Origin: Thermoplasmata archaeon | GTDB lineage: Archaea > Thermoplasmatota > Thermoplasmata > UBA10834 | NCBI GenBank assembly: GCA_038852315.1 | Contig: JAWCKF010000007.1 | Coordinates: 1,148 to 65,147, forward strand | Reading direction: 5' to 3' | Length of the DNA: 64,000 bases | In this document: positions 1 to 64,000 of the stretch, piece after piece | How the letters are laid out: each line of letters starts with the position of its first letter | How positions within the stretch are numbered: the stretch's first letter is position 1 | Translations under genes and position numbers: made by a program | Notes under the pieces: model-generated | What the model was told of the DNA's origin: nothing | What the model saw: only the letters and a program-made list of their open reading frames with translations | Databases searched by the model: none

Positions 1-184
1 GAGCTTGCGCCTCCTCTCTTCCTGACTCATCTCACCCGCGGGCATGCTACCCCTTAACGGCGCAATACCGCCGCACATAAGGCCTTTTCGGATGACAAGT
101 TCGGTTAGAGGCGATAGGCGCTGGGAACCGGCAAGGATGTTTGTTAGCTCCAGGCCGAACTGATGATGCCCACCACAGTCTGCA

Positions 185-565
185 TCACAGCACGAATGAG
201 CCAACGAGGTACGGGCCCAGAAGAGTTGTGGCCAGGACAAGAATCCATATCCGCCCTTTCAGAATGTTGTAGTCCTCGAGCAGGACCTGCCATGACCTCT
301 TGGCCACCAGACGCCCGAACCCGAACTCGAAAGCTAATGTGAGCACGAGCCAGATGGCGCCCATCGAAAACAGGTCTCCAGCCGAGGGGCACAAGTCCGT
401 GTTCGCGAGGAAGATGTAAGTTGCGAGCAGGATCAGCGACGAGATGGTGATCGAGCTTATCGCGCGGCCCCAGAGTTCGCCGAGACTCGGAACGAGTACG
501 CTTTGTCGGAACAGACCGTTTAGGACTGCGATGACAGCGAACATGGACCAAACGGCGAGGGACAA
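185..565 (-). CDS. small integral membrane protein (about 4 TM), function unknown
   Basis: 126-aa ORF made mostly of helix-length hydrophobic runs (FAVIAVLNGLF, ISSLILLATYIFL, GAIWLVLTLAFEFGF, IWILVLATTLLGPYLVGSFVL). The overlapping ORF 144..551 is an Arg/Pro-rich shadow frame. Confidence 0.55.
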   Translation of the reverse strand: MSLAVWSMFAVIAVLNGLFRQSVLVPSLGELWGRAISSITISSLILLATYIFLANTDLCPSAGDLFSMGAIWLVLTLAFEFGFGRLVAKRSWQVLLEDYNILKGRIWILVLATTLLGPYLVGSFVL

Positions 566-589
566 AGCAACATAGCAGCGTTCAGTCGG

Positions 590-970
590 TCATCTCCCTC
601 CAATGAACTGCTTTCTGGTCGCAACGAGATACGCTGAGATTATCGCCGCTGGCAAGATGCCCATCGCCGCCGAGGACTGCACGGTGGCGAAAGCCCACAG
701 ATCGAACCCTATGGTGTAGACGCTCACGGCTAGTGTGCCCCAAAAACCCCACGGTCGACACTTGTACATGCCCGGCAGCATCACCAGCCCCGAGATTCCT
801 ATTGCCAAGAAGCTGTACACGACGAGAGCTTCGACTGCCGCCGACTGCTCCGATTCGAACTCCATGTCTCCGCTCAAGCTCGCGTAGAAGACAGCCAGAC
901 GGGCTGCATAGTAGACAGCCGCAAACAGCGTGACGAGGGTCAGAACGATCTTCTTGCGTTCCACAGGCAA
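590..970 (-). CDS. small integral membrane protein, function unknown
   Basis: 126-aa ORF with several TM-like segments (IVLTLVTLFAAVYYAARLAVFY, ALVVYSFLAIGISGLVML, WGTLAVSVYTIGFDLWAF, GILPAAIISAYLV). The competing frames are Arg/Gly-rich shadows. Confidence 0.55.
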   Translation of the reverse strand: MPVERKKIVLTLVTLFAAVYYAARLAVFYASLSGDMEFESEQSAAVEALVVYSFLAIGISGLVMLPGMYKCRPWGFWGTLAVSVYTIGFDLWAFATVQSSAAMGILPAAIISAYLVATRKQFIGGR

Positions 971-1111
971 CCTCCTTCCGCTCGTCCCCGTCCACTGATT
1001 CTTTTCATATAAACATTGTCAAGAACACGCGCTGAATCACGTGTTTGCCTTTCATCTGCGCGATACCCGGACCCGAGCTCTGCCAGAGGTTTGCAGTGAT
1101 GCTCAGGTCTC

Positions 1112-1627
1112 TCATTTCTGAGGAACAGACCCGAAAGTCCTGGCTATCGTCTCCTTCGCGAAGATGCGGGCCTTCTCAATACGAGCCTCGTCAGGCTGGC
1201 CTCTGCTGTTGTCTCTTTTGGCGTCGCTCCTCAGCCTCTTGCTCGGAGAGATCCTCATGATGAACTTGACGCCCTTTGCCAGCTCTCCCTGGCAGTCGAA
1301 GAAGCCGACCAGCTCAGCGCCCGCAGCCGCACGCCTGAACTTCTCCATCCATTCCTGGACCTCTGGCTCCTGCTCAGGGGCGGCATGGGTGACGAACAGA
1401 GCGACCTTCCTTCCATCCCTGCAAAGCTTTCTCAGATATCCCTCTGCCTTCTTGTCTGGGCCGTAGCCGTGTGTGGGGAAGCCGAGGAAGGAGATGTCAT
1501 ATCCGCTGAGATCTTCTACCTCCGCTATTGGTTTAATGTCCTTGTCACAGGGTATCTCACCGTATATCGCCTCGGCAATCCTCTTGGTGTTGCCGGTCGA
1601 CGACATGTAGGCAACAAGAGCCTTCAT
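1112..1627 (-). CDS. flavodoxin-family protein
   Basis: N-terminus MKALVAYMSSTGNTKRIAEAIYGEI is the classic flavodoxin FMN phosphate-binding loop (S/T-x-T-G-x-T). Size is 171 aa. Confidence 0.8.
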   Translation of the reverse strand: MKALVAYMSSTGNTKRIAEAIYGEIPCDKDIKPIAEVEDLSGYDISFLGFPTHGYGPDKKAEGYLRKLCRDGRKVALFVTHAAPEQEPEVQEWMEKFRRAAAGAELVGFFDCQGELAKGVKFIMRISPSKRLRSDAKRDNSRGQPDEARIEKARIFAKETIARTFGSVPQK

Positions 1628-1830
1628 CCTGAAAACCTCTGTCGGGCGATGCGCTACTCAGATATAAGTGAACGTGGTGGCCTCAGCGGAGCTCAATGGT
1701 GACCCTCACTGGAAGGTGTTCGCTCTGATCTGCCACCATGATGGTTGTTCAACTCAGAGTCTCTAGGTAGCCATCTTCGGCCCGGGGCGACCCACGCTGA
1801 TCTGGGCGCTGAAAGGGTCTTTCGGAAACC

Positions 1831-2601
1831 TCAGAACCTGTACGTTCCGCCGAATACCAGCCATGCAAGGGTCGACTTCGCTGTCAAGCTTAGGATTATG
1901 TACACCCTCTCGCCGAACAGGTAGTCTGCCCACCTTCCCTTGGCCCTGTACTGCAGCACCATGTTGATCGCGAAGACGTTGAAGAACGCCGCCGTGATCG
2001 GGAATATGAAGTACACGAAGGTCGGCACGGACTCTGCGCTCTGCAACACAGCCCCGAAGAAGTAGATGCCGATCACAATCCAGGGCACGATGCCCGCGAA
2101 GCAGCCGAATATGTAGGCGGTCCAGTCGGTCTTCTTCGTGGTCTGGTTGTGCAACTCCATCATCCATCCGAAGAGGTTCATGGTCGCATTCAGTGCAAAT
2201 ATGAGCATCAGCGTCGACAACTCGAACATCCCGACCTGCATAGCTATCAGGACTATCATTATGGACGAGCTGACGGCGTACTCCGCCCACCTGGCCGGGT
2301 TTATGTGCTGCTTGAGATGCTCAACATACCATCTGTACCCGAAAGTAGAGAGCGAAAAGTGCGCTATGGCAGAGACGAAAAGAAACGAGGCGACGAGCGG
2401 CCCCAGCGATATCGTGGCGATCTGGTCTTTGGCGAACTGCGGTAGTCCGCCCTCGAATCCCGTTATGAAATCGGTGTACACCGGCGCCTTGCCAGGCGGA
2501 CTGAGCCAGAGCATGAGGCCGCCCTGAATCAGGTGCAGGAATCCCATTGCCAGGTTGAAGTTCTTCAGTTTCTTGAACTTGAGTTCTTCTCCAGAAGACA
2601 T
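1831..2601 (-). CDS. heliorhodopsin (7-TM retinal protein, inverted topology family)
   Basis: Full-length resemblance to heliorhodopsin 48C12 as I recall it: LKNFNLAMGFLHLIQ, RWAEYAVSSSIMIVLIA, NATMNLFGWMME, FGCFAGIVPWIVIGIY, GERVYIILSLTAKSTLAW. The TM7 Lys is K242. Confidence 0.9.
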   Translation of the reverse strand: MSSGEELKFKKLKNFNLAMGFLHLIQGGLMLWLSPPGKAPVYTDFITGFEGGLPQFAKDQIATISLGPLVASFLFVSAIAHFSLSTFGYRWYVEHLKQHINPARWAEYAVSSSIMIVLIAMQVGMFELSTLMLIFALNATMNLFGWMMELHNQTTKKTDWTAYIFGCFAGIVPWIVIGIYFFGAVLQSAESVPTFVYFIFPITAAFFNVFAINMVLQYRAKGRWADYLFGERVYIILSLTAKSTLAWLVFGGTYRF

Positions 2602-2682
2602 CGCCGCTCCTCCTGAGGACGGGAGGGGATTTCTCTTAGGGGCTTATTAATGAATCCCCGAAAGGCTCTCGCAGTCCAAAGG

Positions 2683-3246
2683 CTACGGATTCACCTCTAC
2701 GGCCACCTCGTTCCTTCTGAACAAACCAGGTACGAACGGCGGGTTGTATCTCATCAGAAATGGTTTGCTCACAGGCCTAAGGCCGTGTGTGCGCAAGAAT
2801 GCTTGTAGTTCTGCAGTCTTTCTAGAAACAGTCTTGCCAGTGGCGCGGCCACGAAATCTGACCACTGCAAGCCGCCTCTCAGGGAAGGCTTCTATCCTGA
2901 TTCGCTCGTCCAAGGGATCGGGGACGGTCTCAGCGTCGAATGAAGAGGGCAGGACGAACGAGAACGATTCGTCCGTTGATATCACCGGAGAGGTCATCGC
3001 GATCCTCTGCGAGGATATCACAGGTACTGTCATCGGCACCTTACGCCTCGATCTGTTGTGGCCCTGTATGTACTCGAACAGTACGCCGAACGCCTCGTTG
3101 TCTGAAAGACCATAGACAGTTGCAGCCAAGATTCTCGGATAAGCCCTGACCTCGATGTTGCCATCGACTTCGATAACGCTGTATTCGATGCTCTGCGTCA
3201 CAGTTCGGCAAGGTGCCGCATGAGGCAAAAAGCTCGCGCCTAACAT
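2683..3246 (-). CDS. SOUL/HEBP-family heme-binding-like protein
   Basis: IEYSVIEVDGNIEVRAYP...MTVPV...MTSPV...VVRFRGRATGKTVSRKTAELQAFL...LMRYNPPFVPGLFRRNEVAVEV matches the SOUL-family layout. I chose the ATG at 3246. The ORF is open to 3432, but that upstream part does not look protein-like. Confidence 0.7.
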   Translation of the reverse strand: MLGASFLPHAAPCRTVTQSIEYSVIEVDGNIEVRAYPRILAATVYGLSDNEAFGVLFEYIQGHNRSRRKVPMTVPVISSQRIAMTSPVISTDESFSFVLPSSFDAETVPDPLDERIRIEAFPERRLAVVRFRGRATGKTVSRKTAELQAFLRTHGLRPVSKPFLMRYNPPFVPGLFRRNEVAVEVNP

Positions 3247-3446
3247 CGACGGCGCAAGGGCCCGGGTGCAGGGGGCCTCCGAAAATCGGGTTCTACATGG
3301 AAAGAGATGTGGGTGGTCGCGTATCGGGTTCTCTGATGAAGCTCCGAATCTTGACCCCCAGAGCTCTACCAGTTCGCTGATTATCAGACTGGATAACGAT
3401 GCGCATACCAATAAGTATGACCGTAAGTCCATAGAGCACCTCAGCG

Positions 3447-3899
3447 GTGTTCATTATGGGATTCTTGGACAAGGTGAAGTCTGCGGCGTCTGCAGTGACA
3501 GGAGGCGCAGCCAAAGTGAGCATAGAGTTCCCACATCAGCCGACCAGGTCAGGTGACTCCATGCAGGTGAAGGTAACAGTGATGTCCACGGGAAAGGAGG
3601 TCAAGTCAGGCGGCGTCTTCGTTGACATCGAGGCGCGAGAGACGGGGCAGGTAAAGTGCTCCAAGTGCCAGCAGATGGTGCCGATCAACGTCCAGACTGT
3701 GAGGCAGTCTATCCCTATAGGGCCTGCGTTCGTCCTGCAGCCAGGTGAGACGAAGGTCTTCGAAGCCACGATACAGATCCCGCCCGGTCAGCCCACCTAC
3801 AACGGCAACGTGCGCCACGAATGGAAGATCAGGGGCAGGCTGGATGCGTTCGGGAACGACCCGGACTCCGGGTTCCAGCTGCTGGAGATCACGAGATAG
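3447..3899 (+). CDS. SpoOM-like (arrestin-fold) hypothetical protein
   Basis: 150-aa ORF. The N-terminal GFLDKVKSAASAVTGGAAKVSIEF and the beta-rich repeated pattern resemble the SpoOM family. GC3-rich codon usage matches the neighbouring genes. The start could instead be 3456. Confidence 0.55.
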   Translation: MFIMGFLDKVKSAASAVTGGAAKVSIEFPHQPTRSGDSMQVKVTVMSTGKEVKSGGVFVDIEARETGQVKCSKCQQMVPINVQTVRQSIPIGPAFVLQPGETKVFEATIQIPPGQPTYNGNVRHEWKIRGRLDAFGNDPDSGFQLLEITR

Positions 3900-4132
3900 T
3901 CTATCACAATCTCTGAAAAACCACTTCCCAACATCTATCCTACAGCCAGTACCAGAGGTTCAGGTCTACGAAGTGTCGGTTGCACTTGACCTGTGAACTT
4001 CTCATCTGCGTTCAGCAACGGTTTTCAGACCGGTGGAAACCACTGTTCGAAGCTCAACGAGCGAGAGGCTTCGCTAAGGCGTCAAGAAGCAGAGTAGTTA
4101 AGCGCGGTCCTCGCATTACCTGCGCGAACTCG

Positions 4133-6763
4133 ATGCGGTCCATGATGGTCAAGCTAGAAAGCGCGGACGGTTTGGGAGTAGATCAGGTTGGCGGGAAAGC
4201 AGCGAACCTCGCAATTCTCTCGAAGGCCGGCATGAAGGTCCCGGGAGGAATCGTCGTAGTGACAGGTGCCTATGACGCATACTTGGAAAGGCTTGGCCTC
4301 AAAGAGAAGATATCCGATAGTCTCTCAAAGCTCGCCAGGCTCGATGGAGGAGGCCTTAGTGCCTGCTCCTCCGAGATCAGGGAATGGTTCGAGGCGGAAC
4401 CCACGGACCCGGAGCTGTCTGAGAGCATCATCCAGGAGCTACGCAGGTGCAATCCAGAGACTCTCTGGGCGGTGAGGTCCTCGGCCGTGTCCGAGGATCT
4501 GCCTAAGGCATCGTTCGCCGGCCAGCAGGACTCCTATCTTTGCATACCAGCCGACGAAGTCCCAACCTATGTGAGAAAGTGCTGGGCATCCTACTGGAAC
4601 GAGAGGGCTATCGCATACAGATGTGATGCCGACATCGACCACTTCTCCGGCGGCATCGCCGTCGTTGTGCAGGAGATGGTGCCTTCTGACTGCGCGGGCA
4701 TCATGTTCACTGCCGACCCCGTTAGTGGGACGGAGGGGCGGATCATCATCGAATCTACGTGGGGCCTGGGCGAGAGCATAGCATCAGGAATGGTCACACC
4801 GGACAGGTTCATAGTCGACAGGAAAGCTCTGGAGATCGTTGATAGGGCCTTATCCTCGAAGACGAGAGCGGTCTATCTGCAGAACGGCCGGAAGAGCGTT
4901 GTTGAGCTGGATGCGGCGAAGGGGTTGTCACCGTCGCTTGACGATGAGCAGCTGAGGCGCGTCGCCCAGGCTGGTCTTCGCATAGAACGGCTTTTCGGAA
5001 GGCCCCAGGACATAGAGTGGGCGATAGCTGACGGGGTCTTGTACATACTGCAGTCCCGCCCGATAACCGTCCAGGTACGAACCGACGGGGCACTGTGGAC
5101 GAGGGCATACGGCGACGAGTACTGGGCAGATGCAACATCACCGCTTTTCTTCTCGCTGCTGGGCGAGTATCTGACGGAGTACGTCAACCATGAGGGCGCG
5201 AGGATAATGGGCTACAGGGAGCTGACCGGGACGGAGCTTCTCAAGCTCCACAAGTCTCACGTGTACTTCAACACAGAGGTGCTGGAGAAGATCTTCACAT
5301 ACAATCCAAGGTTCTCGAGGACAAAGGAGCTGTTGAGCTACTTCCCCGAGCGGGATCAGGTTAGGATAGCGACGGCCCCGACGAAGATCTTCGGCAGGAT
5401 GATTGCGGAACTCAGGGTGGCGCTGCTGGATCCCGACGGAATGATCTTCCGGACCGACAAGGCTTACAAGGCCTGGGCCGAGCGGTTCCTCTGCTTCCTG
5501 GAGGACTTCGATTCCCTGGACTTGAGGAAGGCGTCGGACCAGCAGTTGCGAGATGTCTTCATCCAGCTGGAGAGGGCATACCTCAAGCACTACAGGCTGA
5601 TCAGGTATGGGATGGTGACGCACAGCATCGGCACGAACCTCATCCTGAGGAAGTGGCTCACTGACTGGTTGGGAGACGCCTCCGGGACACTGTATTCCAA
5701 GCTCGTCTCCGGCCTGCCTGAAAACAAGACGGTTGAGACGAACGCGGCAATCGCACGGCTCGCTGATGCCGCAAGGGATAACCAGGTGGTCAAGACCGCG
5801 CTCCTGTCAATGCCCGCAGACGACTTCCTCGACCGGCTGAACTCGGATGGAGACTTCAAGGGATTCGCAGCCGAGTTCAAGCGGTTCCTGGCGCAGTTCG
5901 GACACAGGTCGCACACGCGGGAGATCCTCTTCCCCCGATGGGCAGACGAACCCAGAATGGTCGTGGAGATTCTCAGGACTCTCGTGGCAGGGTCTGATAG
6001 ACTCAATCTGGGAGCAGTGGAGGAACAAAGAGCCTCAGAGAGGAAGAGGACGGAAGAAGAGGTAATGCGGAAGATAGGAGGAATGAGGCACGGATTCCTG
6101 AGGAAGCTCGTCTTCAGAACAGTCCTACGATACGCGCAGACGTATCTTGCCTTCAGAGAGAACCAGAGGTTCTATCTCGACCACCAGATCGCCAGGCAGA
6201 GGCGCATCTTCATGGAGTACGGCAGGAGGCTGGCTGAGAGAGGCGTCCTGACCTCGCCGGACGATGTATTCTTCCTCTCCAAGGACGAGATATTCGATGT
6301 AATCGGGAACCCTCGCAAAGACATAGCGACGGCGGTGAGAAGGAGGAGAGAGGAGTTCGAGAGATACAGGAATTACCTCCCGGCGAAGTTCCTGCGCGGG
6401 ACGGCTGAGTTCGAGGATGAGGCCTTCGCATTGGACGCCAAGCTGACGCTCACAGGGACTGCCGCCAGCCCGGGCACCTTCACGGGGTACGCAAGAGTGG
6501 TAAGATCCATCGATTACCTAAAGGATGTGAGGCAGGGCGAGGTCCTGGTCGCCTTGAACACAGACCCTGGATGGACCGCGGTGTTCCCCAAGCTCGGTGG
6601 GGTGGTAACGGAGACGGGTGGTATCCTCTCGCACGGAGCGGTGGTTGCAAGGGAGTACGGGATACCCGCGGTGACTGCCGTGAAGAACGCGACCGGCGTG
6701 TTAAAGACAGGACAGCGCATTATCGTCGACGGAAACTCGGGAGTTGTGCGGATTGTCCAGTAG
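4133..6763 (+). CDS. PEP-utilising enzyme with rifampicin-phosphotransferase-like architecture (ATP-grasp N-domain, unknown central domain, C-terminal phosphohistidine swivel domain)
   Basis: The N-terminus VDQVGGKAANLAILSKAGMKVPGG...VRSSAVSEDLPKASFAGQQDS is a pyruvate phosphate dikinase-type ATP-binding domain. The extreme C-terminus LVALNTDPGWTAVFPKLGGVVTETGGILSHGAVVAREYGIPAV is a PEP-utilizers mobile domain. No TIM-barrel PEP/pyruvate domain follows. Start is taken at MRSMMVKLES. Confidence 0.85.
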   Translation: MRSMMVKLESADGLGVDQVGGKAANLAILSKAGMKVPGGIVVVTGAYDAYLERLGLKEKISDSLSKLARLDGGGLSACSSEIREWFEAEPTDPELSESIIQELRRCNPETLWAVRSSAVSEDLPKASFAGQQDSYLCIPADEVPTYVRKCWASYWNERAIAYRCDADIDHFSGGIAVVVQEMVPSDCAGIMFTADPVSGTEGRIIIESTWGLGESIASGMVTPDRFIVDRKALEIVDRALSSKTRAVYLQNGRKSVVELDAAKGLSPSLDDEQLRRVAQAGLRIERLFGRPQDIEWAIADGVLYILQSRPITVQVRTDGALWTRAYGDEYWADATSPLFFSLLGEYLTEYVNHEGARIMGYRELTGTELLKLHKSHVYFNTEVLEKIFTYNPRFSRTKELLSYFPERDQVRIATAPTKIFGRMIAELRVALLDPDGMIFRTDKAYKAWAERFLCFLEDFDSLDLRKASDQQLRDVFIQLERAYLKHYRLIRYGMVTHSIGTNLILRKWLTDWLGDASGTLYSKLVSGLPENKTVETNAAIARLADAARDNQVVKTALLSMPADDFLDRLNSDGDFKGFAAEFKRFLAQFGHRSHTREILFPRWADEPRMVVEILRTLVAGSDRLNLGAVEEQRASERKRTEEEVMRKIGGMRHGFLRKLVFRTVLRYAQTYLAFRENQRFYLDHQIARQRRIFMEYGRRLAERGVLTSPDDVFFLSKDEIFDVIGNPRKDIATAVRRRREEFERYRNYLPAKFLRGTAEFEDEAFALDAKLTLTGTAASPGTFTGYARVVRSIDYLKDVRQGEVLVALNTDPGWTAVFPKLGGVVTETGGILSHGAVVAREYGIPAVTAVKNATGVLKTGQRIIVDGNSGVVRIVQ

Positions 6764-7685
6764 ACCCAGCGTCCCCACGACAGACTCACTCCATCCCTTC
6801 GGGACACACATCGACTGGAACGAGAGCTTCTACTTCAACTTCTACGACAGAGCTGCAGACATCGCCGGTTTCATGAGGATAGGGTTGAAACCGAACAAGA
6901 ACGAGAAGAGCATGCTCTGCTTCCTGATGATGCCTGATGGAACCTCGATGGGCGTCAGGGAAGCGGGGCCAGTCGATACGACAGACCTCCGAATCGGGGG
7001 GCTGTCCTTGGTAAGGGTCAAACCGGACAAGGAATGGCTGCTGGAGTGGTCCGGTCCCATGAAGCACGCTCTCGGAACTCAGACCGTGCGCAGGAACGTT
7101 AACTTCAAACTGAGGTACACCGCGCTGAACGAGGTGTTCGACTACAGGCAGTGCGTGAACGGTACGTCCGAAGAGGTTGCGAGCGTCGCAGCCGCCGAGC
7201 ACACGGAGCAGTTCGGACGAGTCTCGGGGGAACTCACCATTGACGGGCAGGCACTCAAGATAGACGCCCTTGGCGAGAGGGACCATTCTTGGGGAGTGAG
7301 GGACTGGGTCGCGCCGTCGATGTGGATATGGCTGTCCTGCCAGTTCTCGGAGAGGGTGGCCTTCAACATAACCAAGCTCTTCGTGGGCCATGAAGTGGTA
7401 GACGCGGGATTCATCCACGTGGACGGGGAGAATCGACCCATAACGAAGGCCGCCATCGCCACCGTCTACGACGACGGTGGCGGTCCGAAATCCATCGCCA
7501 TCGTGCTTCAGGAGAGGGGCGGACGGACCCACGAGGTAACCGCGGAGGCCCTGAGGGAGAAGAAGCTGCCGTTCAGCACGGAGGCCGAGAAGCATCTCTC
7601 GATCATGCACGAGGCGCTGGCGCGCTATCGGATGGGGGATATGCTCGGGTACGGCATAGCCGAGTACCTCGTCCGCGTGAGATGA
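6744..7685 (+). CDS. hypothetical protein, coupled to the PEP-utilising enzyme; possible beta-barrel (AttH/CrtC-like) fold
   Basis: 313-aa ORF overlapping the upstream stop by 20 nt (TTG start; there is no upstream ATG). It has coherent GC3-rich codon usage. The motif GERDHSWGVRDW is one I associate with uncharacterised AttH-like proteins, but that memory is weak. Confidence 0.6.
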   Translation: MCGLSSRPSVPTTDSLHPFGTHIDWNESFYFNFYDRAADIAGFMRIGLKPNKNEKSMLCFLMMPDGTSMGVREAGPVDTTDLRIGGLSLVRVKPDKEWLLEWSGPMKHALGTQTVRRNVNFKLRYTALNEVFDYRQCVNGTSEEVASVAAAEHTEQFGRVSGELTIDGQALKIDALGERDHSWGVRDWVAPSMWIWLSCQFSERVAFNITKLFVGHEVVDAGFIHVDGENRPITKAAIATVYDDGGGPKSIAIVLQERGGRTHEVTAEALREKKLPFSTEAEKHLSIMHEALARYRMGDMLGYGIAEYLVRVR

Positions 7686-7722
7686 GCCACGGGACGGCGA
7701 TGGATTTCTACGGACCGAGGAC

Positions 7723-8520
7723 ATGTCTGTCAGGTTTGATGCGAGCCAAAGAGGGGAGAAGGGCGTGAGGCCAGGTCCGCTCAAGGATATGCCTGAGGAG
7801 GCGCTGAGGATAATAGACCACGCCAGGTCCAAGGGCGTTGAGCTCAGGCTGATGGGAGGTATAGCGGTCAGGATGCACTGTACCAGCCTTCCGTTCTGCG
7901 AGAGGCCCTACTCTGACATAGACCTCGTCGGACTGAGCGCCCAGGCCGCTGGCATAGAGGAGGTTTTCCGTGAACTCGGTTATGTCCCCGACAAGGAGTT
8001 CAATGCGCTGCACGGCAACCAGCGGCTGAAGTACGAGGATCGTGTAAACCGGCGGCATGCGGAGGTGTTCTTGGACAAGTTCAGAATGGATCACACGCTC
8101 GACTTCAGGGAGAGGCTGCACATCCATCCGTACACCATTTCGCTAACCGACCTGTTCCTCACTAAGGCCCAGGTTGTCAAAACAGCTGAGAAGGATTTTC
8201 ACGACCTGTTCTCCCTCTTCAGAGATCACAAGATAGGTATGGACGACCGTGAAGGCGTGATAAACGCGAGATACGTGGCGAGGCTCTGCGCGCACGACTG
8301 GGGGCTGTACCATACCGTGCTGAAGAACCTCGATCGGTTACCGCAGTTCTACGACTACTTCAAGCTGGACAAGGCCGAGAGGGAGTCGATGGACAGGCGC
8401 ATATGGATACTCAAGCTGATGATCATCGAGGAACCCAAAGGACCGCTGTGGAAGGCCAGGGACCGGCTCGGCGAACGGCTCCCGTACTACGAAGAGGTGG
8501 AGCAGCTCGGGGAGAAGTGA
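7723..8520 (+). CDS. putative nucleotidyltransferase-fold protein
   Basis: LRLMGGIAVRMHC...YSDIDLVG fits the G-[GS]...D-x-D signature of minimal nucleotidyltransferases. Size is 265 aa with good coding statistics. Confidence 0.55.
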   Translation: MSVRFDASQRGEKGVRPGPLKDMPEEALRIIDHARSKGVELRLMGGIAVRMHCTSLPFCERPYSDIDLVGLSAQAAGIEEVFRELGYVPDKEFNALHGNQRLKYEDRVNRRHAEVFLDKFRMDHTLDFRERLHIHPYTISLTDLFLTKAQVVKTAEKDFHDLFSLFRDHKIGMDDREGVINARYVARLCAHDWGLYHTVLKNLDRLPQFYDYFKLDKAERESMDRRIWILKLMIIEEPKGPLWKARDRLGERLPYYEEVEQLGEK

Positions 8521-8540
8521 GCGTTCGACCAGTCTGGTGG

Positions 8541-11297
8541 TCACCCATCCTCTTTGACGGACCTTAGACAGTCACGTGCGACCGAAAGCGCTAGCCTGTC
8601 TCCGACACGCTCAGCAAGCACTGCTGCCTGCTCATAGTGCTCCGCCGCTTCTGAATATGCCCCCTTCTTCTCAAGCACGGTCCCCAACCTCATGTTTGCA
8701 GCTATCAGCCCCTCAGTGTTGCCAGTCGTCCGCAGTATCTCGAGCGCTTCCCGCGACCGCTGAGCTGCCTCGTCCAGGCGGCCAGTTTCTTCCTCCACCA
8801 CAGACTGCGTGAGCTTCGAATCCGCTATCAGAACCGGATCGCCCATCGCCTCCGCCATTGCCGTGTATCTTGCGAGCTCCTTCCTAGCCAGCTTAAGGTC
8901 GCCTGACGCTCGTGCAATCGAAACTATGGTCGACGACAGTTCGAGATCACCCACGTCGAAGGATTGGCCCTTCTCGAACAGTCCCCTCCTCTTCCTGAGC
9001 TCTGGTCTGGTGAGGGCCTTCTCGCACATCTCAACCGCCTCAGCATGCCTGCCGAGGGAGGAGAGCAACAGGGCGGATTTCGCCAGCATGCGCTTGCACT
9101 CCTCGAGTTCTCCCGCCTTCCTGAAGGCCTCGGACGATTCTTGATAGAGGGTCGCGGAATCTGAGGTGCGGCCCAGCAGGCCCTCCAGCCTGGCCAGGTT
9201 CTCCAACCCCCTGGCTTCTCCGCCGAAGTCTCTAACGGCGTGCGCGAGTCTCACGGATTCCTTCATCTTCCGTTCCGCGTCCGCCAGCCTGCCCTGGTCT
9301 AGTTCGACGAGTGCGATGTTGTTAAGACAGGCGGCCTGCAACGCCCTTCTCTCCGCCCTGGTCGCCAGCTCAAGCGCCTTGGCATAGACGCTCAGGGCGC
9401 CCGGCATATCTCCCCGCTGTTTATGGATCCCTCCCATGTGGAGGAGTTCTCTGATCTGTCCATCTATGTCTTCGGACCCCTGATAGAGCCTGAGCGCGTG
9501 CTCATGCCCCGCCATGGCCTCAGAGAGATGCTGGAGGTGCGTGTGAAGCTTGGCAATCGTCTCCACCACCAGGGCGCGTCTCTCCGCGTCGGCATCTGGC
9601 CTCAGTAGTGAAAGGCTGCTTTCGAGATCCGCAAGAGCCTGATCGTGCATGCCCAAATCGTCCCTCAGCTGACCCCTCAGGAAGAGCAGCTCCGCCCTCG
9701 CCTCATCCGGAACGGCCGACAGATCTAGCTTGGAAAGCACTGCCAGAGTCTCGTTCGGAAACTCCCTTGCGAGATCTGAAGCGTTGTCCAGGGCAACCCT
9801 AGCCGCACCTGCCCAGTCTCCAGCCTCTGACACGTGGTACAATCTCTCCAGAACCCACTCAACCCCCTCCTTGCGCGAGCAGTACCGCGCGGCATGCTCA
9901 TGCAGCGCTCTCAGCTCGGCTGCTGACGTGTGCGAAAGGAAGAATTCCCTGATCATGTCATGCGTGGCGATTCCGTCCTCCTGCTCCACGACCAGAGCAC
10001 GGGACCGCAGCGCCGAAATGACTTCGTAGTCTACGCCCTCGAAGGCGTCGAATTGTACTGGGTGGCGGAACACCGACAGCAGCGCCAGAGCTCGCTTCTC
10101 CGCAGCTCCGAGCGTAGAGAACACTTCCTTCTCGATGAACGATGAGATGTCTCCCTTCGTATGACCGAGAATGCCGCCAGCCATAATGGTGATAAGAAGC
10201 GGATGGCCCCCGCCAGCCTGCACTATGCGACCAGCCTCCTTGGCGTTGATGCTGCTGGCCAACTTCCATGCGGAATCCCTGTCGAGTTCCTTCACCTCGA
10301 TGCTGAGGTTCCCGACGGACGCGGGCGAGAACAAGCTGGGGACCGACCTAGATATGAGCACGACCTTTGAAGTGCCTGAGCGTTTCGCGGCCTCCATCAG
10401 CAGTGAGAGCATCACAGACGGCTCCGGCCGAGGTTTCTGGATGTCATCGAGAAAGAAGAGCACGCGGTTATCCGACATGTCAGAGACTAACGCGGATAGT
10501 ACATCTGCTGCGCCCGCGCCCCTTCTTATAGCTGTCTGGAGAGAGGACCTTCCAGTTGCGACCAGGAAATCCGACAGGACGCCCGCGAACGATTGCTCAG
10601 TGTCCCATTCGTGAAAGGAATACCACAAGATCGAGTATTTGCCTGCGAGGGAATCGGCCAACTTCGATGCGAGAGTGCTCTTTCCTATGCCTGGCATACC
10701 CCAGATGAGGACATTGGACACCGAACCGCCTTCCAGGGCCTCCCTGAGCGAGCTCAATTCTGCCTCTCTTCCGAAGAACCTCACGACTTTAGGCTTCCCG
10801 TAAGCTTTCAAGATGAAAGTGCTGGGCGCGGATGTCTCGGATTCGGCCTCTGAAAATGCGGATGATGACACCACGTCGGCAGCTCGTGCGACTTCCACGA
10901 CCTCTGAGAAACCCACGCTCCTGCCCAGCTGCGACGTCAACTTCTTTACGGCTTCATCGACTGAGAGTTCCTGAGCCGTACCTGAGTGCTCCAACACGAT
11001 CCTTCGCTTCGCGAGGTCCGCCCTGACAGAGCCTGCTGCGGCCCTGCCCTTCTCAGTCAGGAAATACGCCCTCCTTCGCTTGGGAGCCCCGCGCACATGC
11101 GCGAGCCTATCGAAGACTAGGCCTTCTGCCTCGAGGGACGAGAGCGCCCTCGATGCGTTGAAGACCTGAATGCCGAGCCTCTGAGCTATCCCTTCTTGGC
11201 TGACACCCAAAGGGACGTCGGGCTCGTCCCTGTACCTATCGAACTCTGCGAGATGGAGCAATATGCGCTCATTCTGCGAGACCGAGAGCTTGGGCAT
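8541..11297 (-). CDS. wHTH - STAND/AAA P-loop NTPase - TPR repeat regulator
   Basis: N-terminal MarR/TrmB-like wHTH (GVSQEGIAQRLGIQVFNASRALSSLEAEGLV). Walker A is LIWGMPGIGKSTLA and Walker B is VLFFLDDIQ. The C-terminal roughly 430 aa consists of TPR-like A/L/E-rich repeats. Confidence 0.85.
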   Translation of the reverse strand: MPKLSVSQNERILLHLAEFDRYRDEPDVPLGVSQEGIAQRLGIQVFNASRALSSLEAEGLVFDRLAHVRGAPKRRRAYFLTEKGRAAAGSVRADLAKRRIVLEHSGTAQELSVDEAVKKLTSQLGRSVGFSEVVEVARAADVVSSSAFSEAESETSAPSTFILKAYGKPKVVRFFGREAELSSLREALEGGSVSNVLIWGMPGIGKSTLASKLADSLAGKYSILWYSFHEWDTEQSFAGVLSDFLVATGRSSLQTAIRRGAGAADVLSALVSDMSDNRVLFFLDDIQKPRPEPSVMLSLLMEAAKRSGTSKVVLISRSVPSLFSPASVGNLSIEVKELDRDSAWKLASSINAKEAGRIVQAGGGHPLLITIMAGGILGHTKGDISSFIEKEVFSTLGAAEKRALALLSVFRHPVQFDAFEGVDYEVISALRSRALVVEQEDGIATHDMIREFFLSHTSAAELRALHEHAARYCSRKEGVEWVLERLYHVSEAGDWAGAARVALDNASDLAREFPNETLAVLSKLDLSAVPDEARAELLFLRGQLRDDLGMHDQALADLESSLSLLRPDADAERRALVVETIAKLHTHLQHLSEAMAGHEHALRLYQGSEDIDGQIRELLHMGGIHKQRGDMPGALSVYAKALELATRAERRALQAACLNNIALVELDQGRLADAERKMKESVRLAHAVRDFGGEARGLENLARLEGLLGRTSDSATLYQESSEAFRKAGELEECKRMLAKSALLLSSLGRHAEAVEMCEKALTRPELRKRRGLFEKGQSFDVGDLELSSTIVSIARASGDLKLARKELARYTAMAEAMGDPVLIADSKLTQSVVEEETGRLDEAAQRSREALEILRTTGNTEGLIAANMRLGTVLEKKGAYSEAAEHYEQAAVLAERVGDRLALSVARDCLRSVKEDG

Positions 11298-11455
11298 CCC
11301 TTCGGGATACGCATGACATTCCTAATACCACTTCCGGCCGGAGACGGCGTCTTCGGCTTGGGTGTGGCGCAAAAGCACTGCAAAACACCGACCTGAGTTC
11401 TTATACTCGCGACAGGAGTAGTCGTTACCAGAACAAACAATAGGAGGCGACTTGA

Positions 11456-12958
11456 ATGATCGCAATAAAAGGAACCACAGGCTTTGGAGCGGTTCTAGTC
11501 GCTGTGCTCATGTTCGCAGGGGCGGTCGCGCTCCCCGCGGGCGTGTCAGCTGGCGAGGAGAACCTCACAGACGAACTGCAGACTGAGACCGGGCCGACGA
11601 GCATCCTAGGCGGAGGGGACCACTTCTTTGTGAAGTTCGGAGACGATGCCGCCTTCGGAATAGTCTGGGGCACTGAGAGCAATCCGAACAACGTCTACTT
11701 TGTGGCTGTGAAGGCGAGGTACCTCGGATACGCCCAGGTCTACGATGACAGCGGCAACCTCGTCGTAAGCAACCACTCAGTGAAGATAGCGACGCTATAC
11801 GCCGTCAAGCTGTCGGACATCCTTGAGTTCAATGATTCGGATGGCTCCGGGGTGCTCCAATACGTGAGGACTTACCAGGGCGGTCAGTTCACGGGCGGGT
11901 ACATGCACCTCGAGGACATCTACAAGAAGGTTGATCTGAACACCTCATGGACACGGTCCGAGGTGGTGGAGGACTCGACCGACGACTCGCGGACCTGGAC
12001 ATTTGACCTGACCGCGTCGAACCTGCCGTATGTGCCCTTGGACAACTATACGGATTCCGCTGGCGACGGAGTCCTCAACAGCCTCAAGCTGACATTCCAC
12101 CTCGAGGCAAGGATGATGCAGATGGACAACATATCCATACCCCAGTGGCGAGTGACCGTCGCCAAGGGCATGATGGGCAACCAGTGGTGGTTCACTGGGG
12201 TAGCTCCCATGGAGCCAAAGGTTGTCTCGGGTGATGTCATCACATACCATGTGAAGTGGGACCAGCTCATAGAAGGCTGGGACTATGACGCAGCCAACTC
12301 CGACCCGAGGCTGCTCATGGAGCTCGAAGCCATCGTCGGCAACTACATCCCGCCCGCGCTCGCTCAGGCCATGAACATGCACATGATGATGTACACCGCC
12401 ATGATCCGGGCCATGAACGAGAACGGCCGGATGATATGCACGACGAACACGGGCGAGACGACCGTTAATGAGACTTCTGGGCCTTTCGGCTCGCCGAGCC
12501 CGCTCACGTCCCCAGCTCTGACCTTCGGTGGTGAGCGGACCAGGATAGGCAGGCTCGAGTGGGTATCGAACGTGACCGTGGACGGGGTGCCCGAGATGAA
12601 TCAGGTGCGCGCGCAAGTCATGGCAGGCGTGCCTGTCGTCGCCGTCGGGGCGAACGGCGCTCTGTTCTCGGGCTTCGCGGCCGTCGCCGGCCTGACGTTC
12701 CCGGGCGGAGGGTTGATAGACCACGACCCGACCTTCTCCTCTGACGCTCTAGTGAACATCGGGGAGGCTACCGGAGGGCAGCTGCCATTGGGGCTCCTCG
12801 GATTCGTGGCAATCGGCCTCGCGGCGCTGGTGGTGATAGTTATCGTCCTGGTCCTAAGGGGCGGGAGGAAGCCGGGCGAGACCGCGCAACAGACCTACGA
12901 CAGGAGCGGCACCACTGATCAGCGGGTTGACTGGACGAAGTACTACGGCAAGAAGTAG
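11456..12958 (+). CDS. secreted / membrane-anchored surface protein, function unknown
   Basis: N-terminal signal/TM segment (GFGAVLVAVLMFAGAVALPAGVSAG), a large extracytoplasmic body with many N-x-S/T sequons, and a C-terminal TM segment (LGLLGFVAIGLAALVVIVIVLVL) followed by RGGRK. Confidence 0.75.
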   Translation: MIAIKGTTGFGAVLVAVLMFAGAVALPAGVSAGEENLTDELQTETGPTSILGGGDHFFVKFGDDAAFGIVWGTESNPNNVYFVAVKARYLGYAQVYDDSGNLVVSNHSVKIATLYAVKLSDILEFNDSDGSGVLQYVRTYQGGQFTGGYMHLEDIYKKVDLNTSWTRSEVVEDSTDDSRTWTFDLTASNLPYVPLDNYTDSAGDGVLNSLKLTFHLEARMMQMDNISIPQWRVTVAKGMMGNQWWFTGVAPMEPKVVSGDVITYHVKWDQLIEGWDYDAANSDPRLLMELEAIVGNYIPPALAQAMNMHMMMYTAMIRAMNENGRMICTTNTGETTVNETSGPFGSPSPLTSPALTFGGERTRIGRLEWVSNVTVDGVPEMNQVRAQVMAGVPVVAVGANGALFSGFAAVAGLTFPGGGLIDHDPTFSSDALVNIGEATGGQLPLGLLGFVAIGLAALVVIVIVLVLRGGRKPGETAQQTYDRSGTTDQRVDWTKYYGKK

Positions 12959-13008
12959 TCGTCCGCCAGATCGAACCTCAAAACCCATTCCATCCTTCTT
13001 TTCCTGCC

Positions 13009-14346
13009 CTACTTCTTTCTTGAGGAGGCTATCTCGGTCAGCGCTCTGAGCAGCGCGATGACCTCCTGGCGGGTGTTGTAGTGTACGAAAGTCGCCCTGC
13101 ACATCGTCTTGTGACCGTACAGGGCAGGCACCCGTGAGTAGTAGTCCTCGGACCCGATGGCTATGGCGTACTTGTCCCAGAGCGTCTGCGCCAGGGCGTG
13201 GTCGTCCCATCCGGCCAACTTGAAGGAGAACGTGGGGTCGCGGCCTACCTTCGGGATCTCGCGCGGCCCGTAGATCGTCAGACCGGGTATGTACCTGAGC
13301 CCGAGAAGCCGCCCGTAGCCGTCAAGAACTATCCTGGTAAGCTCCCTCTCATACTCCTCGATCTGAAGCATCGCGTTCTTGATGCGAGACCGCCTCTCAG
13401 CTCCGGCCCTCGGCGGCGACTTCGCAGAGGGGTCGCCCACCCATGCGAGGTAGTCGACCGCGCCAGTGATGGCCGCGAACATCGCCTGGTCCCTCGTGCC
13501 GAGCTCCCACTTTTCCGGGCCGTGCTTAGGTGACGGGTCGACCTTGTAGGGCACGAGCTCCTCGATCAACTCTGGACGCATGTACATGAAGCTCCCGTGC
13601 CTCGAGAAGATCTTGTATCCCGAGAACACGAGTGCGTCGCAACCCGTCTTTCTGACATCGGTGAGACCATGGGCCACATGGTGCACGGCGTCCACCACGA
13701 AGAGCGCGCCCACCTCCTTGGCCATCTTTCCCACCTCCTTCAGGTCGGTCCTAGTCCCCAGGACGTTGGATGCAGCGGCGACCGTGACGACTTTCGTGTT
13801 CTTGTCTATCAGTCGCTTCATATCCTCCAGGTCCAGCAGGCCCGTGTCAAGGTCGAACTTGGCGAACCTCAGCTCCTTGATGATGCCCACAGAGCCCAGC
13901 TCCGTCCACGGGCTGATGTTGGCGAAGTGCTCGTACCCTGTGGCAACGACGTTCTCATCACCCTTGTACCTCCTGCTGAGGGCGTAGCTGAGCATGAACA
14001 GCAGACTCGTGCACGACTCCCCTGATACGATGGTCTCCGGTCCCTCTGCGTTCAGCAGGTCGGCTACAGCCTTCCTGCCCTCAAGAATGACCTCGCCCGC
14101 ACCCTTGGATTCTAGGAACACGTTGCCCACGTTCGCGCTCCAGTCTATCCTCGCGGAGGCTTCCATCTCAGCGCTCCTGCGGGTGACGAGCGTGCCTGCG
14201 CCGTTGTCTAGAAAGATCCTTTTCCTGCCAGTCGGGTCTTCCTCGACCGCCGGAAACTCCTTCCGGACCCTGGTCACGAACTTGACATCGAATGGCATGC
14301 TTAGGTGAATGGTGAAGGGGTTGATAAGAATTGAGCCCCGAGACAT
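13009..14346 (-). CDS. class V aminotransferase-fold PLP enzyme (cysteine desulfurase-like)
   Basis: VVDAVHHVAHGLTDVRKTGCDALVFSGYKIF carries the His and S-x-x-K PLP-lysine context of the NifS/SufS-like family. The start could instead be 14298 (MPFDVKF). Confidence 0.85.
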   Translation of the reverse strand: MSRGSILINPFTIHLSMPFDVKFVTRVRKEFPAVEEDPTGRKRIFLDNGAGTLVTRRSAEMEASARIDWSANVGNVFLESKGAGEVILEGRKAVADLLNAEGPETIVSGESCTSLLFMLSYALSRRYKGDENVVATGYEHFANISPWTELGSVGIIKELRFAKFDLDTGLLDLEDMKRLIDKNTKVVTVAAASNVLGTRTDLKEVGKMAKEVGALFVVDAVHHVAHGLTDVRKTGCDALVFSGYKIFSRHGSFMYMRPELIEELVPYKVDPSPKHGPEKWELGTRDQAMFAAITGAVDYLAWVGDPSAKSPPRAGAERRSRIKNAMLQIEEYERELTRIVLDGYGRLLGLRYIPGLTIYGPREIPKVGRDPTFSFKLAGWDDHALAQTLWDKYAIAIGSEDYYSRVPALYGHKTMCRATFVHYNTRQEVIALLRALTEIASSRKK

Positions 14347-14467
14347 CGATTCATGAGAGATGTCCGCGAAATCCAGTGCGCGACAATCCGGAGGACGACT
14401 TCCCAGCGGGTGGGTAGGAGCGAGAGGGACTTCCGCGGTTGGCTGGCCATCATCTGACTGCAGCCTA

Positions 14468-14680
14468 TTAGAATATGACGAAAATCAGGAACCCTGCGAG
14501 GAGGCCGGCCGCTACAGTCAACACTACTAGCAATTCCCCAGACAGCTCAACCATCCCCTCCTTCGAATCGTATGCGGCGAGGATGTCACTGAACCTCGCA
14601 TGTGGTCGCTTGGTCTCGACACTGGCAATTGCTGCCTTTGTCGGAGCGTCGTGTAACAGGATGAGATAGTCAGTCGGCAT
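14468..14680 (-). CDS. possible small tail-anchored membrane protein (doubtful)
   Basis: 70-aa version (MPTDYLILLHD...) of ORF 14468..14818, ending in the TM segment LLVVLTVAAGLLAGFLIFVIF. It is the only ORF with protein-like composition in an 820-nt gap. No family was recognised. Confidence 0.3.
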   Translation of the reverse strand: MPTDYLILLHDAPTKAAIASVETKRPHARFSDILAAYDSKEGMVELSGELLVVLTVAAGLLAGFLIFVIF

Positions 14681-15126
14681 ATCCTTCGACTTCCGAGAAG
14701 GGCGCTGCTGGTATTCGCTGTCAATGTGCCTCCTGAGCCTATTTATGTGTTTTCCAGGCCTAGATGGTACGCGCGATTGCCGCATTAGGGCCAAAACGCC
14801 GACTCTGGCCGGCAACAAAGGCCTCAGGCATGTATGGCATGGAACTGATTGTTGTGGCAGGACCTATAGCAAGATAACAAAGAGAGATATCTCGCGGGTC
14901 CTTAGAACTGCGGAGATATCTGGAGCGAGAGCGGAATAGCGGCGCGGGGGCAATTGAATCAATATGCAAAAACAGGCCTGAAGACGGTCGCAACGGCATC
15001 ATCCGCAAGAAAGCGGCCGGGGAACCAAGAGAAACTGCGGCGCGAGAACTTGGTGGAAACGATGTGAACCCGTTCAGGAGATGGCTGAGGATGTTGCCCA
15101 GACAGGACAGGGGAAGAAGATAATAC

Positions 15127-15146
15127 CACGTGAGTCATCTCACGTG
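15127..15146. promoter_or_regulatory. perfect inverted repeat CACGTGAG-TCAT-CTCACGTG just upstream of the ferredoxin gene
   Basis: Read directly: 8-bp arms and a 4-nt spacer. It lies about 20-30 nt upstream of the ferredoxin start codons (15167/15176) and just downstream of an A/T-rich GAAGATAATA stretch. Confidence 0.35.
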
Positions 15147-15166
15147 ATCGACAGCTGGCGCGAGGA

Positions 15167-15415
15167 GTGTGTAAGATGCCCCGATTCAAGCTGGAGATCG
15201 TGCGGCCAGAGTGTACTGGCTGCGAGCTGTGTACGACCACCTGCCCGGACCTGTTCGAGATGGGAGACGATGGCTTCTCATCACTGAAGGGAGGACAGAG
15301 GGAAGGAGACAACGACGTCTTGGAGCTCGCTGATGAGGGATGTGCCAGACAGGCTGCGGAGGACTGCCCTGCCGCCTGCATACACCTGTACGAAGGCGGA
15401 ACCAAGATAGTTTGA
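15167..15415 (+). CDS. small single-cluster ferredoxin
   Basis: CTGCELCTTTCP ... CARQAAEDCPAACI is a typical 7-8 kDa [3Fe-4S]/[4Fe-4S] ferredoxin pattern. The start is GTG 15167 or ATG 15176. Confidence 0.8.
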   Translation: MCKMPRFKLEIVRPECTGCELCTTTCPDLFEMGDDGFSSLKGGQREGDNDVLELADEGCARQAAEDCPAACIHLYEGGTKIV

Positions 15416-15418
15416 GGC

Positions 15419-16369
15419 TCACAGGATCCTCTTTAGGCGGAACACAACCCACATGCCGAAGACCGCCACCACCGATATCGCCACCACCAGCCAGAAAGCT
15501 GAGGGGTCCTGGGCTTCGAGGGGCAGCGCTAGGTTCATGCTGAAGAGCGCTGTGATCATGATGGGTATGAACAGTATCAGGCTGATCGTCGTCAGGGTCT
15601 TCATCACGGTCTGGAGACTGTTCGCAAGGGCGGACTCGTAAGCGCTCAGCAGGTTGGCCACCACCTCACGGTAGATGGTGGTCATCTCGTACAGCTGCGC
15701 CATGTCGTTCTCGAGGTCCTCGGCCATATCCAAGTGGTCCTTCGTCATCCGGAGGTTCTTTGCCCTCGAGGCCATGCTTATGGCGTTCAGGTTGGACAGA
15801 AGGCTGGTGTTGAGAACGATGAGGTTGTTGCTCAGGTAGAACGCCGCGGCCGCTTCCTCGGTCCGCTTCTGAGTGACCAGCTCGGACTGTATCTTGGCTA
15901 TTATCCTCTCCATCGGCCTGACCTTGCGCTCGATGTCGCGGTTGACCTTCCTGATTATGGCGAGGAACAGATCCTCCTTGGTCTCTATCCACAGCTTCCT
16001 CTTGAGGTCCGACGTGAGCTCCTCGTAAGAGAAACCTGGGACCAGCCTCACGGTGACTAGCTTGTCTTTCGTGATGAACATGCCTATGGGCATCGTCTGA
16101 ATGCGCTCATGTCCGTCCTCCCCGGTACGCTCCCCTGTGAGCACTGTCTTGAGGACCACGAGGTCGTACTTCTCCTCGACCTCGACCCTCGCGCGCTCGT
16201 TCGGGTCGAGACAGTCAGCCACGTCCTGGAGGTCGAGGTCGAACGACTTCTGGAGTATCTCGACCTCTTCTGGGGTGGGCGCGACGGCGTCTATCCACAT
16301 CGCCTCTTTCATCTGGCCCGACTCGACACCCTTTAATATGCCTCCCTCGGCCCTGTACAGCCTAATCAT
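15419..16369 (-). CDS. CorA-family divalent cation transporter (non-canonical S-M-N signature)
   Basis: 316 aa with CorA-like cytoplasmic domain pacing and two C-terminal TM helices. The loop motif is FSMNL where CorA normally has YGMNF. Confidence 0.8.
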   Translation of the reverse strand: MIRLYRAEGGILKGVESGQMKEAMWIDAVAPTPEEVEILQKSFDLDLQDVADCLDPNERARVEVEEKYDLVVLKTVLTGERTGEDGHERIQTMPIGMFITKDKLVTVRLVPGFSYEELTSDLKRKLWIETKEDLFLAIIRKVNRDIERKVRPMERIIAKIQSELVTQKRTEEAAAAFYLSNNLIVLNTSLLSNLNAISMASRAKNLRMTKDHLDMAEDLENDMAQLYEMTTIYREVVANLLSAYESALANSLQTVMKTLTTISLILFIPIMITALFSMNLALPLEAQDPSAFWLVVAISVVAVFGMWVVFRLKRIL

Positions 16370-16467
16370 CGGACCTAGCCCCCGGACTAGCCCCCGATGC
16401 CCAGCAACAGGATATAGTGCTTTCCATCACGCCGACCATAAATGACGGGCAGGCCAGGAGGGCGGCG

Positions 16468-17043
16468 CTAGTGCCTCGAAGGATACGGGTTGGCCCACCT
16501 GTCCAGGAAGATGTTCTCTCCGAGCGGCTTCCTCTCGGGCCTGGTCCTCTCAGCCTCCTTCTGTTTGTCTGACAGCAGGGACTCGTCTCCTCCGGGATAG
16601 CCACAGATGACAAGGGTGATGAGAACGTACTCCGCCGGTATCCCTAGCACCTCTTTCACCTTAAGCGGATCGTAGCCGGCAATCGGATGTGCGATTAGGC
16701 CAAGTTCGGTTGCTGCGAGCTCTACCTGGCCGATAGCGAGGCCACAATCGAAGAGGAAATAGTTCCGCCTGTCGCTCAGCCGGCAGTCGTCCTCTTCCTT
16801 CGCTGCCACCGCTATAATCATCGGGGCCCTCGAAGTCCATTCGTTCCCCTTCGACATGGCGGCCTTGACTGCTGCCAGAGATGCTGGATCCCGGACGAAG
16901 ATCAGCCTCCACGGCTGGTTGTTGAAGCATGACGCTGAAAGTCTGGCCGCCTCGACAAGAGCATCTACTTTGTCTTGGTCTATGGCGTCTGTCCTCAGTG
17001 CCCGCCTCGCGCGTCTAGCCCTTATGGCCTCCGCCACTTCCAT
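16468..17043 (-). CDS. nitroreductase-family protein
   Basis: AIRARRARRALRTDAIDQDKVDALVEAARLSASCFNNQPWRLIFV is the canonical nitroreductase N-terminal signature. Confidence 0.85.
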   Translation of the reverse strand: MEVAEAIRARRARRALRTDAIDQDKVDALVEAARLSASCFNNQPWRLIFVRDPASLAAVKAAMSKGNEWTSRAPMIIAVAAKEEDDCRLSDRRNYFLFDCGLAIGQVELAATELGLIAHPIAGYDPLKVKEVLGIPAEYVLITLVICGYPGGDESLLSDKQKEAERTRPERKPLGENIFLDRWANPYPSRH

Positions 17044-17101
17044 GCAGTCACCGTGTGCGTGATAGACGTCGGGAGATTTAGAGCTGCCACCGAATAGTCA
17101 G

Positions 17102-17902
17102 TCAGGCCTTGAACACGCGCCACTTGATCTCGTACCCGCTGGTCTTCTTGAGGTCTGCGACAGCAGCGAGCAGTCTGTCCACTGACTCTCGCGTCCCACA
17201 GAACGCGACGTCGACGCCCTTGCAGAGTGCGCTCATGGTTGATTCGACCGGAGCGTGTATCGTGAAGAGCTCTCCGCTGGCCTTCATCAGGAGCGCCGCC
17301 CCAGTCGTGTCCCCTGCGACCAACAAGCCGGGGGACATCGAGTCGATCCTTTCACGCGCTCTGCGGATGTCTGCGGTCTTGGAACCCCCGTCCACCTCCG
17401 ATGGGGCCTCAAGGACAAGGAGCTCACCCAGCTCAAGGTCCACTATCCCCTCCAGATGGCCAACGAAAACGTCGTCCCCTTCTTCGCAATCCTCGAGCGC
17501 GACTCCCGTTGAGGACGACTTCATGCCAGGGTACGCCATCAGCATCCCATCCTCCATGACGAGGCCCACCTTCTGGCCCTTCTTAATCCTCTTGCCCGCG
17601 ATCGCGACGCACCTGTCTATCACGCTTATCCTCCGAAGCACGGAGTCGACCTGCTCCTTCAGGCCGACAAAGTGCTCCTGGGCCATCTGCATTCCCTTCC
17701 TCGTCGGCCTGAGGCTACCATTCCGCTCGCTGAGCAAGCCCTCCCTCTTCATCTCACTGACGTACTGGCTCACAGCCTGGACGGTTATCCCCAGTGAAGA
17801 CGCGATCTCGCGCAGCCTCGCGGATGGCCTCATCAGGAGCTCAGCCAGTATCAGCATCTCCGTGTTTCTCCTGAGGTCCCTGAGATGGTGCCCGCCCTTC
17901 AT
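17102..17902 (-). CDS. wHTH transcriptional regulator with C-terminal uncharacterised domain
   Basis: ILAELLMRPSARLREIASSLGITVQAVSQYVSEMKREGLL is a MarR/ArsR-like wHTH. The ATG overlaps the stop of the upstream ABC ATPase (ATGA). Confidence 0.7.
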   Translation of the reverse strand: MKGGHHLRDLRRNTEMLILAELLMRPSARLREIASSLGITVQAVSQYVSEMKREGLLSERNGSLRPTRKGMQMAQEHFVGLKEQVDSVLRRISVIDRCVAIAGKRIKKGQKVGLVMEDGMLMAYPGMKSSSTGVALEDCEEGDDVFVGHLEGIVDLELGELLVLEAPSEVDGGSKTADIRRARERIDSMSPGLLVAGDTTGAALLMKASGELFTIHAPVESTMSALCKGVDVAFCGTRESVDRLLAAVADLKKTSGYEIKWRVFKA

Positions 17903-19158
17903 CCGTTCCTTCTCCCTGCGAGTTCGTCGAGCAGCTCCCCTATGCCCTTCACGGGAATCGCGCCTGAGCTAATCAACCCCCTCATTATCTCGTCGGCCCT
18001 GCCACCGACGAAGTCTATTGCCTTGCCAGGATCGGGGGAGAGTATTAGAACTCGCTTCCCAGCCGCGACCGCCTCCTTTGCCGCCTCCAGGTTCCTTATG
18101 TTCCCTGGTCCGACCGGGAACGGTGATACGACGACGACGCTCGAATCAGATATCATCTGAAGGTTCTGCCTGTGCGCCTCATCGCTGATGGGCGCGAACG
18201 GCACCTCCGAGACGGTCGGTATCCTCAGGTCAGCCGCATTCTCGCTATCGGAATCGAGCACGTTTATCACGCCCGCGGAGACGGAGTATCCGTGGTCGAT
18301 GAGCGCCTTCATGACAGGGCCACCTGTGCCTCCCCCGCACAGAACATGCACTCGCGTCCCGTGTCTGCGCGACGGCGAAGCAGACGACCTGGGAAGGACA
18401 TAGACTGCGTCCGAAAAGGGATCCTTCCTGACGACCACCTCTACACCATACACGCTCTCGATGATATCCGGCGTGAGCACTTCTTTGGGGGTGCCGATGG
18501 CCTCTACCCTCCCCCGGTTGAGCATGACTATCCTGTCGCAGTATCTCGCTGCAAGGTTGACGTCGTGCAACACTGAAATGATGGAGAGATCCTCATCGCG
18601 GTTCAGCCCCTTGATGAGGTCCATTATCTCGAACTGGCCGTTTATGTCGAGGTAGACCGTTGGCTCGTCTAAGAGGAGGGCCTTGGGCTGCTGCGCTATG
18701 GCCCGCGCTACGATGACCCTCTGCCGCTCGCCCCCGCTGAGCGTGAAGAACGGGCGCGAGGCGAGCTGCCATGTGTTTGTGCGCCTCATGGCTTCGGCCA
18801 CGACGGCGGCGTCCCGTCTCGTCATGCCCGCCAACCTGCTGGAGACGTGCGGCATCCTGCCCATCATCACGATGTCATACGCCGTGAATGTGAAGTCGGT
18901 GGCTGAGGTCTGGGGCACCACAGCGAAGGTCCTAGCCAACTCTGAAGGGCTCAGCGATGATATGGGGCGGCCGTCAACCCTCACAGCATCTGCCTCCACG
19001 GGGAGGTAGTTCATGAGGCACCTGAGCAGGGTGGTCTTGCCGGAACCGTTCGGGCCCATCAAGCCCAAGAACTCTCCCTCCGCGACCTCGAAACTGACGC
19101 CATCAAGCACGCGCTTCTCGCCGAAGGAGAACGACAGGTCATCGACGCTCAGCCTCAA
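17899..19158 (-). CDS. ABC transporter ATP-binding protein (FepC/BtuD-like) with about 170-aa extra C-terminal domain
   Basis: Walker A is GPNGSGKTTLL, the signature is LSGGERQRV and Walker B is LLLDEPTVYLD. The start is taken at TTG 19158, which overlaps the permease stop and gives MRLSVDDLSFSF. An in-frame ATG at 19218 is the alternative. Confidence 0.85.
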   Translation of the reverse strand: MRLSVDDLSFSFGEKRVLDGVSFEVAEGEFLGLMGPNGSGKTTLLRCLMNYLPVEADAVRVDGRPISSLSPSELARTFAVVPQTSATDFTFTAYDIVMMGRMPHVSSRLAGMTRRDAAVVAEAMRRTNTWQLASRPFFTLSGGERQRVIVARAIAQQPKALLLDEPTVYLDINGQFEIMDLIKGLNRDEDLSIISVLHDVNLAARYCDRIVMLNRGRVEAIGTPKEVLTPDIIESVYGVEVVVRKDPFSDAVYVLPRSSASPSRRHGTRVHVLCGGGTGGPVMKALIDHGYSVSAGVINVLDSDSENAADLRIPTVSEVPFAPISDEAHRQNLQMISDSSVVVVSPFPVGPGNIRNLEAAKEAVAAGKRVLILSPDPGKAIDFVGGRADEIMRGLISSGAIPVKGIGELLDELAGRRNG

Positions 19159-20249
19159 GTCCTCTCGCCCCCGGTCCTGCTCCGCCTGAGCAAGTAGATG
19201 AAGAACGGCCCGCCACACATCGCGGTGATGATGCCCACGGGAAGTTCCGTGGGGGCGACGACGGTCCTCGCAGCCGAATCAGCCAGTATCAGGAATATCG
19301 CGCCAGTCACGGTCGCCGACGGAACCAGCATCCTGTGGTCGGCGCCAACTACCAGCCTGACCATGTGCGGGACTATCAGCCCGACGAACCCGATGACGCC
19401 CGTGAAGGCGACTGCTGCTGCAGTCATCACGGCTGCGGCGACCAGCATGTCCGTCTTGAGCCGCTCCGGATCGGTCCCGAGGTTGTGTGCTGTCTCCTCA
19501 CCCAGCAGGAGGGCGTTGAGGTCCCTTCCGAAGAGGAACACGACCGTCGCGCCTATGACCACGACGATGAAGAGCACTGCCACGGCCGGCCATGTAGAGA
19601 GCGAGAGGCTCCCGAGGAGCCAGAAGACCAGCCTGTGGTACTCCTGCCGCGCGTAATAGATCATGAACGAAACTATCGCGCCGAGGAAGGCTGCGACTGC
19701 GACGCCCGACAACAGGAGGGTGTCCACATAGACCTTACCGCTGACGGTTCCGAGCCTGTACACGATGAACACCGTCACCAGGGCCGTGGCGAATGCGAAA
19801 ACCGGGCTTATGAACGAGCCTATGATGGCGACACCTGCGAGGCCCATGAGGCTCGCGGTTACGGCACCTAGAGAAGCCCCCGTCGAGACGCCGACGATGA
19901 ACGGGTCCGCCATCGGGTTCCTGAACACAGCTTGCATCGCCGTCCCAGCGCACGCGAGCGCGGCGCCCACGAGGCCGGCGAGCAAGACGCGCGGTATCCG
20001 CACATCCCAGAACACACGCTCATAGTAGTCTGGCCGCTCCCCAGGCAACCTGAATATCACGCGGAGAGCATCATCGAAGGATACCCTATCAGGCTCTCCC
20101 GGGCCTATCGGGCCCACTGTGCCGACCATCATCGAGAAGATGGCCGTGCCCGCCAGACACACGAGCAGCGCCCCGAGTATCAACCTGCGTCTGCGCATCA
20201 GGAGAGGGAAGTCGACGCCCCCGTCCTCCCTTCGGCTCAGTTGTATCAC
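19155..20249 (-). CDS. FecCD/BtuC-family ABC permease
   Basis: 364 aa with about 9-10 TM segments and typical FecCD motifs (IPRVLLAGLVGAALA..., FIVGVSTGASLGA, GVIGFVGLIVPH, GGPFFIYLL). Confidence 0.9.
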   Translation of the reverse strand: MIQLSRREDGGVDFPLLMRRRRLILGALLVCLAGTAIFSMMVGTVGPIGPGEPDRVSFDDALRVIFRLPGERPDYYERVFWDVRIPRVLLAGLVGAALACAGTAMQAVFRNPMADPFIVGVSTGASLGAVTASLMGLAGVAIIGSFISPVFAFATALVTVFIVYRLGTVSGKVYVDTLLLSGVAVAAFLGAIVSFMIYYARQEYHRLVFWLLGSLSLSTWPAVAVLFIVVVIGATVVFLFGRDLNALLLGEETAHNLGTDPERLKTDMLVAAAVMTAAAVAFTGVIGFVGLIVPHMVRLVVGADHRMLVPSATVTGAIFLILADSAARTVVAPTELPVGIITAMCGGPFFIYLLRRSRTGGERT

Positions 20250-20258
20250 CCGCTCGTC

Positions 20259-21218
20259 TCACGGGAACAGCTCAGGGTGTATGATTGCTGCCAGCTGCTC
20301 GAGCCCGTCAACTATGCGGGGCCCGTACCTGCTAACGAGGTTGTCGTCTATGCCGTAGATGGCACCGTTAACGACGGCCGTGATGTTCTCCCATCCTGGC
20401 CTGGAGGCGATGCTCTCAGCTGTAGTCGTGGACATCACACCTGTCGTGAACACGATTATCTCTGGGTCTTGACCTATCACGAACTCGCTCGCAACGTTCG
20501 GGTACTCGGAACTCGTGTTGTGAGCTATGTTCTCGCCCCCGGCCAGAATGATAAGGTCGTCGCCGAAGGACCCCGGACCGTAAGTCCAGTACGGATAGTA
20601 CTCCAGATACACCCTCGGCTTGGTGACGTTCTCTGCAAGAGTCTTGCTGGTGACTGCCTCGACCCTTGAGGCGAGGGAAGCAGCCAGCGCATCTGCCTCG
20701 TCAACATGGCCTGTGATGAGGCCTGCGAGCCTGATCGTCTTGAAGACGTCCTCGAGCGTCCTGTCAGCGAAGATGACATAGGGAATCCCCTGAGACCTGA
20801 GTTGCTCGAGCTGTGCCCTCGGCACGAGGTCGCTCGCAACGATGAGGTCAGGCTGCAGGGCCACTATCGCCTCTAGATTGAGCGTGTAGGAGCCGACCCT
20901 TGTGAGGTGCTCCACTTCGGCTGGATAGTCGCTGTAGTCGTCCACGCCCACGACCTGGTCGCCCGCGCCTACCGCGAACAGAATCTCAGTGGGTGTGGGT
21001 GCTACGGAAACAATCCTCTGGGGTATGCCAACAAGTGTGACCACGCGCCCATAGTCATCAATGATGGTGAACGCACCGCCATCCTCCTCGGTCGCGCCAT
21101 TATCCTTGCTCATCGCTCCTACGAAATAGCCTCCCGTGAAAGCGAGGACGGCCGAAAGCGTCACAGCAATGGCCATCGTCATCGCCATATCGGGTGCTCC
21201 GCGTCTTGTCGAACCCAT
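20259..21218 (-). CDS. ABC substrate-binding protein (BtuF/FhuD-like, class III periplasmic binding fold), membrane anchored
   Basis: N-terminal TM anchor, then RIVSVAPTPTEILFAVGAGDQVVGV...YPAE...LEAIVALQPDLIV, which is typical of cobalamin/siderophore/heme binding proteins. The ATG at 21218 is preceded by GGAGG. Confidence 0.85.
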   Translation of the reverse strand: MGSTRRGAPDMAMTMAIAVTLSAVLAFTGGYFVGAMSKDNGATEEDGGAFTIIDDYGRVVTLVGIPQRIVSVAPTPTEILFAVGAGDQVVGVDDYSDYPAEVEHLTRVGSYTLNLEAIVALQPDLIVASDLVPRAQLEQLRSQGIPYVIFADRTLEDVFKTIRLAGLITGHVDEADALAASLASRVEAVTSKTLAENVTKPRVYLEYYPYWTYGPGSFGDDLIILAGGENIAHNTSSEYPNVASEFVIGQDPEIIVFTTGVMSTTTAESIASRPGWENITAVVNGAIYGIDDNLVSRYGPRIVDGLEQLAAIIHPELFP

Positions 21219-21367
21219 GGTAGTGCCTCCGGTTTTAAAGCGCACTTGAAATATTGAAAGCATATTTGAACATTTGTACCGGGGCACCGCCGCCTAGGCG
21301 GATCAACTGCCAGAAAGTGTCTATAAGACAAGAGAAGGGTGGCGGGGAAGAGGTTTTGGCGAATCTG

Positions 21368-22711
21368 TCACTGGACCTTGGTCCCTTCTTCCAGGCTCGC
21401 TTCAAGGATGTCCATGGCCTGCTCGAGCAGCGCCGTCGGCATCGCGAGCGACGGGTGCATCCTTATCACATTGTCGTATGTGCCGCACGTCAGCAGGATC
21501 ATCCCGCGCTTGAAAGCGGCGGCCTTGACCGCCTTGGTCTCCTTGGCGGCCGGCGTCTTCGACTTCGGGTCGCTGACCAGCTCGATGGCCATCATCGCCC
21601 CGATCCCTCTGATGTCGCCGATGATGGGGAACCTCTGCCTCATCTCGTTCAAGCGCTTCGTCATGTACGAGTTTATCTTGGGGACCCTCTTCATGCTCTT
21701 CTCGATTATCGGGAACTGGGCCAGTGCCGCGGCACAGCCTACCGGGTTCCCCCCGAACGTGCCTCCCAGGCCTCCTGGCTGCACGACGTCCATTATCTCC
21801 GGACGCCCTGTGCAGGCGGATATGGGGAAACCGCCTCCTATGCCCTTCCCGCTCACGAGGATGTCGGGCTCTACCCCTGGCCAGTGCTGTATGCACCACA
21901 TCTTCCCGGTCCTCCCGGCGCCGGTCTGTATCTCGTCGTCGATGTAGAGCACGCCGTGCTTCCTGCATATCTTCGTGATCTTCGCGTAGAACTCCTTCGG
22001 CGGCACTATGAAGCCCCCCTCGCCGGCGATGGGCTCCCCTATGATGCATGCGACCTTTCCCTGGAACTGGGGCTGCGACCATATCTCGTCGATCTTGTCG
22101 GCGCATGCGACGCCGCACCCGGGGTATTCCATGTTGAACGGGCAGCGATAGCAATACGCGTACTCGACCTTGTACGACTCCGGCAGCGGCCCGAAGCCGG
22201 CCTTGTAGGGCATCTCCTTCGATGTGAGGGCCATGGCCATCATCGTCCTGCCATGGAACGCGTGCACGAACGAGAACACGGCAGGCCTCTTCGTGAAGGA
22301 CCGAGATATCTTCACGGAGTTCTCCACCGCCTCAGCGCCCGCGTTGAATATGGCCGACTTTGAAAGGCCAGGGTGCGGGGCGACCTGTGCTAGCTTTTCG
22401 GCCAGCCTCACGTAGCCCTCGTACGGGGTAACCATGAAGCAGAGGTGGGTGAACCTCTCCGCCTGCTTCTTTATCGCCCTGACGACCGCCGGGCTTGAGT
22501 GGCCGACGTTCATCACGCCGATCCCGCTGCCCATGTCTATGAACGAGTTGCCGTCTATGTCGTAGAGAAGCGACCCCTTCGCCCTGTCGATGAATACGGG
22601 TTGCCCAACACTAACGGCCTTAGACACGTACTTCTCCTTCAGGCTCATCAGCTCCTTCGACCTCGGTCCCGGGACCTCGGCCGTGGTTATTGAAGCTCTT
22701 TCCGCTGCCAT
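21368..22711 (-). CDS. class III aminotransferase (4-aminobutyrate / omega-amino acid transaminase-like)
   Basis: GNSFIDMGSGIGVMNVGHSSPAVV, FHGRT, DEIQTGAGRTGKMW and GKGIGGGFP are class III PLP transaminase signatures. Start is taken at MAAERAS. Confidence 0.9.
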   Translation of the reverse strand: MAAERASITTAEVPGPRSKELMSLKEKYVSKAVSVGQPVFIDRAKGSLLYDIDGNSFIDMGSGIGVMNVGHSSPAVVRAIKKQAERFTHLCFMVTPYEGYVRLAEKLAQVAPHPGLSKSAIFNAGAEAVENSVKISRSFTKRPAVFSFVHAFHGRTMMAMALTSKEMPYKAGFGPLPESYKVEYAYCYRCPFNMEYPGCGVACADKIDEIWSQPQFQGKVACIIGEPIAGEGGFIVPPKEFYAKITKICRKHGVLYIDDEIQTGAGRTGKMWCIQHWPGVEPDILVSGKGIGGGFPISACTGRPEIMDVVQPGGLGGTFGGNPVGCAAALAQFPIIEKSMKRVPKINSYMTKRLNEMRQRFPIIGDIRGIGAMMAIELVSDPKSKTPAAKETKAVKAAAFKRGMILLTCGTYDNVIRMHPSLAMPTALLEQAMDILEASLEEGTKVQ

Positions 22712-22917
22712 GTCAATCCCTCGAACTTCGTGCGATGAACGGGCTATGTGCTCGTGCATGGTTGAAATCCTAGATATTTGTTTGGAACTACGTTCTTATC
22801 ACAGTACGTTCCAAGTACGTTCCAAGCCCCGACAGGTACACGCCCACCCTGGCACCATCTGACGAAACTCGTCACAGCGGTTCTGCGAGGAAGGGGCAGG
22901 GTGAATACGAGAGAACC

Positions 22918-23691
22918 TCATCCGTAGGCGGGCTCGGTCCCTCCGACGGCAGGCTTGCTCTTCCTCGCTGCCTCCTTGTGCAAGACCTTCAGCTGCGCTT
23001 CGAGCCGCTCGGCCTCTCTGCACAGCGGCTCCACGTTGAGATTCATGTGGAGCACCATCTGATCTATCGCGGCGAGTATCAGCGCCGCAGCGCGCGCGTC
23101 TGCAACATCAGGGCGCGCCTCCGCGAGGAGCGTCACCACATCGAAATGCCTCCTTTTGCCCTCGTTGAGGAGAACGCCTGCGGTGCCGGATATGACACCC
23201 TCGACGAAAGGTTCCGCGTCGGCACTCTCCAGCGCCTTCTCCGCGGCCTCGGTGCTGCCTATCCCATAGACGGCTACCTCGCTCGCGCCCTCTTCCTCCT
23301 CGGCCTCGTCACGCTCGATTATGAGCCCGCCAGCGGAGATGACCATCCTGCACCTCTGGGCTATCGCGAAGTCCATGATCGCAGTCCCTATGTCTCTCAG
23401 AAGGTTCGCCGAGGGCTGAAGCTCGGTCGAGAAAACCACGACCTGCTGCTCGCCCTCCCTGAGGTCTGGACGCGCATAGACCCTCGCCGGCCCGAGCGGC
23501 TCTCCTCCTCTTATCAGAGAGAGCGTGGGGAATGAATCCGAGTCCATCACCGCTATGTACTCCATCTTCAGGAGAGCGATCAGATAGTTCGCCACGATAG
23601 AGCTCACGAGGCCGACGCTCGGGAAGCCGTCGATGACTACGGCGTTCCTGAGGTCCATCTTCTTGAGCTCGAAGATCTCGACCTTCGCCAT
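22918..23691 (-). CDS. PAC2-family proteasome assembly chaperone
   Basis: MAKVEIFELKKMDLRNAVVIDGFPSVGLVSSIVANYLI matches the archaeal PAC2-family N-terminus. Confidence 0.8.
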   Translation of the reverse strand: MAKVEIFELKKMDLRNAVVIDGFPSVGLVSSIVANYLIALLKMEYIAVMDSDSFPTLSLIRGGEPLGPARVYARPDLREGEQQVVVFSTELQPSANLLRDIGTAIMDFAIAQRCRMVISAGGLIIERDEAEEEEGASEVAVYGIGSTEAAEKALESADAEPFVEGVISGTAGVLLNEGKRRHFDVVTLLAEARPDVADARAAALILAAIDQMVLHMNLNVEPLCREAERLEAQLKVLHKEAARKSKPAVGGTEPAYG

Positions 23692-24020
23692 TGTGTCAAG
23701 GTCATGCGACTCATACGATATAGAACTATACCGGGACTGTTCAGGGGTTCGGCGGAGAATGCTTGGCCTCATCCCCAGGGCGCCCCAGCCAACATTTAAT
23801 AGAACTGTGCCGCATGTCCGAGATGGCCAGCTGGGCCGGTGGCTTAGCCAGGATATAGCACTGGCCTTCTATGAGCGACGGCGTCTCGGAGATAGCCAGT
23901 GGTCTCGGGTTCGAAAGGCGCTCACCGCGCCCGAAACTCCCGACCGGCCCGCTCGCCCCTGCCAAAAGGCATATAAAAAGGGAGCGATGTACAGCAGGAG
24001 CGCGGAAGGGAGTCAGTCGC

Positions 24021-24128
24021 ATGAAGCGAAGCTCTAGGGCCTGGAAGAAGCGCGGCAAGCAGCGCTGGAAGTGGCGCAAGAAGAAGATGAGGAGGAGGAA
24101 GAGGGCCCAGAAGCTGCGGAAGAAGTAG
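24021..24128 (+). CDS. rpl41e: 50S ribosomal protein L41e (eL41)
   Basis: 35-aa peptide MKRSSRAWKKRGKQRWKWRKKKMRRRKRAQKLRKK. The WRKKKMRRRKR core matches eL41 (WRKKRMRRLKRKRR). Confidence 0.75.
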   Translation: MKRSSRAWKKRGKQRWKWRKKKMRRRKRAQKLRKK

Positions 24129-24153
24129 GCTCCCTCGAGGCGGCGACCCATCC

Positions 24154-24325
24154 GGGGGTATGGGGTAACCTGGTATCCTTACGGGCTCCAGTTATGGGAA
24201 TGATTTCCGAGGGGTTTGCTGACCAGTGATGACTGACTGGAGCGATGACCCGTGTTCGAAACGGGCGGAGTCGCTCTCCGCCTGGTGGAAACCCGTCGAT
24301 GAGGGTTCAAATCCCTCTGCCCCCA
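24154..24325 (+). tRNA. trnW: tRNA-Trp (anticodon CCA at 24188..24190) with a 99-nt intron (about 24192..24290)
   Basis: Folded by eye. The acceptor GGGGGTA pairs with TGCCCCC. The anticodon stem ACGGG pairs with CCCGT, which lies across the intron. The anticodon loop is CTCCAG with the intron following it. The T-arm is GAGGG-TTCAAAT-CCCTC and the discriminator is A. Confidence 0.85.
24196..24251 (+). ncRNA. box C/D guide sRNA embedded in the tRNA-Trp intron (predicted targets C34 and C39 of the same tRNA)
   Basis: The order is C-like AUGAUUU (24200-06), a 12-nt guide (24207-18), D' CUGA (24219-22), a 3-nt loop, C' GUGAUGA (24226-32), a 12-nt guide (24233-44) and D-like AUGA (24245-48). A GGG/CCC terminal stem closes the element. 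Both guides are complementary to the host pre-tRNA. Confidence 0.65.
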
Positions 24326-24696
24326 CTTTTCGCACAACGAGTAATCTAGTTTCGCGAGAAATCAATCGCTCACGCCTATGCATCTCTGCGCAATCTTCTT
24401 TGCGCATAACGTGATACGGGTGCGAGAGATAAGAGGCACAGACCGTGGGAGGCGGAGGGCGCGAGACGACTGAAACAGGCCTCTGAATGACTCGTAGCCT
24501 CCTCAAGGTATGATGCACAAGAATCGAGCACCAGGCAGGCACTGATTGCGGGTAAGAAACCTGCCGAGATCTGCAACTGCGCGTTGGAGTTGCATTCGCA
24601 AGTTCCCAATCTGTCCCGAGAGAATCCTTTGACGCTTGTTCCAAAATCGCTATTTAGCGCAACCAAGCATCCCCACCGCACGGGGGAAGACAGACT

Positions 24697-26124
24697 ATGA
24701 GGAAGATCTTGCACCTGATAGCCGTTGTCGGATTGGTTGTGGCCGCCATGTTCTCTGCCGTCAGCATGGATGTTTCTGCTTACATGAAGAAGGGTGCAGA
24801 GCCTGCCGTGCCAAAGACCGATGAAAAACAAACGTACTTGCCAGAGACACCACAAGTCGACGCCAAATGGACCGTGATGGTGTATCTCGACGGGGACAAC
24901 AATTTGGAATCCGCCGCCTTGGATGACCTAGCCGAGATGGAGGCTGTCGGGTCAAGGAACGGCGTCAACGTCGTGGTGCTCATGGACACGCAGTCCCTGA
25001 TCGAAGGCACACACTGGTATTTCCTAGGGGAGGGCAACACGCATGTGAAACTGACTGACTCGTCCGTCACAACACATTACTGCGACTGCGAACTCGTGAC
25101 AGGCCAGCCCTGTCCCGGTGAGCTGAACATGGGCGATGGCGCTACGCTGACCTATTTCGTCAAAGAGGCGATGGAGTTCGCGCCCGCAGATAACTACATG
25201 CTGGTACTTTGGGACCACGGCGGAGGGTGGTACGGTGTATGTTGGGATGACAGCTCCGAGTTGTTCCCGGATTCTGGTAGGGCGGACCGGCTGACGATCC
25301 ACGAAGCCGCAGAGGCGCTCTATGCGGCTGGGCTAGGCGCTGACAAGAGATTGGCAATCCTCGGGTTTGATGCATGCATGATGTCCATGGTTGAAATCGG
25401 ATACGAATTCAGAGGACTTGCTGATTACATGCTAGCATCTGTGACGAGCATCCCATTCGCCGGTTGGGACTACACCCCGATACTGCGAGAGCTCACGGCT
25501 AGTCCTCAGATGGACCCTGTCACTCTCGGGCAGATAGTCGTGGACAGCTATGTTGCATACTATGACAAGTGCACCGGAGCCGGCTTCAAGGGCATGACCT
25601 GGGCGGGCCTGTCCCTCGTAGACCTCTCTAAAGTAACCGACCTTGTGCTTGGTCCAGCCGGAGAAGGTGGTATGAACGCTGTGGCTACCGAGCTGATGAC
25701 TATCGTACAGGACTCGAAGTACCGCGGGTATGTCGCTCAGGCGATACAGTCTCTCACGCCTGTTATACTCACCTACGGACAACAGTTCGCATTCGTTGAT
25801 ATCGGCAACCTCCTAGAGCAGCTTGGCGAGAAGATTCCGGGCATCCAGGTAACCACGGGCAGGGCACTGGACCTGTTGGCGCCGGCGATCCTGTACGTGA
25901 GGTACGTTGAGAATGACAACTGGGGCACTATGGTGGACACGTGCGGGCTGTCCGTGTACTTCCCGATCGGCTGGAACTACGTCTACGAGGACTACGGCTT
26001 CGAGACCTACGAGGAATCGGAGGCGGCTGGAGCCCTCCCGTACTACGGGCTGGACTTCGCCTCGGACACACTCTGGGACGAGATGATCCTTGAGTTCTCG
26101 CAAGCGTACGATGCTGGCACATGA
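24697..26124 (+). CDS. secreted clostripain-family (C11) cysteine peptidase
   Basis: Signal peptide, then WTVMVYLDGDNNLE, LVLWDHGGGWYGV (catalytic His region) and LGFDACMMSMVE (catalytic Cys region). Confidence 0.85.
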   Translation: MRKILHLIAVVGLVVAAMFSAVSMDVSAYMKKGAEPAVPKTDEKQTYLPETPQVDAKWTVMVYLDGDNNLESAALDDLAEMEAVGSRNGVNVVVLMDTQSLIEGTHWYFLGEGNTHVKLTDSSVTTHYCDCELVTGQPCPGELNMGDGATLTYFVKEAMEFAPADNYMLVLWDHGGGWYGVCWDDSSELFPDSGRADRLTIHEAAEALYAAGLGADKRLAILGFDACMMSMVEIGYEFRGLADYMLASVTSIPFAGWDYTPILRELTASPQMDPVTLGQIVVDSYVAYYDKCTGAGFKGMTWAGLSLVDLSKVTDLVLGPAGEGGMNAVATELMTIVQDSKYRGYVAQAIQSLTPVILTYGQQFAFVDIGNLLEQLGEKIPGIQVTTGRALDLLAPAILYVRYVENDNWGTMVDTCGLSVYFPIGWNYVYEDYGFETYEESEAAGALPYYGLDFASDTLWDEMILEFSQAYDAGT

Positions 26125-26408
26125 GCGAGATGCGAAGGAGACCCTGAAAATGCGAATGAATCACGGGAGGGTACGTGACAGGCATCACAGTGCCTCCTCC
26201 CCACGTATCCTCCCGCTTCCTAAATCGGCACGTCTTTCCGCTCACCCGTGGACTCCCCGGTTCAGTAGCCGAGCGTGCGATTTGAGCAGAACATCTAAAA
26301 GAACATCTAGATCATCACTACAAAATCTGCAGTATGTGGAGGGGCCGTGGAGTCCGAGGACGCACAATCAAAGTCTTGATGGGCAGAAGACTGCTATGAT
26401 TGTGCCGT

Positions 26409-26885
26409 TCAGACGCTCTTTGCCATCAGCAGTATGTCCAAGCCATTCAGCTCGGCAACAAGCCTTCCGCTGTTGTCCACCACCGGCAGGTCGTTCAAGT
26501 GGTTCTCGACCATGAGCTTCGTAACGTTCAGGATGAGCTCGTCCTCAAGGACCTTGACAGGTTTGGCCATGGCCTCGCTGACCTTGTCATCTGAGATCTC
26601 CGCCAGCATCCTTATGAATGACGTCATCCCGGTCCCCCTTACGCCCAGCCTGTAGCCCGCGTGCCTCAGCAGCGTCTCCAGCGTCAAAGTCCCCAGAAGC
26701 TTGTTGTCCTTGTCGACCACGTACACCTTCCTTGTCTCGCGGTTTTTCAGCAAGGCATCGGTCGCCGCGCTCAGGCTCGCATCCGGGCCGACCGTCGCAG
26801 GCTTCTTGCGCCTTCCAGCGAGAGCCAGGACATCGCTCACCCTCATATCCTTGATTGGCTTGTCCTCATCCACCATCTCCCTCAC
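26409..26885 (-). CDS. CBS-domain pair protein
   Basis: Two CBS-like units are present (VSDVL...TVGPDASLSAATDALLKNRETRKVYVVDKDNKLLGTLT and VSEAMAKPVKVLEDELILNVTKLMVENHLNDLPVVDNSGRLV). Confidence 0.8.
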   Translation of the reverse strand: MREMVDEDKPIKDMRVSDVLALAGRRKKPATVGPDASLSAATDALLKNRETRKVYVVDKDNKLLGTLTLETLLRHAGYRLGVRGTGMTSFIRMLAEISDDKVSEAMAKPVKVLEDELILNVTKLMVENHLNDLPVVDNSGRLVAELNGLDILLMAKSV

Positions 26886-26912
26886 CTCGATACCGACACG
26901 GCCACATAACGC

Positions 26913-28457
26913 TCACTTCTGCTTCATCCACACGACCCTCTGCGGGAACGGTATCTCGATACCCGCCTCGTTGAGTTTCCGGTATATCTCCTCGAGCAAC
27001 CTGTCCCTCGCCTTCATCCTGTCGTCCCTGTCCTTTATCCACACAAAGACCTTGAACATCAGCGCCGAGTCGCCCATCTCGTCGAAGAGTATCATCGGCT
27101 GTCTGTCTTTGTCAGTCAGAAGCGAGTACGGGGTCTCCCTGATGGCCTTCATAATCGCTTCCCTTGCTTTCGAAGGGTCGGTCCCGTAGGCGACGCCAAC
27201 GTTTATGTTGATCCTTGCGGGGTCGGAGACGTTGCTCATCCTCGCTATCTTCTCATTGACCAGTCTGTTGTTGGGTATCGACACTATAGAGGCGTCCGAG
27301 TAGCGATAGAGTCGCGTTGTGCGGAGACCGATCCGGCGGACCTCACACCAGTCTCCGTCGGATAGAATGATCATGTCTCCTTCGGCAAACGGACGATCCA
27401 GGAGTAAGAACACCCCGCTGAAGAAGTTGGAGATGGTTTCCTGAGCGGCGAATGCGAGGACCATCGAGACGACGACGCCGCCGGCGACGAACATAGTCAG
27501 ATCAACATTCAGCACTCCGAGCACATAGCCGACGGCGGCGAGACCTATCACGACGATGCCGACCTTCTCGACCACGGGTATCAGCACGTCGTCGACCTTG
27601 CTCGCAGTCTTCTTGGCTATCATCTTGCCATAGTAGATCAAGATCTCCTTGAATAGCTTGTAAACCAGATAGAAAACCACAAAGACGAGGATAATCCTGT
27701 ACGTGGCGAACACCATGTCCCTGATTTCCTCAGGTATGTGCTTATGGAGTGCGTCGAGGGACTGTACCACTCCGAAAGCAAAGACTAGGAGCAGCATCGG
27801 CGTCCTGATGATACCGATGATTATGTCGTCAATCATCGTCGCAGTCTTCTTGACGAAGGCGTGCTTGAGAAGGTCCATCGCATAAGCTACAAAGAAGGCA
27901 ATCGCGAGCCACAGCACCGCATCGAGTAGAAACACCCCCCACTCGTTGTCGAGAGGACTCGGCAACGGGTTTTGGAACACACCGAGGACCTTGTCGGCGG
28001 CTCCCCACGCTCCCTTCACCGACGTGATTGCGAACACAGTGGTGACCTGTATGAGTACGCCATCCTGGCGGATTTCGAACTGGAGCGTCAGATTTGATGT
28101 CATCGCCCCTCCCGTGAGCGGGGAGTGTACGGTCGCAGTCACAGGTGCGAGACCCTGAGGAATCAGCGTAATCTCCGTGCAATCGAGCTCGAAACTCCAC
28201 CCCTTGCCAGAAAGCTGACCTTTGACAAACACTGATAGCGTGTGGGACGACTCCACGCTTCTCAGAGTCCAGTTGTACGTAACCGAATCTCCGGGATGCA
28301 CCTCCTTCGAGTAATCATCGATGCCAAGGATTTGAACGAATTCGAACTCCTGAGAAGAACCCAATTGGGCGATGCAGACCATGACTAGGACGAGCATCGC
28401 CGATGCAAAGCCGAGAATACCTGTTGAAGGACCCCATTCTCTGCGCGACGACGACAT
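26913..28457 (-). CDS. MscS-family mechanosensitive channel with large N-terminal extracytoplasmic domain
   Basis: ISNFFSGVFLLLDRPFAEGDMI...CEVRRIGLRTTRL...SIPNNRLVNEKI is the MscS pore-helix/beta-domain signature. It has a signal peptide and several TM segments. Confidence 0.85.
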   Translation of the reverse strand: MSSSRREWGPSTGILGFASAMLVLVMVCIAQLGSSQEFEFVQILGIDDYSKEVHPGDSVTYNWTLRSVESSHTLSVFVKGQLSGKGWSFELDCTEITLIPQGLAPVTATVHSPLTGGAMTSNLTLQFEIRQDGVLIQVTTVFAITSVKGAWGAADKVLGVFQNPLPSPLDNEWGVFLLDAVLWLAIAFFVAYAMDLLKHAFVKKTATMIDDIIIGIIRTPMLLLVFAFGVVQSLDALHKHIPEEIRDMVFATYRIILVFVVFYLVYKLFKEILIYYGKMIAKKTASKVDDVLIPVVEKVGIVVIGLAAVGYVLGVLNVDLTMFVAGGVVVSMVLAFAAQETISNFFSGVFLLLDRPFAEGDMIILSDGDWCEVRRIGLRTTRLYRYSDASIVSIPNNRLVNEKIARMSNVSDPARININVGVAYGTDPSKAREAIMKAIRETPYSLLTDKDRQPMILFDEMGDSALMFKVFVWIKDRDDRMKARDRLLEEIYRKLNEAGIEIPFPQRVVWMKQK

Positions 28458-28699
28458 GCAAGATCCTCTGAACCTGCTCCGGATTGCACATATTCGTCTT
28501 AAACACTTTGCGTCGCGATGGAGAATAGCATAGACATCCTTGCCACATCATTGTTGGAGGTTCATCTGAGCCGCCAATCTGAACGGCAATCGGCCGAGCT
28601 CCCCTTTGCCGAAGGAGAGGTCATCAACATTCGTTCAACGAGGCCTTTCGAAGAGACCGAAGCCAAGAAGACGATGGCAAGAATGCACCGGTTTGCCAC

Positions 28700-29584
28700 T
28701 CACACGGTCGAAGCCAGCACTATTCCGAGGATGACCGCGCTAACCAAGCCCCATTCCAGCCGCGTCATCCTCTCGCGGAGAAAGACGTAGGCCAGAAGCA
28801 CGACGACGAGCGGGCTCGTTGCGACCAGCGGGAACACTATGGATGCTGGCCCCAAGGAGGCCGCATTGACTTCGAGGAAGAATGCGATGTTCCCAACCTC
28901 GCTGGACATTATCGCTATCATCAGGGGCACAGACCACCCAGGAATCGATTCCCTGATGCCCAGCCTCTTGAACCTGAAGTACACGACCGTAGTAGGCACT
29001 ATCACCAAGGAATATATCCCGAGGAACAGCAGGGGCGGGATCCTGTTCAGCGTCAGCTTGGTGAAGATTGCCCACAAACCCCACAGAGTCACTGTGACTA
29101 TGCACAGGGCGAAGTATCCGCCCGAAAACCCCGACTTGGTCCCTGTGTTCCCGTGAACGAAAGTGAGAGCGATCATCGAGAGCGTGACCGTCAGCACGCC
29201 TGCGAGCTGGAGATTGGTCGGAGTCTCACCCAAGAACATGATCGCGACGACTATCACCATGATCGGGTACGCGGCCGTGACGCTTCCGACAATGGATATC
29301 GGCCCTCTCTCTGCGGCCTCGACATAAACATAGTACCCCGCCTGTCCAAAGGTCGCTGCAGCAAGGCCGAGCAGCATGGCCCATGGCTCAACCTCCGTTA
29401 TCTCTCCGGACACGAGATACGGAGACAAGCATACGACATAGATCGGGACGGCTATGAACAGCGAGAGCGTGATCATCTGCGGGGCGGTCAGGTCTCTGAG
29501 GGCCAGCTTCTGGGCGACCTGAGAAGTGCCGTACAGGACTATCGCCGCCAGTGCCATGGGCACCCAAAGCTCTGCCACTCGCAC
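28700..29584 (-). CDS. EamA/DMT-family transporter
   Basis: 294 aa with about 10 TM segments arranged as two EamA-like halves. Confidence 0.8.
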   Translation of the reverse strand: MRVAELWVPMALAAIVLYGTSQVAQKLALRDLTAPQMITLSLFIAVPIYVVCLSPYLVSGEITEVEPWAMLLGLAAATFGQAGYYVYVEAAERGPISIVGSVTAAYPIMVIVVAIMFLGETPTNLQLAGVLTVTLSMIALTFVHGNTGTKSGFSGGYFALCIVTVTLWGLWAIFTKLTLNRIPPLLFLGIYSLVIVPTTVVYFRFKRLGIRESIPGWSVPLMIAIMSSEVGNIAFFLEVNAASLGPASIVFPLVATSPLVVVLLAYVFLRERMTRLEWGLVSAVILGIVLASTV

Positions 29585-29660
29585 CCGCTCCCGAGCAGAT
29601 CCGCACAGGCGTATGGCTAGGCACTATTTGTCGTTGATTGTGCCTAGGAGGCCAATGGCT

Positions 29661-30356
29661 TCAGGCCGGATTCGTTTGAATCTGAGTCGATTCCAGGGTC
29701 AGCACATAGATGATACCTTTTGCCGGCCGCCCCACCCAGAACGACGCCACGTTGTCGAAGAACTCCGCTGCACGAGTGAAACCGATCCGCTCATAGAACC
29801 TCCAGTTGCTCGACTGATCATCTGTGTAGACTGTGACCGCAGACGCGCCCCCGGCCTTGGCAACATCGATGAACCTTTCGACAAGAAGTCTCCCATATCC
29901 CTTCCCTCTGTGAGCCGCATCGACGATCAGCATCGTTATCTCCGCATCCGAGTGAGGGCGGTTCAGATACAACTTCAGCTCTGTCATCGCCATGTGCCAC
30001 ATCATCCTGAGGAACCACAGCGGCCGCTCGCGTCTGGAGGCGATGAACGCAGATACAGCGGAAAACCGCGAGCGCTTTGGCATCAGCCTCATACCGGCCT
30101 TCCAGTGCTTATCAATCCTTCCGTACAGGAACCCGACGACGCGTCCGGATTCCTCCAGAACCTCCGCCCATGTGGAAGCGGCCAGCGTTGACATCATGTA
30201 GCCCTCCATGCCCGCAACCTGGTCGTTCCAGGACATCGAGGAGGTCCTTGAGGGCCATGCCTGGGCTGCGAGCTCTGCACATGCTCGGAGGTCGGAGGCA
30301 GCGCATCTCCTGATTGTGACGTCCTCGGACGCGCCCGTCTTGGAGGCGCTATTCAT
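29661..30356 (-). CDS. GNAT-family N-acetyltransferase
   Basis: MLIVDAAHRGKGYGRLLVERFIDVAKAGGASAVTVYT...FYERIGF is the acetyl-CoA binding motif A (R-G-x-G-x-G). Confidence 0.8.
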   Translation of the reverse strand: MNSASKTGASEDVTIRRCAASDLRACAELAAQAWPSRTSSMSWNDQVAGMEGYMMSTLAASTWAEVLEESGRVVGFLYGRIDKHWKAGMRLMPKRSRFSAVSAFIASRRERPLWFLRMMWHMAMTELKLYLNRPHSDAEITMLIVDAAHRGKGYGRLLVERFIDVAKAGGASAVTVYTDDQSSNWRFYERIGFTRAAEFFDNVASFWVGRPAKGIIYVLTLESTQIQTNPA

Positions 30357-30441
30357 CAGGCAGATATTCCACCCACTTTCGAATTAGGCTGTCGGTCGTG
30401 CGGAGCCGGGGCAGAAGGTTTCAAGTCAGTGCAAACCAACT

Positions 30442-30822
30442 ATGTCGAGAAAAGAGGGGTGGCCAGGATTGAGATGCCGCAAGTGCGGGAAGCGGATAGG
30501 GCTCAACCAGAGGGACAACACGTGCCCTAGGTGCGGAACATGGCTGCTCTCGCATCCTCCTAGCGAGCACATGCTAGAACATATGAGGCATGAGGAGCAG
30601 GGCAGGGATGACTTTCTGAACGACTTCCCGTGGATAGGTGGCACTCCGGGAAGGCGTGCCATGATTTTCACATCCGTCTGGGTAGCAGCTCTCGTCGCAT
30701 TCGCACTGGCTATCGTGCTGTCCTTCGTGACCCGGCACTTCATCTCCGCGGCTGTGCTCATCTTCTTGACGACTGTGGTGGCCACTCTGCCAAGGCTTTT
30801 CCTCGAAGGCTCTAGGATTTGA
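30442..30822 (+). CDS. zinc-ribbon membrane protein, function unknown
   Basis: CRKCGKRIG...CPRCG zinc ribbon followed by two TM segments (IFTSVWVAALVAFALAIVLSFV, AAVLIFLTTVVATL). Confidence 0.5.
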   Translation: MSRKEGWPGLRCRKCGKRIGLNQRDNTCPRCGTWLLSHPPSEHMLEHMRHEEQGRDDFLNDFPWIGGTPGRRAMIFTSVWVAALVAFALAIVLSFVTRHFISAAVLIFLTTVVATLPRLFLEGSRI

Positions 30823-30947
30823 TGGGCCGGCCCTCGGTCAAATGATGCCCTTGGTGCGCCTGGTTGCGATTACCCTCGTCATGCGAGTCCAAAGGCAGCA
30901 CCATGTCAATGTAGGAACTTCGGATATAGGATGACGGACCTGCGATT

Positions 30948-31361
30948 TCACGGATTCTTTGCCGAATCCTGCGCCTTGAAGTGCAATGCAACAGAGTTGA
31001 TGCAGTAGCGGAGGACCGTCGGCTCAGGACCGTCGCCGAAGACGTGTCCGAGATGGCCCCCACAACTGGCACACAGTACCTCAGTACGAGTCATGAACAG
31101 GCTCCTGTCGACCTTTTCCGTGACGCTGTCGTCGGAGATGGTGGCGTAGAAACTTGGCCAGCCGGACCCTGAGTCGAACTTCGCCTCTGAGTCGAACAGC
31201 TCGTTGCCGCAGGCCGCGCACACATATACGCCCTTCCTCTTGTTGTTCAGCAGCTTGCCCGTGAAGGGCCTTTCAGTGCCCTTGGCCCGCAGCACAGCAT
31301 ACTCCTCCGGACTGAGCTGCGCCCTCCACTCCTCATCGCTCTTCTCGACCCTGCGCCTCAT
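30948..31361 (-). CDS. msrB: peptide-methionine (R)-S-oxide reductase
   Basis: [27 protein letters not shown] ... [16 protein letters not shown]...RYCINS is the MsrB signature. Confidence 0.9.
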
Positions 31362-31370
31362 CTGACTACC

Positions 31371-31850
31371 TCACCGGAACCCGCACGATGACAGCCTGTG
31401 CTTCTCGTAGTATCTCTGATGATACTCCTCTGCCCTGTAGAACTCATCCGCAGGGAGTATCTCAGTCACGATCTTCCTTGAGCCCAACCTTCCGCTCTCC
31501 TCGAGCCTCCTCTTGGATTCGAGAGCGATCCTGCGCTGCTTCTCGTCATGGTAGAATATGGCCGACCTGTACTGTGTCCCCAAGTCCGGACCCTGTCTGT
31601 TCTTCGTCGTCGGATCGTGGATGCCCCAGAAGACTTCCAGGAGCTGTTCGTAGGACACCTCTTCCGGATCGAACTCCAGTTGCACGGCCTCTGCGTGCCC
31701 AGTCTTGTCAGTGCACACATCCTCATACGTCGGATTCCTGGTGTGCCCTCCCGTGTATCCGACCACGGTGGATTTCACTCCCTTGACCTTCCTGAAATCT
31801 GCTTCGACATGCCAGAAGCAGCCAGCTGCGAACGTCGCTTTCTCTGTCAT
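31371..31850 (-). CDS. msrA: peptide-methionine (S)-S-oxide reductase
   Basis: [15 protein letters not shown]...GYTGG...[24 protein letters not shown] is the MsrA GCFW signature. Confidence 0.9.
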
Positions 31851-31989
31851 CGACTATCGTCTGTTTGACAGGTCGACAAGGCGGGATTTCAGTTTAGCCG
31901 AACTGGTACGCCAGCCCTCGATCTCGACAACGGATGTCTGGCCGGGACGGGGAAAAGATTAATCGTAAGGCCATGTTACCCAGAACCTG

Positions 31990-32640
31990 ATGCACAAGGT
32001 CGTCACTGTCGACATGGAGAAGGACATACTCGCGGAGAACAGGAGAATCGCGAACGACAACAGGGCGAGACTTGACAGGAGCCGGGTTGTTGCGTTCGAC
32101 TTCCTGGGTGCGATCGGTTCCGGGAAGACGCTCATAATAGAGAAGCTGATTGACATGCTGAAGGCCAGGGGGAAGAGGGTGGGGGCGATAGCCGGGGATG
32201 TTTCCGGAGACGACGACTATCAGAGGTTCGTCTCCCACGGGATACCGGCAGCAAACATCAACACGGGCAAGGAGTGCCACCTGGATGCTCATCTGGTGGA
32301 GCACGCACTGGATGACCTTCCCTTGGAAGAGCTCGACTACCTGTTCATCGAGAACGTCGGGAACCTCGTGTGTCCGGTGGACTTTCCTGTAGGCTCGCAC
32401 AAGCGAGTCGTCGTCATAAGCGTAACCGAAGGGGACGACATGGTGAGGAAGCACCCGTCGATATTCGCGTTCTCCGACGTCATAGTCATCAACAAGGTCG
32501 ACCTGGCGGACGCGATGGAGGTCGACCCTAGGATACTCGAACGCGATGCGCGCAGAATCAACCCAGGCGCGAGGATAGTCATGACGGATGCTAGGCACGG
32601 CACGGGGTTGGACGAGCTCGCGAGCGCGCTCGGGCTGTGA
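31990..32640 (+). CDS. hypB: hydrogenase nickel incorporation GTPase HypB
   Basis: GAIGSGKT P-loop, ENVGNLVCP and INKVDL motifs. Confidence 0.9.
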   Translation: MHKVVTVDMEKDILAENRRIANDNRARLDRSRVVAFDFLGAIGSGKTLIIEKLIDMLKARGKRVGAIAGDVSGDDDYQRFVSHGIPAANINTGKECHLDAHLVEHALDDLPLEELDYLFIENVGNLVCPVDFPVGSHKRVVVISVTEGDDMVRKHPSIFAFSDVIVINKVDLADAMEVDPRILERDARRINPGARIVMTDARHGTGLDELASALGL

Positions 32641-32674
32641 AGTGGGCGACAGGAGAAAGCGAAAGGAGCTTCAG

Positions 32675-34885
32675 ATGAAGATCACTGTCTACGGCATCGT
32701 CCAGGGCGTGGGGTTCAGGCCCACGGTGTACAGGGTCGCCAAGTCGATGGGGCTCAAAGGTTATGTCTTGAACAACGGGTCGAACGTGGAGATCCATATT
32801 GACAAGGACGCCGAGGAGTTCCTGAGGAGACTCAAGGAGGCGCTGCCGGCGCTCGCGAGGATCGACCGGGTGGAGCTGGAAGAGGTCGATGAGCGCCTTG
32901 GCGAGTTCGTCATAGCCCAGAGCCAAGACGGCAGGAGAGTCTCCCTGATACCCACAGACACAGCGATATGCAGACAGTGCGTCGAGGACTTCAGAAGCGC
33001 TGGTAACAAGCGCCACCTGTTCCCCTTCACCAACTGCACAGAGTGCGGCGCGAGGTTCACTGTGATCGAGGACCTGCCCTTCGACCGCTCACGAACGAGC
33101 ATGTCGGATTTCCCCATGTGCCCATCCTGTACCGAGGAGTACTCCTCACCCGAGGACAGGAGATTCCACGCCCAGACGATATCCTGCCCGGCGTGTGGCC
33201 CGAAGTACACGCTCTACGACAGGGACGGGCAAGAGGTCGCGGGAGAGCCCTTCAAGGAGTTCGCAGCCAGGATAGACGGAGGTCAAGTGGGGCTCCTGAA
33301 AGGCTGGGGCGGCATGCACATCATATGCACCTTCAAGAACGCGTCCCGCCTGAGGAAGATATACAGGCGGGGCGACAAGCCCTATGCCGTCATGATGCGG
33401 GACCTGGAGACAACGAAGAAGTACGCGTTGATGAACGAGATTGAGGAGAGGCTCCTGACCTCTCCACAGCGGCCGATTGTACTGCTGCACAAGCGACCTG
33501 AGGCGTTCGACCTGCTCGAGAAGGTTTCGCCCGGGTTGGGGAACGTAGGGGTGATGCTGCCGTACTCAGGCGCCCACCTGCTGATGTTCCATCACCTCAG
33601 AGCGGACGGCGTCATCATGACATCCGCGAACCCGCCCGGGGAGCCGATGGTGATAGAGAACGAGAAGGCGTTCGAGCTGGGGCTCGACTGCTACCTCATG
33701 CACAACAGACGCATTGTGAACAGGTGTGACGATTCTGTAGTGAAGGTCAACTCCGGCAGGACCAACTTCACGAGGAAGTCCCGCGGATTCGTCCCGCTCC
33801 CGCTGAGAGCCAACCACGAGCACTCGGTCATAGGAGTGGGGGCACAGTGGGACGTCACCGCCTCGATATCGAGGAATGGCGAGATCTTCCTGACGCAGTA
33901 TGTCGGCGAGTCACAGCAGTACCCCACTCTACAGTATCTCGACGATGCGATACACCACCTCGCGAGACTCCTGGGATCGAGGCTGTTCGAGGCTGTGGGT
34001 CTCGACAAGCACCCCAGGTACTCTACGAGGATCGTCGCGAAACGCCTGGCAAGGGAGTACGGCGCCCGGCTGATAGAGGTGCAGCACTACCACGCTCATG
34101 CGGCTGCCCTGAAGATAGACCAGGGGATCGAGGGGCCCATCGTCTGCCTCACGTGGGACGGGACCGGATACGGCGACGACGGCACCTCGTGGGGCGGCGA
34201 GACGCTCCTCGCGGACTTCTCGCACTACACGAGGCTGTGCACCCTCGAAGGCATACCCCTGCTCGGAGGAGACAGGGCGGTGATCGACCCGAAGCGCGTC
34301 GTGACGGCCATAGAGCTAAAGCTGGGGAGGGAACCCCGACTCGTGGACCCGGAGGCCGCAGAGGTTTATTCGAAGATGATGGGGAACAGCGTCCCAGCAT
34401 CCAGCATGGGCAGGGTGCTCGATGCGGTCTCGTGCATCGTCGGAGTCTGCTGCAAGCGGACATACGAGGGTGAGCCAGCCATAAAGCTGGAGAGATGGCT
34501 CGAGCTCGGCGATCCGACGGTCAAGTTCGAGCTGGACTTCGGCAGCAGGGCCGGGGTGGAGTATGCGAAGACCCTTCCCATGTTCGACCAGCTATTGTCC
34601 ATGAGGCTCGAGACCGAGAGGCAGAGGGCGGATGCAGCGACCTCCTTCGTCAAGACGCTGGTGACGGCGTTAGCGCAACGCGCGTGCGCGTATGCGGACC
34701 GCGAGGGTCTTAATCGGGTGGGACTGAGCGGCGGGGTCTCGTACAGCGGTCCGATCACCGCATGGGTGAAGGAGACCGTCGAACAGGAGGGGCTTGAGTT
34801 CGTCGGGCATGAACGGGTATCCAACGGGGACGGCGGCATCTCCACCGGCCAAAACGCGGTCGCGGGGTCACTGCTCCAGGACTGA
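32675..34885 (+). CDS. hypF: carbamoyltransferase HypF
   Basis: Acylphosphatase-like start MKITVYGIVQGVGFRP, zinc-finger pairs CRQC...CTEC and CPSC...CPAC, and YrdC and Kae1-like regions. The ATG at 32675 is preceded by GGAG. The ORF track extension overlaps hypB. Confidence 0.9.
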   Translation: MKITVYGIVQGVGFRPTVYRVAKSMGLKGYVLNNGSNVEIHIDKDAEEFLRRLKEALPALARIDRVELEEVDERLGEFVIAQSQDGRRVSLIPTDTAICRQCVEDFRSAGNKRHLFPFTNCTECGARFTVIEDLPFDRSRTSMSDFPMCPSCTEEYSSPEDRRFHAQTISCPACGPKYTLYDRDGQEVAGEPFKEFAARIDGGQVGLLKGWGGMHIICTFKNASRLRKIYRRGDKPYAVMMRDLETTKKYALMNEIEERLLTSPQRPIVLLHKRPEAFDLLEKVSPGLGNVGVMLPYSGAHLLMFHHLRADGVIMTSANPPGEPMVIENEKAFELGLDCYLMHNRRIVNRCDDSVVKVNSGRTNFTRKSRGFVPLPLRANHEHSVIGVGAQWDVTASISRNGEIFLTQYVGESQQYPTLQYLDDAIHHLARLLGSRLFEAVGLDKHPRYSTRIVAKRLAREYGARLIEVQHYHAHAAALKIDQGIEGPIVCLTWDGTGYGDDGTSWGGETLLADFSHYTRLCTLEGIPLLGGDRAVIDPKRVVTAIELKLGREPRLVDPEAAEVYSKMMGNSVPASSMGRVLDAVSCIVGVCCKRTYEGEPAIKLERWLELGDPTVKFELDFGSRAGVEYAKTLPMFDQLLSMRLETERQRADAATSFVKTLVTALAQRACAYADREGLNRVGLSGGVSYSGPITAWVKETVEQEGLEFVGHERVSNGDGGISTGQNAVAGSLLQD

Positions 34886-34940
34886 TCCTGCTAGGGTCTG
34901 GCCAAAGTCTTATAACACACCCCTGCATACATTCGGGCCG

Positions 34941-35168
34941 ATGTGCCTCGCCGTGCCAGCCCTGGTCAAGTCGATTGACGGCCAAACCGCCACCGTCGAC
35001 TACGGTGGGCTCACCAGGAAGGCCAACATATCGCTGGTGGAGGCCAAGGTCGGCGACTACGTCATAGTCCATGCGGGCTACGCGATAGAAGTGCTGGACA
35101 GGGAGGAAGCGGAGAAAACCCTGGAGCTGTTCAGGGAGATGCTGGACCTCGACAGCGCCGGAGCGTAG
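34941..35168 (+). CDS. hypC: hydrogenase assembly chaperone HypC
   Basis: MCLAVPALV N-terminus (essential Cys2), 75 aa. Confidence 0.9.
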   Translation: MCLAVPALVKSIDGQTATVDYGGLTRKANISLVEAKVGDYVIVHAGYAIEVLDREEAEKTLELFREMLDLDSAGA

Positions 35169-35172
35169 TCCG

Positions 35173-35550
35173 ATGCACGAGTTCTCAGTAATGAGCCAGA
35201 TCGTCGACAGCATACTCGATGAGGCTGAGAAGCGGGGCGCTAAGAGGATCGAGCAGGTCGACCTCGATATAGGTGAGTACACGATGCTGGGAGAAGAGCA
35301 GCTGAGATTCGCCTACGAGGTCCTCTCGAAAGACACGATTCTAGAGGGCTCCACACTCCAGGTGGGCCGCATCCTTGGCAGGGTAAGATGCCCTTCGTGC
35401 GGATTCGAGGGGCCCGTCCCAGTGGCCACCGACGCACCCCATAGGATCACGCCTGTGCTGGAATGCCCCGTGTGCAGGTCGCCTTCGGAGATCATCGAGG
35501 GGAGGGAGTGCGTCATAAGGAGGGTCAGGATGGTGGTCCCGGATGTTTAG
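35173..35550 (+). CDS. hypA: hydrogenase nickel insertion protein HypA
   Basis: MHEFSVM N-terminus (MHE Ni site) and a CPSCG...CPVC zinc site. Confidence 0.9.
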   Translation: MHEFSVMSQIVDSILDEAEKRGAKRIEQVDLDIGEYTMLGEEQLRFAYEVLSKDTILEGSTLQVGRILGRVRCPSCGFEGPVPVATDAPHRITPVLECPVCRSPSEIIEGRECVIRRVRMVVPDV

Positions 35551-36634
35551 GCTGCGCGACCAGGAACTCTCAAGGAGGATCATGGAGAAGCTCGAGCGCA
35601 TGCACCTCGAGCTCACTCTTATGCACGTCTGTGGCACGCACCAGGATACACTCGTCAGGTTCGGCCTCGACTCCGAGTTCAGACGTGTGGGCATAGACAT
35701 CAGGCAGGGCCCCGGATGCCCGGTCTGCGTGACGCCGCCCGCTGAGATAGAGGAAGTGCTAGCCATAGCGAGGGCGGGGGTTACCGTGGCGGCCTTCGGC
35801 GACCTTATGAAGGTGCCCGGAGAAAGCGGCAGCCTGAACGATGCGAAGACAGAAGGCGCCGATGTAAGGATAGTGCTTGGAGTGGATGATGCGGTCGCGC
35901 TCGCGAGGAAATCCAAGAAGGAAGTGGTCTTCGCAGGGATAGGTTTCGAGACGACGGCGCCGACTACTGCCTCCGCCCTTCTGTCCGACCCGCCGGAGAA
36001 CTTCTCCGTGCTGAGCCTCCACAGGACCGTTCCCCCCGCCCTCGAAGCGATAGCGACTATGGGGGAGATCGCCCTCGACGGAATGATACAGCCTGGACAT
36101 GTGAGCACGATCATAGGCACGAGACCGTACGAGTTCCTCTCGAGCAGATACCACATACCACAGGTGGTCGCTGGGTTCGAACCGCTCGACCTGATGATGG
36201 GCGTGCTGATGCTGGCAAGGCAGGTTCAAGAGGGGCGAGCCGAGGTCGAGAACGAGTACTCCAGGGTCGTGAGGAAGGAGGGCAACAAGGCCGCGCTCAG
36301 AGCCCTGAACGAAGCATTCGAAGCGAGCGATGTGGTCTGGCGGGGCTTCCCTGTGATCCCGGGCAGCGGGCTCGCCATACGTCAGAAACTCCAGGAACAC
36401 GACGCCCGCAGGAGATACGAGGACCTCCTACGGCCAGTCCATGAGAGGGACTACGTGGAGCCGGAGGGGTGCAGGTGCGGAGAGATGCTGCGGGGAGTCG
36501 CTACGAGCCAGGAATGTCCGCTATTCGGCGAGGTTTGCACCCCTGACAGGCCGGTCGGACCCTGCATGGTCTCCAGGGAGGGCAGCTGCTACATATCATA
36601 CAGGTACCAGAAGGCGAGGTCACGAAAGGCGTGA
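35543..36634 (+). CDS. hypD: hydrogenase formation protein HypD
   Basis: MHVCGTHQD, GPGCPVCVTP and the C-terminal Cys-rich CRCGEMLRG...CPLFG...C region. Confidence 0.9.
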   Translation: MFRLRDQELSRRIMEKLERMHLELTLMHVCGTHQDTLVRFGLDSEFRRVGIDIRQGPGCPVCVTPPAEIEEVLAIARAGVTVAAFGDLMKVPGESGSLNDAKTEGADVRIVLGVDDAVALARKSKKEVVFAGIGFETTAPTTASALLSDPPENFSVLSLHRTVPPALEAIATMGEIALDGMIQPGHVSTIIGTRPYEFLSSRYHIPQVVAGFEPLDLMMGVLMLARQVQEGRAEVENEYSRVVRKEGNKAALRALNEAFEASDVVWRGFPVIPGSGLAIRQKLQEHDARRRYEDLLRPVHERDYVEPEGCRCGEMLRGVATSQECPLFGEVCTPDRPVGPCMVSREGSCYISYRYQKARSRKA

Positions 36635-36794
36635 TCTGCGCTCCCTCCGCGCTTTACATCTGAAAGCTGGGTGACTCCGCAACATCGACTTGTAGAAACA
36701 ATGGTAGAGAAAGAGAGGCCACGCCACACAGGGCCTTCGGTAACCGGCACAGAGCGGGCTGCGCATCGACGGGTTACAGAAAAGCCGGATTAAC

Positions 36795-36810
36795 CGAATT
36801 TCGAAATTCG
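36795..36810. promoter_or_regulatory. perfect 16-bp palindrome CGAATTTCGAAATTCG in the 469-nt gap upstream of the hdr/mvh operon
   Basis: Read directly from the sequence. It is followed by the inverted repeat GCTATA-N13-TATAGC (36815..36839), which contains TATA-like elements on both strands. Confidence 0.35.
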
Positions 36811-37103
36811 AGCCGCTATATTGTAACGGAATCTATAGCGATGCGACAAGCTCTAACGATTATCGCCGACTATCCCACGCCTTTCGAATCGAAGTACCGA
36901 AACGTATATGAACGGGACCTCTATTAACGCCCAACTGCGAGAGACGATACTGGCCGAGTGTATGAGCCAGAAGGTGCAGGTTCGGGCATTTTCGCGGGGC
37001 ACTCGGACAGGCCCGAGCTCCGTGGGAGTTCGGTGGGAGGTACGACCATGACCGCGCCCGCACGAGGGATCCGCATCTTGCTGGCACAGAAGGGAGGTGC
37101 TGA

Positions 37104-40100
37104 ATGAGCGAGAGCGAGGGCTTCGGCGCCGCCTTGGTGATAGGCGGGGGGCCCGCAGGGATGCAGGCCGCGCTCGACCTGGCGGATTCCGGCTTCAGGG
37201 TGTATCTCGTGGAGAGCACGCCGAGCATAGGCGGAAGGATGGCCCAGCTGGACAAGACATTCCCCACGAACGACTGCTCCCTCTGCATCCTGTCTCCGAA
37301 GATGGTCGCGGTCGGAAGGCACGAGAACATCACTCTCCTGACATATGCGGATGTGGAGGAGGTCCAGGGTTCAGCTGGCAGGTTCAAGGTAAGGGTGAGG
37401 AAGAAGGCCAGATACGTTCACGAGGACAAGTGCGTCGGCTGCGGGGCGTGCGCTGCCGTCTGCCCGTCGAAGGTGGACAGCGAATTCGAAATGGGCATGG
37501 CCAAGCGGAAGGCGATCTACGTGCCGTTCCCGCAGGCCGTACCGCTCAAGTACACCATTGACAGGGAGAGATGCCTGCACTTCAAGACAGGCAAGTGCCT
37601 TCTGTGCGTGAAGGCGTGCGAGGCCAAGGCAATCGACCACAAGATGGAAGACCAGATTCTGGACCTCGAGGTCGGTGCGATCATTGTGACCTCTGGCTAC
37701 GATCTCTTCGACGCTTCCAAGAAGGCCGAGTTTGGGCACGGCCTCTACAAGAACGTGGTCACGAACCTCGAGTTCGAGAGGATGTTGAGCGCATCAGGCC
37801 CGACCGAGGGGCACATACTGAGGCCGTCCGATGGAAAGCCGCCAAAGAGCATCGCGTTCATACAGTGCGTCGGCTCGAGGGACGTACAGACTGGCAACAC
37901 CTACTGCTCGTCATACTGCTGTATGGCGGCCATAAAGGAAGCTGTCATCGCAAAGGAGCACTCGCCCGACCTTGAAGCGACCATCTTCTTCATGGACACG
38001 CGGGCATTCGGAAAGGAGTTTGAGGAGTACCTCACCAGGGCCGAAAGCGAGTACGGCGTGATAGTCTACAGGAACAACCGTGTGCCGAAGGTCCAGGAGG
38101 ATCCCGGGACAGGCAACCTCATTCTCACATTCCATGCGGGCGCCGAGCTGCTCGAGGAGCACTACGACATGGTCGTGCTATCAGCGGGAGCACGCCCGCC
38201 CGCTTCGATGACTGACCTTGCCAGGAAGCTCGGAATTCAGCTCAATAAGTTCGGATTCGTCGACACGGACGATCTCACCCCCGTGGACACCTCAGTTCCC
38301 GGCATATACGTCTGCGGTGTCCTCTCGGGCCCGAAAGACATCCCCGATTCGATAGCTCAGGCGAGCGGTGCTGCGGGCAAGGTGGCCGCATCCCTGTCAA
38401 AGGAGCGGGGCAAGCTGGTGACCAAGAGAGAGTATCCGCCCGAGCGGGACGTTTCGAACGAGCCTCCCAGGATAGGGGTCTTCGTGTGCCACTGCGGGAT
38501 CAACATCGCGTCTGTGGTGGACGTCCAGAAGGTGGCCGAAGTCGCGTCGACGCTGCCCGGTGTGGTGCACTCCGAGAAGATGCTGTATGCCTGCTCGGAG
38601 GATGCTCAGAAGCGCATCAAGGAGATGGTGGAGAAGCACGGCTTGAACAGGGTCGTGGTCGCGAGCTGCACCCCTAGGACTCATGAACCGCTGTTCCAGA
38701 ACACGCTCAGGGAGGCCGGACTGAACAAGTACCTCTTCGACATGGCCAACATAAGGGACCAGTGCTCATGGGTGCACAGGAAGGAACCCGAGAAGGCGAC
38801 GGAGAAGGCGATCGACCTCGTGAGGATGGCTGTCGCGAAGGCGAGTTCTCTGGAGGCTCTGCCACAGCCGAGGATACCTGTCCATCCTGCAGCCCTCGTG
38901 CTCGGGGGCGGGTTGAGCGGACTCACAGCAGCGCTTGAGATCGCAGATGCTGGCTTCGAGGTTCACCTTGTGGAGAAGGACAAGGAACTGGGAGGCCATC
39001 TCAGGAACATCTATCACAAGACGCTCGCGGGCGTCGACCCTCAGGAGGTCCTGCGGGAGCTCAAGAAACGCGCATCCGAGCACCCGAAGATAAGGCTGCA
39101 CATGCAGGATGAGCTAGCAGAACTCAAGGGCTACATAGGCAACTTCGAGGCCACGCTCAAGAGCGGCGAGAAGGTGAAGCACGGGGCCATAGTCGTCGCC
39201 ACCGGCGGGGAGGAGTACGAGCCTGTCGAGTACCTGTACGGCCAGCACCCGCGGGTCATACGGCAGTCCCGGCTGAGCGAGATGCTTGCCAAGGGGGAGT
39301 TCAAGGCCAAGAACGTGGTCATAATCCAGTGCGTCGGCTCGAGAAACGGTGAACACCCTAACTGCTCTAGGATATGCTGCCAGACGGCAATGGCGAACGC
39401 CATCAGAATCAGGAAGGAACATCCCGATACCAACGTGTTCATACTCTTCAGGGACATCAGGACATATGGCTTCGCTGAGGAGCATTACAACGAGGCCGCC
39501 AGGCTCGGCGTCACGTTCCTCAGATACGATCCCTCGCAGCCCCCGCAGGTCTCCGCCGATGGGGACAAGCTCGTGGTCGAGGTGGAGGAGCAGTTCATCG
39601 AGGAGACCGCACGCATAGTGGCCGACTACCTTGTCCTCAACGCGGCGGTCCATCCGAACCCTGACAACCAGGAGCTACACAAGCTGCTCAAGGTGCCCCT
39701 GACGAGAGAAGGGTTCTTCCTCGAGGCGCACATGAAGCTGAGGCCGGTGGATTTCGCGACCGACGGAATATTCCTCTGCGGGCTCGCGCATTCGCCCAGG
39801 CTCATCGGGGAGAGCATCTCCCAGGCCCTCGCCGCTGCCGCGAGGGTTAACACCGTCCTGTCGAAACAGTATCTCGAGGCCGAGGGCGCCGTCTGCGTCG
39901 TCGACGAAGACAAGTGCATCGCGTGCGGCAGATGCGAGGAGGTCTGCAAGTACGGCGCTCCGAGGCTCGATGAGGTCAGACCTGGCGTTGTGAAGTCGCG
40001 CATAAACGAGGCGTTGTGCAAAGGATGCGGGTCGTGCGCCGTCGCCTGCTGCTCACACGCCATAACTGCGAGGCACTTCAGGTCAGACCAGATCGAGAGA

Positions 40101-40154
40101 ATGATCGAGGCGGCTCTGAGGCGGGAGCTCCCGAAGGAGGAGGCAAAGGCATGA
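37104..40154 (+). CDS. hdrA: fused double HdrA-like flavoprotein (QmoA-like N-module + canonical HdrA core), module 1
   Basis: Two dinucleotide-binding sites ([16 protein letters not shown] and [17 protein letters not shown]), [19 protein letters not shown], several CxxCxxCxxxCP ferredoxin motifs, the HdrA N-domain motif [14 protein letters not shown] and [23 protein letters not shown] precedes the start. Confidence 0.9.
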
Positions 40155-41749
40155 CCGATGCGACATTCGAGCCCAGGATAGTCGCGTTCTGCTGCAACTG
40201 GTGCTCGTATGCCGGTGCGGATCTGGCCGGCGTGTCGAGATTCCAGTATCCCCCCAACGCCCGGGTGATAAGGGTCATGTGCTCGGGCAGGGTGGAGCCG
40301 TACTTCGTGCTGAGGGCTCTTGAGCAGGGAGCGGACGGCGTCCTGATCACAGGATGCCACATAGGGGACTGCCACTACATATCCGGCAACGAGGAGGCCC
40401 AGAAGCGCATGGAGATGACCATGGAGCTTCTGGACAAGCTCGGGCTGGGAAGGGACAGGATGCGGCTAGAATGGATCTCCGCCTCCGAGGGTCAGAAGTT
40501 CGCGAAGACCATGACCGAGTTCACGGAGCAGATCCGCAAGCTGGGCCCAAACCCGCTCCAGCCCCAGCCACCGAAGAAGAAGGGGGACGCTTCGAAGCTG
40601 AAACAGGTCATGGACGAGATAATCGAGGGAACGGGTGCGTTCGACTGCGTCGAGTGTGGCAAGTGCACGACCGTTTGCCCAGTGGCCAAGTACAACACCG
40701 AGTTCGCGCCCAGGACAATCGTCCTCAAGGCCATGGAGGGAGTCGCTGAGAACGTCTCGTCGAACAAGGACGTGTGGACGTGCATAACATGCGAGCAGTG
40801 CAACTCGATGTGCCCCTACAAGGTCGATTACTCCGGCTTTATAAGGGACATGAGGAAAGAGGCCACCGGCTTCGGCAACGTCCCTACCTGCTCCCAGGGT
40901 GGGCTGATGCACTCGGTGATGAGGATACAGGCCAACAGCAGTCTAAGGCAGGACCGGTTGCGGTGGCTGACAGACGACCTGAGGATCTCGGACAAGGGTG
41001 ATGTGTTCTTCTTCGTGGGCTGTGTGACCTACTTCGACACAATATTCAGAGAGCGCAAGAACCTCTCCCTGGCTAGCATACCCCAGGCTGCAGTAAAGAT
41101 TATGAACAAGGGGGGTATTGTCCCCGTGGTCAGCAACGACGAGGTATGCTGCGGGCACGATCTCAACTGGACCGGGGACGAGTACAACCTCAGGAAGCTG
41201 ATGAAAAGGAACATCGAGTTGATACGCGCCTCCGGGGCCAAGAAGGTCGTGTTCTCATGCCCCGAATGCCTCAGGACCTTCAGTCTAGACTACCAGGACA
41301 TAATGGGGGACCTGGAGTTCGAGATGGTGCACATCTCGGAGCTGGTGGACGAGCTCGTCCAGGAGGGCAGGCTGAAGTTCAAGAGGGAGGCCCGGAAGCT
41401 CACCTTCCAGGACTCCTGCAGGCTCGGGAGACATCTCGGGACATACGACCCGCCCAGGAGCGCCCTGGCCGCGACGGGCGCTGCGGTTGTCGAGATGGAG
41501 AACACGAAGGACAAGGCACTGTGCTGCGGAGTGAGTGCGTGGGCCACATGCGACGAGATCTCCCGCAAGCTCCAGGTCGCGAGGCTGACGGAGGCGAAGC
41601 GCACGGGTGCCGAGTGCCTGATCACTGGGTGCTACAAGTGCCTGATACACCTGAGCTGCGTGCAGGAGAACAAGACCCAGGTGCCCAAGGAGCAGATCGA
41701 CATCCCGATAAAGGATCTCAGTGTCGTGTTGGCTGATTCGCTTGAGTAA
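40151..41749 (+). CDS. MvhD - HdrC - HdrB triple-domain fusion protein
   Basis: The MvhD domain has [13 protein letters not shown]...GCHIGDCHY. The HdrC-like 2x[4Fe-4S] region has [12 protein letters not shown] and [12 protein letters not shown]. Two HdrB-type CCG domains follow (FFFVGC...VCCGHD and FQDSC...LCCGVS...GCYKC). The start overlaps the hdrA stop (ATGA). Confidence 0.85.
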
Positions 41750-41772
41750 CGGACGGGAGGACTGAGGCAGAG

Positions 41773-42153
41773 ATGACAGACAAGGACCAGAAGGCGCCGC
41801 CGAAGGGTGAGGAGAGGTATCTGCTCGTCGAGCTGTCGTGCAAGGACCTCAAGTGCTCGCCCTGCACCTATCCGAACTGCCAGAGGTTCGTCAGGTCCGT
41901 TCCGAAGAAGAAGCCGTTCGAAACACGCATGACGAAGATGTTCGAGGTGAAGAAGCCGATATCGGCACCCGGCGACACGAGAGAGCGCATACTGCTGGTC
42001 GAATTGTCATGCAAGGACAAGAAGTGCTCGCCGTGCACCTATCCCAACTGCCAGAGGTTCGCGAAAATATCTGGCAAGGGAAAGGCGCCTTTCAAGGTCA
42101 AGGTCACTGAAGTCAAGGGCGACAGGGAGGTGCAGAGCCTCCTGAACAAGTGA
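41773..42153 (+). CDS. small Lys-rich protein with tandemly duplicated CX4CX2CX4C motif, no family recognised
   Basis: 126 aa. ERYLLVELSCKDLKCSPCTYPNCQRF (aa 14-39) is repeated as ERILLVELSCKDKKCSPCTYPNCQRF (aa 71-96). GAGG lies 5 nt upstream of the ATG. Codons are GC3-rich like the flanking hdr genes. The gene begins 23 nt after the previous gene. Confidence 0.65.
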   Translation: MTDKDQKAPPKGEERYLLVELSCKDLKCSPCTYPNCQRFVRSVPKKKPFETRMTKMFEVKKPISAPGDTRERILLVELSCKDKKCSPCTYPNCQRFAKISGKGKAPFKVKVTEVKGDREVQSLLNK

Positions 42154-42229
42154 CAACGACAAAACCCTTAGGAATGCTGCTCGAGGAGAATGATTGCGAG
42201 GGCACGAGGAACCGAGAGGAGGTCTGAGA

Positions 42230-43525
42230 ATGGAGAAGGCCGTGATGGTGATCGGGGGAGGCGTCGCCGGAATACAGGCGGCACTGGACCTGGCTGACAA
42301 GGGGATTATCGTCCACCTGGTCGAGAAGACTCCCAGCATAGGCGGGAGGATGGCGCAGCTGGACAAGACTTTCCCAACGAACGACTGCTCGATATGCATA
42401 CTTGCGCCGAAGATGGCGGACTGCTTCAGCCATCCCAACACGAACGTGATAACCTACGCCGAGGTCGTCGGAGTCGAGGGGAAGGCGGGTGCGTTCAAGG
42501 TCAAGGTACTGAAGAAGGCCAGATACGTCGACGAGTCGAAGTGCACGGGCTGCGGGGAGTGCCTCGAGAAGTGCCCGTCCAAGGTCCCGAACGAGTTCGA
42601 GATGGGGCTCTCCACGAGGAAGGCGATCTACATGCCTTTCATGCAGGCGGTCCCGAGAGTCATGACCATCGACAAGGACCACTGCCTGATGCTCACCAAG
42701 GGCAAGTGCGGCAACTGCAAGAAGGCCTGCAAGAGGGAGGCCATCAACTACGAGATGAAGGACCAGATACTGGAGATCGATGTCGGGGCGATCATCGTCG
42801 CGACGGGGTTCGATTCGTGGGACCCGTCCTCATCAACCGAGTACGGCTATGGCAGGTTCCCGAACGTCTTCACCGCACTCGAGTACGAGCGCATGATAAA
42901 CGCGGCAGGCCCGACGCACGGCCACATCGAGAGGAGGTCTGACAAGAAGCGCCCGCAGAAGATAGCGTTCATACAGTGCGTCGGATCGAGGAATCCGACC
43001 ACGGGTCATCCCTACTGCTGTGCCGTCTGCTGCATGCACTCCACCAAGGAGGCCATGCTGGCCAGGGAGCACCACGACGATATGGAGTCGACGATATTCT
43101 ACAAGGACATGCGCGCCTGCGCGAAGGGGTTCTGGGAATACGTCGAGCGAGCCAAGAGGGATTACGCGGTTAGGTACATCAACTCCGACGCGACCGTACA
43201 GGAGAATCCCGAGAACCACAACCCGATCGTAGTGTACGACGTGGGCGGACGGCAGATGTCGGAGGAGTTCGACATGGTCGTGCTCGCGACCACCCTCGTC
43301 CCGAGGAAGGAGACCCTGGAGCTGGCTAAGGTCCTGGGCCTCAAGGTGGACGAATTCGGCTTCCTCGAGTCCGCCGACCGGATACTCGACCTCGGCCGGA
43401 CGGTCGTGCCAGGCATCTACGTCGCGGGGTACTGCGCCGGCCCTGCTGACATCCCCGAGTCGGTCGCTCAGGGCTCGAGCGCGGCGGCGAAGGCGGTCGA
43501 GACGCTCGCTCAGGCGGGAGTGTGA
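42230..43525 (+). CDS. HdrA/QmoA-like flavoprotein (stand-alone N-module), module 2
   Basis: [35 protein letters not shown] and CTGCGECLEKCP, colinear with residues 1 to about 440 of the fused proteins. The ATG at 42230 is preceded by GGAGGT. Confidence 0.85.
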   Translation: MEKAVMVIGGGVAGIQAALDLADKGIIVHLVEKTPSIGGRMAQLDKTFPTNDCSICILAPKMADCFSHPNTNVITYAEVVGVEGKAGAFKVKVLKKARYVDESKCTGCGECLEKCPSKVPNEFEMGLSTRKAIYMPFMQAVPRVMTIDKDHCLMLTKGKCGNCKKACKREAINYEMKDQILEIDVGAIIVATGFDSWDPSSSTEYGYGRFPNVFTALEYERMINAAGPTHGHIERRSDKKRPQKIAFIQCVGSRNPTTGHPYCCAVCCMHSTKEAMLAREHHDDMESTIFYKDMRACAKGFWEYVERAKRDYAVRYINSDATVQENPENHNPIVVYDVGGRQMSEEFDMVVLATTLVPRKETLELAKVLGLKVDEFGFLESADRILDLGRTVVPGIYVAGYCAGPADIPESVAQGSSAAAKAVETLAQAGV

Positions 43526-43530
43526 TCTTG

Positions 43531-45396
43531 ATGGCGGAGAAGACGATCGACAAGAACGAGAAGCCGAGGATAGGCGTGTTCGTTTGCCACTGTGGCGCCA
43601 ACATAGGCGGGTTCGTGGATGTGCCGTCGGTCGCGGAGTACGCGAAGACGCTGCCTGATGTGGTGTACGCGACAGACAACCTGTACACCTGCGCCGAGGA
43701 CGGCCTTGCGAGCATCAGGGAAGGCATAAGGAAGCACAACCTCAACAGGGTCATCGTCGCGAGCTGCACCCCGAGGACCCATGCCCCGCTGTTCCAGGCG
43801 ACTTGCGAGTCTGCCGGGCTGAACAAGTACATGTTCACGTTCGTCAACATCAGGGAGCACTGCTCCTGGGTGCACATGAAGGAGAAGGAGCGGGCGACCA
43901 AGAAGGCCAAGGACCTCATCCGTATGGGCGTTGCCAGGGCGAGGCTGTTGGAGCCGCAGGTAGAGGCGAGGGTCGACGTCACGCCCGTGGGATTGGTCAT
44001 CGGGGGCGGCGTGTCAGGCATGACGGCAGCCCTGTCGCTGGCCAACATGGGGTTCCCAGTACACCTGGTCGAGCGCGAGAACGAGCTCGGCGGGTTCGTC
44101 AGGAACCTGAACAACCTCTATGTGACGGAGAAGAGCGCCGTCGAGACCATCAGGCCGCTCATCGAGAAGGTCACGTCCCACAAGAACATCACACTGCACC
44201 TGAACTCTCAGGTCAAGAGCGTCGAGGGGTTCATCGGCAACTACGATGTGGTCATAGGGACAAAGGGTGCTGAGGACACCAAGGTCAAGGTCGGGACGAT
44301 AATCGTCGCGACAGGGGCGCTGGAGTTCATGCCCGAGGGGCTGTACGGGTACAACCAGTACCCGAACGTCGTCACGCTGACGGAGTTCGAGATACTGTGC
44401 AAGAAGAAGACCTTGCCGAAGCTGAAGAGCGTGGCGTTCATACAGTGCGTCGGCTCGAGGGGTCAGGTGAAGTCGTACTGCTCGCGGATATGCTGCAACG
44501 TGGCGATCAAGAACGCCATCAACATAGTGGACAACTACGACAACATGCTCGGGCTGGCCGAGAGACAGGGCACTGTCGTGGAGAAGATACCGGTCGAGCA
44601 GAAGGCCACTGACGAGATACTCGAGAGGAGGCGCAGGAGGCGCGGAAGGGAGAGGGGCGAGGAGGCTGGCGCTGAGGAGGTCAAGCTCGGCCCCGCAGAG
44701 AAGATCGAGGTGACCGTGTTCAACAGGGACGTCATGGCATACGGCGTCGAGCACGAGCTGGCGTACAACAAGGCAAGGGAGAAGAGGGTCAAGTTCATCA
44801 GATACACTACGGACCACCTCCCGAAGGTCTACATGGAGGGCAACCAGCTGATGGTCGCCTACTTCCACGAGACCCTGAAGCTCGAGAGGACGATGCCCGT
44901 GGACATGGTCATCCTCTCGACGCCGCTAGTGCAGCAGACCGGAGCTGCGGAGCTGTCCCAGATGCTGAAGGTGCCGCTCGGACAGGAGGGGTTCTTCCTC
45001 GAGGCGCACGTGAAGCTCCGGCCAGTGGACTTCGCGACGGACGGCATCTATGTTTGCGGCACCTGCAGGGGGCCGGCCGACATAACCGAGTGCACCTACC
45101 AGGCCGCGGCGGCGGCTTCGAGGGCCGCGATACCCATGGCCAGGGGTTATGTGCAGGCTGAGGCGCTCACCTCGGTCGTGGACGAGAACAAGTGCACTGG
45201 CTGTGGCACGTGCATACAGGTCTGCCCGTACGGCGCCCTCAGGAAGAACGACAGGGGCTTCGCCGAAGTCATTGTCGCAGCGTGCAAGGGCTGTGGCTGC
45301 TGCGGCGCGACCTGCCCGGAGGGCGCGATCACCATGACGAACTACACGGACGCGCAGCTGCTCGCGGAGGCGAAGGCCGCGCTCGAGGAGGTGTGA
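43531..45396 (+). CDS. hdrA: HdrA core protein (stand-alone C-module), module 2, with a 55-aa charged insertion
   Basis: [50 protein letters not shown]...CSRICC and the C-terminal CTGCGTCIQVCP / CKGCGCCGATCP. The start could instead be GTG 43522, which overlaps the upstream stop. Confidence 0.85.
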   Translation: MAEKTIDKNEKPRIGVFVCHCGANIGGFVDVPSVAEYAKTLPDVVYATDNLYTCAEDGLASIREGIRKHNLNRVIVASCTPRTHAPLFQATCESAGLNKYMFTFVNIREHCSWVHMKEKERATKKAKDLIRMGVARARLLEPQVEARVDVTPVGLVIGGGVSGMTAALSLANMGFPVHLVERENELGGFVRNLNNLYVTEKSAVETIRPLIEKVTSHKNITLHLNSQVKSVEGFIGNYDVVIGTKGAEDTKVKVGTIIVATGALEFMPEGLYGYNQYPNVVTLTEFEILCKKKTLPKLKSVAFIQCVGSRGQVKSYCSRICCNVAIKNAINIVDNYDNMLGLAERQGTVVEKIPVEQKATDEILERRRRRRGRERGEEAGAEEVKLGPAEKIEVTVFNRDVMAYGVEHELAYNKAREKRVKFIRYTTDHLPKVYMEGNQLMVAYFHETLKLERTMPVDMVILSTPLVQQTGAAELSQMLKVPLGQEGFFLEAHVKLRPVDFATDGIYVCGTCRGPADITECTYQAAAAASRAAIPMARGYVQAEALTSVVDENKCTGCGTCIQVCPYGALRKNDRGFAEVIVAACKGCGCCGATCPEGAITMTNYTDAQLLAEAKAALEEV

Positions 45397-45399
45397 CCG

Positions 45400-46236
45400 A
45401 TGACGGAGGTCGCGCACACCCAGATGCTGGAGAAGAAGGAGCTCGAGAGCCCGGCGCAGAGCAAGGAGTGGGAGCCGAAGATAATCGGGTTCCTGTGCAA
45501 CTGGTGCTCGTACGCGGGCGCGGACCTGTGCGGTGTCAGCAGGTACCAGTACCCGACGAACATCAGGCCGGTCAGGGTCATGTGCTCCACCAGGATAAGC
45601 CCGCACCTCGTGCTGGAGCTGTTCGAGGCCGGGGCGGACGGTGTGCTCCTGGGAGGCTGCCACATAGGCGACTGTCACTACATCACGGGGAACTACTACA
45701 CGGAGAAGCGCGTCAGGCTGATGAAGAGGCTGCTCGAGGACGCGGGGATAGAGCCTGAGAGGCTCCGGCTGGAATGGGTCTCCGCCTCTGAGGGTGAGAA
45801 GTTCTCCAAGGTGGTCACGGAGTTCACGGAGCAGGTGAGGAGGCTCGGCCCGAGCAAGGTCAAGAAGGACCAGCTCGCCAAGGTGCGGGTGGCGGCGGCC
45901 GACGAAGCCTCTGAGACCTTCAGGTTGAAGGCGCTCGTGGGCAAGGAGCTGAACCTCGAGACCAAGGGGAACGTGTACAACAACAAGCTCGACAGGGCGG
46001 AGCTGGAGAAGCTCATCGATGCGGCCGCCAGGGACGAGTTCGAGAGGGCGCTCATACTCGAGCTGGCGAAGGAGAGGCCGCGGTCCGTCAAGGAGCTGGG
46101 GAAGATCATGCAGGTGCCCACGGACAAGGTCCTGAGACACATCGTCGTGCTGAGGCAGAAGAACCTCATCGCGATGGATCATCCGGAGGGCTTCACGCCG
46201 ACCTACAGGACGATAGTGATAGGGGGTGAGCAGTGA
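45400..46236 (+). CDS. MvhD-domain protein fused to a C-terminal winged-helix-like domain
   Basis: [12 protein letters not shown]...GCHIGDCHY is the MvhD domain. The C-terminal SVKELGKIMQVPTDKVLRHIVVLRQKNLI resembles an ArsR/TrmB-type wHTH. Confidence 0.8.
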   Translation: MTEVAHTQMLEKKELESPAQSKEWEPKIIGFLCNWCSYAGADLCGVSRYQYPTNIRPVRVMCSTRISPHLVLELFEAGADGVLLGGCHIGDCHYITGNYYTEKRVRLMKRLLEDAGIEPERLRLEWVSASEGEKFSKVVTEFTEQVRRLGPSKVKKDQLAKVRVAAADEASETFRLKALVGKELNLETKGNVYNNKLDRAELEKLIDAAARDEFERALILELAKERPRSVKELGKIMQVPTDKVLRHIVVLRQKNLIAMDHPEGFTPTYRTIVIGGEQ

Positions 46237-49200
46237 TGGCAGCGACCGACAAGATAGGCGCGGTCATGATAGTCGGTGGAGGGATATCCGGCATGCAGTC
46301 CGCGCTGGACCTGGCAGACTCCGGATACAAGGTGTACCTGATCGAGAAGCAGCCGAGCATAGGCGGGACCATGGCGCAGCTCGACAAGACCTTCCCAACG
46401 AACGACTGCGCCATGTGCATCATGGCGCCCAAGCTCGTGGCCACGGGCAGGCACCACAACATCGAGCTCATCACTAACGCCGAGGTCGCGATAGTCGACG
46501 GCGAGGCAGGGAACTTCAGCGTCACCGTGAAGCAGAAGGCCTTCAGAGTGGACCCGAAAAAGTGCACTGGCTGCGGCAGCTGCGCTCAGAAGTGCCCCAT
46601 CGAGACGACAAACGAGTACGACGAGCATACGAAGACCCGTAAGGCGATCTACGTCCGCTACCCGCAGGCCGTGCCGCTCGTGTACTCCATCGATCCCGAC
46701 AGGTGCATCGGGTGCGGCATATGCGCCGAGGAGTGCAAGGCCAAGGCCGTGGACTACGACCAGAAGGAGAAGGTGCTCGAGATCAAGGTCGGGTCGATCA
46801 TACTCTCCCCTGGGTTTGACGAGTTCAACGCTCGCCTGAAATCCGAGTACGGCTACGGCGTGTACAAGAACGTCGTGACGAGCATAGAGTTCGAGCGGAT
46901 ACTCTCCGCCACAGGGCCATACATGGGGACCGTTCTGAGGCCCTCGGACGGGGACATCCCTGAGAAGATAGCCTTCATACAGTGTGTCGGCTCCAGAGAC
47001 GAGCACTGTGGGAACGAGTACTGCTCGAGCGTGTGCTGCATGTATTCCATCAAGGAGGCTGTCATCGCCAAGGAGCACGGCGGGAACATCAAGCCATCGA
47101 TATTCTTCATGGACATGAGGGCCTTCGGCAAGGAGTTCGACGAGTACTACAGCCGCGCGGAGAAGGAGTACGGCGTCAGGTTCGTCCGCTCCAGGGTCGC
47201 GGCCATCAGCGAGGACCCGAGGACGAACGACCTGATAGTGAAGTACGTCGAGAACGGCGAGCCCAAGGAGGAGGTGTTCAACATGGTCGTGCTCGCGGTC
47301 GGGCTCAGGCCTCCTGCCGATGCCGAGGCCCTCAGCAGGATCATGAAGTTCAAGCTGAACGAGGACGGGTTCGCCTCGACGAGCGTGTTCGCCCCGGTGG
47401 AGACATCGAGGCCTGGGATATTCGTCAGCGGCGCGTTCTCCGCCCCGAAGGACATACCGATGACCGTCGCTGAGGCCTCAGGCGCCGCCGCGAAGGCAGG
47501 GACCGAGATAGCCGCTGCCAGGAACACCCTGGTCACGAAGAAGGAGTACCCGCCGGAGATCAACATCGAGGGGCAGGAGCCAAGGATAGGCGTGTTCGTG
47601 TGCCACTGTGGCATAAACATCGGGGGCGTGGTGAACGTGCCCGAGGTGATGGAGTACGCGAAGACCTTGCCCAACGTCGTTTACGCCGAGCAGAACCTGT
47701 ACACGTGCTCTCAGGACACCCAGGAGAAGATCAAGGAGAAGGTCAAGGAGCTGAAGCTGAACCGCGTGGTGGTCGCCAGCTGCACGCCGAGGACTCACGA
47801 GCCGCTGTTCCAGAACACCATCCGGGAGGCGGGGCTGAACGCCTACCTCTTCGAGATGGCGAACATAAGGGACCAGTGCTCCTGGATACACATGCACGAG
47901 CCGAAGGCCGCCACGAAGAAGGCCAAGGACCTCGTCAGGATGGCCGTCGCGAAGGCGCGTCTGCTCGAACCTCTGGAGAACCTGACGCTGAAGGTCAACC
48001 AGTCAGCGCTGGTGCTCGGCGGCGGCGTCAGCGGCATGACCGCCGCGCTCGAACTAGCAAGGCAGGGCTTCAAGGTGCACCTGGTCGAGAAGGAGAAGGA
48101 GCTAGGTGGCAACGCGAGGAAGCTGCACTTCCTCCCGTCCGGCGACGACCCGGTTGCCTTCGCCAAGCAGCTCGACAGGCAGGTGACCTCTAACCCGAAC
48201 ATAACGGTCTACACGGGGGCGAGGGTGAAGTCCATCGACGGCTATGTCGGGAACTTCAAGACGACCCTCGAGAGCGGGGAGCAGCTTGAGCACGGTGTGG
48301 TGATAGTCGCCATCGGTGGCGAGGAATACAAGCCGAACGGCGAGTACCTCTACGGGAAGAACAAGAACGTGATGACGCTGCTCGAGTTCAAGGAGAAGCT
48401 GTCGAGTGGCCAGGCGAAGGGACACGAGTACGTGTTCATCCAGTGTGTAGGCTCCCGCGAGGACAAGCATCCGAACTGCTCACGCGTCTGCTGCACGGGC
48501 ACGATGAGCGCAGCGAAGAAGATCAAGGAGCTGGACCCGAACGCGAAGGTCTACGTCCTGTACCGGGACATCAGGACCTACGGCTTCAGGGAGAAGTACT
48601 ACAAGGAGGCCGCGAACGCTGGCGTGAAGTTCATCAGGTTCGAGGACGACCAGAAGCCCAAGGTCGAGGAGAAGAACGGCAAACTCGAGGTGACCGTCGA
48701 GGATGAGGACACCGGAAAGCTCGTGGTCCTGAAGCCCGACTACCTCGTGCTGGCGGCCGGGACGCGCCCGCAGGCGGATGCGGAGAAGCTCGCGCCCATG
48801 CTGAAGGTGCCCATGACCAAGGAGGGCTTCTTCCTGGAGGCGCATATGAAGCTCAGGCCTGTTGACTTCGCGACGGAAGGGGTGTACCTCGCCGGCCTGG
48901 CGCACGGCCCTAAGTTCATCGACGAGAGCATAGCCCAGGCCCTCGCGGCCGTGTCGAGGGCCACCACGGTCCTGTCGAAGACCGAGCTCGAGGCCGAGGG
49001 CATAGTCGCGAGCGTGGACGAGAAGCTGTGCGACGGCTGTGGCATATGCGTGCCCACGTGCGAGTACAGGGCGCTGGAGATCGTGCCGAACAAGGAGGAC
49101 CCGAAGAAGAAGCTCGTCAGCGTCAACGTCGGGCTGTGCAAGGGCTGCGGAGCTTGCGTGGGCGCCTGCCCGGCTGGCGCGCTGACCCAGAAGGGCTTCA

Positions 49201-49274
49201 GGGACGCGCAGATCTACGCGATGATAGATGCCGCGCTCGAGGGCGAGACACCCAAGCAGGAGGTGAGGCAATGA
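46236..49274 (+). CDS. hdrA: fused double HdrA-like flavoprotein, module 3
   Basis: Colinear with 37104..40154 ([80 protein letters not shown]-terminal CDGCGICVPTCE / CKGCGACVGACP). The ATG overlaps the upstream TGA. A GTG at 46233 is the alternative start. Confidence 0.9.
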   Translation: MAATDKIGAVMIVGGGISGMQSALDLADSGYKVYLIEKQPSIGGTMAQLDKTFPTNDCAMCIMAPKLVATGRHHNIELITNAEVAIVDGEAGNFSVTVKQKAFRVDPKKCTGCGSCAQKCPIETTNEYDEHTKTRKAIYVRYPQAVPLVYSIDPDRCIGCGICAEECKAKAVDYDQKEKVLEIKVGSIILSPGFDEFNARLKSEYGYGVYKNVVTSIEFERILSATGPYMGTVLRPSDGDIPEKIAFIQCVGSRDEHCGNEYCSSVCCMYSIKEAVIAKEHGGNIKPSIFFMDMRAFGKEFDEYYSRAEKEYGVRFVRSRVAAISEDPRTNDLIVKYVENGEPKEEVFNMVVLAVGLRPPADAEALSRIMKFKLNEDGFASTSVFAPVETSRPGIFVSGAFSAPKDIPMTVAEASGAAAKAGTEIAAARNTLVTKKEYPPEINIEGQEPRIGVFVCHCGINIGGVVNVPEVMEYAKTLPNVVYAEQNLYTCSQDTQEKIKEKVKELKLNRVVVASCTPRTHEPLFQNTIREAGLNAYLFEMANIRDQCSWIHMHEPKAATKKAKDLVRMAVAKARLLEPLENLTLKVNQSALVLGGGVSGMTAALELARQGFKVHLVEKEKELGGNARKLHFLPSGDDPVAFAKQLDRQVTSNPNITVYTGARVKSIDGYVGNFKTTLESGEQLEHGVVIVAIGGEEYKPNGEYLYGKNKNVMTLLEFKEKLSSGQAKGHEYVFIQCVGSREDKHPNCSRVCCTGTMSAAKKIKELDPNAKVYVLYRDIRTYGFREKYYKEAANAGVKFIRFEDDQKPKVEEKNGKLEVTVEDEDTGKLVVLKPDYLVLAAGTRPQADAEKLAPMLKVPMTKEGFFLEAHMKLRPVDFATEGVYLAGLAHGPKFIDESIAQALAAVSRATTVLSKTELEAEGIVASVDEKLCDGCGICVPTCEYRALEIVPNKEDPKKKLVSVNVGLCKGCGACVGACPAGALTQKGFRDAQIYAMIDAALEGETPKQEVRQ

Positions 49275-49732
49275 GCTCAGAGGCCGCGCACAAGTCCGAT
49301 GCCGGACACGGGGAGACGGGCGAGTGGGAGCCTAAGATACTGGTGTTCTGCTGCAACTGGTGCTCGTACGCCGGGGCGGACCTGGCTGGCGTGAGCAGGT
49401 TGCAGATGCCCCCGTACTTCCGCGTGATAAGGGTCATGTGCTCCGCCAGGGTCGACCCCGAGTTCGTCATGCGGGCGTTCCAGAAGGGTGCCGACGGCGT
49501 GCTCGTCGCGGGGTGCCACCCGGCAGACTGCCACTACATAGGCGGCAACTACAGGACGCGCAGGAGGATGGCGCTCATGAAGATGCTGATACAGCAGTTC
49601 GGGTTCGACCCCGACAGGCTGAGGCTCGAATGGATATCGGCAGGCGAGGGCGAGAAGTTCCAGAAGACCATAATCGAGTTCACCAACACCATCAAGGAGC
49701 TGGGCCCATCGCCCATCAAGGGAGGTGCGTGA
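49271..49732 (+). CDS. mvhD: F420-non-reducing hydrogenase iron-sulfur subunit D (MvhD)
   Basis: [18 protein letters not shown]...GCHPADCHY, 153 aa. It has an ATGA overlap with hdrA and lies directly upstream of mvhG/mvhA. Confidence 0.9.
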   Translation: MSSEAAHKSDAGHGETGEWEPKILVFCCNWCSYAGADLAGVSRLQMPPYFRVIRVMCSARVDPEFVMRAFQKGADGVLVAGCHPADCHYIGGNYRTRRRMALMKMLIQQFGFDPDRLRLEWISAGEGEKFQKTIIEFTNTIKELGPSPIKGGA

Positions 49733-49733
49733 G

Positions 49734-50750
49734 ATGGCCGAGAAGATAAAGATCGCGCAGTACTGGGGCGCCGGGTGCGGAGGGTGCGACGTCGCGCTCC
49801 TGGACATAGACGCGAAGATACTCGATGTGCACGCGATAGCCGATGTCGTGTTCTGGCCGATCGGCTTCGACGGCAAGCTCCACGAGATAGAGAACATGCC
49901 CGACAAGTCGATCACCGTGAGCTTCTACAACGGCGCGATAAGGAACTCCGAGAACGAGCACATAGCCAAGGTCCTGAGGCAGAAGTCGGTCATCATGATA
50001 GCCTTCGGGTCGTGTGCGTGCTACGGAGGCACGCCCGGGCTCGCGAACGTGACCAACAGACAGGAGGTCTTCGAGACGGTGTACAAGCAGACGCCTTCCA
50101 CCGACAACCCCGAGGGCGTGTTGCCCCAGCCGCGGGTGAAGGTCAAGGAGGGAGAGCTCGAGCTGCCCGAGTTCTGGGACACCGTCAAGACGCTCGACGA
50201 GGTCGTCGACGTCGACTACTTCATGCCGGGCTGTCCGCCCACGGTCAACCTGATCGCGATGGCGGTCGATGCGGTCGTCGCGCACGTCACGAAGGGCGCA
50301 CCGCTGCCCCCGAAGGGGACGGTCATCGCGTCCGACAAGACGCTCTGCGACGAGTGCAAGAGGGAGAGGGTCGAGAAGGGCAGGAGGATCGAGAGGATCT
50401 ACCAGGCCTACGAGATAAAGCCCGACCCGAAGAAGTGTCTGCTCGACCAGGGCATAATATGCCTGGGGCCGGCCACGAGGGCCGGGTGCGGCGCGATGTG
50501 CCCGAACGCGCAGATGCCCTGCAGGGGCTGCATGGGCCCGACGAAGGCCGTGACGGACCAGGGCGCGAGCATGCTGAGCGCGGTGTCGTCCCTGCTCAAC
50601 ATCACGGATTCGGAGTCAAAGTTAAGTGAGGAGCAGATAATGGAACTCATGATGCAGGTGAAGGACCCGTTGGGCACGTTCTACGCGTTCTCCCTGCCGA
50701 AGTCGCCTCTGAAGAGGACTGTGACGGAGCGCAAGAAGAGGAAGGGGTGA
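49734..50750 (+). CDS. mvhG: [NiFe] hydrogenase small subunit, Mvh/F420-non-reducing type (MvhG)
   Basis: IAQYWGAGCGGCDVALLD N-terminal cluster motif and further Cys clusters (GSCACYGG, PGCPP, CDEC, CLGPATRAGCGAMCP...CRGC). RBS GGAGGTG precedes the start. Confidence 0.9.
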   Translation: MAEKIKIAQYWGAGCGGCDVALLDIDAKILDVHAIADVVFWPIGFDGKLHEIENMPDKSITVSFYNGAIRNSENEHIAKVLRQKSVIMIAFGSCACYGGTPGLANVTNRQEVFETVYKQTPSTDNPEGVLPQPRVKVKEGELELPEFWDTVKTLDEVVDVDYFMPGCPPTVNLIAMAVDAVVAHVTKGAPLPPKGTVIASDKTLCDECKRERVEKGRRIERIYQAYEIKPDPKKCLLDQGIICLGPATRAGCGAMCPNAQMPCRGCMGPTKAVTDQGASMLSAVSSLLNITDSESKLSEEQIMELMMQVKDPLGTFYAFSLPKSPLKRTVTERKKRKG

Positions 50751-50756
50751 GCACCA

Positions 50757-52271
50757 GTGACAGGACCAGTGATCAACGACACGCCGACGAAGACAAAGGA
50801 GAAGAGGATAACGATAGACCCCATCACCAGGCTGGAGGGCCACGGGAAGATAGAGATCTTCCTGAACGATGCGGGCGATGTGGAGAACGCCTACCTCCAG
50901 ATACCGGAGCTGAGGGGGTTCGAGAGGTTCTGCATAGGCAGGCACGTGATGGAGCTGCCCGTGCTCACGAACAGACTCTGCGGCGTCTGTCCAGCGGCGC
51001 ACCACATGGCAAGCACGAAGGCGCTCGACGCGGTGTTCGACGCCGAGCCCACGCCCACGGCGAAGAAGCTGCGGGAGCTGTTCTACATGGGCCAGTACAC
51101 GCACAGCCACATAGCCCACTTCTACGCGCTCGCTGCTCCGGACTTCGTCCTTGGCCCGGCCGCTCCCGCTAACAAGAGGAACGTCCTCGGCGTCGTGGAC
51201 GCCGTAGGCGTTTCAATAGGTGCGGAGGTCATAAAGCACAGGTCCTACGGGCAGAAGATCCAGGAGATCGTCGGCGGGAGGGCCACGCACCCCGTGTTCG
51301 GGTTGCCAGGGGGCGTCTCGAAGCAGATAAGCGAGGAGGAGCGGGCACAGATGGAGGCCATGGCGAAGAGCTGCGTCGAGTTCGGCAAGTTCACCATCAA
51401 GCTCTTCCACGACGTGGTGCTCGGCAACAAGGACTACATGAACATCGTGCTCAACAAGGACGCGTACTACCTCGAGACCTACTACATGGGCATGGTCGAC
51501 AAGAACAACAAGAGCAACTTCTACGACGGCGACGTGCGCGTGGTGGACCAGGCCGGCAAGGAGGTCGTGAGGTTCAAGCCGAGCGAATACCTGGACGTCA
51601 TCGCCGAGCATGTGGAGCCATGGACCTACATGAAGATGCCCTACCTGAAGAAGGTTGGCTGGAAGGGGTTCGTGGACGGCGCCTCGAGCGGCATATACAG
51701 GGTCGGTCCGCTGGGCAGGATCAACGTCTGCACGGGCTACACCACGCCACTGGCGCAGAAGGAGTATGAGGTCTTCAAGAAGACGATGAAGGACCTGGGC
51801 GTCACGGGGCCCGCACACCACACCATGGCGTACCACTGGGCGCGCGTCATAGAGCTGCAGTACGCGGCCGAGCGCATGCTGGAGCTCGCGAGCGACAGGA
51901 GCATAACCAGCGACGACATCAGGGGGCCGTACAAGCAGCCGAAGGAGGGCGTGGGCATAGTCGAGGCCCCGAGGGGCACGCTGATACACCACTACGCCTC
52001 CGACAAGGACGGCCTGTGCACGAAGATAAACATGATCGTCGCGACGACGAACAACTACGCCGCGATCAACACCAGCGTAAGGCAGGCCGCGAAGGCGCTG
52101 ATAAAGGGCGGGCACGTCTCGCCAGGTCTCCTGAACAAGGTGGAGATGGCCTTCAGGTGCTACGACCCGTGCAACTCCTGCGGCACGCACTCCCTGAGCG
52201 GCGGGCCGGCGCTGGAGATAGTCGTGCGCAGGAAGGACGGGTCTGTGCTCACGACCCAGAGAAACTTCTGA
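50757..52271 (+). CDS. mvhA: [NiFe] hydrogenase large subunit, Mvh type (MvhA)
   Basis: N-terminal RLCGVCPAAHH (RxCGxCxxxH) and C-terminal DPCNSCGTH (DPCxxCxxH), followed by a cleavable extension. GTG start. Confidence 0.9.
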   Translation: MTGPVINDTPTKTKEKRITIDPITRLEGHGKIEIFLNDAGDVENAYLQIPELRGFERFCIGRHVMELPVLTNRLCGVCPAAHHMASTKALDAVFDAEPTPTAKKLRELFYMGQYTHSHIAHFYALAAPDFVLGPAAPANKRNVLGVVDAVGVSIGAEVIKHRSYGQKIQEIVGGRATHPVFGLPGGVSKQISEEERAQMEAMAKSCVEFGKFTIKLFHDVVLGNKDYMNIVLNKDAYYLETYYMGMVDKNNKSNFYDGDVRVVDQAGKEVVRFKPSEYLDVIAEHVEPWTYMKMPYLKKVGWKGFVDGASSGIYRVGPLGRINVCTGYTTPLAQKEYEVFKKTMKDLGVTGPAHHTMAYHWARVIELQYAAERMLELASDRSITSDDIRGPYKQPKEGVGIVEAPRGTLIHHYASDKDGLCTKINMIVATTNNYAAINTSVRQAAKALIKGGHVSPGLLNKVEMAFRCYDPCNSCGTHSLSGGPALEIVVRRKDGSVLTTQRNF

Positions 52272-52341
52272 AGGCGTGCCGGGGGCCAGGGCCCTTCGAG
52301 TGTCTTTCCAGTCACGCTTAACTTCCCAGAGTCAGTTATCC

Positions 52342-52818
52342 ATGACCGTGAAGGCGCTGGTGCTGGGCGTGGGCAACCCTATAAAGTCCGACGACGGCGT
52401 CGGTGTCCGCGTAGCCCGCTTGCTGAAAGAAAGGAGCATCCCGGGCGTCGATGTCGAGGAGCTCCCTGCCAGCGGACTCGAGCTCCTGGACTGCGTGCTC
52501 GGATACGACCTCGTGGTCGTGATCGATGCCATCCAGACCAAGGGCGGGCGTCCCGGGGACTTCTACGAGCTCGGAGAGGATGACTTCGAGAGGACTGTGC
52601 ACGGGGCGTCCCCTCACGGGGTGAACATAGCCACCGCTTTGGCTCTTGGCAGGAGGATCGTGCCAGAGAGGATGCCCAAGAAGGTGGTGTTCGTCGCGGT
52701 GGAGGCTTCGGACCTCGTCAACGTGAGCGAGAAGCTCACGCCCGATGTCGAGGCCCAGGTGCCGAGAATAGTGGATTTCGTGGAGGACAAGGTCCGCGCC
52801 CTGCTCTCGAAAGGATGA
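52342..52818 (+). CDS. hydrogenase maturation endopeptidase (HycI/FrhD/HyaD family)
   Basis: LVLGVGNPIKSDDGVGVRVA ... VVVIDA ... SPHG are the conserved Asp/His metal-ligand contexts of this protease family. Confidence 0.85.
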   Translation: MTVKALVLGVGNPIKSDDGVGVRVARLLKERSIPGVDVEELPASGLELLDCVLGYDLVVVIDAIQTKGGRPGDFYELGEDDFERTVHGASPHGVNIATALALGRRIVPERMPKKVVFVAVEASDLVNVSEKLTPDVEAQVPRIVDFVEDKVRALLSKG

Positions 52819-52842
52819 GCGCGCTCTCGAAATCCAAGGGGT

Positions 52843-53892
52843 TCAGCATATCCTCGGGACCGGGTCTCCCACGGGTGGCTCGATAACTCGCTTGCCACCC
52901 GTGTGCGTGACCATCATCACGCCCTGTATGTCCCTCGTGGCCTCGCCTATGATCCGTGCCCCCCGGCCCTCAGGAGTGGTCCTGAGCGCTGCCAGAACCG
53001 CCTCAGCCATCTCGGGAACGACCGCGAGCACGGCCTTCCCCTCGTTCCCTATCTCGAGAGGGTCGATGCCGAGCATCTCGCATGCCGAGAGCACGGGCCC
53101 GTCTATGGGAAGGTCCACTTCGCGTATCCTCATGCCGACCCTCGACTTGTCCGCCCACTCGTTGAGGAGGTTGGCCAGGCCGCCGCGCGTGGGGTCCTTC
53201 ATGGCCACGATGCCACCCACCTTGAGGCACTCCGATATCATCCTGTTGAGCGGTGCCGCATCGCTCTTGATGGATGTCTCGAACCCGTAGCCCTCCCTGA
53301 AGGACAGCAGAGCGACGCCGTGGTTCCCGATGGGGCCCGAGACGATCATGACATCACCGTCGGCCACAGCCGAGTCGTTCGGCCAGCTCCACCTGAATTC
53401 CCTAGAAGACCTCACGACCTCGATGTTGTGGTCAAGGTATGGGGAGCGCCTGCCTATCCCGCTCGTGTTGATGAACAGACCGTCGGCCGCCCCCTTCTCG
53501 ACCACCTTCGTGTCGCCTGTCACGATTTCGACCCCGGCCTCCCTCGCCGTGTCGTTCATGCTCCTCAGTATCCTGCGGAGGTCGTCTGTTAGGAACCCCT
53601 CCTGGATTATCATGGCGCACGATAGCGCAACTGGTTCCGCACCCATCACGGAAAGGTCATTGACCGTGCCCGCGACCGCCAGTCTGCCGATGTCGCCGCC
53701 GGGGAAGAACAGAGGCTTGACCGTGTAGGAATCAGTGGTGAAGGCGAGGCCGTTTACTATCGCAGAATCGTCCAGAGACGCCAGGGGTATCTCGCCGAAG
53801 TCGTGGTCGAGCTCCTTCAGCACGAACTCGCGGATGAACTCCTGCATCCGCTCCCCGCCTGCGCCGTGAGCGCTTGTTATCCTTTCCGCCAT
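52843..53892 (-). CDS. hypE: hydrogenase expression/formation protein HypE
   Basis: ITSAHGAGGERM N-terminus, PurM-like fold motifs and the C-terminal PRIC motif. Start is taken at MAERITS. Confidence 0.9.
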   Translation of the reverse strand: MAERITSAHGAGGERMQEFIREFVLKELDHDFGEIPLASLDDSAIVNGLAFTTDSYTVKPLFFPGGDIGRLAVAGTVNDLSVMGAEPVALSCAMIIQEGFLTDDLRRILRSMNDTAREAGVEIVTGDTKVVEKGAADGLFINTSGIGRRSPYLDHNIEVVRSSREFRWSWPNDSAVADGDVMIVSGPIGNHGVALLSFREGYGFETSIKSDAAPLNRMISECLKVGGIVAMKDPTRGGLANLLNEWADKSRVGMRIREVDLPIDGPVLSACEMLGIDPLEIGNEGKAVLAVVPEMAEAVLAALRTTPEGRGARIIGEATRDIQGVMMVTHTGGKRVIEPPVGDPVPRIC

Positions 53893-54006
53893 GTGCAGCC
53901 CCGGCCGCCCATTCGTAGCCAATGGCCGGTAATAACGCTTTTGGTGGCCAGGAACGGGCGCCATGGTGGCGGAAGGGATAGATAGGGATCTGTGGTTCCC
54001 GAATTC

Positions 54007-54633
54007 ATGCTCTCAGGTATAGTCCTCTCGGGGGGCGCTAGCTCACGCATGGGCCGCGAGAAGGGACTGACGGAACTTGCGGGTAAACCCCTCGTAGGCA
54101 TCGTAGCTGAAGTCCTGCTTCAGGTCGCGGATGAGGTGATAATCTCGGTCGCGAGAGGGATGACCAAGAAATACCTCCGGTTCGTGACCGCCAACGTGAG
54201 ATTGGCAGAGGACAAGCACGAGGGGCTCGGCCCTATGGAGGGCCTGGTACGGTCGCTCACGATGTGCAAAGGAGAATACGCCGTGGTCGCGCCATGCGAC
54301 GTGCCTTTCTTGCGCGTGGCAGTGTGCAGGACCGTTGCCGAGGCCGCCTCGGGCCACGACGGAGCGGTCCCGATAGTGCGCGGATTCGCGGAGCCGTTGC
54401 ACGGAGCGTACCTGAGAAGAAGGGCGATCGAGGTCTTCGAAAGACATCTTGTGGAAGGCCGTCTCAAGCTCCAGGATGCATGTGCAGAGCTCGACTTGGT
54501 CGCGGTTCCGGAAGAGCGCATCAGGATGGCCGACCCGGTGCTTGACAGCTTCTGGAACCTGAACTCGGCCGAGGAACTCGGCAGGGCCGAGATAAGGTTT
54601 CGGAAGTCAGACTCTGGCACTATACCTTCTTGA
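54007..54633 (+). CDS. mobA: molybdenum cofactor guanylyltransferase-like (MobA family)
   Basis: MLSGIVLSGGASSRMGREKGL is the MobA/nucleotidyltransferase LAGG-x-S-x-RMG signature, and APCDVPF is also present. Confidence 0.75.
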   Translation: MLSGIVLSGGASSRMGREKGLTELAGKPLVGIVAEVLLQVADEVIISVARGMTKKYLRFVTANVRLAEDKHEGLGPMEGLVRSLTMCKGEYAVVAPCDVPFLRVAVCRTVAEAASGHDGAVPIVRGFAEPLHGAYLRRRAIEVFERHLVEGRLKLQDACAELDLVAVPEERIRMADPVLDSFWNLNSAEELGRAEIRFRKSDSGTIPS

Positions 54634-55252
54634 TGATCTTTGCGAAGCGTTCCTTGGCCTCCTCGATGTCGAGCGGCTCCAGGAAGTGCTCAGGAGTGGT
54701 ATGCCTGAGGTAGTGGGCTCCGATCGATGCGACTATGAATCCCCCGAAGCAGTCGAAGAGAAGGTCTCTCATCGTGTCGTCAAGGCCGTACTGCATCCTC
54801 GAACCTAACAGCTGGTCTGTGGCGAACTCCATTATCTCCCATAGCACACCGAAGGCCATGGTGAACATGACCAGGAAGAACACCAGGAACCGCGGCGGAA
54901 GGTATATCGAGTCGACGTACTTGTCGATCGTCACTACGGCGACAAAACCCAGCATCGCGACGAGAGATGCAGAGAAGCCGTGAGTGATGTGGTCCCAGCC
55001 CGGAACGTCGTCGTAGAACCCGGAGAACCCTCCGACGACATGCAGGAACAGGGCGAGGACCACTAGGAAGTTCAGCTCCACTGGCAGGACGAGCTTCAGG
55101 TCTTTCCGTAGAATCGAGGGTACCTCGCTGACGAACAAAGATGCCACCGAGGCTGGGACCCAGGTGAGGTTTCCAGTCACGACGCCCGCGACTGCGACAG
55201 AGGCCATGCCTGCCTGCATCGCCCTGGACAGCAGTCTCAGCTTTTCTTCCAT
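54620..55252 (-). CDS. integral membrane protein, function unknown
   Basis: 210 aa with about 5-6 TM segments. It overlaps the stop of the upstream membrane-protein gene by 16 nt, which implies co-transcription. Confidence 0.6.
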   Translation of the reverse strand: MEEKLRLLSRAMQAGMASVAVAGVVTGNLTWVPASVASLFVSEVPSILRKDLKLVLPVELNFLVVLALFLHVVGGFSGFYDDVPGWDHITHGFSASLVAMLGFVAVVTIDKYVDSIYLPPRFLVFFLVMFTMAFGVLWEIMEFATDQLLGSRMQYGLDDTMRDLLFDCFGGFIVASIGAHYLRHTTPEHFLEPLDIEEAKERFAKIIKKV

Positions 55253-55953
55253 CCAGCCACCTCATATATGTGTATGAATCCGAGGGTCCTCTGCCTGCTC
55301 TCAGACATCGCTCGCAGGTAAAGGTCGTAAACGAACCCCATCACCAGGCCCCCTACGAGGCTCCAGGTCATGCTCTTCATAGCGTCAGTGTTGGTGCCGA
55401 TGTGATTCGTGCCGTTCACGACATCGCCCACATACTCGCCCACGAACCAGAGCCCTGTGGCACCCAAAGTGAAGATTATCACGAAGAACACCGCGAAGGG
55501 CCTGTTCATCCTCAGATCGGTGTACATGTGCAACTCGACAGTCAGCAGGAACCCGAGAGTGGCGAGCGAGAATGCGAAAGCAACGGATGTGAAGTCGGAC
55601 CACCAGGAGAGGCTCTCTGTCAGGGCCTTAGAGCCCTCGGAAATGTGCAGGAGAAGAGGGGCAGCCAGAAGCAAAGTCATCTCCCAGGGGAGGGCGTGGA
55701 AGGGATCCTTCAGAGACACGATTGGCAGGATGTACAGCGATATCGCGGTGATCCCGAAAACGATCCACAGCACATCGAATCTAACGGTAACGTACACCGT
55801 TGCGAAGAACAGTACCAAACTGGCTATCCAAGAGAGCTCTGCCTCGAGTATCTCTTCCGGCTTGCGCCCTCTCAAAGGACTCCTCCCTGAACTTGCAGTG
55901 CCTCCCAGACCGGTCACCAAGAAAGCCCCTAGCGAAGTGCTCCTATAAGCCAA
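55237..55953 (-). CDS. integral membrane protein, function unknown
   Basis: 238 aa with about 6 TM segments. It overlaps the histidine kinase stop by 11 nt. The start is uncertain. Confidence 0.55.
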   Translation of the reverse strand: MAYRSTSLGAFLVTGLGGTASSGRSPLRGRKPEEILEAELSWIASLVLFFATVYVTVRFDVLWIVFGITAISLYILPIVSLKDPFHALPWEMTLLLAAPLLLHISEGSKALTESLSWWSDFTSVAFAFSLATLGFLLTVELHMYTDLRMNRPFAVFFVIIFTLGATGLWFVGEYVGDVVNGTNHIGTNTDAMKSMTWSLVGGLVMGFVYDLYLRAMSESRQRTLGFIHIYEVAGWKKS

Positions 55954-58900
55954 TGCGCTGAGAGCGGGTCTTGCGGTCCCTGTTCATCCGGTACTTGTCC
56001 TTCGGCGCACGAATCTCGAATCTCGCTCCTTTGCCGGGGATCCCCTTTTCCTGGATTGTTATGCCCGTGATACCGAGTATGGCGCGCGCCAGGAACAGAC
56101 CGTAGCCCTTGTGCCTTCCCCTGCCAGCCTCGAAGATCAGTTCCTTGTGCTCGTTCGCTACGCCGACGCCGTCGTCTTCGTACACGAGCGTGAGACCTTC
56201 AGGGGTCTCATTGTAAGAAACCCTGATGGAACTCACCTTCCCTCCATGTCTGAGGGAGTTGTCGATAAGGTTGTGGAAGACCTTGTCCAGCAGAGGGTCG
56301 CAGTACAGTTCCAGACCTGCTACATCCTGCTCGAAGGTGATGCCCGCCATGCCAAGGCCGGTCATGCCGCGGTTGAGCGAACCCTCGACATCGATCCACG
56401 AAGCCCCACGGACGCCCATCTCCTGATAGTCTGCCGTGAACTCGAGCTGCGACCTTATTGTGTCGGCAGCATCCCTCATACGCTTGAGGTAGCCCTTCAG
56501 CGGCTCGGAATTGGCGCCCTGGGACGCGATATCAAGCCAGCCGTACAGCACGCTGAGCTGATTGAGCGCGTCGTGCCTCGTTATGCTCCCCATTAGCTGG
56601 AGTTTCTCATTGGCCTTCCTGAGAGCGTCCTCGTAGAGCCTGCTCTCGGAGACGTCCCTGACATACTCGATCACGCCCATCACCTGGCCGCTGGCCGGAT
56701 CCCTTTGCGGGAACGTGTACAACTCGAGCCATCCCACGACATCCCTGTTCGGCCCCACCTTGGGCACCACGCTCCGAGCGACTGCGCCCGTCTTGATCGT
56801 GGCGGAAGTCGGGCAGGTATCACAGGGTTCGTTCCGCCCGTGATACGCCTCGTAGCATCTCTTACCGACGAGGGGCATCGCATGAGAGTACCACTGCTCC
56901 ATCGCCCGATTGACCCGCACGATCCTCATGTCCGTGTCCAGCACGCTGATGCCATCCTGGATGCTGGAAAAGACCGACGAAAGGAACCTCTCGCTCTCGG
57001 CGACGGCCATCTCGGCCTTCTTCGCGGCCGTCACGTCGTGGAACACCCCTATGCTCTTCTTTGTGCCCGGTACCATGGACATGTTCGCCCTGACATCTAG
57101 GATCCGCCCGTCCTTCGCGATGAACCTGAATTCGTAGGAGCTCGGGGCCTTGCCAGGATCAGACCTCCTGAGCACGTGATAGCCTGCCATCCGCTGGACG
57201 TCCTCTGCGTGGACGAACTCGGGCCATCTATGTCCGATGATCTCCTCCTTCTTGTAGCCGGAGATCCTCTCGAACTCGGAGTTCACGAGCGATATGGTCA
57301 TGTCGTCTTCTATTATAGCGGTCGCGGAGCCCGTGTTCTCGAAGAACGAACGGTATCTCTGCTCGCTCTCTTGCAGCTGCGCCTCGGCCCTCTTTTGGCT
57401 GACCAAAGCCATGAGCATCCTGGATATGGATAGCAGGAGATCGATGTCCTCACCAGACCACCTGCGGTTCGTGTCGCACTGGTCCAGGCCCAGAAAGCCG
57501 AACAGCGTGCCATCTGCAGAACGGAGTGGAACCGCGACCGTCGACTTGGCTCCCTGGGCGAGCAGCCTCTCCCTCTCAAGGTCGCTCGGAATATCCTCCA
57601 CCCGTTCGAAGGATATCGCCTCACCCTTGCTGAGCCTCTCCATCCAGTAAGGGAATTGAGATTCCGGCAAGCGCTGAAGATTGTCCTTGTTAGCACGGAC
57701 ACCAGTGGCAACCCATTCGTGGGTGTTGCTCCATGTGCCCGTGGCGCTATCGTAACTGAACACATAAGCCCTTGAAGCGTCGAATCCGCCACCTACGATC
57801 CCCGTGCTCAGTCCCAAGATCTCGTCGACGCTGTCAAGACGCATACCCATCGAGGATATCTCGTTGAGCAGGCTCTCGTACCTCAGCCTCAGCTTCATCT
57901 TCTCTTCGTACTGTTTTCTCTCCGATATGTCGAAGGCCAGGCCTATGATCCCGACCACCTTCCCATCGGCATCCCTGACGGGGACCTTCCTGGTGGCAAC
58001 CGTCACCTTCTCCCCGCCCCTGACCATCTGCTCCTCGCCCACATAGAGCTCCTTTCCCGTCGACAGGACCTTTTCATCGTCGCTCCTGTACTTCCTGGCT
58101 AGGTCCCTCGGGAAGAGGTCGAAATCTGTCTTGCCTGGGACTTGTTCCTTCGGGCATCCGACAGCCTCGCTGAAGGGCTGGTTGGCCATGACATACACGC
58201 CTTGGGCATCCTTGAAGAAGGCGTATCCTGGGAGGCTGTCCAACAGGGCGACGACGCTCCTGAGGTTCTTCTGGAGTGCCTCGGACACGAGCCTGCGCTC
58301 AGTGACATCCCTCGACACACCGTTGAGCGCGACTACCTCTCCGGACGGATCCAGGTCAGGCGTCAGCTGCATCTCTGTCCAGATGACCTTTCCGTCCTTA
58401 CGGATCCATCGGATCGCTATCGGCTTGCTTGTGTCGAAGGGCGGGCGCAGCATGGCTTCCAGAAGGGCGCGGTCATCGGGATGCACGATCTTCAATCCGA
58501 GCTGGGGGTCGGCATAGTGCTCCTCAGGCGTGTAGCCCGTTATCTCGGTGGCTGACGGGCTGACATACTCGAAGCCAGGATTAGGCTTGAACCGATACCT
58601 GAAGACAAGATCTCTGGAGTTCTCAGCAAGGAGCCGGAAGAAGTCCTCTCTCTTCCCGGCAGCGTCATCTCCTCTGATCACATCAGGGACATCCGAGCCT
58701 ATGCCCACGAAGCTGACAGGCTGTCCCCTCGCATCCAGCGGGGCGAATCGCCAGGACAGATCCAGCGGCCGACTATCTTTGCACCTCATCCGAAGCTTGA
58801 TACGTCGCCTAGGCGGCTCAGCTTCTGTTCTCATCGCCTCCATCAGCCGCTTCACATCAGGACCGTCCGGCTTCGACGGCGTCAGCATGTCGGATATGTT

Positions 58901-59119
58901 CTTTCCGAGCAGCTCAGATACTGTCCATCCACTCGCCTTTGCCATCGCGTCGTTGACGTGTCTGATCACTCCATCGGAGTCGAAAAGAACGACCGGATTC
59001 GGAATCGCCTCGAGGATGGCCTTGAAGAGACCATCTGAATCAGTGCTAGATTCCTCGCGCTGCTTCTTGCCGCTCGTGCCGGACACGGACCTCCTCCGAG
59101 TCGACTTGGCTATCGACAT
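55943..59119 (-). CDS. multi-sensor histidine kinase (5 PAS, 1 GAF, HisKA-like, HATPase_c)
   Basis: Five PAS-like units are present (e.g. FKAILEAIPNPVVLFD, FRLLAENSRDLVFRY, YRSFFENTGSATAII, FLSSVFSSIQDGISVLD), together with a GAF-like block. The H-box is ITRHDALNQL. The ATPase motifs are NLIDNSLRHG, DDGVGV and GYGLFL. Start is taken at MSIAKST. Confidence 0.85.
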   Translation of the reverse strand: MSIAKSTRRRSVSGTSGKKQREESSTDSDGLFKAILEAIPNPVVLFDSDGVIRHVNDAMAKASGWTVSELLGKNISDMLTPSKPDGPDVKRLMEAMRTEAEPPRRRIKLRMRCKDSRPLDLSWRFAPLDARGQPVSFVGIGSDVPDVIRGDDAAGKREDFFRLLAENSRDLVFRYRFKPNPGFEYVSPSATEITGYTPEEHYADPQLGLKIVHPDDRALLEAMLRPPFDTSKPIAIRWIRKDGKVIWTEMQLTPDLDPSGEVVALNGVSRDVTERRLVSEALQKNLRSVVALLDSLPGYAFFKDAQGVYVMANQPFSEAVGCPKEQVPGKTDFDLFPRDLARKYRSDDEKVLSTGKELYVGEEQMVRGGEKVTVATRKVPVRDADGKVVGIIGLAFDISERKQYEEKMKLRLRYESLLNEISSMGMRLDSVDEILGLSTGIVGGGFDASRAYVFSYDSATGTWSNTHEWVATGVRANKDNLQRLPESQFPYWMERLSKGEAISFERVEDIPSDLERERLLAQGAKSTVAVPLRSADGTLFGFLGLDQCDTNRRWSGEDIDLLLSISRMLMALVSQKRAEAQLQESEQRYRSFFENTGSATAIIEDDMTISLVNSEFERISGYKKEEIIGHRWPEFVHAEDVQRMAGYHVLRRSDPGKAPSSYEFRFIAKDGRILDVRANMSMVPGTKKSIGVFHDVTAAKKAEMAVAESERFLSSVFSSIQDGISVLDTDMRIVRVNRAMEQWYSHAMPLVGKRCYEAYHGRNEPCDTCPTSATIKTGAVARSVVPKVGPNRDVVGWLELYTFPQRDPASGQVMGVIEYVRDVSESRLYEDALRKANEKLQLMGSITRHDALNQLSVLYGWLDIASQGANSEPLKGYLKRMRDAADTIRSQLEFTADYQEMGVRGASWIDVEGSLNRGMTGLGMAGITFEQDVAGLELYCDPLLDKVFHNLIDNSLRHGGKVSSIRVSYNETPEGLTLVYEDDGVGVANEHKELIFEAGRGRHKGYGLFLARAILGITGITIQEKGIPGKGARFEIRAPKDKYRMNRDRKTRSQRIGL

Positions 59120-59324
59120 CCAGGGTATAAAAGCTGAACACGGCACGATTGTGAGCGCTGAGGGGGAGATTTGAACTCCCGAGGCGCAAAGCGCCACGAG
59201 CTACCTGGCTGAAGCCAGAAGACTCCAGGCTCGCGCCTTACCGGTCTGGGCCACCTCAGCCTGGACACCATCAGAAGTGAGACCGTATTTAAGAATATCC
59301 CAGAGGATGAGACCGTCCAGCGGG

Positions 59325-60152
59325 TCACCGTCGTTCGCCCTTCATCATGGAACCTATCTCCTCCAGCAGCTCGACCCTTGTATCTCGGACCGTCGGTCGG
59401 AATCGCCGCGAAACGTCGATATCCGAGAGGTCGATCTGCGCCTCGACGACGTCCTCCTCGAGGTCCTTAGCACGGATGATCTCCTCACCGCGAGGGCTGA
59501 GCAGCACGCTGCCTCCGGAGAATACGAGGCTGCCGTGCACTCCTACCAGATTGCAGTACGCGACGAAGACGCCGTTCTCTATCGCACGCGCGGGCATGAC
59601 GCGCCTGAAGAACGGCCTCGAAGTGGTCGGAGCGGCCGATATGTTGACAACGATCTGAGCGCCCATCAGCGTCTCGAGCTTCGCTAGCTCAGGGAAGAAC
59701 ATGTCGTAGCAGACCATCAGGCCTAGCTTGGCGTGAAGCCCCTCTCCCACGACTGCGCTCCTGCCCTCAGCGAAGAAGACCTTCTCCTCGAATGGCCCGA
59801 AAGTAGGCAGGTACATCTTGTCATACCTGAACAGCCTTCCCTTCCCACTGGCGAGCAGGCAGGAGTTGTAAACGAGTCCGGGCACCCTATCATCCCGCAT
59901 CGGGCATCCGAAGATGATATCCTTCTTCGTTGTCTTGGCCAGCCGGAGGACCGACCTCACCGTCGGGCCGTTCATGGTCTCCGCCTGGCGAAAGAGGTCG
60001 TCCCTTGGGAGATAGCCCGTCAGGCTAAGCTCAGGGAAGATGACTATCTTCCCGCGGGTTCTCCTGACGATATCCCTCATCCGCCTGAGATTGCCTTCCT
60101 TGTCGTGCAGTTGACAGATGACCTGCGCGAGCGTTATAGTGACCTTCGACAT
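59325..60152 (-). CDS. carbon-nitrogen hydrolase (nitrilase superfamily amidase)
   Basis: IVIFPELSLTGY (Glu), the Lys region and LMVCYDMFFPE (catalytic Cys) form the CN-hydrolase triad contexts. Confidence 0.85.
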   Translation of the reverse strand: MSKVTITLAQVICQLHDKEGNLRRMRDIVRRTRGKIVIFPELSLTGYLPRDDLFRQAETMNGPTVRSVLRLAKTTKKDIIFGCPMRDDRVPGLVYNSCLLASGKGRLFRYDKMYLPTFGPFEEKVFFAEGRSAVVGEGLHAKLGLMVCYDMFFPELAKLETLMGAQIVVNISAAPTTSRPFFRRVMPARAIENGVFVAYCNLVGVHGSLVFSGGSVLLSPRGEEIIRAKDLEEDVVEAQIDLSDIDVSRRFRPTVRDTRVELLEEIGSMMKGERR

Positions 60153-60251
60153 TCAGACCCACAACCGGGTGCCGATACATTATGCTTTACGGAAGAGTGG
60201 TTCGGGCCCGTACCATAACTGCTATATCGGGACCGCCCCATTCAAGCGGCA

Positions 60252-61070
60252 ATGATACTCCCTCAGCTGAAGGAGGGCACTGAGCAGATAGTCGAGAAGT
60301 TCCTCGCAGAGAAGCTGAGGAAGGTCGGGGCGAAGGGGTTTGTGCTCGGTGTGAGCGGCGGCATAGATTCGGCCGTCTGTCTTCGGCTGTGCGCGCGCGC
60401 AGTTAGTCCCAGAAAGGTGCTGGGGCTACTCATGCCCGAGAGGGAATCCCCCAAGCAGGACCTCGAGGACGCGAAGGAGTTGTGTGAGGTCGAGGGAGTG
60501 CCGCACAAAGTAATCGACATCACGGGCCCTGTCGAGTCGTTCGTCGAGGCACTCGACAGAAAACCCGACAAGAAATCGCTCGCGAACATCAAGGCACGGT
60601 GCAGGATGATTGTGCTCTATCACTTCGCGAACACGGAGCAGAGGCTAGTGGTGGGCACCAGCAACAAGAGCGAGTTGCTCGTGGGCTACTTCACGAAGTT
60701 CGGCGACGGCGGCGCCGACCTCGAGCCCATAGGGGACCTTTACAAGACCGAGGTCCGCCAGCTGGCCCGGGAGCTTGGCATCCCGAAGAAGATCGTCGAC
60801 AAGGTCCCGAGCGCGGGACTCTGGGATGGTCAGACGGACGAGGGTGAAATGGGCATCTCCTACGAAAGGCTAGATGCCATACTCTTCGGCATAGAACTGG
60901 GGCTCGCCGACAAGGAGATAGCCGAGAGGGCGGAGACCACCACGAAAGAGGTGGCGAGGATAGCGCGTATGGTGAGGCTGTCCTCGCACAAGCGCAAGTT
61001 CCAGCCCGCCGCTAAGCTGGGATTCCGGACTCCTGGCCTAGATTGGCGCGAGGGGGACGAGGACATCTAG
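60252..61070 (+). CDS. nadE: NH3-dependent NAD+ synthetase
   Basis: GFVLGVSGGIDSAV PP-loop (SGGxDS), 272 aa, single-domain NadE layout. Confidence 0.9.
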   Translation: MILPQLKEGTEQIVEKFLAEKLRKVGAKGFVLGVSGGIDSAVCLRLCARAVSPRKVLGLLMPERESPKQDLEDAKELCEVEGVPHKVIDITGPVESFVEALDRKPDKKSLANIKARCRMIVLYHFANTEQRLVVGTSNKSELLVGYFTKFGDGGADLEPIGDLYKTEVRQLARELGIPKKIVDKVPSAGLWDGQTDEGEMGISYERLDAILFGIELGLADKEIAERAETTTKEVARIARMVRLSSHKRKFQPAAKLGFRTPGLDWREGDEDI

Positions 61071-61082
61071 GGCTGCTCACGC

Positions 61083-62000
61083 TCACAGATACCTTTTGGA
61101 GATCGACATCCTGGCGGCCATCAGCGGGTCGACAACCTGGGATATCCTGAGGTTCGCCGCGACGCTGGCGAGCATGTAGGCCTCCTCAAAATCGACACCC
61201 CGAGCGTTCGAAATGAACCTTACGAGGTCGTGCGTCGCCTTCCTGGCCGCCTCATCGAGTGTCTTCGCGGCCGCAAAGGCAACCCACTCGGTCGGCGTTT
61301 CGATCATGGGCCTCTGAAGGACCAGCTCCTCGCTAACTGAGAGCTTTGCCGTCACTTCAGCGGGCACCTCGATGCCCGTGCCGCAGACCTCTCCATCGCC
61401 CATAGCTGCATGAACATCGCCAATTGCCAGCATCCCCCCGTCGACGAATGCGGGGAGATAGACCTTGGCGCCAGCCCTCACGTCCACGGTGTCCATGTTG
61501 CCGCCGTGGTCCCCGGGATAGAACGTCGGGACATCGCCGTCCGCCGGCGCTACGCCTATGACACCCACGTGCGGGTTGAGGTCGATCCACAGGTCTTCCG
61601 AGAACCTAGCCCTGCCATCCTTTATCTCGATGATCTTGGTCCTGGATCTCCTGACCTCCCTCCCAAGCTGTCCGAGCTCGGGAGAGCACATAATCACGCC
61701 CCTCCTCCCGCATCTGATCCCGTCAATAGAAACAATCAGCGTCTGCCCCCGGCGGAGACCCGTGACGGCTATAGGGCCTGTTGCGGGGTTGACCTTGTCC
61801 ATCGAGAGGTCTTCGAAGAGAGTCCTGACACTTCTCACTAGGTTTGAGAAGGCATCCTTTGTTTCGATTACGATCCTGTCACCGTCATCAACGACACAAG
61901 CAGGTTTGTTCCTCTTAGAGAAGCTGCGTACAGTCCTGTTGGATCTCAGCCTCTTCACAGGCTCCACCCGATGGCGTGGCATATCATGTGGCCTGCGCAT
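61083..62000 (-). CDS. acetamidase/formamidase-family amidohydrolase
   Basis: PGDHGGNMDT...GAKVYLPAFVDGGMLAIGDVHAAMGDGEVCGTGIE is the FmdA/AmdA signature. The start is set at ATG 62000 (or 61979) because the longer ORF runs through the tRNA-Glu gene. Confidence 0.85.
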   Translation of the reverse strand: MRRPHDMPRHRVEPVKRLRSNRTVRSFSKRNKPACVVDDGDRIVIETKDAFSNLVRSVRTLFEDLSMDKVNPATGPIAVTGLRRGQTLIVSIDGIRCGRRGVIMCSPELGQLGREVRRSRTKIIEIKDGRARFSEDLWIDLNPHVGVIGVAPADGDVPTFYPGDHGGNMDTVDVRAGAKVYLPAFVDGGMLAIGDVHAAMGDGEVCGTGIEVPAEVTAKLSVSEELVLQRPMIETPTEWVAFAAAKTLDEAARKATHDLVRFISNARGVDFEEAYMLASVAANLRISQVVDPLMAARMSISKRYL

Positions 62001-62070
62001 GTACTTTCTCCCTGGAGCAGGAGCCACCAAAGCTTTATGTAAACCCTTTCTTTTTGGTTGGAGCCACAAT

Positions 62071-62173
62071 GCTCCCGTAGTGTAGTCCGGCCAATCATTC
62101 GAGCCTCTCGCGGCCGCTGCCCGCGGCAGGCCGGTGAAAGCTCGATACCCGGGTTCAAATCCCGGCGGGAGCA
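62071..62173 (+). tRNA. trnE: tRNA-Glu (anticodon CTC at 62107..62109) with a 28-nt intron (about 62111..62138)
   Basis: Acceptor GCTCCCG/CGGGAGC, D-arm GTGTAGTCCGGCCAATCAT (typical of archaeal tRNA-Glu), anticodon stem CGAGC/GCTCG split by the GC-rich hairpin intron CGGCCGCTGCCCGCGGCAGGCCGGTGAA, and T-arm CCGGG-TTCAAAT-CCCGG. Confidence 0.85.
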
Positions 62174-62243
62174 CTCACTGCATCTCTAGCAGCTTCGTGA
62201 GCGGGTCGGCACTGTCCGGTTCCGAGCAATTACCTTGTAACCG

Positions 62244-64000
62244 CTATCGCCTCGGCCTATTTCTCTTGAGCCTCAGCCTCGACGAACGCACAAGGAGTAC
62301 AGTGGCCAAGACCGAGACGATAACTGGGATCAGCGATCCGAACTCCGGGATCTCGACGTCGCGTACCTCAATCTGCATGGAGGTCTCGCCGACGAGACCG
62401 CCTCTATCCCTGACCTGGAGCCGGACTTCGTAGACCCCCGGAAGCAGGAACTGGTGACTAACGACCGGCGTTGACAGCCAGTCTGTGTCCCACTTGCCGT
62501 CGCCGTCCCAGTCCCATCTGAAAACCAACTCAGACGTCGGGTCCTGAGCGTCGCTCGACGGGGATGCGTCGAAGACGAACACCTTGGTTATGTTGCCCAG
62601 CGACGAATCCACGACGAACGATGCAATGGGAGGCGAGTTCGGCGGGGGGACCTCGTCGGAGAATGTCAGATACACAGCCGAGGATGAGTTCCAGAAATAT
62701 GACACATATGCGGTTCCGCCTCTGATATCGTACCCGACGTCCATAACCCGCTTCCCATCAAGATCCCGCAGAGTGCCCTGGGAAATCGACAGGGTGCGCT
62801 CACCCTCCGCTACCGTGATGTCAGCAAGTATCCTCCCAGTAATGTTGAAGGCGAGTGTCACGGGCACACGCCAGTATCCGGCCGCTACAGGATCCGCCCT
62901 CGACACGCGATACGACGCCACCGTCGCGTTAGATTTCTGGAGGTCGAGCTCGACATCGGTCGACCACCTCCCGTACACGTAGCTCGCAACCTCGCCGTCC
63001 GTCGCCTTCCAATTCTCCCTGGAGAAGTTCGTCTTCGGGTCGCACATCCAGTTCAACAGGGCCTCGGCACTCTCACTGATGATGCCGTGGTTGTACACCC
63101 GCCGAACGCCTCCGTGCTCGGCGACCCAGAAGGTGAGGTTCCACTCGCCAACTGGTAGCGGGTAGTCTGTGTTGGGTCCGCGAGCCGCGTCCATCAGGTC
63201 CAGCGGAGAGAAGGGATACCATTGCGAGTAGGGAGCCGCCCAGCTCGCTCCTTCGGTCATGTCTGTCTGCACCCACCAGGAGCCCAGCAAAGACGCATTC
63301 CCCGGGGCCCCGTTGAAGAGGTTGCTCGAGACTCCCATGATACGCGTGCCCCTGGCATATTGCGCGAACACCTGGGCCCAGGAAGCGGAGTTGCCTGGCG
63401 ACGCCAGCGAGATGTATGTGTCTCCAACACCGACGTATCTTGGGTCGTCCCACCTGCTGGCGAACTCGAACGACTTCTCCAGAACGGCATGTCCCTGGTC
63501 CGAGGATAGTACTGCCTCGTCCCAGAACTTGGTAGGCCACTGCTGGTAGTCGTGCGGATAGTGGATCGCTATCTCAGATTGTGTTCTCAGCAATGCATCA
63601 GAAGTGCCGCTAGGCCTGCTGACGAGTATGTAGCTCGTGGTCGGATGTGAGAACCTCAGGTATGTGTCGGCTGCCGTGGTAGCCGATGATGAATCATCCC
63701 TTCCAAAGACCGTGACCCAGTCCCAGCCGTTCCACCAGAGAGGCAGCGAAACACCCGTTCCCTCGAGATCTGGCATCACCGTTACAAGGATACGGTCGCT
63801 GATGGTGCTCCCGTCGACCTGGACGGTGTAGTTCACGGCATGGGCCCAGCCGACTCCGAGTGAAACAAACGCTTCGTATCTCTTCGCGGCCTGGTTGTAT
63901 GTGGCTGACTGGCCACATATCTCAACCTTCGCATCATCGATTACGTCGCCGTCGGCCTCCTTGACTGTCAACCATGCCGGTTTGCCCTTGTACACGTATT
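62244..64000 (-). CDS. extracellular protein with PKD domain and PEF-CTERM sorting signal (N-terminus outside window)
   Basis: The C-terminus FRWDWDGDGKWDTDW...GVYEVRLQVRDRGG is a PKD domain. It is followed by IPEFGSLIPVIVSVLATVLLV and RSSRLRLKRNRPRR, that is PEF, a TM segment and a basic tail. The reading frame stays open to the window edge. Confidence 0.8.
   Translation of the reverse strand, partial: YVYKGKPAWLTVKEADGDVIDDAKVEICGQSATYNQAAKRYEAFVSLGVGWAHAVNYTVQVDGSTISDRILVTVMPDLEGTGVSLPLWWNGWDWVTVFGRDDSSSATTAADTYLRFSHPTTSYILVSRPSGTSDALLRTQSEIAIHYPHDYQQWPTKFWDEAVLSSDQGHAVLEKSFEFASRWDDPRYVGVGDTYISLASPGNSASWAQVFAQYARGTRIMGVSSNLFNGAPGNASLLGSWWVQTDMTEGASWAAPYSQWYPFSPLDLMDAARGPNTDYPLPVGEWNLTFWVAEHGGVRRVYNHGIISESAEALLNWMCDPKTNFSRENWKATDGEVASYVYGRWSTDVELDLQKSNATVASYRVSRADPVAAGYWRVPVTLAFNITGRILADITVAEGERTLSISQGTLRDLDGKRVMDVGYDIRGGTAYVSYFWNSSSAVYLTFSDEVPPPNSPPIASFVVDSSLGNITKVFVFDASPSSDAQDPTSELVFRWDWDGDGKWDTDWLSTPVVSHQFLLPGVYEVRLQVRDRGGLVGETSMQIEVRDVEIPEFGSLIPVIVSVLATVLLVRSSRLRLKRNRPRR

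Follow-up and report, generated by a model that had tools for sequence, protein, structure and literature searches.

The heliorhodopsin (HeR) coding sequence was found on the minus strand at 1831..2601 of the window (the whole 64-kb stretch of DNA that was analysed) and encodes a protein of 256 aa, with the ATG start codon at 2601..2599 and the TGA stop codon at 1833..1831. Directly upstream of it, a SOUL-family (heme-binding-protein-like, PF04832) coding sequence of 172 aa with a GTG start occupies 2683..3201 on the same strand. Read along the HeR strand, the SOUL gene is followed by an 81-nt spacer, the HeR gene, a 203-nt spacer, a Flavodoxin_3-type gene of 171 aa (1112..1627, minus strand) having its own TTATAT box, and two small membrane ORFs (185..565 and 590..970).

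The spacer between SOUL and HeR lacks a clear terminator and holds two signals on the minus strand. These are a TATA-like box, ATTAATAA (2644..2651), lying about 47 nt 5' of the HeR ATG and assigned by resemblance to the consensus only, and an AGGAGG Shine-Dalgarno-like motif (2609..2614), 7 nt before the ATG. HeR may therefore have its own archaeal promoter, and co-transcription with SOUL is not established. Scans for bacterial sigma-70 promoters and intrinsic terminators near the locus gave counts at or below the shuffle expectation, these models being uninformative for an archaeon.

The flavodoxin gene is conserved beside HeR only in the closest relatives, with the same order at locus L172, and is absent from the other HeR loci. 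The flavodoxin, both small membrane ORFs and a Spo0M-like ORF were rejected as general HeR partners, as they were shared only with same-species contigs or with the closest relative L172. The same distribution led to the rejection of the PPDK/Rph-like enzyme, DUF7064 and the STAND NTPase.

Family assignment of the heliorhodopsin

The 256-aa product was searched against curated family profiles. The Pfam Heliorhodopsin profile PF18761 matched with 312 bits (E = 3.1e-93) over profile positions 1-241 of 242, the cutoff being 26.7 bits, and the NCBIfam equivalog NF038020 'heliorhodopsin HeR' scored 324.8 bits (cutoff 100). The original prediction, made from the letters of the DNA, had called the gene a heliorhodopsin and had named a profile-HMM search as the means of checking it; with both matches far beyond the curated cutoffs, the call is borne out. 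Judged from its sequence and its structural model, 1831..2601 (-) is an intact, bona fide heliorhodopsin gene.

Among PDB entries the window HeR matched TaHeR best (6is6/7u55; E = 1e-75), at 53% full-length identity, and 48C12 next (E = 3e-50, 43% identity). Five peptide comparisons with 48C12 had been put forward, and all of them agree with the real 48C12 chain in the PDB alignment. The alignment to 48C12 thus held, but as the nearest reference 48C12 gives way to TaHeR, which is the closest characterised relative by identity and by fold (TM 0.85-0.87). The nearest named relatives are proteins from Thermoplasmata/Thermoplasmatota MAGs which are already annotated 'heliorhodopsin HeR'. As a further member of a well-known family, with TaHeR as its closest characterised relative, the gene is ordinary when taken alone, because annotation pipelines already recognise the HeR family. 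It adds one more uncharacterised archaeal HeR, of the kind that standard pipelines would label, to a family of thousands.

Functional residues and the retinal pocket

The window HeR was aligned with 48C12, with TaHeR and with a diverse set of 30 full-length HeRs drawn from species-representative genomes. The positions to be compared were taken from the 2025 Cv06 structure preprint and belong to the Schiff-base region and the hydrophilic cavity, as well as to the E149 region and the lateral fenestration. Function-compatible residues were found at 26 of 26 structure-derived positions, including H23, S77, H81, R104, W105, E107, S111, M141, E149, Y163, C167, G170, F207, N208, A211, M214, E231, I235, S238, A241 and K242. 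Among the columns conserved to at least 95% in the HeR family, 55 of 56 are kept in the window protein, Q122 being the sole exception.

The alignment identified Lys242 in TM-G as the retinal Schiff-base lysine (48C12 K241, TaHeR K238; codon 1876..1878, minus strand), in a column that is Lys in 30 of 30 diverse HeRs, and Glu107 in TM-C as the Schiff-base counterion (48C12 E107, TaHeR E108; codon 2281..2283, minus strand). The codon of Lys242 lies exactly where it had been predicted, and the alignment places this lysine in TM7 and the glutamate at the counterion position. Both conserved histidines that had been claimed are present as well. These are the Schiff-base cavity residue His23 (H23 also in 48C12 and TaHeR; codon 2533..2535, minus strand) and the second cavity residue His81 (48C12 H80, TaHeR H82; codon 2359..2361, minus strand). 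The serines at the 48C12 76/111/237 sites correspond to S77, S111 and S238.

The retinal pocket has one unusual residue, T203, at the site of 48C12 L202 and TaHeR I199. In 45 close relatives this column is Leu in 42, and Thr occurs in a single protein, the nearest one at 88% identity. The rare polar T203 could alter the spectral properties. At the two natural colour-tuning sites of HeRs given by Kim et al. (PMC7807009), the window HeR has M214 and A241, the same as TaHeR.

The residues of the carotenoid fenestration are all present, namely the aromatic pair Y163/F207, the small residues C167/A211, G170 and N208. According to a 2025 preprint, the fenestration residues define carotenoid binding and lead to a 'two-antenna' model (10.1101/2025.11.27.691015). 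Applied to the window HeR, whose sequence holds every fenestration-defining residue of that work, the model would make light harvesting, with an external xanthophyll as second antenna, the main function in place of signalling. The model itself was built on docking and sequence motifs, it leaves the use of the energy in a non-transporting protein unstated, and a sensor role would be consistent with it; further, carotenoid genes were not found within the window. Light harvesting as the main function is regarded as unlikely, and a light sensor or regulator is preferred.

TaHeR Y109, A113, M116, F203 and F206 have been described as hydrophobic extracellular residues that block ion passage (PMC9529153), and their counterparts in the window HeR are Y108, S112, M115, F207 and F210. 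For light-driven or light-gated ion transport the viral V2HeR3 offers a precedent, one HeR subfamily being reported to carry protons (PMC9448325). However, the window HeR belongs to the archaeal TaHeR clade at 53% identity, it retains the hydrophobic residues of the extracellular half that are described as blocking ions, and the fenestration motif is present which the transporting viral HeR subfamily is without (10.1101/2025.11.27.691015). Ion transport by the window HeR is considered extremely unlikely, and the sensor or regulator would be a protein without pumping activity.

Structural model and topology

An AlphaFold2 model of the window HeR, computed with 46 homologues, had a pLDDT of 85.7 and showed seven helices. 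The long extracellular A-B loop in the model forms a beta-hairpin with strands at residues 38-50 and 53-65. Foldseek comparison of the model gave an rmsd of 2.6 A with TaHeR (6is6), at the TM score stated above, and a TM score of about 0.8 with 48C12, whereas type-1 rhodopsins reached only 0.45-0.65 at 8-18% identity. The Lys and Arg residues of the loops number 10 on the N-terminal side versus 3 on the other side. The window HeR is predicted from its sequence to have the N-in (inverted) orientation, which is the topology that defines the HeR family. Lys and Arg are abundant in the cytoplasmic F-G loop (R219, K221 and R223).

Host, retinal supply and selection

The matching contig carries the archaeal markers ribosomal protein L37e and LSM, and a 103-nt tRNA in the window was detected only when introns were allowed. 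The host is an uncultured Thermoplasmata-type archaeon, and being archaeal it falls among the monoderm or archaeal hosts of the HeR family. The GC content is even along the window (55-63%). A signal of horizontal transfer was looked for and not found, the GC being uniform and no tandem repeat lying near HeR.

Pfam scans were run on every ORF of 90 aa or longer, together covering 93% of the 64-kb window, and the ORFs with no hit were rescanned at E <= 1. The content includes aminotransferases, CorA, MscS, MsrA/MsrB, HypF/A/D/E, NAD synthase, several HdrA-like flavoproteins, MvhD, [NiFe] hydrogenase and a multi-PAS kinase. An MvhD/HdrB-C-like gene was located at 40.1-41.8 kb, in a stretch that at first appeared to be gene-free. 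The single short tandem-repeat array of the whole window (29 nt, 47722-47750) lies inside the Hdr/Mvh cluster.

No SQS_PSY, lycopene cyclase, BCD/Blh, carotenoid oxygenase or full-length phytoene desaturase was found in the 64 kb by these scans, also at the permissive threshold of E <= 1, in accordance with the absence of retinal-synthesis genes noted in the original prediction. The sole Amino_oxidase matches were to the N-terminal Rossmann motif of the HdrA-like proteins. The Hdr/Mvh hydrogenase gene content points to an apparently anaerobic host. The conversion of carotene to retinal requires O2. Because synthesis genes are missing nearby, the local gene content is anaerobe-like and retinal formation needs O2, the chromophore is probably scavenged from the environment, as judged from the 64-kb window. 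The locus of an apparently anaerobic, hydrogenase-bearing archaeon without retinal genes thus bears on the question of the chromophore source.

The same features could also be read as those of a chromophore-less relic, kept without any light function in an anaerobe that is unable to make retinal. The lack of retinal and carotenoid genes in the 64 kb, the Hdr/Mvh context suggesting anaerobiosis and the O2 requirement would agree with such a relic. The selection data do not. Pairwise dN/dS of HeR against seven relatives was 0.05-0.25, indicating that the gene is under purifying selection, and the value was 0.05 for the nearest relative at a dS of 0.86. Conservation also extends to Lys242 and the entire retinal pocket. 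An identical protein was moreover recovered in three independent assemblies, on the NCBI MAG contigs JAWACB010000008.1 and JAVYMD010000019.1 and in one Logan assembly. A relic is very unlikely, and a functional HeR using scavenged retinal remains the preferred explanation.

The SOUL protein

The 172-aa protein matched PF04832 (SOUL) with 130 bits (cutoff 27) over profile positions 2-172 of 173, and a four-sequence SOUL profile searched against the PDB found human HEBP2 (E = 6e-10). It is predicted to be soluble, with neither a signal peptide nor a TM segment, and its relatives carry the source name 'SOUL family heme-binding protein'. To our knowledge, no conserved axial-ligand motif is required in the SOUL family. 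Gene calls on the matching contigs also give 172 aa. A longer reading of the gene (a 249-aa ORF from 3432) was rejected because these gene calls, and the homologues of 173-176 aa, begin at the domain.

The SOUL gene is also under purifying selection (dN/dS 0.11-0.17). The protein is basic with a pI of 9.7, and the cytoplasmic face of HeR has a net charge of +5; since both are basic, simple charge-complementary docking, as in AbHeR with glutamine synthetase, is not suggested. Eyespots and plastoglobules, both carotenoid-rich, contain eukaryotic SOUL proteins (PMC4678213, PMC7006542), which is a loose parallel only.

Linkage of SOUL and HeR genes

Every neighbour in the window was compared with 80 HeR loci (24 archaeal and 56 bacterial) from species-representative genomes, and only SOUL recurred. 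With HeR as the starting point, SOUL adjoined 3 of the 24 archaeal species-level loci versus none of the 56 bacterial ones. Within the archaeal trio, HeR is followed by SOUL after a 36-nt gap in L012 and L013, and the two genes are divergent in L046. With SOUL as the starting point, HeR lay directly downstream in 6 of 32 metagenome contigs having a SOUL identity of at least 39%, and in 0 of 48 having a more distant SOUL. When the top-ranked SOUL relatives were taken in rank order on contigs of at least 8 kb, HeR was present within 1.2 kb in five of six, and the sixth contig (L176) ends at the MsrA gene beside SOUL. On this contig, a truncated ORF 5' of SOUL had been considered as a HeR; this was rejected, as it is actually MsrA.

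Within about 1.2 kb of HeR, a SOUL gene was found in the window and at L012, L013, L046, L084, L085, L107/108, L110, L112, L170/171, L172, L173, L174, L175 and L177. Four layouts were seen, which are SOUL followed by HeR, HeR followed by SOUL, HeR followed by one gene and then SOUL, and the divergent arrangement. The outer flanks vary between PPDK-like, peptidase M28, PALP, ABC-2, MFS/MsrA/nitroreductase, and UvdE with alpha/beta-hydrolase genes. In a crude neighbour-joining tree of HeR, the SOUL-linked HeRs occupy five or more branches. No SOUL-HeR fusion protein was present among the 120 SOUL relatives or the 120 HeR relatives listed.

By chance, two single-copy genes would be expected side by side at a rate on the order of 0.1% per genome, given about 2000 genes. 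The SOUL-HeR association is therefore far above chance, with adjacency counts that are inflated by shared ancestry. It is clearly partial and not obligatory, most archaeal species-level loci having no SOUL beside HeR. Among close HeR relatives at 77-88% identity, the order SOUL followed by HeR was seen in one of four (P0015, 77%), and in the relatives at 84-88% the upstream position is taken not by SOUL but by an AsnC-like, FMN_red or ABC-2 transporter gene. The recurrent adjacency, seen in many contigs of Thermoplasmatota, makes SOUL a candidate partner of HeR, as yet unproven. A full-text search of the searchable literature for heliorhodopsin with SOUL or heme-binding protein found no report of the pairing.

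Proposed mechanism and candidate partners

The data taken together are very probably best explained by a functional HeR acting as a slow-cycling, non-pumping light sensor or regulator with scavenged retinal, for which SOUL is the leading candidate partner. The 7-TM opsin would insert into the membrane with its N-terminus in the cytoplasm. Lys242 would bind all-trans retinal, Glu107 would serve as the counterion, and the cavity with His23 and His81 would adjoin the Schiff base; the retinal would be supplied from the environment. By homology with TaHeR and 48C12, the protein is most likely a slow-cycling light sensor or regulator and not an ion pump; a slow photocycle has been reported for HeRs, and those studied up to that report were not pumping (PMC9529153). 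Light-induced changes on the cytoplasmic face would make a bound partner protein more or less active.

The original prediction had described the physiological role of heliorhodopsins as still largely open. This now holds only in part. Regulation by bacterial HeRs is described for glutamine synthetase, for a photolyase and for an ABC transporter, and proton transport is described for a viral HeR (PMC9529153, PMC9769723, PMC11109279, PMC9448325). For archaea, no demonstrated physiological role of a HeR was found in the literature. The bacterial HeR functions solved so far all came through adjacent genes, as for AbHeR, which binds and regulates its operon neighbour glutamine synthetase (PMC9529153). 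The value of the present locus accordingly lies in its context, which offers a recurrent SOUL neighbour as a testable candidate partner for archaeal HeRs.

The partner might instead be another protein. HeR may be a light regulator acting with an ABC-2 transporter, as in OcHeR-OmrDE, or with a histidine-kinase pathway, and the adjacency of SOUL would then be synteny inherited in a light/oxidative-stress neighbourhood. Pairs of ABC_tran and ABC2_membrane genes recur beside HeRs of the same clade (L166, L168, L169, L170, L175, L112 and L011/L050), and MsrA and nitroreductase accompany the SOUL/HeR pair. ABC transporters are among the ten recurrent neighbour groups of HeR reported by Cho 2024, in which SOUL is absent (PMC11109279). 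Bulzu 2021 reported histidine kinases near HeRs, those of Thermoplasmatota included, and treated also glyoxylases and the Zn-ribbon and MORN fusions, with heme never mentioned (PMC8612252). Within the window, however, about 15 kb separate HeR from the nearest ABC ATPase gene (17899..19218) and about 53 kb from the multi-PAS kinase, and across loci SOUL remains beside HeR while the outer flanks change. A non-SOUL partner is a serious possibility, held with somewhat less than even confidence.

A direct functional partnership of SOUL with HeR, in which this SOUL subfamily would be a dedicated HeR accessory or partner in Thermoplasmatota, is possible and is put forward tentatively, with real doubt. 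The 172-aa protein encoded directly upstream might act as a cytoplasmic effector whose binding of a tetrapyrrole or other hydrophobic ligand is switched by light, in the context of a photo-oxidative-stress response with MsrA, nitroreductase and ABC-2 exporters. Alternatively, it might be a carrier that delivers the scavenged chromophore to the opsin. If true, the SOUL partnership would offer a first way into the function of archaeal HeRs, those of the TaHeR clade among them.

Comparison with known systems

The closest known protein, TaHeR, is the HeR of Thermoplasmatales archaeon SG8-52-1 (PDB 6IS6, 7U55 and 7CLJ), from the same archaeal phylum as the window host. The Schiff-base region (Lys, Glu, two His and three Ser) is identical in both proteins. 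They also correspond at E149/E150 and E231/E227 (window/TaHeR), and share Met at the Q213 colour-tuning site, Ala at the A240 site and Tyr at the fenestration aromatic. The window HeR differs from TaHeR in having A103 versus Y104 in the cavity, N138 versus T139 and T203 versus I199, in Q122 where the family has Leu, and in an E-F region that is 5 residues longer. The founding member 48C12 (PDB 6SU3 and 6UH3) shares near-identical numbering with the window HeR (E107, H23 and E149), but it is bacterial (actinobacterial) and has F79/F103/Q213 where the window HeR has A80/A103/M214.

The SOUL product matches the domain of the SOUL/HEBP family (human HEBP2/SOUL, 3R8J and 4AYZ; HEBP1/p22HBP, 2GOV) over its full length, although the eukaryotic proteins are only about 25-30% similar to the archaeal SOUL. 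No earlier description of a SOUL gene linked to a rhodopsin gene is known. The nearest functional parallels are the pairs AbHeR-glutamine synthetase, TfHeR-photolyase and OcHeR-OmrDE. The present pair differs from them in that the neighbour is SOUL, the hosts are archaea and the partnership is a candidate one. It shares with them a recurrent neighbour gene beside HeR in related genomes, and the K/R-rich F-G loop of the window HeR resembles the patch by which AbHeR binds glutamine synthetase.

SOUL gene beside heliorhodopsin

The neighbourhood of the heliorhodopsin (HeR) gene was compared with loci on other genome and metagenome contigs (L numbers). The comparison revealed a SOUL-family gene of 172-190 aa, lying at most 1.2 kb from HeR, as a recurrent neighbour across Thermoplasmatota contigs. 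The pair is found in the window (SOUL at 2683..3201, minus strand) and at L012, L013, L046, L084, L085, L107, L108, L110, L112, L170-L175 and L177. These neighbourhoods fall into four different layouts, with outer flanks that vary between contigs, and SOUL is absent from the published lists of HeR neighbours. The HeR-adjoining SOUL gene of L108 (4956-5620) contains an in-frame stop ('SGRTN*DKV') and the same is seen in L107, these being two independent metagenome contigs; the gene could be a pseudogene, the stop could be recoded, or both assemblies could contain the same error.

Divergent to the SOUL-HeR unit of the window are a PPDK_N/Rph_4th/PEP-utilizers protein of ~873-927 aa (3980..6763, plus strand) with rifampicin-phosphotransferase-like architecture and, following it, a DUF7064 protein (6744..7685, plus strand), an arrangement repeated in the closest relative locus, L172. 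Further along are a 918-aa STAND-type NTPase carrying AAA_16/NB-ARC and TPR repeats (8541..11297, minus strand) and a 500-aa ORF without Pfam match (11456..12958, plus strand). On the matching MAG contig L001, just past the left edge of the window, the run of HeR, flavodoxin and small ORF is continued by a DUF438/hemerythrin/PAS protein (12573-13781), which is a putative O2 or redox sensor, and by a class-III aminotransferase.

MsrA genes, along with nitroreductase, MFS or ABC-2 transporter genes, adjoin the SOUL/HeR pair in several relatives (L175 4633-5112, L177 4600-5079 and L176 1-462), which suggests an oxidative-damage theme around the pair. The MsrA/MsrB of the window is positioned at 30948..31850 (minus strand), ~28 kb from HeR, and is thus unlinked here. 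The two most divergent SOUL-HeR loci, L110 and L112, carry the UV-damage endonuclease UvdE upstream (3881-4804 and 2129-3028, respectively). Their order is SOUL-HeR-Abhydrolase_5, the alpha/beta-hydrolase lying immediately 3' of a 276-aa HeR, and the SOUL-HeR gap is 45 nt.

Residue substitutions in heliorhodopsin

Two lineage-specific substitutions were observed in HeR, namely T203 (codon 1993..1995) and Q122 (codon 2236..2238), both on the minus strand. Thr203 is polar and lies in the retinal pocket, where nearly all HeRs have Leu or Ile; it is common only to the window HeR and its 88% relative. Gln122 replaces a Leu that makes up at least 95% of its alignment column. Either residue could affect the spectrum or the structure.

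Other features of the window

A large Hdr/Mvh-type cluster with very high GC3 (0.86-0.92) occupies 37104..52818 (plus strand). It comprises two HdrA-like fusion proteins of ~1015 aa (37104..40154 and 46233..49274, plus strand), an MvhD/HdrB-C-like gene (~40151..41749, plus strand), two further HdrA-like genes, MvhD/FlpD, the small and large [NiFe] hydrogenase subunits and the HycI protease. The cluster is flanked by HypF/A/D on its upstream side (32588..36634) and by HypE on its downstream side (52843..53964, minus strand).

Rfam detected a tRNA gene of ~103 nt at 62071..62174 (plus strand), which ARAGORN did not find with its default settings. When introns were permitted, the call was a 76-nt tRNA carrying a 28-nt intron, as is typical of archaea. 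The gene and the 3' part of a formamidase-like ORF overlap when the latter is taken at its longest (61083..62174, minus strand), and the ORF is therefore probably shorter.

Comparison with published heliorhodopsin neighbours

The 1084-aa sensor at 55943..59197 (minus strand), with five PAS domains, GAF and HATPase_c, is of the kinase type found near HeRs by Bulzu 2021 (PMC8612252); it lies 53 kb from HeR. DUF2238 and NAD synthase both belong to the HeR-neighbour groups of Cho 2024 (PMC11109279). The window holds a sub-threshold DUF2238 match (54620..55252, minus strand; E = 0.005, under the gathering score) and a NAD synthase gene (60252..61070, plus strand), each more than 50 kb from HeR. ABC_tran and ABC2_membrane pairs are recurrent next to HeRs of the window's archaeal clade (L166, L168, L169, L170, L175, L112, L011 and L050), and carry the published bacterial 'ABC transporter' neighbour group over to Thermoplasmatota.

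What the first reader, a model, noticed from the sequence alone, without database searches (positions are those of the whole stretch)
24154..24325. tRNA-Trp intron encodes a box C/D sRNA whose two guides target C34 and C39 of its own tRNA
The 99-nt intron has canonical archaeal C/D spacing. The elements in order are AUGAUUU (C-like), the 12-nt guide CCGAGGGGUUUG, CUGA (D'), CCA, GUGAUGA (perfect C'), the 12-nt guide CUGACUGGAGCG and AUGA (D-like), closed by a GGG/CCC stem.
- Guide 2: ACUGGAGC (24236-43) is Watson-Crick complementary to the anticodon-loop sequence GCUCCAGU (24185-92). The fifth nucleotide upstream of the D-like box (G24240) pairs with C34 (24188).
- Guide 1: it pairs with AAACCCGUCG across the intron/exon-2 junction (9 bp, one mismatch). 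The fifth nucleotide upstream of D' (G24214) pairs with C39 (24292).
This reproduces the arrangement established for Haloferax volcanii pre-tRNA-Trp (Cm34 and Um39), in a lineage that looks unrelated to haloarchaea. Both terminal boxes are degenerate but keep the GA dinucleotides needed for the k-turn.
Basis: partly seen in the sequence, partly recalled or inferred. Interest (0 to 1): 0.6.

Follow-up and report, generated by a model that had tools for sequence, protein, structure and literature searches.

The report
Self-targeting methylation guide in tRNA-Trp intron
The tryptophan tRNA gene of this uncultured Thermoplasmata archaeon has a 99-base intron that holds a small guide RNA aimed at two sugars of its own anticodon arm; the arrangement is real and conserved, but it is the classical one already described for Haloferax and Pyrococcus.

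Summary
Window 24154-24325 is an intron-containing tRNA-Trp(CCA), found by the Rfam covariance model (41.1 bits) and by ARAGORN in intron mode (99-nt intron).

The intron holds a complete box C/D sRNA:
- a terminal stem;
- C AUGAUUU, a 12-nt guide and D' CUGA;
- a 3-nt spacer;
- C' GUGAUGA, a 12-nt guide and D AUGA.

The nucleotide five upstream of each D-type box pairs with C34 (24188) and with C39 (24292).

About 40 relatives keep the layout. The C34 guide is invariant. The C39 guide, the terminal stem and an extra hairpin show compensatory changes. The "degenerate" terminal boxes carry a compensated pair, U6-A1 in place of G6-C1. The genome encodes fibrillarin, Nop5, L7Ae, a splicing endonuclease and RtcB.

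The organism belongs to Thermoplasmata, which are classical euryarchaeotes, and the intron guide is recalled, from the abstract of a paper not held here, as conserved across euryarchaeotes (Clouet d'Orval 2001). Cm39 is already listed as a variant of Um39. Rfam sR3 matches below its threshold.

Local twists are the U-A k-turn variant and a clade-specific 9-bp hairpin next to the splice helix. No methylation or splicing data could be obtained. This scan has noted related guides on other DNA many times.

The parts
24154..24191 (+). tRNA-Trp(CCA) exon 1. Anticodon CCA is at 24188-24190, C34 = 24188 and G37 = 24191.
   Evidence: Rfam RF00005 at 41.1 bits; ARAGORN in intron mode; read from the sequence.
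24192..24290 (+). 99-nt intron at the canonical 37/38 position.
   Evidence: The boundaries come from the bulge-helix-bulge geometry: bulges A24190 G24191|U24192 and A24289 A24290|A24291 flank the helix 24186-89/24285-88. That helix is kept in 28 of 28 relatives except at C34.
24193..24198 (+). Terminal stem (stem I), 5' strand; pairs with 24249-24254.
   Evidence: 97% of cells paired; 3 of 6 pairs have changes on both sides (helix 5).
24200..24206 (+). Box C variant AUGAUUU. G24202 and A24203 form the sheared pairs with the D box, and U24205 pairs with A24245.
   Evidence: Sequence. RUGAUUN is kept in most of about 40 relatives. The U6-A1 pair occurs in 27 of 28 (helix 6).
24207..24218 (+). 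12-nt D' guide; G24214 (N+5) pairs with C39.
   Evidence: 9 bp plus one mismatch with 24289-24298; core conserved, with two pairs changing on both sides.
24219..24222 (+). Box D' CUGA.
   Evidence: Invariant in the 28-sequence alignment.
24226..24232 (+). Box C' GUGAUGA, 3 nt after D' (K-loop arrangement).
24233..24244 (+). 12-nt D guide; G24240 (N+5) pairs with C34.
   Evidence: 10-bp duplex with 24185-24194 at -17.7 kcal/mol; the 8 core pairs are 99.6% kept.
24245..24248 (+). Box D variant AUGA.
   Evidence: CUGA is found in relatives L024 and L160.
24249..24254 (+). Terminal stem (stem I), 3' strand.
   Evidence: helix 5.
24262..24284 (+). Clade-specific 9-bp hairpin with loop UCGCU (24271-75). 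Its base directly abuts the central splice helix.
   Evidence: 98.4% paired, and 5 of 9 pairs have changes on both sides (helix 7). It is absent from relatives with short introns of 66-69 nt.
24285..24288 (+). 3' strand of the central 4-bp helix of the splice motif; pairs with 24186-24189, with C34 opposite U24286 unpaired.
   Evidence: helix 4: C32:G 28/28, U33:G/A 28/28, C34 0/28, C35:G 28/28.
24291..24325 (+). tRNA-Trp exon 2. A38 = 24291, C39 = 24292 and the discriminator A = 24325; no CCA end is encoded.

Best explanation
This is the single tRNA-Trp(CCA) gene of an uncultured Thermoplasmata archaeon. Its 99-nt intron, at the canonical 37/38 position, is a complete box C/D guide RNA.

Proposed mechanism (inferred from sequence and from the Haloferax and Pyrococcus precedent; nothing here was measured):
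1. L7Ae binds the terminal k-turn. That k-turn has a 6-bp stem, a 3-nt bulge AAU, tandem sheared G.A pairs, a U.U pair and then U-A in place of the usual G-C. L7Ae also binds the internal D'/C' K-loop.
2. Nop5 and fibrillarin join the complex.
3. The guide next to box D pairs with the anticodon loop and the first three intron bases. This places C34 five nucleotides from box D for 2'-O-methylation.
4. The guide next to box D' pairs with the last two intron bases, A38 and the 3' strand of the anticodon stem. This places C39 five nucleotides from D'.
5. Both duplexes include intron bases, so the substrate must be unspliced pre-tRNA. The guide may act within one molecule or, as shown for Haloferax, between molecules.
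6. The RNA then refolds into a bulge-helix-bulge. The dimeric-type endonuclease cuts at 24191/24192 and 24290/24291, and RtcB joins the exons.

What is shown here: the anatomy, its conservation, the covariation of stems and of part of the C39 guide, and the presence of all protein genes.
For: - Gene and intron.
- Geometry: the boxes and the two 12-nt spacers fit the archaeal box C/D layout.
- Duplex strength: both duplexes are stronger than nearly all shuffled guides.
- Best target: within the pre-tRNA the D guide's best register-fixed site is C34, with 10 of 10 pairs. For the D' guide, C39 ties on pair count (9 of 10) with a T-loop site but has more Watson-Crick pairs, 9 against 8.
- Conservation: 38 of 41 genomes of the class match the gene, and about 40 parsed relatives keep the layout.
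- Structure counts: 96% of cells paired, and 14 pairs with double changes, a value reached by 0 of 500 shuffles.
- Guide counts: the D duplex is invariant. In the D' duplex, G-C changes to A-U at tRNA position 44.
- Further compensation in divergent relatives, for example L030 and L028.
- Box covariation: AUGAUUN with AUGA against AUGAUGA with CUGA in L160.
- Rfam sR3 matches 24196-24250 (25.1 bits, E = 1.7e-4). Its consensus carries the same UGGAGC and CGGGU guide cores.
- Proteins encoded in the genome: fibrillarin at 243.7 bits, Nop5, L7Ae, an endonuclease with two catalytic-type domains in one ORF and RtcB.
- Literature: PMC4090602, PMC7994747 and PMC6313347.
Against: - No modification data exist for this organism.
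- RNA-library contigs of relatives show only the unspliced form. No spliced or circular joint was seen, and DNA carry-over cannot be excluded.
- The terminal boxes depart from consensus, and L7Ae binding to the U-A variant is inferred.
- The C39 duplex has an internal mismatch in every relative (guide position 8 or 9), and only 6-7 contiguous pairs.
- The Rfam sR3 score is below the gathering threshold (25.1 against 41).
- C34 is unpaired in the central splice helix. The hairpin turns the 5' splice bulge into a three-way junction, which departs from the strict motif expected for this endonuclease type.
Confidence: 0.85

Rival explanations
1. Only the box D guide works, giving Cm34. The D' half is a decaying relic, and C39 is either unmodified or modified by another route.
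For: - The D' duplex is interrupted in all 28 relatives, and guide position 9 is unpaired in 25 of 28.
- The 5' third of the guide varies freely.
- Some class members have lost the complementarity, for example L027 and L163.
- In this genome the guide has a private AG dinucleotide at 24210-11 that fits the T-arm about as well as it fits C39.
Against: - The core U-GGG-Y opposite A38-C39-C40-C41-G42 is essentially invariant and in exact N+5 register.
- Compensatory changes occur at tRNA position 44 and at the intron's 3' end.
- The Pyrococcus-type sR3 consensus carries the same core.
- Position 39 methylation is established in Haloferax.
Confidence: 0.12
2. The intron sRNA mainly guides methylation of another RNA (rRNA or another tRNA) in trans, and its fit to its own tRNA is secondary.
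For: Excised archaeal tRNA introns and box C/D sRNAs can be stable or circular (PMC7994747). The 23S rRNA is missing from this assembly, so it could not be scanned.
Against: - In 16S rRNA the D' guide's top-ranked site has N+5 unpaired, and the D guide's best sites have only 8 of 10 pairs.
- Apart from one tRNA-His site for the D' guide (10 of 10 pairs counting G.U; not examined further), no tRNA site matches the fit to pre-tRNA-Trp.
- The invariant parts of both guides are exactly those that pair with tRNA-Trp.
Confidence: 0.03
3. The box-like words are chance features of an ordinary structured intron that is conserved only for splicing.
For: Both terminal boxes are non-consensus, and the Rfam box C/D match is below threshold.
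Against: - Four boxes stand in the right order with two exact 12-nt spacers and two register-exact duplexes.
- All of this is conserved across a class and recognisable across half of a phylum sample.
- Relatives with short introns keep the box C/D unit and little else.
Confidence: 0.02

Closest known systems
Intron-encoded box C/D guide of euryarchaeal pre-tRNA-Trp (Haloferax volcanii; Pyrococcus abyssi sR50). Sources: Omer 2000; Clouet d'Orval 2001, NAR 29:4518; Bortolin 2003; Singh 2004. These are cited through PMC7994747, PMC4090602 and PMC6313347.
   Same: - Same host gene (tRNA-Trp CCA) and same intron position (37/38).
- The same two targets (34 and 39), each five nucleotides from a D-type box.
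- Both duplexes span an exon-intron junction.
- Same protein set, and the same need to alternate between the guide duplexes and the splice motif.
   Different: - The target at 39 is C rather than the U of Haloferax. Cm39 is already listed as a variant in PMC6313347.
- The terminal boxes are AUGAUUU and AUGA, with a U-A pair replacing G-C.
- An extra conserved 9-bp hairpin lies between the box C/D unit and the splice helix.
- C34 is unpaired in the central helix.
Rfam RF01133 (sR3), a Pyrococcus-type box C/D sRNA family.
   Same: It aligns end to end with 24196-24250. Its consensus has the same box order, CGGGU in the D' guide and UGGAGC in the D guide. I infer that it is the Thermococcales tRNA-Trp intron sRNA.
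   Different: The score is 25.1 bits against a gathering score of 41. The sR3 consensus has canonical AUGAUGA and CUGA terminal boxes. That sR3 equals the Trp intron is my inference from the consensus and was not checked in Rfam's annotation.
Trans-acting sR-tMet type guide for Cm34 of intron-containing elongator tRNA-Met (Haloferax; Joardar 2008, cited in PMC4090602).
   Same: It is a box C/D guide that pairs across the exon 1/intron junction of a pre-tRNA and puts C34 at N+5. This genome has such a free-standing sRNA (G000:C4:86142-86204).
   Different: That guide is a separate gene with canonical boxes. The element studied here sits inside its own target's intron.

Membership tests
Archaeal box C/D sRNA | Terminal box C (RUGAUGA) and box D (CUGA) that can form a k-turn closed by a terminal stem. 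| tested here: met
   AUGAUUU and AUGA keep the two sheared G.A pairs and the U.U pair. The G6-C1 pair is replaced by U6-A1 (27 of 28 relatives). A 6-bp terminal stem with compensatory changes and a 3-nt bulge are present. This is by sequence only; protein binding was not tested.
Archaeal box C/D sRNA | Internal D' and C' boxes. | tested here: met
   CUGA, then a 3-nt spacer, then GUGAUGA; invariant or nearly so.
Archaeal box C/D sRNA | Guide spacers of about 12 nt between C and D' and between C' and D. | tested here: met
   12 and 12 nt in this genome; 11-12 nt in all but a few divergent or unclear parses among the relatives.
Archaeal box C/D sRNA | Guide-target duplex with the target nucleotide paired to the fifth guide nucleotide upstream of D or D'. 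| tested here: met
   G24240:C24188 lies within a 10-bp duplex. G24214:C24292 lies within 9 bp plus one mismatch.
Archaeal box C/D sRNA | The genome encodes L7Ae, Nop5 and fibrillarin. | tested here: met
   243.7 bits; 195.9 bits; 99.1 bits.
Archaeal box C/D sRNA | The target is 2'-O-methylated in vivo. | not testable with these tools
   No modification data are available. RNA-library contigs only show presence of the precursor in relatives.
Euryarchaeal pre-tRNA-Trp intron guide | The guide lies in the intron at position 37/38 of tRNA-Trp(CCA). | tested here: met
   The bulge-helix-bulge register is conserved (helix 4).
Euryarchaeal pre-tRNA-Trp intron guide | Two guides aimed at positions 34 and 39, with both duplexes spanning an exon-intron junction. 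| tested here: met
   The D duplex uses intron bases 24192-94. The D' duplex uses intron bases 24289-90.
Euryarchaeal pre-tRNA-Trp intron guide | Splice sites lie in a bulge-helix-bulge, and the endonuclease and ligase are present. | tested here: met
   Two 3-nt bulges flank a 4-position helix in which 3 positions pair and C34 does not. EndA was found and RtcB. Deviation: a hairpin makes a three-way junction at the 5' site.
Rfam RF01133 (sR3) | Covariance-model score at or above the gathering threshold (41 bits). | tested here: not met
   25.1 bits, E = 1.7e-4, and 15.9 bits in the whole-genome search. It is therefore not filed as a member of this Rfam family, only as a likely distant homologue.

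The most novel reading that the evidence does not exclude
In this Thermoplasmata clade the intron has been rebuilt in two ways.
1. A conserved 9-bp hairpin with a near-invariant UCGCU loop has taken over the role of the outer helix of the splice motif. The box C/D terminal stem plays that role in relatives with short introns. The result is a three-way-junction splice site that uncouples RNP assembly from endonuclease recognition, or that binds an unknown factor.
2. The terminal k-turn has been re-tuned from G-C to U-A, possibly to weaken or to time L7Ae binding on the precursor.
Probability: 0.2. Interest if true: 0.35.

Novelty: new member of a known kind. Interest (0 to 1): 0.2.

Why it matters
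The main value is for annotation. Default tRNA finders miss this essential single-copy tRNA-Trp gene (ARAGORN without intron mode found none), and the Rfam box C/D models miss its guide.

The result extends a textbook example of a self-targeting guide RNA to a broad set of uncultured Thermoplasmatota. It also gives natural covariation data on a non-consensus k-turn (U-A in place of G-C) and on how a box C/D unit and a splice motif share one RNA.

It does not open a new question.

Tried and rejected
- ARAGORN without intron mode found no tRNA in the window.
- The founding papers PMC92551 and PMC275556 are not held. Their content is cited through reviews and, where marked, from memory.
- A 15-base pattern scan of genome contigs gave mostly chance bacterial hits.
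- RNA evidence: the runs hold only small shares of the stretch. When laid, the contigs come from relatives (88-97% alike). They show the unspliced precursor, including one 167-nt contig from a size-fractionated wetland library that begins exactly at 24154. No spliced or circular joint was seen, so nothing is decided.
- Idea: the motif AGUCGCU of the hairpin loop also occurs in the tRNA-Met and tRNA-Tyr introns of this genome and might be a shared element. Rejected. In Met it is not conserved in relatives, and in Tyr it is explained by pairing with the anticodon arm.
- Idea: the hairpin loop UCGCU pairs with AGCGA at the junction of the D guide and box D. There is no covariation where that junction reads AGCAA.
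- Other targets: in 16S rRNA the D' guide's top site has N+5 unpaired and the D guide reaches at most 8 of 10 pairs. One tRNA-His site pairs 10 of 10 with the D' guide when G.U pairs are counted, and was not followed up. The 23S rRNA is not in the assembly.
- The minimum-free-energy fold of the naked precursor does not give the cloverleaf. The proposed structure is 31 kcal/mol above it. That is expected for an RNA that folds with proteins, so it was not used as evidence.
- The small ORF upstream has no Pfam or NCBIfam hit.

Full report
**What is there.**
The sequence at 24154-24325 reads as a tRNA with a long insertion in the anticodon loop.
- ARAGORN in default mode finds nothing.
- The Rfam tRNA model covers 24154-24325 at 41.1 bits, with about 100 inserted bases after the anticodon.
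- ARAGORN in intron mode reports tRNA-Trp(cca) with a 99-nt intron. It is the only tRNA-Trp among 47 calls in the 1.71-Mb assembly.
- ARAGORN cuts two bases further 5' (24190-24288, giving A37). The alternative is the canonical cut between positions 37 and 38 (24192-24290, giving G37).
- The conserved pairing C24186:G24288, U24187.G24287 and C24189:G24285 leaves two 3-nt bulges, A24190 G24191|U24192 and A24289 A24290|A24291. That is the archaeal bulge-helix-bulge with cuts after the second bulged base, so I take the canonical boundaries.

**The box C/D unit.**
In order, the elements are:
- stem 24193-98 paired with 24249-54 (6 bp, two of them G.U);
- a 3-nt bulge AAU;
- box C variant AUGAUUU (24200-06);
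- a 12-nt guide (24207-18);
- D' CUGA (24219-22);
- spacer CCA;
- C' GUGAUGA (24226-32);
- a 12-nt guide (24233-44);
- box D variant AUGA (24245-48).

In a box C/D k-turn the C-box G3 and A4 make the sheared pairs with the D-box A4 and G3. U5 faces U2, and G6 pairs with C1 (established k-turn knowledge). Here U24205 faces A24245, so the two departures from consensus compensate each other.

**Guide duplexes.**
- The D guide pairs with 24185-24194 over 10 bp, one of them G.U. G24240 lies opposite C34. The energy is -17.7 kcal/mol, and 3 of 2000 shuffled guides do as well.
- The D' guide pairs with 24289-24298 over 9 bp with one G.G mismatch. G24214 lies opposite C39. The energy is -14.9 kcal/mol, and 16 of 2000 shuffles do as well.
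- A register-fixed scan of the pre-tRNA gives C34 as the clear best site for the D guide. For the D' guide, C39 ties on pair count with a T-loop site and has more Watson-Crick pairs.

**Relatives.**
- A BLAST of the gene against 41 genomes of the same class matched 38, 23 of them full length.
- A pattern scan added named MAGs labelled Thermoplasmata, Thermoplasmatota or Methanomassiliicoccales. Two of these (L115, L136) are near-identical to the window's type.
- Together with earlier notes on this genome, this places the organism in uncultured Thermoplasmata.
- The intron alone is recognisable by BLAST in 122 of 251 sampled genomes of the phylum, mostly through the C'-guide-D segment.
- Nearly all of the about 40 precursors I parsed keep the order C, guide, D', short spacer or small hairpin, C', guide, D.

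**Counts on the 28-sequence alignment (A1).**
- Proposed structure: 96% of cells paired, and 14 pairs with changes on both sides. None of 500 shuffles and none of the slid registers reach this.
- Terminal stem: 3 of 6 pairs are compensatory.
- U6-A1: present in 27 of 28.
- D-guide duplex: invariant, so it says nothing by covariation but shows strong constraint.
- D' duplex: 85.6% paired. Position 44 of the tRNA changes from C to U together with G to A in the guide (5 sequences). The guide base opposite G42 switches between U and C.

More divergent relatives add compensation:
- L030, with anticodon stem CCAGC, has guide GCAGG... followed by matching changes at positions 43-45.
- L028, with an intron ending in GAU, has guide ...GGGUAUU.
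- L160, from a complete 1.49-Mb genome of the same class, has canonical AUGAUGA and CUGA boxes. The G-C to U-A change is therefore a true double substitution within the class.

**Machinery.**
The genome encodes:
- fibrillarin (243.7 bits);
- Nop5 (195.9 bits);
- L7Ae (99.1 bits);
- a splicing endonuclease with two catalytic-type domains in one 394-aa frame, the dimeric type;
- RtcB (599.8 bits).

It also has a free-standing box C/D sRNA with canonical boxes. The D guide of that sRNA pairs across the exon/intron junction of the intron-containing tRNA-Met with C34 at N+5. The guide system is therefore in use in this organism.

**How it most likely works.**
The steps are inferred from the Haloferax and Pyrococcus system.
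1. The RNP assembles on the intron of the precursor, or on an excised intron acting on another precursor.
2. It methylates C34 and C39. Both duplexes need intron bases, so methylation must precede splicing of the substrate.
3. The guide duplexes and the splice motif use the same bases (24186-92 and 24289-94), so the RNA must switch between the two conformations.
4. Endonuclease and RtcB then produce the mature tRNA, with loop CUCCAGA.

I put 0.85 on a genuine dual guide of the known kind. Within that, I give about 0.85 for Cm34 and about 0.65 for Cm39, because the C39 duplex carries a mismatch in every relative.

**Local peculiarities.**
- Relatives with short introns (66-69 nt: L032, L040, L097, L111) form a textbook helix-bulge-helix-bulge-helix in which the box C/D terminal stem is the outer helix.
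- The window's clade instead has a 9-bp hairpin (24262-84) with loop UCGCU. Five of its 9 pairs are compensatory.
- The last pair of that hairpin abuts the central splice helix. The 5' splice bulge therefore becomes one strand of a three-way junction.
- C34 is never paired in the central helix in this clade (0 of 28), but it is paired in L160.
- I could not assign a function to the loop. Two ideas were tested and dropped (see Tried and rejected).

**Comparison with what is known.**
- Reviews state that archaeal tRNA-Trp introns (median 65 nt) nest a box C/D RNA that selects C34 and U39 (PMC4090602).
- Pyrococcus sR50 is that intron (PMC7994747).
- The products are listed as "Cm34 and Um39 (or Cm39)" in several archaea (PMC6313347).
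- C34 and C39 are predicted targets in P. furiosus (PMC7668247).
- From memory of the abstract of Clouet d'Orval 2001 (the paper is not held), the two duplexes are "phylogenetically conserved in euryarchaeotes".
- Rfam sR3 aligns end to end with 24196-24250, but below its threshold.
- This scan has already noted related tRNA-intron or tRNA-Trp guides in at least 39 other genomes.

**RNA data.**
Contigs from three RNA libraries carry the unspliced precursor of close relatives. One 167-nt contig starts exactly at the tRNA 5' end. No spliced or circular joint was seen, and DNA carry-over cannot be excluded.

**Verdict.**
This is a new member of a known kind with minor structural variations, and its interest is low.

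Noticed in passing
window 24021-24128 (+): A 35-codon, extremely basic ORF (MKRSSRAWKKRGKQRWKWRKKK...) ends 25 nt before tRNA-Trp, with no obvious promoter between them. It has no Pfam or NCBIfam hit. From memory it resembles archaeal ribosomal protein L41e. Contigs of relatives also end a short basic ORF just upstream of the tRNA (loose ends).
   Followed up: partly
window 62071-62173 (+): A second intron-containing tRNA (Rfam 46.1 bits). Read by eye it is tRNA-Glu(CUC) with a 28-nt GC-rich intron at 37/38. ARAGORN instead calls Ser(UGA) with a differently placed intron.
   Followed up: partly
L151:1501-1563 (G000:C4:86142-86204): A free-standing box C/D sRNA with canonical boxes and a hairpin between D' and C'. 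Its D guide matches 10 contiguous bases across the exon 1/intron junction of the intron-containing tRNA-Met (G000:C27:10462-10569), with C34 at N+5. This is the sR-tMet type.
   Followed up: partly
window 24210-24211 against 24308-24317: This genome alone has AG where relatives have UU in the D' guide; the environmental contigs also read UU. With AG the guide makes 10 contiguous pairs with the T-loop/T-stem strand CAAAUCCCUC, but with G.U at the N+5 position (U60). This is probably drift.
   Followed up: partly
L028:1365-1569 (-) (G034): In this class member the tRNA-Trp gene stops matching after GGGUUCAAA in the T-loop and continues with unrelated sequence. This could be a second intron or an assembly break.
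   Followed up: no
L163 (G033) and L165 (G036): These are class members in which the 5' half of the intron (C box and C39 guide) is replaced or unrecognisable while C', the C34 guide and a D-like box remain. L165 also has a non-UGA D box.
   Followed up: no
L094 (CAYOXJ010000078.1): A Thermoplasmata MAG contig carries the 3' two-thirds of this intron type and exon 2, joined to an unrelated 5' part. It is either a chimeric assembly or a broken gene copy.
   Followed up: no

Follow-up and report, generated by a model that had tools for sequence, protein, structure and literature searches.

We identified a conserved operon of an uncultured Thermoplasmata archaeon whose sequence supports its assignment as an Mvh-type hydrogenase/HdrA electron-bifurcation gene cluster. 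It lies in a 64,000-nucleotide stretch of DNA that was analyzed whole (hereafter, the window). On sequence grounds, the proteins of ~1015 aa that it encodes are collinear "type II" HdrAs, that is, covalent asymmetric pseudo-dimers. By analogy with known complexes, we consider it fairly probable that the operon is built from such pseudo-dimeric units, wired as proposed below, instead of from the canonical HdrA homodimer. The protein type is already described; the triple arrangement is a conserved, uncharacterized variant. The observation made in the initial annotation of this DNA is confirmed, and its interpretation as a whole is partly supported.

ORF listing and translation bore out 12 closely packed plus-strand genes at 37104-52818, with junctions that are overlaps of 1 or 4 nt or otherwise gaps of 1-76 nt. 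They encode one split and two fused HdrA modules, three proteins with an MvhD domain, the hydrogenase subunits MvhG and MvhA, their maturation protease, and a small protein rich in Cys; coordinate ranges for 11 operon ORFs, 37104-40154 through 52276-52818, are given in Table 1. A purine-rich GGAGG-like Shine-Dalgarno motif precedes 10 of the 11 operon starts checked by a few nucleotides, and these motifs, together with the overlaps, indicate polycistronic expression. The sole checked start lacking the motif is that of the protease, a gene that probably begins at the ATG at 52342 instead. A 469-nt non-coding gap separates module 1 from hypF-hypA-hypD, a flank also kept at loci L001-L006, and a hypE-like gene stands at the other end in the same position as at loci L040 and L063. 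As initially reported, mcr and CoM/CoB genes are missing: a scan of 29 window ORFs outside the operon found none.

Table 1. Features of the operon and its flanks (positions in the window)
Feature	Position	Strand	Evidence or content
hypF, hypA, hypD maturation genes	32588..36634	+	Pfam
Module 1 fused HdrA, 1016 aa	37104..40154	+	Pfam, NCBIfam: two FAD/TrxR-type regions and Fer4 clusters
Module 1 N unit	37104..38423	+	TrxR-type FAD, Cys58/Cys61, inserted 2x[4Fe-4S] ferredoxin, HA4 Cys, Lys278
Module 1 C unit	38424..40154	+	N-terminal cluster domain, second FAD site, HA4 Cys, C-terminal 2x[4Fe-4S] ferredoxin
MvhD-HdrC-HdrB triple fusion	40151..41749	+	Pfam FlpD 9.5e-57; CCG 8.5e-21 in 2 stretches
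Small Cys-rich protein, 126 aa	41773..42153	+	Two ELSCKDxKCxPCTYPNCQR repeats, 8 invariant Cys
Module 2 N unit, separate gene	42230..43525	+	FAD, DCxxC, inserted ferredoxin, HA4, Lys and Glu hallmarks
Module 2 C unit, separate gene	43531..45396	+	N-terminal cluster domain, FAD, HA4, C-terminal ferredoxin
Insertion in module 2 C unit	44542..44700		53 aa, Arg/Glu-rich, clade-specific
MvhD-wHTH protein	45400..46236	+	FlpD 4.1e-54; HTH_20 0.0076
Module 3 fused HdrA, 1012 aa	46236..49274	+	Collinear with module 1
Plain MvhD, about 153 aa, no tail	49271..49732	+	FlpD 2.1e-56; directly 5' of mvhG
MvhG-type [NiFe] hydrogenase small subunit	49734..50750	+	Oxidored_q6; VhuG 1.8e-67
MvhA-type [NiFe] hydrogenase large subunit	50757..52271	+	NiFeSe_Hases; VhuA 4e-125
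Hydrogenase maturation endopeptidase, HycI-type	52276..52818	+	TIGR00072 3.2e-30 from residue 28
hypE-like gene, AIR synthase family	52843..53964	-	AIRS and AIRS_C; converges on operon end

Pfam and NCBIfam confirmed the FAD, Fer4, FlpD/MvhD, and CCG domains, and all motifs quoted in the initial annotation were present. Translation and alignment likewise upheld three paralogous HdrA modules (48-54% identical in the N halves, 42-54% in the C halves, and 59-62% in the MvhD domains), with module 2 split into two genes within the linker that joins the halves of modules 1 and 3. Each HdrA unit, fused or split, has two TrxR-type FAD domains and a single copy of each accessory element: the N unit holds the Cys194/197 pair and an inserted di-cluster ferredoxin, and the C unit holds the N-terminal cluster domain and a C-terminal di-cluster ferredoxin. 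The module 1 N unit, without N-terminal cluster domain or C-terminal ferredoxin, corresponds to positions 142-562 of NCBIfam HdrA2 and aligns to residues 154-569 of 8rvu_a; its Cys58/Cys61 are equivalent to HdrA Cys194/197 and its Lys278 to K409. This HdrA match, with the inserted 2x[4Fe-4S] ferredoxin, fits the N half better than its former label, "QmoA-like". The C half had been called a complete HdrA core, but the module 1 C unit (N-terminal cluster motifs VCHCG, YACS, ASCTPR, and QCSW) aligns to 5odc_A only over residues 2-234 and 375-651, and thus lacks the inserted ferredoxin and Cys194/Cys197. The module 2 N unit has the same content as its counterparts in modules 1 and 3, and the module 2 C unit, too, has neither Cys197 nor an inserted ferredoxin. 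Cys ligands and FAD motifs are intact throughout: every HdrA unit keeps its two GxGxxG motifs and its two HA4 clusters. Among the fetched loci, Cys197 precedes the N-terminal domain in 99/99 large homologues carrying both motifs. Canonical HdrA is a homodimer, whereas the fused protein here is a covalent, asymmetric pseudo-dimer; setting one FAD-containing HdrA per protomer against two flavin sites, as was done initially, is therefore misleading.

Three operon proteins contain an FlpD/MvhD domain (E 1e-54 to 1e-57, Pfam/NCBIfam). The initial account was borne out: these MvhD adaptors differ in their tails, and a single [NiFe] hydrogenase and a single CCG (HdrB-type) protein are encoded for three HdrA modules. 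The triple fusion, which overlaps the stop of module 1 by 4 nt, combines a [2Fe-2S] MvhD domain, a 2x[4Fe-4S] (Fer4) HdrC-like part, and two HdrB-like CCG motifs (C..CCG..CxxC twice), and matches 5odc_D (188 bits) and 5odc_C (45 bits). Bathyarchaeota BA2 has separate genes in the same order as the fusion domains (mvhD-hdrC-hdrB-mvhG-mvhA after a fused HdrA), which shows that the fusion is derived from adjacent genes of one complex. The MvhD-wHTH protein, whose stop overlaps the start of module 3, comprises MvhD (residues ~28-150), a long helix, and an ArsR/SmtB-type winged helix-turn-helix (wHTH) tail (~200-270). Foldseek matched the MvhD part of its AF2 model (pLDDT 67.8) to 5odh_D with 59% identity, and a tail profile from 33 homologues matched wHTH regulators in the PDB (1uly_A, 9e-8; HlyU, 5e-6), in support of the winged-helix-like tail originally suggested. 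The tail family has 160 representatives; MvhD was present in 7/8 larger proteins whose neighboring domain was checked, and the tail also occurs in short stand-alone proteins or within HdrA-MvhD-tail-GltD fusions. The plain MvhD is, from its sequence context, most likely the hydrogenase-to-HdrA adaptor, and the gene order [N-C][D]..[G][A] is kept across phyla. The fused HdrA of Bathyarchaeia stands between the MvhD-wHTH gene upstream and a plain MvhD downstream, which makes the pairing of MvhD to HdrA ambiguous. MvhA has the motifs RxCGxCxxxH and DPCxxCxxH and a C terminus extended for cleavage by the protease; its PDB matches are 7t2r_D (389 bits) and 5odc_F (385 bits). We take 7t2r to be the bifurcating/confurcating HydABCSL of Acetomicrobium mobile.

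The gene at 41773-42153 was counted but left undescribed initially; it encodes a conserved 8-Cys tandem-repeat protein. It has 213 homologues, none of them named, and the few with an organism label are from Thermoplasmata. Weak matches to PF04060 FeS occur in 22/30 members of the family and weak matches to IBR in 20/30. Its position between the triple fusion and module 2 is conserved, its dN/dS is 0.12-0.27, and the product is a putative metal- or Fe-S-binding partner.

At least 593 relatives of this type II protein were found across species-representative genomes. About ten Thermoplasmata metagenome-assembled genomes (MAGs) share the whole layout in strict gene order, and a two-module core of the operon recurs in Bathyarchaeia. 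Tandem unit number varies by genome, to a maximum of four [D-w][N-C] units at locus L037, in one of which N and C are encoded by separate genes. All operon genes are under purifying selection (dN/dS 0.07-0.28). At locus L076, a fused HdrA homologue of about 52-54% identity adjoins metVF, which ties the family to a biochemically studied Moorella-type complex.

All N units carry the Lys/Glu hallmark of the bifurcating flavin (K409/E356). At these positions the C unit of module 1 has Ala/Ser (Ala764) and that of module 3 has Ser and Lys, with Lys and Glu in the module 3 N unit; the module 2 C unit retains both equivalents. The N-unit Lys is invariable among homologues, and module 1 orthologues are all "KA" and module 3 orthologues consistently "KT" or "KS". 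Lys occurs in both units of 27/63 fused homologues and is retained in 21/22 split C genes; split N genes of other phyla are closest to the module 2 paralogue in 31/35 cases. Because the second-site hallmark is lost in modules 1 and 3, matching BamE of class II benzoyl-CoA reductase, we expect three or four bifurcating flavins, not six. One bifurcating flavin per fused unit is a rule that we infer from the BamE preprint and the residue hallmarks.

The proposed wiring is drawn by analogy with two known structures, that of HdrA from crystallography and that of BamE from cryo-EM. The N and C units would be arranged as in an HdrA dimer, with one arm pruned away, and an N-unit Cys would complete the cluster of the C-unit N-terminal domain. 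The bifurcating flavin would be the hallmark-retaining FAD of the N unit, and the C-unit FAD of modules 1 and 3 would be structural; in module 2, both units retain the hallmark. The electrons of H2 would pass from MvhA through MvhG, the plain MvhD, and the C-terminal ferredoxin to the module 3 flavin. The low-potential branch would run from the N-terminal cluster through the inserted ferredoxin to ferredoxin, or possibly to the small 8-Cys protein, and the high-potential branch through HA4 to the HdrC-HdrB part of the fusion after module 1. This part, in which both non-cubane CCG motifs are kept, would reduce a disulfide or another high-potential acceptor. The MvhD-wHTH protein would serve to dock another partner, in the way that BamF docks BamI, and would thus be an adaptor rather than a DNA-binding regulator.

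The two flavin sites of each HdrA unit could instead both be working, giving three double-flavin bifurcating units with six sites in an arrangement not described before. The intact FAD motifs and HA4 clusters and the paired hallmark of module 2 fit this reading, as does a 2025 survey in which Lys in both units of type II HdrA is read as two possible bifurcation sites. We also found no paper dissecting the three-module, hydrogenase-linked operon. The initial word "undescribed" is too strong for the protein type, which was known from ANME, Moorella, type II HdrA, and BamE. We nevertheless judge six sites improbable: the hallmark is absent from the module 1 and module 3 C units and from those of their orthologues, the second FAD of BamE lies off the branching point, and, with N-terminal cluster, inserted ferredoxin, and C-terminal ferredoxin each present once per unit, only a single complete low-potential route can form. 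That two of the three modules are decaying duplicates, as their identity of only 42-54% and the two lost hallmarks might suggest, is scarcely credible. Each paralogue has its own orthologue group across genomes and phyla, and we rejected decay on the intact Cys ligands and FAD motifs and the HdrA dN/dS of 0.07-0.19 against three orthologous loci.

Other readings concern how the parts work together. The modules may be alternative HdrA cores that share a transcript with the hydrogenase but do not form one supercomplex; each would then work with its own partner (for instance a MetFV-, FdhB-, or NfnB/GltD-type enzyme), the gene for which lies elsewhere. We hold this possible but doubtful: fused homologues adjoin metVF (L076), hdrCB and mvhGA (Bathyarchaeia), Molybdop-FdhB (methane-metabolizing archaea), or Bam genes (Geobacter), other proteins join the wHTH tail to GltD-like NAD(P)H modules, and tandem units differ in number, yet the tight packing and strict order in about ten MAGs favor a shared assembly or at least stoichiometry, and partner genes are absent from the window. 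In a peptide-degrading, fermentative Thermoplasmata archaeon, the system might also run mainly in reverse and make H2 by confurcating electrons from reduced ferredoxin and from a thiol or NAD(P)H as mid/high-potential donor. Amino-acid fermentation that yields reduced ferredoxin is predicted for related non-methanogenic Thermoplasmata, a confurcating/H2-producing role was proposed for Bathyarchaeota HdrA-GltD clusters with mvhADG, and the best PDB match of MvhA, 7t2r_D, is a non-MvhA [NiFe] large subunit marginally ahead of 5odc_F. Nothing in the sequence fixes the direction, however, and we consider reversal rather unlikely. Canonical Mvh-Hdr operates in H2 uptake. Finally, the MvhD-wHTH protein would, as a redox-sensing transcription factor, join an Fe-S sensor to an ArsR-type DNA-binding domain and autoregulate the operon, in line with the tail profile and weak HTH_20 and HTH_metalloreg matches. 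This is very unlikely, since large enzymes contain the tail as an internal part, either after HdrA-MvhD or with MvhD on one side and GltD-type modules on the other, the gene is mid-operon and translationally coupled to the next HdrA, and the BamF wHTH was seen on BamI by cryo-EM.

The pseudo-dimeric units that we favor have several known counterparts. Fused and tandem complementary HdrAs, and a rule for their complementarity, were described for ANME (HdrA3/4) and Moorella (hdrCBA-mvhD-metVF); such proteins were classed as "type II HdrA" in work that also gives the K409/E356 hallmarks, and HdrA-HdrA fusions have been catalogued in archaea. Thermoplasmata surveys group these genes together as "MvhADG/HdrABC". 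The cryo-EM structure of BamE, reported in a preprint, is that of a type II HdrA whose second FAD is non-bifurcating. In the same complex, BamF is an MvhD+wHTH adaptor, like the MvhD-wHTH protein here, and its wHTH contacts BamI; BamD is an HdrBC fusion that passes electrons to ETF and not to a disulfide, so CCG motifs are no proof of disulfide reduction. As in BamE, the C units in modules 1 and 3 have lost Lys/Glu, and module 1 is collinear with BamE, with Cys58/61, Lys278, and Ala764 standing where BamE has Cys59/62, Lys280, and Gln768.

We established the domain content, motifs, conservation and synteny of the operon. ORF listing and translation gave 12 plus-strand genes joined by overlaps of 1 or 4 nt or by gaps of at most 76 nt, the packing that the initial annotation had read from the sequence, and Pfam and NCBIfam searches bore out its list of domains. 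The ~1015-aa proteins, which form modules 1 and 3, each combine a pair of FAD/TrxR regions with several Fer4 clusters. Module 2 holds the same content in separate genes, as had been proposed. Three FlpD/MvhD domains were found by Pfam (E 1e-54 to 1e-57), with an HdrC-type dicluster and two CCG repeats behind the first of them. MvhG, MvhA and a HycI-type protease complete the set; the hydrogenase subunits match VhuA (4e-125) and VhuG (1.8e-67) in NCBIfam, and the NiFe ligand motifs are present in the translation. The operon is flanked upstream by hypF, hypA and hypD and downstream by a convergent hypE-like gene.

Coordinates of the operon, its parts and other features of the window
Feature	Coordinates	Strand	Detail
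Non-coding gap before the operon	36635-37103		469 nt
Operon	37104-52818	+	12 genes
Fused HdrA, module 1	37104-40154	+	two GxGxxG, two C-x(n)-C-x3-CC (HA4)
MvhD-HdrC-HdrB fusion	40151-41749	+	two CxxCxxCxxxC, two C..CCG..CxxC
MvhD part of the fusion	40151-40570	+	Cys pattern FCCNWC...ADLAG
Small Cys protein	41773-42153	+	two repeats ELSCKDxKCxPCTYPNCQR, 8 invariant Cys
HdrA N unit, module 2	42230-43525	+	one GxGxxG, one C-x(n)-C-x3-CC (HA4)
HdrA C unit, module 2	43531-45396	+	one GxGxxG, one C-x(n)-C-x3-CC (HA4)
Insertion in the module 2 C unit	44542-44700	+	53 aa, Arg/Glu-rich
MvhD with winged-helix tail	45400-46236	+	120-aa tail; Cys pattern FLCNWC...ADLCG
Fused HdrA, module 3	46236-49274	+	two GxGxxG, two C-x(n)-C-x3-CC (HA4)
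Third MvhD	49271-49732	+	Cys pattern FCCNWC...ADLAG
Histidine kinase	55943-59197	-	1084 aa, multi-PAS/GAF
ORF overlapping the tRNA match	61083-62174	-	
tRNA match	62071-62173	+	103 nt

A purine-rich GGAGG-like Shine-Dalgarno motif lies a few nt upstream of 10 of the 11 starts checked, the protease start being the one without it. Only weak TATA-like strings precede the first gene. Matches to sigma-70 promoters and intrinsic terminators did not exceed shuffle expectation, under models that are not applicable to an archaeon. G+C across the window is ~59-62%. We scanned 25 other ORFs of the window, which encode a MobA-like transferase, a PEP-utilising enzyme, a STAND ATPase, transporters, aminotransferases and a PAS/GAF histidine kinase, among others. 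None of the 25 has a link to methanogenesis or to thiol cofactors. No mcr or CoM/CoB biosynthesis genes were found among the window ORFs scanned, in keeping with the initial annotation, and no AOR-family or NuoEFG-like genes were found there or in the operon. The histidine kinase lies 3 kb downstream of the operon and could conceivably regulate the hydrogenase cluster in response to redox state or gases. An Rfam scan of the whole window returned a single tRNA and no match inside the operon. The tRNA match exceeds standard tRNA length and possibly contains an intron; it overlaps the 5' end of a minus-strand ORF, so the called start of that ORF is doubtful.

Alignments revealed that the two halves of each HdrA module are unlike and complementary. 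[quoted passage not shown] The C half, previously taken for a complete HdrA core, aligns only to residues 2-234 and 375-651 of 5odc_A and lacks the inserted ferredoxin. We aligned the units with MAFFT to a reference HdrA reconstructed from HMMER output. All three N units carry the Cys194/Cys197 pair (DCxxC) and every C unit lacks it, whereas the cysteines of HA4, the [4Fe-4S] cluster of HdrA, are present in all six units, as a motif check also found. Each module thus has two flavin domains and one copy of every accessory element.

The N unit had been called QmoA-like. In QmoABC of sulfate reducers, two unlike HdrA-related flavoproteins cooperate, one of them joined to an MvhD-like domain. The N unit differs in carrying an inserted di-cluster ferredoxin, and its best NCBIfam matches are HdrA2 and HdrA; we therefore dropped the label in favour of an HdrA class without terminal domains. 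The operon encodes no QmoC-type membrane subunit, the qmoC profile matching only the Fer4 part of HdrC (3.2e-10, 40 bits against a cut-off of 300).

A 2025 survey, which uses the name type II HdrA and states that biochemistry is absent, recognises a bifurcating flavin by the hallmark residues K409/E356. Every N unit has equivalents of this Lys/Glu pair, as does the C unit of module 2; at these positions the module 1 C unit has Ala/Ser and the module 3 C unit Ser/Lys. N units keep the Lys in all loci, and orthologs show a fixed pattern ('KA' for module 1-type, 'KT/KS' for module 3-type proteins). The C-unit Lys is kept in 21 of 22 split C genes and in 27 of 63 fused homologs from other phyla. 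With two TrxR-type FAD domains, complementary accessory elements and the hallmark in the Cys197-bearing unit, the modules are of type II by sequence. The operon encodes no five-domain HdrA of the canonical homodimeric kind, and NCBIfam HdrA/HdrA2 scores lie under the curated cut-offs (1032 against 1100; 798 against 1400). We note that the insertion in the module 2 C unit (..ERRRRRRGRERGEE..) is conserved in Thermoplasmata orthologs (loci L001, L032 and L033) and missing from those of Bathyarchaeia.

The three MvhD proteins differ in what follows the MvhD domain, as the initial annotation had pointed out. The first continues into HdrC and HdrB CCG domains in one polypeptide, and the third has no tail and directly precedes mvhG. 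The tail of the second gave only weak HTH matches in a single-sequence search, and a Foldseek search of the modelled protein against the PDB matched the MvhD part alone. An exhaustive search recovered 160 cluster representatives of the tail, and a profile built from 33 homologs matches ArsR/SmtB-type winged-helix proteins of the PDB (1uly_A, 9e-8; HlyU, 5e-6), which supports the earlier 'winged-helix-like' call. Such a fold might bind DNA. The tail, however, occurs behind MvhD, as a stand-alone small protein, in HdrA-MvhD-tail proteins and in (HdrA-)MvhD-tail-GltD/NfnB-type fusions, and these contexts argue for a docking element rather than a DNA binder.

Several homologs place the tail inside giant fusions (P0485, P0498, P0474, P0390 and P0420), namely HdrA-MvhD-tail-ferredoxin-GltD/NfnB-like proteins of 1255 and 1737 aa, MvhD-tail-GltD-like and HdrA-MvhD-tail proteins. 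Read as Rosetta-stone proteins, they hint that the tail may connect MvhD to NAD(P)H-type input modules. The Cys pattern of the tailed MvhD is invariant in 26 orthologs. Compared with the other two MvhD domains, the extra Cys beside its cluster motif appears to have shifted position.

The small Cys protein is lineage-restricted, with 213 homologs, none of them named. Where a locus has its gene, the gene separates the MvhD-HdrCB gene from module 2. Profile matches were weak, to PF04060 (Fe-S) and to IBR (Zn), and an AF2 model with 30 homologs was unusable (mean pLDDT 37.6). We regard the protein as a candidate carrier or metal-binding subunit, which could be a dedicated carrier or a substrate of the system.

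The module 1 protein matches the NCBI entry 'MAG: FAD-dependent oxidoreductase [Thermoplasmata archaeon]' at 100% identity and has hundreds of ~1011-aa metagenome homologs (64-86% identical), of which the organism-labelled ones are from Thermoplasmata/Thermoplasmatota MAGs. Scanning one genome per species gave at least 593 loci with relatives of the fused HdrA, and we mapped all window proteins onto the best 79 of these. Seven of the 79 (L001, L003, L004, L005, L032, L039 and L049) have hypF, hypA and hypD followed by fused HdrA, MvhD-HdrCB, the small gene, separate N and C genes, winged-helix MvhD, fused HdrA and MvhD. The layout is interrupted by a contig end in L002 and varied in L033, L051 and L060. 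Five others (L036, L040, L044, L052 and L063) carry the downstream half, from N and C or from C alone, through winged-helix MvhD, fused HdrA, MvhD and in some a further winged-helix gene to mvhG; mvhA and the protease gene follow, with a convergent hypE in two cases, except in L052, which ends at a contig edge. Among these five, only L036 and L052 have the small gene.

Bathyarchaeia share a cassette of N, C, winged-helix MvhD, fused HdrA, MvhD, hdrC, hdrB, mvhG and mvhA (L023 and others), so split module 2 and fused module 3 are separate paralogs of old standing, and an ancestral gene order is mirrored in the MvhD-HdrC-HdrB fusion. We considered a recent fission of module 2 and rejected it: the genes closest to module 2 are the split N and C genes of Bathyarchaeia and other lineages, and the cassette from N to the plain MvhD is common to several phyla. 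The possibility that some modules are decaying duplicates, raised in the initial annotation, is excluded by dN/dS values of 0.07-0.28 for all eight genes tested against three orthologous loci, together with the intact HA4 cysteines.

Other loci differ in module number and content. In L003 an extra canonical-type hdrA (697 aa), hdrB (305 aa) and mvhD lie between hypD and module 1 (positions 5914-9954). The set recurs in L004, L005, L006, L032, L039, L051 and L060, and we found no remnant of it in the non-coding gap before our operon. Genomes vary widely in how many tandem modules they have: there are two in L041, L058 and L070, and L037 (CP070739.1, a MAG labelled Methanomassiliicoccales, positions 4800-21400) has four consecutive winged-helix MvhD-HdrA units and a final MvhD on one strand, three units being fused and one having separate N and C genes. 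L025 and L068 carry the two-module cassette of Bathyarchaeia type with mvhG, mvhA and the protease gene (hyp genes are nearby in L025), and L064 and L062 only modules of fused HdrA and MvhD. These four contigs are labelled Patescibacteria, Krumholzibacteriaceae, Pseudomonadota and 'uncultured bacterium', which suggests mis-binned archaeal contigs or horizontal transfer.

We propose that each module would fold as a one-armed HdrA-like dimer in which the N-unit flavin bifurcates. Electrons from H2 would come in by way of MvhA, MvhG and the plain MvhD. The N-terminal cluster together with the inserted ferredoxin would form the exit of the low-potential branch; the high-potential branch would run through HA4 to the HdrCB part, and the winged-helix adaptor may recruit a further partner. 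The parts are unevenly distributed: module 3 has the hydrogenase without a CCG output, module 1 has a CCG output fused to MvhD without a hydrogenase, and module 2 has neither, with two hallmark flavins and the putative winged-helix docking adaptor. We think it rather improbable that the three type II HdrA units, three MvhD adaptors, single hydrogenase and single HdrCB part assemble as one hetero-oligomeric particle. If they did, the parts would complement one another by design. The modules would be wired in parallel or in series as a bifurcation cascade, one that invites comparison with the coupled modules in class II benzoyl-CoA reductase but differs from them, and the 8-Cys repeat protein, which is lineage-specific, would act as the particle's own carrier of electrons or thiols.

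Anaerobic energy conservation depends centrally on the flavin-based electron bifurcation that HdrA carries out. To our knowledge, structures exist for just two kinds of HdrA, the canonical homodimer and, as of very recently, BamE. The operon does not overturn current understanding. It is a compact and strongly conserved natural case that joins fused and split asymmetric HdrA, H2 input and three different MvhD adaptors, and it points to the HdrCB fusion, the winged-helix adaptor and the small Cys protein as candidate partners. The operon occurs in Thermoplasmata MAGs and its core in those of Bathyarchaeia, lineages for which genome surveys record 'MvhADG/HdrABC present'; surveys of Thermoplasmata record merely 'HdrABC/MvhADG'. 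Since each HdrA unit probably holds one bifurcating flavin and the outputs differ, such annotations would read differently in metabolic models.

All parts of the methanogen MvhADG-HdrABC complex (PDB 5ODC, 8RVU, 7BKB) have counterparts in the operon: MvhA, MvhG, MvhD and HdrC- and HdrB-type parts, and within HdrA the FAD, HA4, N-terminal cluster and inserted and C-terminal ferredoxin elements. Scores against it are 710-729 bits for HdrA, 188 for MvhD (5odc_D) and 385 for MvhA (5odc_F). The methanogen HdrA, however, is a five-domain homodimer, whereas the operon spreads these elements over two unlike units and sets three HdrA modules against one hydrogenase and one HdrCB. Given that the window ORFs scanned include no mcr or CoM/CoB genes, CoM-S-S-CoB is a hypothetical substrate here.

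Also related are the type II HdrA/HdrA3-4 fusions and the HdrA5/6 and 12/13 tandem pairs of ANME and methanogens (PMC9012536, PMC12054007), which share two TrxR domains, complementary N-terminal domain, C-terminal ferredoxin and Cys197, split and fused versions, and MvhD and HdrBC/HdrD-like neighbours. The described clusters pair with FdhB and a Molybdop protein or have no clear input, and the operon has MvhAG, in a Thermoplasmata host for which nothing points to methane metabolism. Tandem and fused HdrAs whose domains complement each other were described by Chadwick et al. (2022), who proposed this pattern for heterodimeric or fused ANME HdrA, and assigned the HdrA of Moorella MetFV-HdrABC-MvhD to the fused type. 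In their wording, fused HdrA3/4 begins with the unit that bears the N-terminal domain. In contrast, the Cys197 unit precedes the N-terminal-domain unit in all 99 large homologs we examined that carry both motifs, a metVF-linked one included, and in BamE by residue numbers; either ANME HdrA3/4 is differently permuted or the wording is reversed. The Moorella-type hdrCBA-mvhD-metVF complex shares the ~1000-aa fused HdrA (~52-54% identity), as in Desulfofundulus thermosubterraneus (L076), where the metVF-linked fused HdrA has an HdrCB-like CCG protein before it and MvhD after it. The operon lacks metF and metV, has a hydrogenase in place of the methylene-THF reductase partner, and has multiple modules. 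HdrA-HdrA fusions are catalogued in a 2024 survey, which counts as many as six copies in an archaeal assembly; a preprint on HdrA evolution (10.1101/2024.09.26.615249) has nothing on fusions. The arrangement that the initial annotation called undescribed is thus real and was accurately observed, but a new kind of machinery overstates it, as fused HdrA was already described: the operon is a conserved multi-module, hydrogenase-fed variant with new fusions of known machinery.

At the domain level, and against a preprint's description, the operon resembles BamDEF with its BamE-like HdrA, MvhD with winged helix and HdrC-HdrB fusion. The class II benzoyl-CoA reductase of Geobacter metallireducens has been resolved by cryo-EM (2026 preprint, 10.64898/2026.04.10.717634). 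Its BamE subunit is a fused HdrA dimer whose first TrxR domain holds the bifurcating FAD (Lys280; Cys59-Cys62) and whose second holds a FAD that is structural and non-bifurcating (Gln768). BamF, an MvhD adaptor, docks BamI by its winged HTH, and BamD, an HdrBC fusion, passes electrons to ETF. The fused HdrA of the window has Cys58/61, Lys278 and Ala764 in the same order and is thus collinear with BamE. Unlike Bam, the operon lacks the tungsten BamBC, the NADH/ferredoxin input BamGHI and selenocysteine; it has three HdrA units where Bam has one, MvhD fused to HdrCB in one protein, and an Mvh-type [NiFe] hydrogenase (MvhAG) as its input.

Follow-up and report, generated by a model that had tools for sequence, protein, structure and literature searches.

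An MvhD-type adaptor fused to an HdrD-like arm beside a double-unit HdrA in a non-methanogenic Thermoplasmata archaeon

Flavin-based electron bifurcation has its main model in HdrA-type complexes, and the layout of the MvhD adaptors and the HdrBC or HdrD arms around a double-unit HdrA is only now being solved (BCRII, Elp-Hdr). In the cryo-EM structure of BCRII from Geobacter metallireducens, BamE represents two HdrA units fused as a dimer, electrons are carried toward the bifurcating FAD by the MvhD adaptor BamF, and the high-potential electron passes from BamE cluster E4 to BamD, an HdrD-like protein with two cubane and two CCG clusters (bioRxiv 10.64898/2026.04.10.717634). In the characterised HdrA2B2C2 of Methanosarcina acetivorans, MvhD is fused to the C-terminus of a type Ia HdrA (PMC5296606, PMC12054007), and HdrD-like genes within HdrA clusters are also known already (PMC9012536). 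EtfD has Thr for the second Cys of its first CCG domain (C-T for C-C) and a linear [3Fe-4S] cluster (PMC13083937). A full-text search of the literature found no paper naming an MvhD-HdrD fusion; papers on HdrA diversity, on ANME Hdr clusters and on basal Thermoplasmata mention HdrD beside HdrA and not its fusion to MvhD. The protein described below is a modest variant built on known parts of heterodisulfide reductase.

The window, by which we mean the whole 64,000-nucleotide stretch of Thermoplasmata archaeon DNA that was analysed (GCA_038852315.1, JAWCKF010000007.1:1148-65147), contains three HdrA modules, the third of which includes hydrogenase genes (Table 1). An earlier note on this DNA had proposed that one 532-aa reading frame carries an MvhD part, two ferredoxin-type CxxCxxCxxxCP motifs and two CCG domains. 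This was borne out by Pfam, which returned FlpD/MvhD, a 4Fe-4S dicluster and CCG (PF02754) in two stretches, the last with 73 bits against a cut-off of 20.6, and by our cysteine map, in which the quoted motifs VGC...CCGHD and DSC...CCGVS...GCYKC are present. The ATG of the frame and the TGA that ends the 1016-aa HdrA-like gene upstream of it overlap as ATGA at 40151-40154, also as had been described, and a ribosome-binding site (GGAGGAGG) is located 7 nt 5' of the start. An alternative GTG start at 40016 would add 45 residues and lies within the hdrA frame; since the alignments to all homologues begin at residue 1 of the ATG form, position 40151 was taken as the start of the fusion gene.

Table 1. 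Features of the fusion gene and of its operon, in positions of the window
Feature	Coordinates	Strand	Evidence
MvhD-HdrD-like fusion gene (P0001)	40151..41749	+	open frame without stops, 532 aa; ATGA overlap; RBS; Pfam
MvhD/FlpD [2Fe-2S] domain, aa 10-132	40178..40546	+	PF02662, 191 bits vs cut-off 22.3, full model 1-123
Linker, aa ~133-160, Pro/Lys-rich coil then helix into ferredoxin domain	40547..40630	+	AF2
HdrC-like ferredoxin domain, two CxxCxxCxxxCP, aa 165-226	40643..40828	+	Pfam Fer4_8/Fer4_17; solved HdrC chains E 6e-11
CCG domain 1 (C291, C333, C334, C370, C373; H336)	41006..41275	+	PF02754, motif spacing, conservation
CCG domain 2 (C423, C458, C459, C494, C497; also C467, C503)	41402..41653	+	PF02754, best stretch 418-501
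Upstream partner HdrA, 1016 aa, two thioredoxin-reductase-like FAD units ("type II"/fused-dimer)	37104..40154	+	Pfam, NCBIfam HdrA2
126-aa eight-cysteine protein	41773..42153	+	weak Pfam FeS match; travels with fusion gene
Module 2: HdrA-like, split into 443-aa and 624-aa genes	42194..45396	+	Pfam; order kept in related loci
Second MvhD domain, 278 aa, tail ~125 aa	45400..46236	+	PF02662, 182 bits, aa 28-150; HTH_20 weak, E 0.0076
Module 3: second double-unit HdrA, 1013 aa	46233..49274	+	Pfam
Stand-alone MvhD (third MvhD domain), directly before mvhG	49271..49732	+	PF02662, 192 bits; ATGA overlap with preceding hdrA
[NiFe]-hydrogenase Mvh-like small subunit (mvhG)	49725-50750	+	Pfam Oxidored_q6
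[NiFe]-hydrogenase Mvh-like large subunit (mvhA)	50757-52271	+	Pfam NiFeSe_Hases

The MvhD domain of the fusion protein is 56-60% identical to solved MvhD chains and superposes on them with TM scores of 0.84-0.88. All six of its cysteines (C14, C15, C18, C44, C69 and C74) align with those of the solved chains, the segments FCCNWC, MCSGR and GCHxGDCHY matching 5ODC_D, 8RVU_F and 7BKB_F cysteine for cysteine. Against the VhuD/MvhD equivalog NF045873, which represents the hydrogenase-docking subunit, the fusion protein scored 145 bits, below the cut-off of 215. The ferredoxin domain contains both of the CxxCxxCxxxCP motifs that mark two cubane [4Fe-4S] clusters in HdrC, namely C166-x2-C169-x2-C172-x3-C176-P and C211-x2-C214-x2-C217-x3-C221-P. 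These are followed by two CCG domains of the HdrB-type form CX31-41CCX34-36CXXC, ten cysteines in all, the first reading C291-x41-C333C334-x35-C370-x2-C373 and the second C423-x34-C458C459-x34-C494-x2-C497. The first spacer of the first domain, x41, is two residues beyond the canonical range, which is reportedly x31-39. The alignment proposed earlier as a check on these ligands left no ligating cysteine of either CCG set missing, and in the alignment with solved HdrB chains the CC and CxxC of the second domain fall on the second CCG domain. The first domain aligns with the first CCG domain of EtfD.

Among 39 homologues the ligand cysteines show little or no variation. Across 16 fused proteins at only 33-60% identity, the invariant positions comprise C15, C44, C69 and C74 of the MvhD domain, all eight ferredoxin cysteines, and C291, C333, C334, C370, C423, C458, C459 and C497 of the CCG domains. 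The AF2 model of the whole chain has a mean pLDDT of 83 and a pTM of 0.88, the latter being consistent with a fixed domain arrangement. In this model the MvhD and ferredoxin domains are joined by a coil at residues 132-146 and a helix at residues 147-161.

The earlier note had assigned the ferredoxin and CCG parts to HdrC and HdrB, respectively. The motifs and the CCG ligands of that assignment stand, but the scores are highest for proteins of the HdrD type. The HdrC models TIGR03290, NF041779 and NF041890 gave 52, 45 and 55 bits against equivalog cut-offs of 160, 350 and 270, no HdrB model was among the 25 NCBIfam matches listed for the fusion protein, and solved HdrB chains were matched with E values of 0.001-0.007 over the second CCG domain only, with TM scores of 0.62-0.69 to the AF2 model. 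The best solved match of the C-terminal part was EtfD of M. smegmatis (E 1.6e-28 over residues 206-502), to which the fold match of the model spans 438 columns; folds of HdrB and LutA were matched as well. The best NCBIfam matches were LdhH, TfrB, GlpC and GlcF, all with scores far below the cut-off, the TfrB model aligning over residues 151-527. The C-terminal part has a ferredoxin dicluster domain and then two CCG domains in one chain, as in HdrD, and on these comparisons the C-terminal two-thirds of the protein is an HdrD/EtfD/TfrB-type single-chain module, itself a fusion of HdrC-like and HdrB-like parts, rather than an equivalog of either methanogen subunit, HdrC or HdrB. No membrane cytochrome b that could act as an HdrE-type haem-b partner was observed among the neighbouring genes scanned.

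The taxonomic distribution of the fusion, which the earlier note had suggested surveying, was determined in 301 genomes of the class and in a collection of 5.8 billion proteins. All 39 genomes searched in the window's family have the full-length gene without interruption, at 71-82% identity (type A). A second fused paralogue at 54-58% identity (type B) occurs in most of these 39 genomes, the copy in the window's own genome being interrupted by contig ends, and a third at 46-48% identity occurs in one genus. In the protein collection, at least 120 clusters at the 90% level, from different sources, have the fused architecture: the best 120 all consist of FlpD, Fer4 and CCG, are nearly all of about equal length, and include entries named "hydrogenase iron-sulfur subunit [Thermoplasmata archaeon]", "heterodisulfide reductase subunit D" and "Fe-S oxidoreductase/F420-reducing hydrogenase delta subunit". 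At the 50% level there were about 20 fused representatives with 33-60% identity, which include proteins of Ca. Alkanophaga liquidiphilum, Desulfobacteraceae/Deltaproteobacteria, Planctomycetota and unclassified bacteria. The fusion is common in databases, with thousands of such proteins, and is made of known parts.

Separate genes for the same two parts were found at corresponding positions in other genomes. In a sister family and in other orders of the class (L009, L011 and L014), positional orthologues with the same surrounding genes encode an MvhD of ~140-160 aa and an HdrD of ~390 aa in different frames, and adjacent, separate mvhD and hdrD genes occur in Chloroflexota (L012, L047) and WOR-3 (L013). 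The MvhD stop and the HdrD start of the split orthologues both map to the linker region of the fusion protein, where the fused forms vary in sequence and keep their length within a clade. A Cytophagia-labelled locus (L008) was considered as a bacterial fused form and rejected, since a TAA stop lies three bases ahead of the hdrD ATG and makes it split; its mvhD contains, in the DNA, an in-frame TGA at the position of Cys69, which is probably a selenocysteine codon. At the homologous locus of a Glassbacteria genome (L015) the MvhD domain is found on the C-terminus of the upstream HdrA, and in ANME-2c (L040) mvhD, hdrC and hdrB are all separate genes.

The MvhD domain of the window's protein is 84% identical to the split MvhD of L009 versus 47-57% to the MvhD domains of the type B fused proteins, suggesting from sequence identities that types A and B may have been fused independently. 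In a concatenated tree, type A, the clade of the window, groups with the split orthologues with 93% SH-aLRT support. The tree of the HdrD part is a polytomy inside Thermoplasmata, and a topology that unites every fused form from Thermoplasmata in one clade was not rejected by an AU test (p 0.4). At least two changes between the fused and split states, whether through joining of separate genes or through later fission, are required on the tree. The fusion reflects an adjacent mvhD-hdrD pair downstream of hdrA that remains two genes in sister lineages and several bacteria, and the occurrence of fused, adjacent but separate, and HdrA-fused (L015) states is a Rosetta-stone pattern, as would be expected if the parts were subunits of one complex.

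Upstream of module 1 are hypB, hypF, hypC, hypA and hypD, and mvhA is followed by an endopeptidase gene and then by hypE on the opposite strand. Module 1 consists of the double-unit HdrA, the fusion gene and the 126-aa eight-cysteine protein, in that order. The HdrA product matched the NCBIfam HdrA2 model with 1032 bits in 3 stretches and solved HdrA chains with an E value of 1e-218, and has FAD sites near residues 11 and 598. The small eight-cysteine protein also directly follows fused or split hdrD in six other loci (L001, L002, L003, L007, L009 and L060). While the operon has three HdrA modules, the fusion gene provides its only HdrD-type module.

The earlier note had tied the fusion to the hydrogenase, a connection that did not hold when other loci were compared. 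The order HdrA then MvhD-HdrD was observed in 7 of the 11 fused Thermoplasmata loci (L001-L003, L007, L052, L060 and the window) and likewise in the split loci L009, L011, L008 and L013; in the remaining four fused loci, which are of type B, the fusion follows a single-unit HdrA of ~610 aa. A gene for an HdrA-family flavoprotein precedes the fused or split gene in all loci examined except that of ANME-2c, where mvhD, hdrC and hdrB precede the HdrA-family gene. The HdrA-first loci cover Thermoplasmata, Cytophagia-labelled, WOR-3, Chloroflexota and Glassbacteria MAGs, and Desulfobacteraceae, Ca. Alkanophaga and Planctomycetota. In the last three groups the gene directly before the fusion encodes an HdrA/HdrL-like flavoprotein (672-1142 aa), the two genes often overlapping by 4 nt, and no hydrogenase genes were found near the fusion; in the two bacterial loci (Desulfobacteraceae, Planctomycetota) a 2-oxoacid:ferredoxin oxidoreductase operon is located upstream. 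The constant partner of the fusion gene is HdrA and not the hydrogenase.

As to the electron acceptor, neither McrA (PF02249) nor ComA (PF02679) was found in the window's own genome, which is 89% complete, and DsrC and an ETF gene were not found in it either. The host is a non-methanogenic Thermoplasmata archaeon in which the markers for making and using CoM-S-S-CoB, Mcr and CoM biosynthesis, were not detected, and CoM-S-S-CoB is an unlikely substrate because the organism lacks Mcr and ComA.

We consider that the fusion protein probably combines, in one polypeptide, two functions of an HdrA-type bifurcating complex, that of adaptor and that of high-potential acceptor arm. Its one chain would comprise two subunits of such a complex, an MvhD [2Fe-2S] adaptor and an HdrD-type arm in which two cubane [4Fe-4S] clusters precede two CCG domains, each of which could bind a non-cubane [4Fe-4S] cluster, and its partner would be the translationally coupled upstream HdrA with two fused HdrA units. 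By analogy to BamDEF and HdrABC-MvhAGD, we infer that these proteins form a complex in which electrons, probably supplied by the Mvh hydrogenase, would travel through an MvhD-type cluster to the bifurcating FAD of HdrA. The high-potential electrons would then pass from a [4Fe-4S] cluster of HdrA to the ferredoxin domain of the fusion protein and on to the CCG clusters, which may reduce a disulfide-type acceptor other than CoM-S-S-CoB. On this model the fusion would tether two subunits of one complex and create no new route. Weighing against it, EtfD, the nearest solved relative of the CCG half, and BamD, from the nearest solved three-part analogue, do not reduce heterodisulfide (PMC13083937; bioRxiv 10.64898/2026.04.10.717634), and with three HdrA modules to one HdrD-type module in the operon there are several candidate modules that it might serve.

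It is also conceivable, though unlikely in our judgment, that the HdrD-like half is not a disulfide reductase and instead relays electrons to a protein or other non-thiol acceptor, or acts as the Fe-S/CCG subunit of a hydroxy-acid dehydrogenase of the LutA/GlcF/LdhH kind. EtfD, the best solved match, accepts electrons from ETF, and BamD, whose heterodisulfide site is blocked, reduces ETF (bioRxiv 10.64898/2026.04.10.717634), yet the 89% complete genome yielded no ETF gene. A dehydrogenase role would fit the names of the best NCBIfam matches, but every one of those scores is far below its cut-off and no GlcD/LutB/LutC-type gene is adjacent. Although the CoM and DsrC pathway markers missing from the same genome would favour a non-thiol acceptor, all ten CCG cysteines are kept as in catalytic HdrB, whereas EtfD, by its Thr in the first CCG domain, and most BamD homologues have lost one cluster ligand.

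More doubtful is the proposal that the MvhD [2Fe-2S] cluster lies within electron-transfer distance of the HdrD cubanes and so opens a second, gated route, or forms a bridge coupling the three HdrA modules to the single catalytic CCG site, at which a thiol/disulfide cofactor of non-methanogenic Thermoplasmata might be reduced. This was considered because the two parts are joined covalently in many distant lineages, in each case behind an HdrA-family gene and for the most part with no hydrogenase.

The earlier note had argued that the fused MvhD is the docking and entry point of the hydrogenase, passing electrons from H2 straight into an HdrCB-like site and making a separate MvhD unnecessary. 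An Mvh-type hydrogenase is indeed encoded in the same operon, and at the pTM of the AF2 model the MvhD and ferredoxin domains could be closely packed, but a stand-alone mvhD that overlaps the stop of the third-module hdrA is located immediately before mvhG and mvhA, and a further MvhD domain is encoded at the end of module 2. Since the stand-alone mvhD adjoins the hydrogenase genes, the fusion does not replace the MvhD of the hydrogenase. In addition, MvhD/BamF feeds HdrA/BamE and not HdrC/BamD in the solved Hdr and BCRII complexes, and the fused homologues of Desulfobacteraceae, Planctomycetota and Ca. Alkanophaga have no hydrogenase nearby, so that a docking function of this kind appears very improbable. 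That a sequencing or assembly frameshift merged separate mvhD and hdrD genes, such as related genomes do have, was named in the earlier note as a way in which its reading could fail; it is excluded to near certainty by the stop-free frame in 39 of 39 family genomes, by the same architecture at nearly constant length in at least 120 independent clusters, and by a translated linker whose length is kept within the clade.

The fusion extends the known picture of Hdr without changing it, and its main value is as a constraint on the architecture of the complex and as a marker of the acceptor site. A natural covalent link between adaptor and arm limits the possible positions of both on HdrA, and a two-gene construct covering 37104-41749 is a simpler target for expression and structure work. 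Being the sole HdrB-like catalytic module in a three-module Hdr/Mvh operon of a non-methanogen, the fusion protein would mark the site of electron-acceptor reduction in archaea that are widespread in sediment and soil.

Among described systems, the HdrD of HdrDE, TfrB and EtfD (PDB 9OJN) share with the fusion protein a single chain in which two CCG domains come after a 2x[4Fe-4S] ferredoxin domain. They have no MvhD domain, HdrD and EtfD use a membrane haem-b partner or domain, and the fusion protein, unlike EtfD, keeps all ten CCG cysteines. The HdrABC-MvhAGD complex of hydrogenotrophic methanogens is similar in its MvhD (59% identity to 5ODC chain D), in HdrC-type ferredoxin motifs, in the two CCG domains CX(n)CCX(n)CXXC of HdrB and in the presence of HdrA and a [NiFe] hydrogenase, here within the same operon. 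It differs in that HdrC and HdrB are separate proteins with remote similarity to the fusion (E 6e-11 and 0.005, respectively), and HdrA is a double unit in our locus.

Of the solved systems, BamDEF from class II benzoyl-CoA reductase comes closest. Its three parts recur in module 1, where a fused-dimer HdrA, an adaptor of the MvhD type and an HdrD-like protein are encoded together. What is divided between BamF and BamD there is one polypeptide here, and the ten CCG cysteines are kept, whereas in G. metallireducens BamD a Cys-to-Ser change at the distal cluster results in [3Fe-4S]. The BamB/C tungsten module and BamGHI of BCRII have no counterpart here, no AOR-type gene being present among the operon genes scanned with Pfam, and in contrast to BamDEF the input is probably an Mvh hydrogenase and no ETF was found in the window's genome. 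HdrA2B2C2 of M. acetivorans, which works without docking to a hydrogenase, also has MvhD covalently tethered to another Hdr subunit, but the partner is HdrA there and the downstream HdrD-like subunit here. Both kinds of fusion, MvhD-HdrA and MvhD-HdrD, are explained by the gene order hdrA-mvhD-hdr(CB/D).

In the homologous locus of a Ca. Glassbacteria metagenome-assembled genome (MAG; L015), a large HdrA-like protein carries the MvhD domain at its C-terminus and is followed by a separate hdrD; this is the alternative fusion. The 126-aa eight-cysteine protein of the window comes after hdrD, whether fused or split, in six related loci (L001, L002, L003, L007, L009, and L060).

Features of the window operon and of related loci
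Feature	Location	Strand	Source	Remarks
HdrA-MvhD fusion	L015 4083-8378		Ca. Glassbacteria MAG	Stop-to-stop frame, 1432 aa
IS605 OrfB/TnpB-type gene	L082 8766-9416; L083 3778-4521		Ca. Alkanophaga	
HdrL-like gene and fused MvhD-HdrD gene	L081 757-3561; L084 2322-4985		Desulfobacteraceae, Planctomycetota	
mvhD with in-frame TGA	L008 8001-8423		Cytophagia-labelled MAG	
Third fused MvhD-HdrD paralogue	G144:C1:585696-587294		Same family, genus g2	46% identity, one in-frame TGA
Second fused MvhD-HdrD paralogue (type B)	G000:C14:41472-42833; C11:2-442		Window's own genome	58% identity
126-aa eight-cysteine protein	41773-42153	+	Window	Weak Pfam "FeS" match only
MvhD-domain protein, 278 aa	45400-46236	+	Window	MvhD domain aa 28-150, tail of ~125 aa
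Stand-alone MvhD, ~153 aa	49271-49732	+	Window	Between second double-unit hdrA and mvhG

The neighbours of the fused MvhD-HdrD gene were compared in other lineages. In both Ca. Alkanophaga loci, the IS605 OrfB/TnpB-type gene comes immediately downstream of the fused gene and separates it from a second double-unit HdrA gene. In the Desulfobacteraceae and Planctomycetota loci, a 2-oxoacid:ferredoxin oxidoreductase operon lies directly upstream of the HdrL-like and fused genes, suggesting a role linked to ferredoxin rather than to H2 in these bacteria.

The in-frame TGA of mvhD in L008 falls exactly at the Cys69 position (GCHxGDCHY) and probably encodes selenocysteine; this mvhD ends at a TAA, and the ATG of hdrD lies three bases beyond in the same frame. 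The in-frame TGA of the third fused paralogue, found in a genome of the window's family, could represent either selenocysteine or a broken gene. The window's own 1.7-Mb genome has a type B copy, which is interrupted by contig ends, and several more HdrD-like and MvhD-like genes at other sites.

Two other MvhD proteins are encoded in the window operon. The start codon of the stand-alone mvhD (ATG) and the stop codon of the second double-unit hdrA (TGA) share bases in an ATGA, a junction of the type seen at 40151. The 3' end of this mvhD runs into the beginning of mvhG, at 49725. The tail of the 278-aa protein gave a weak match to HTH_20 (E value of 0.0076). BamF, the MvhD-type adaptor in Geobacter metallireducens class II benzoyl-CoA reductase, exceeds the usual length by more than 100 aa, and its winged helix-turn-helix touches BamI (bioRxiv preprint, 10.64898/2026.04.10.717634). 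The 278-aa protein may be an extended adaptor of the BamF kind.
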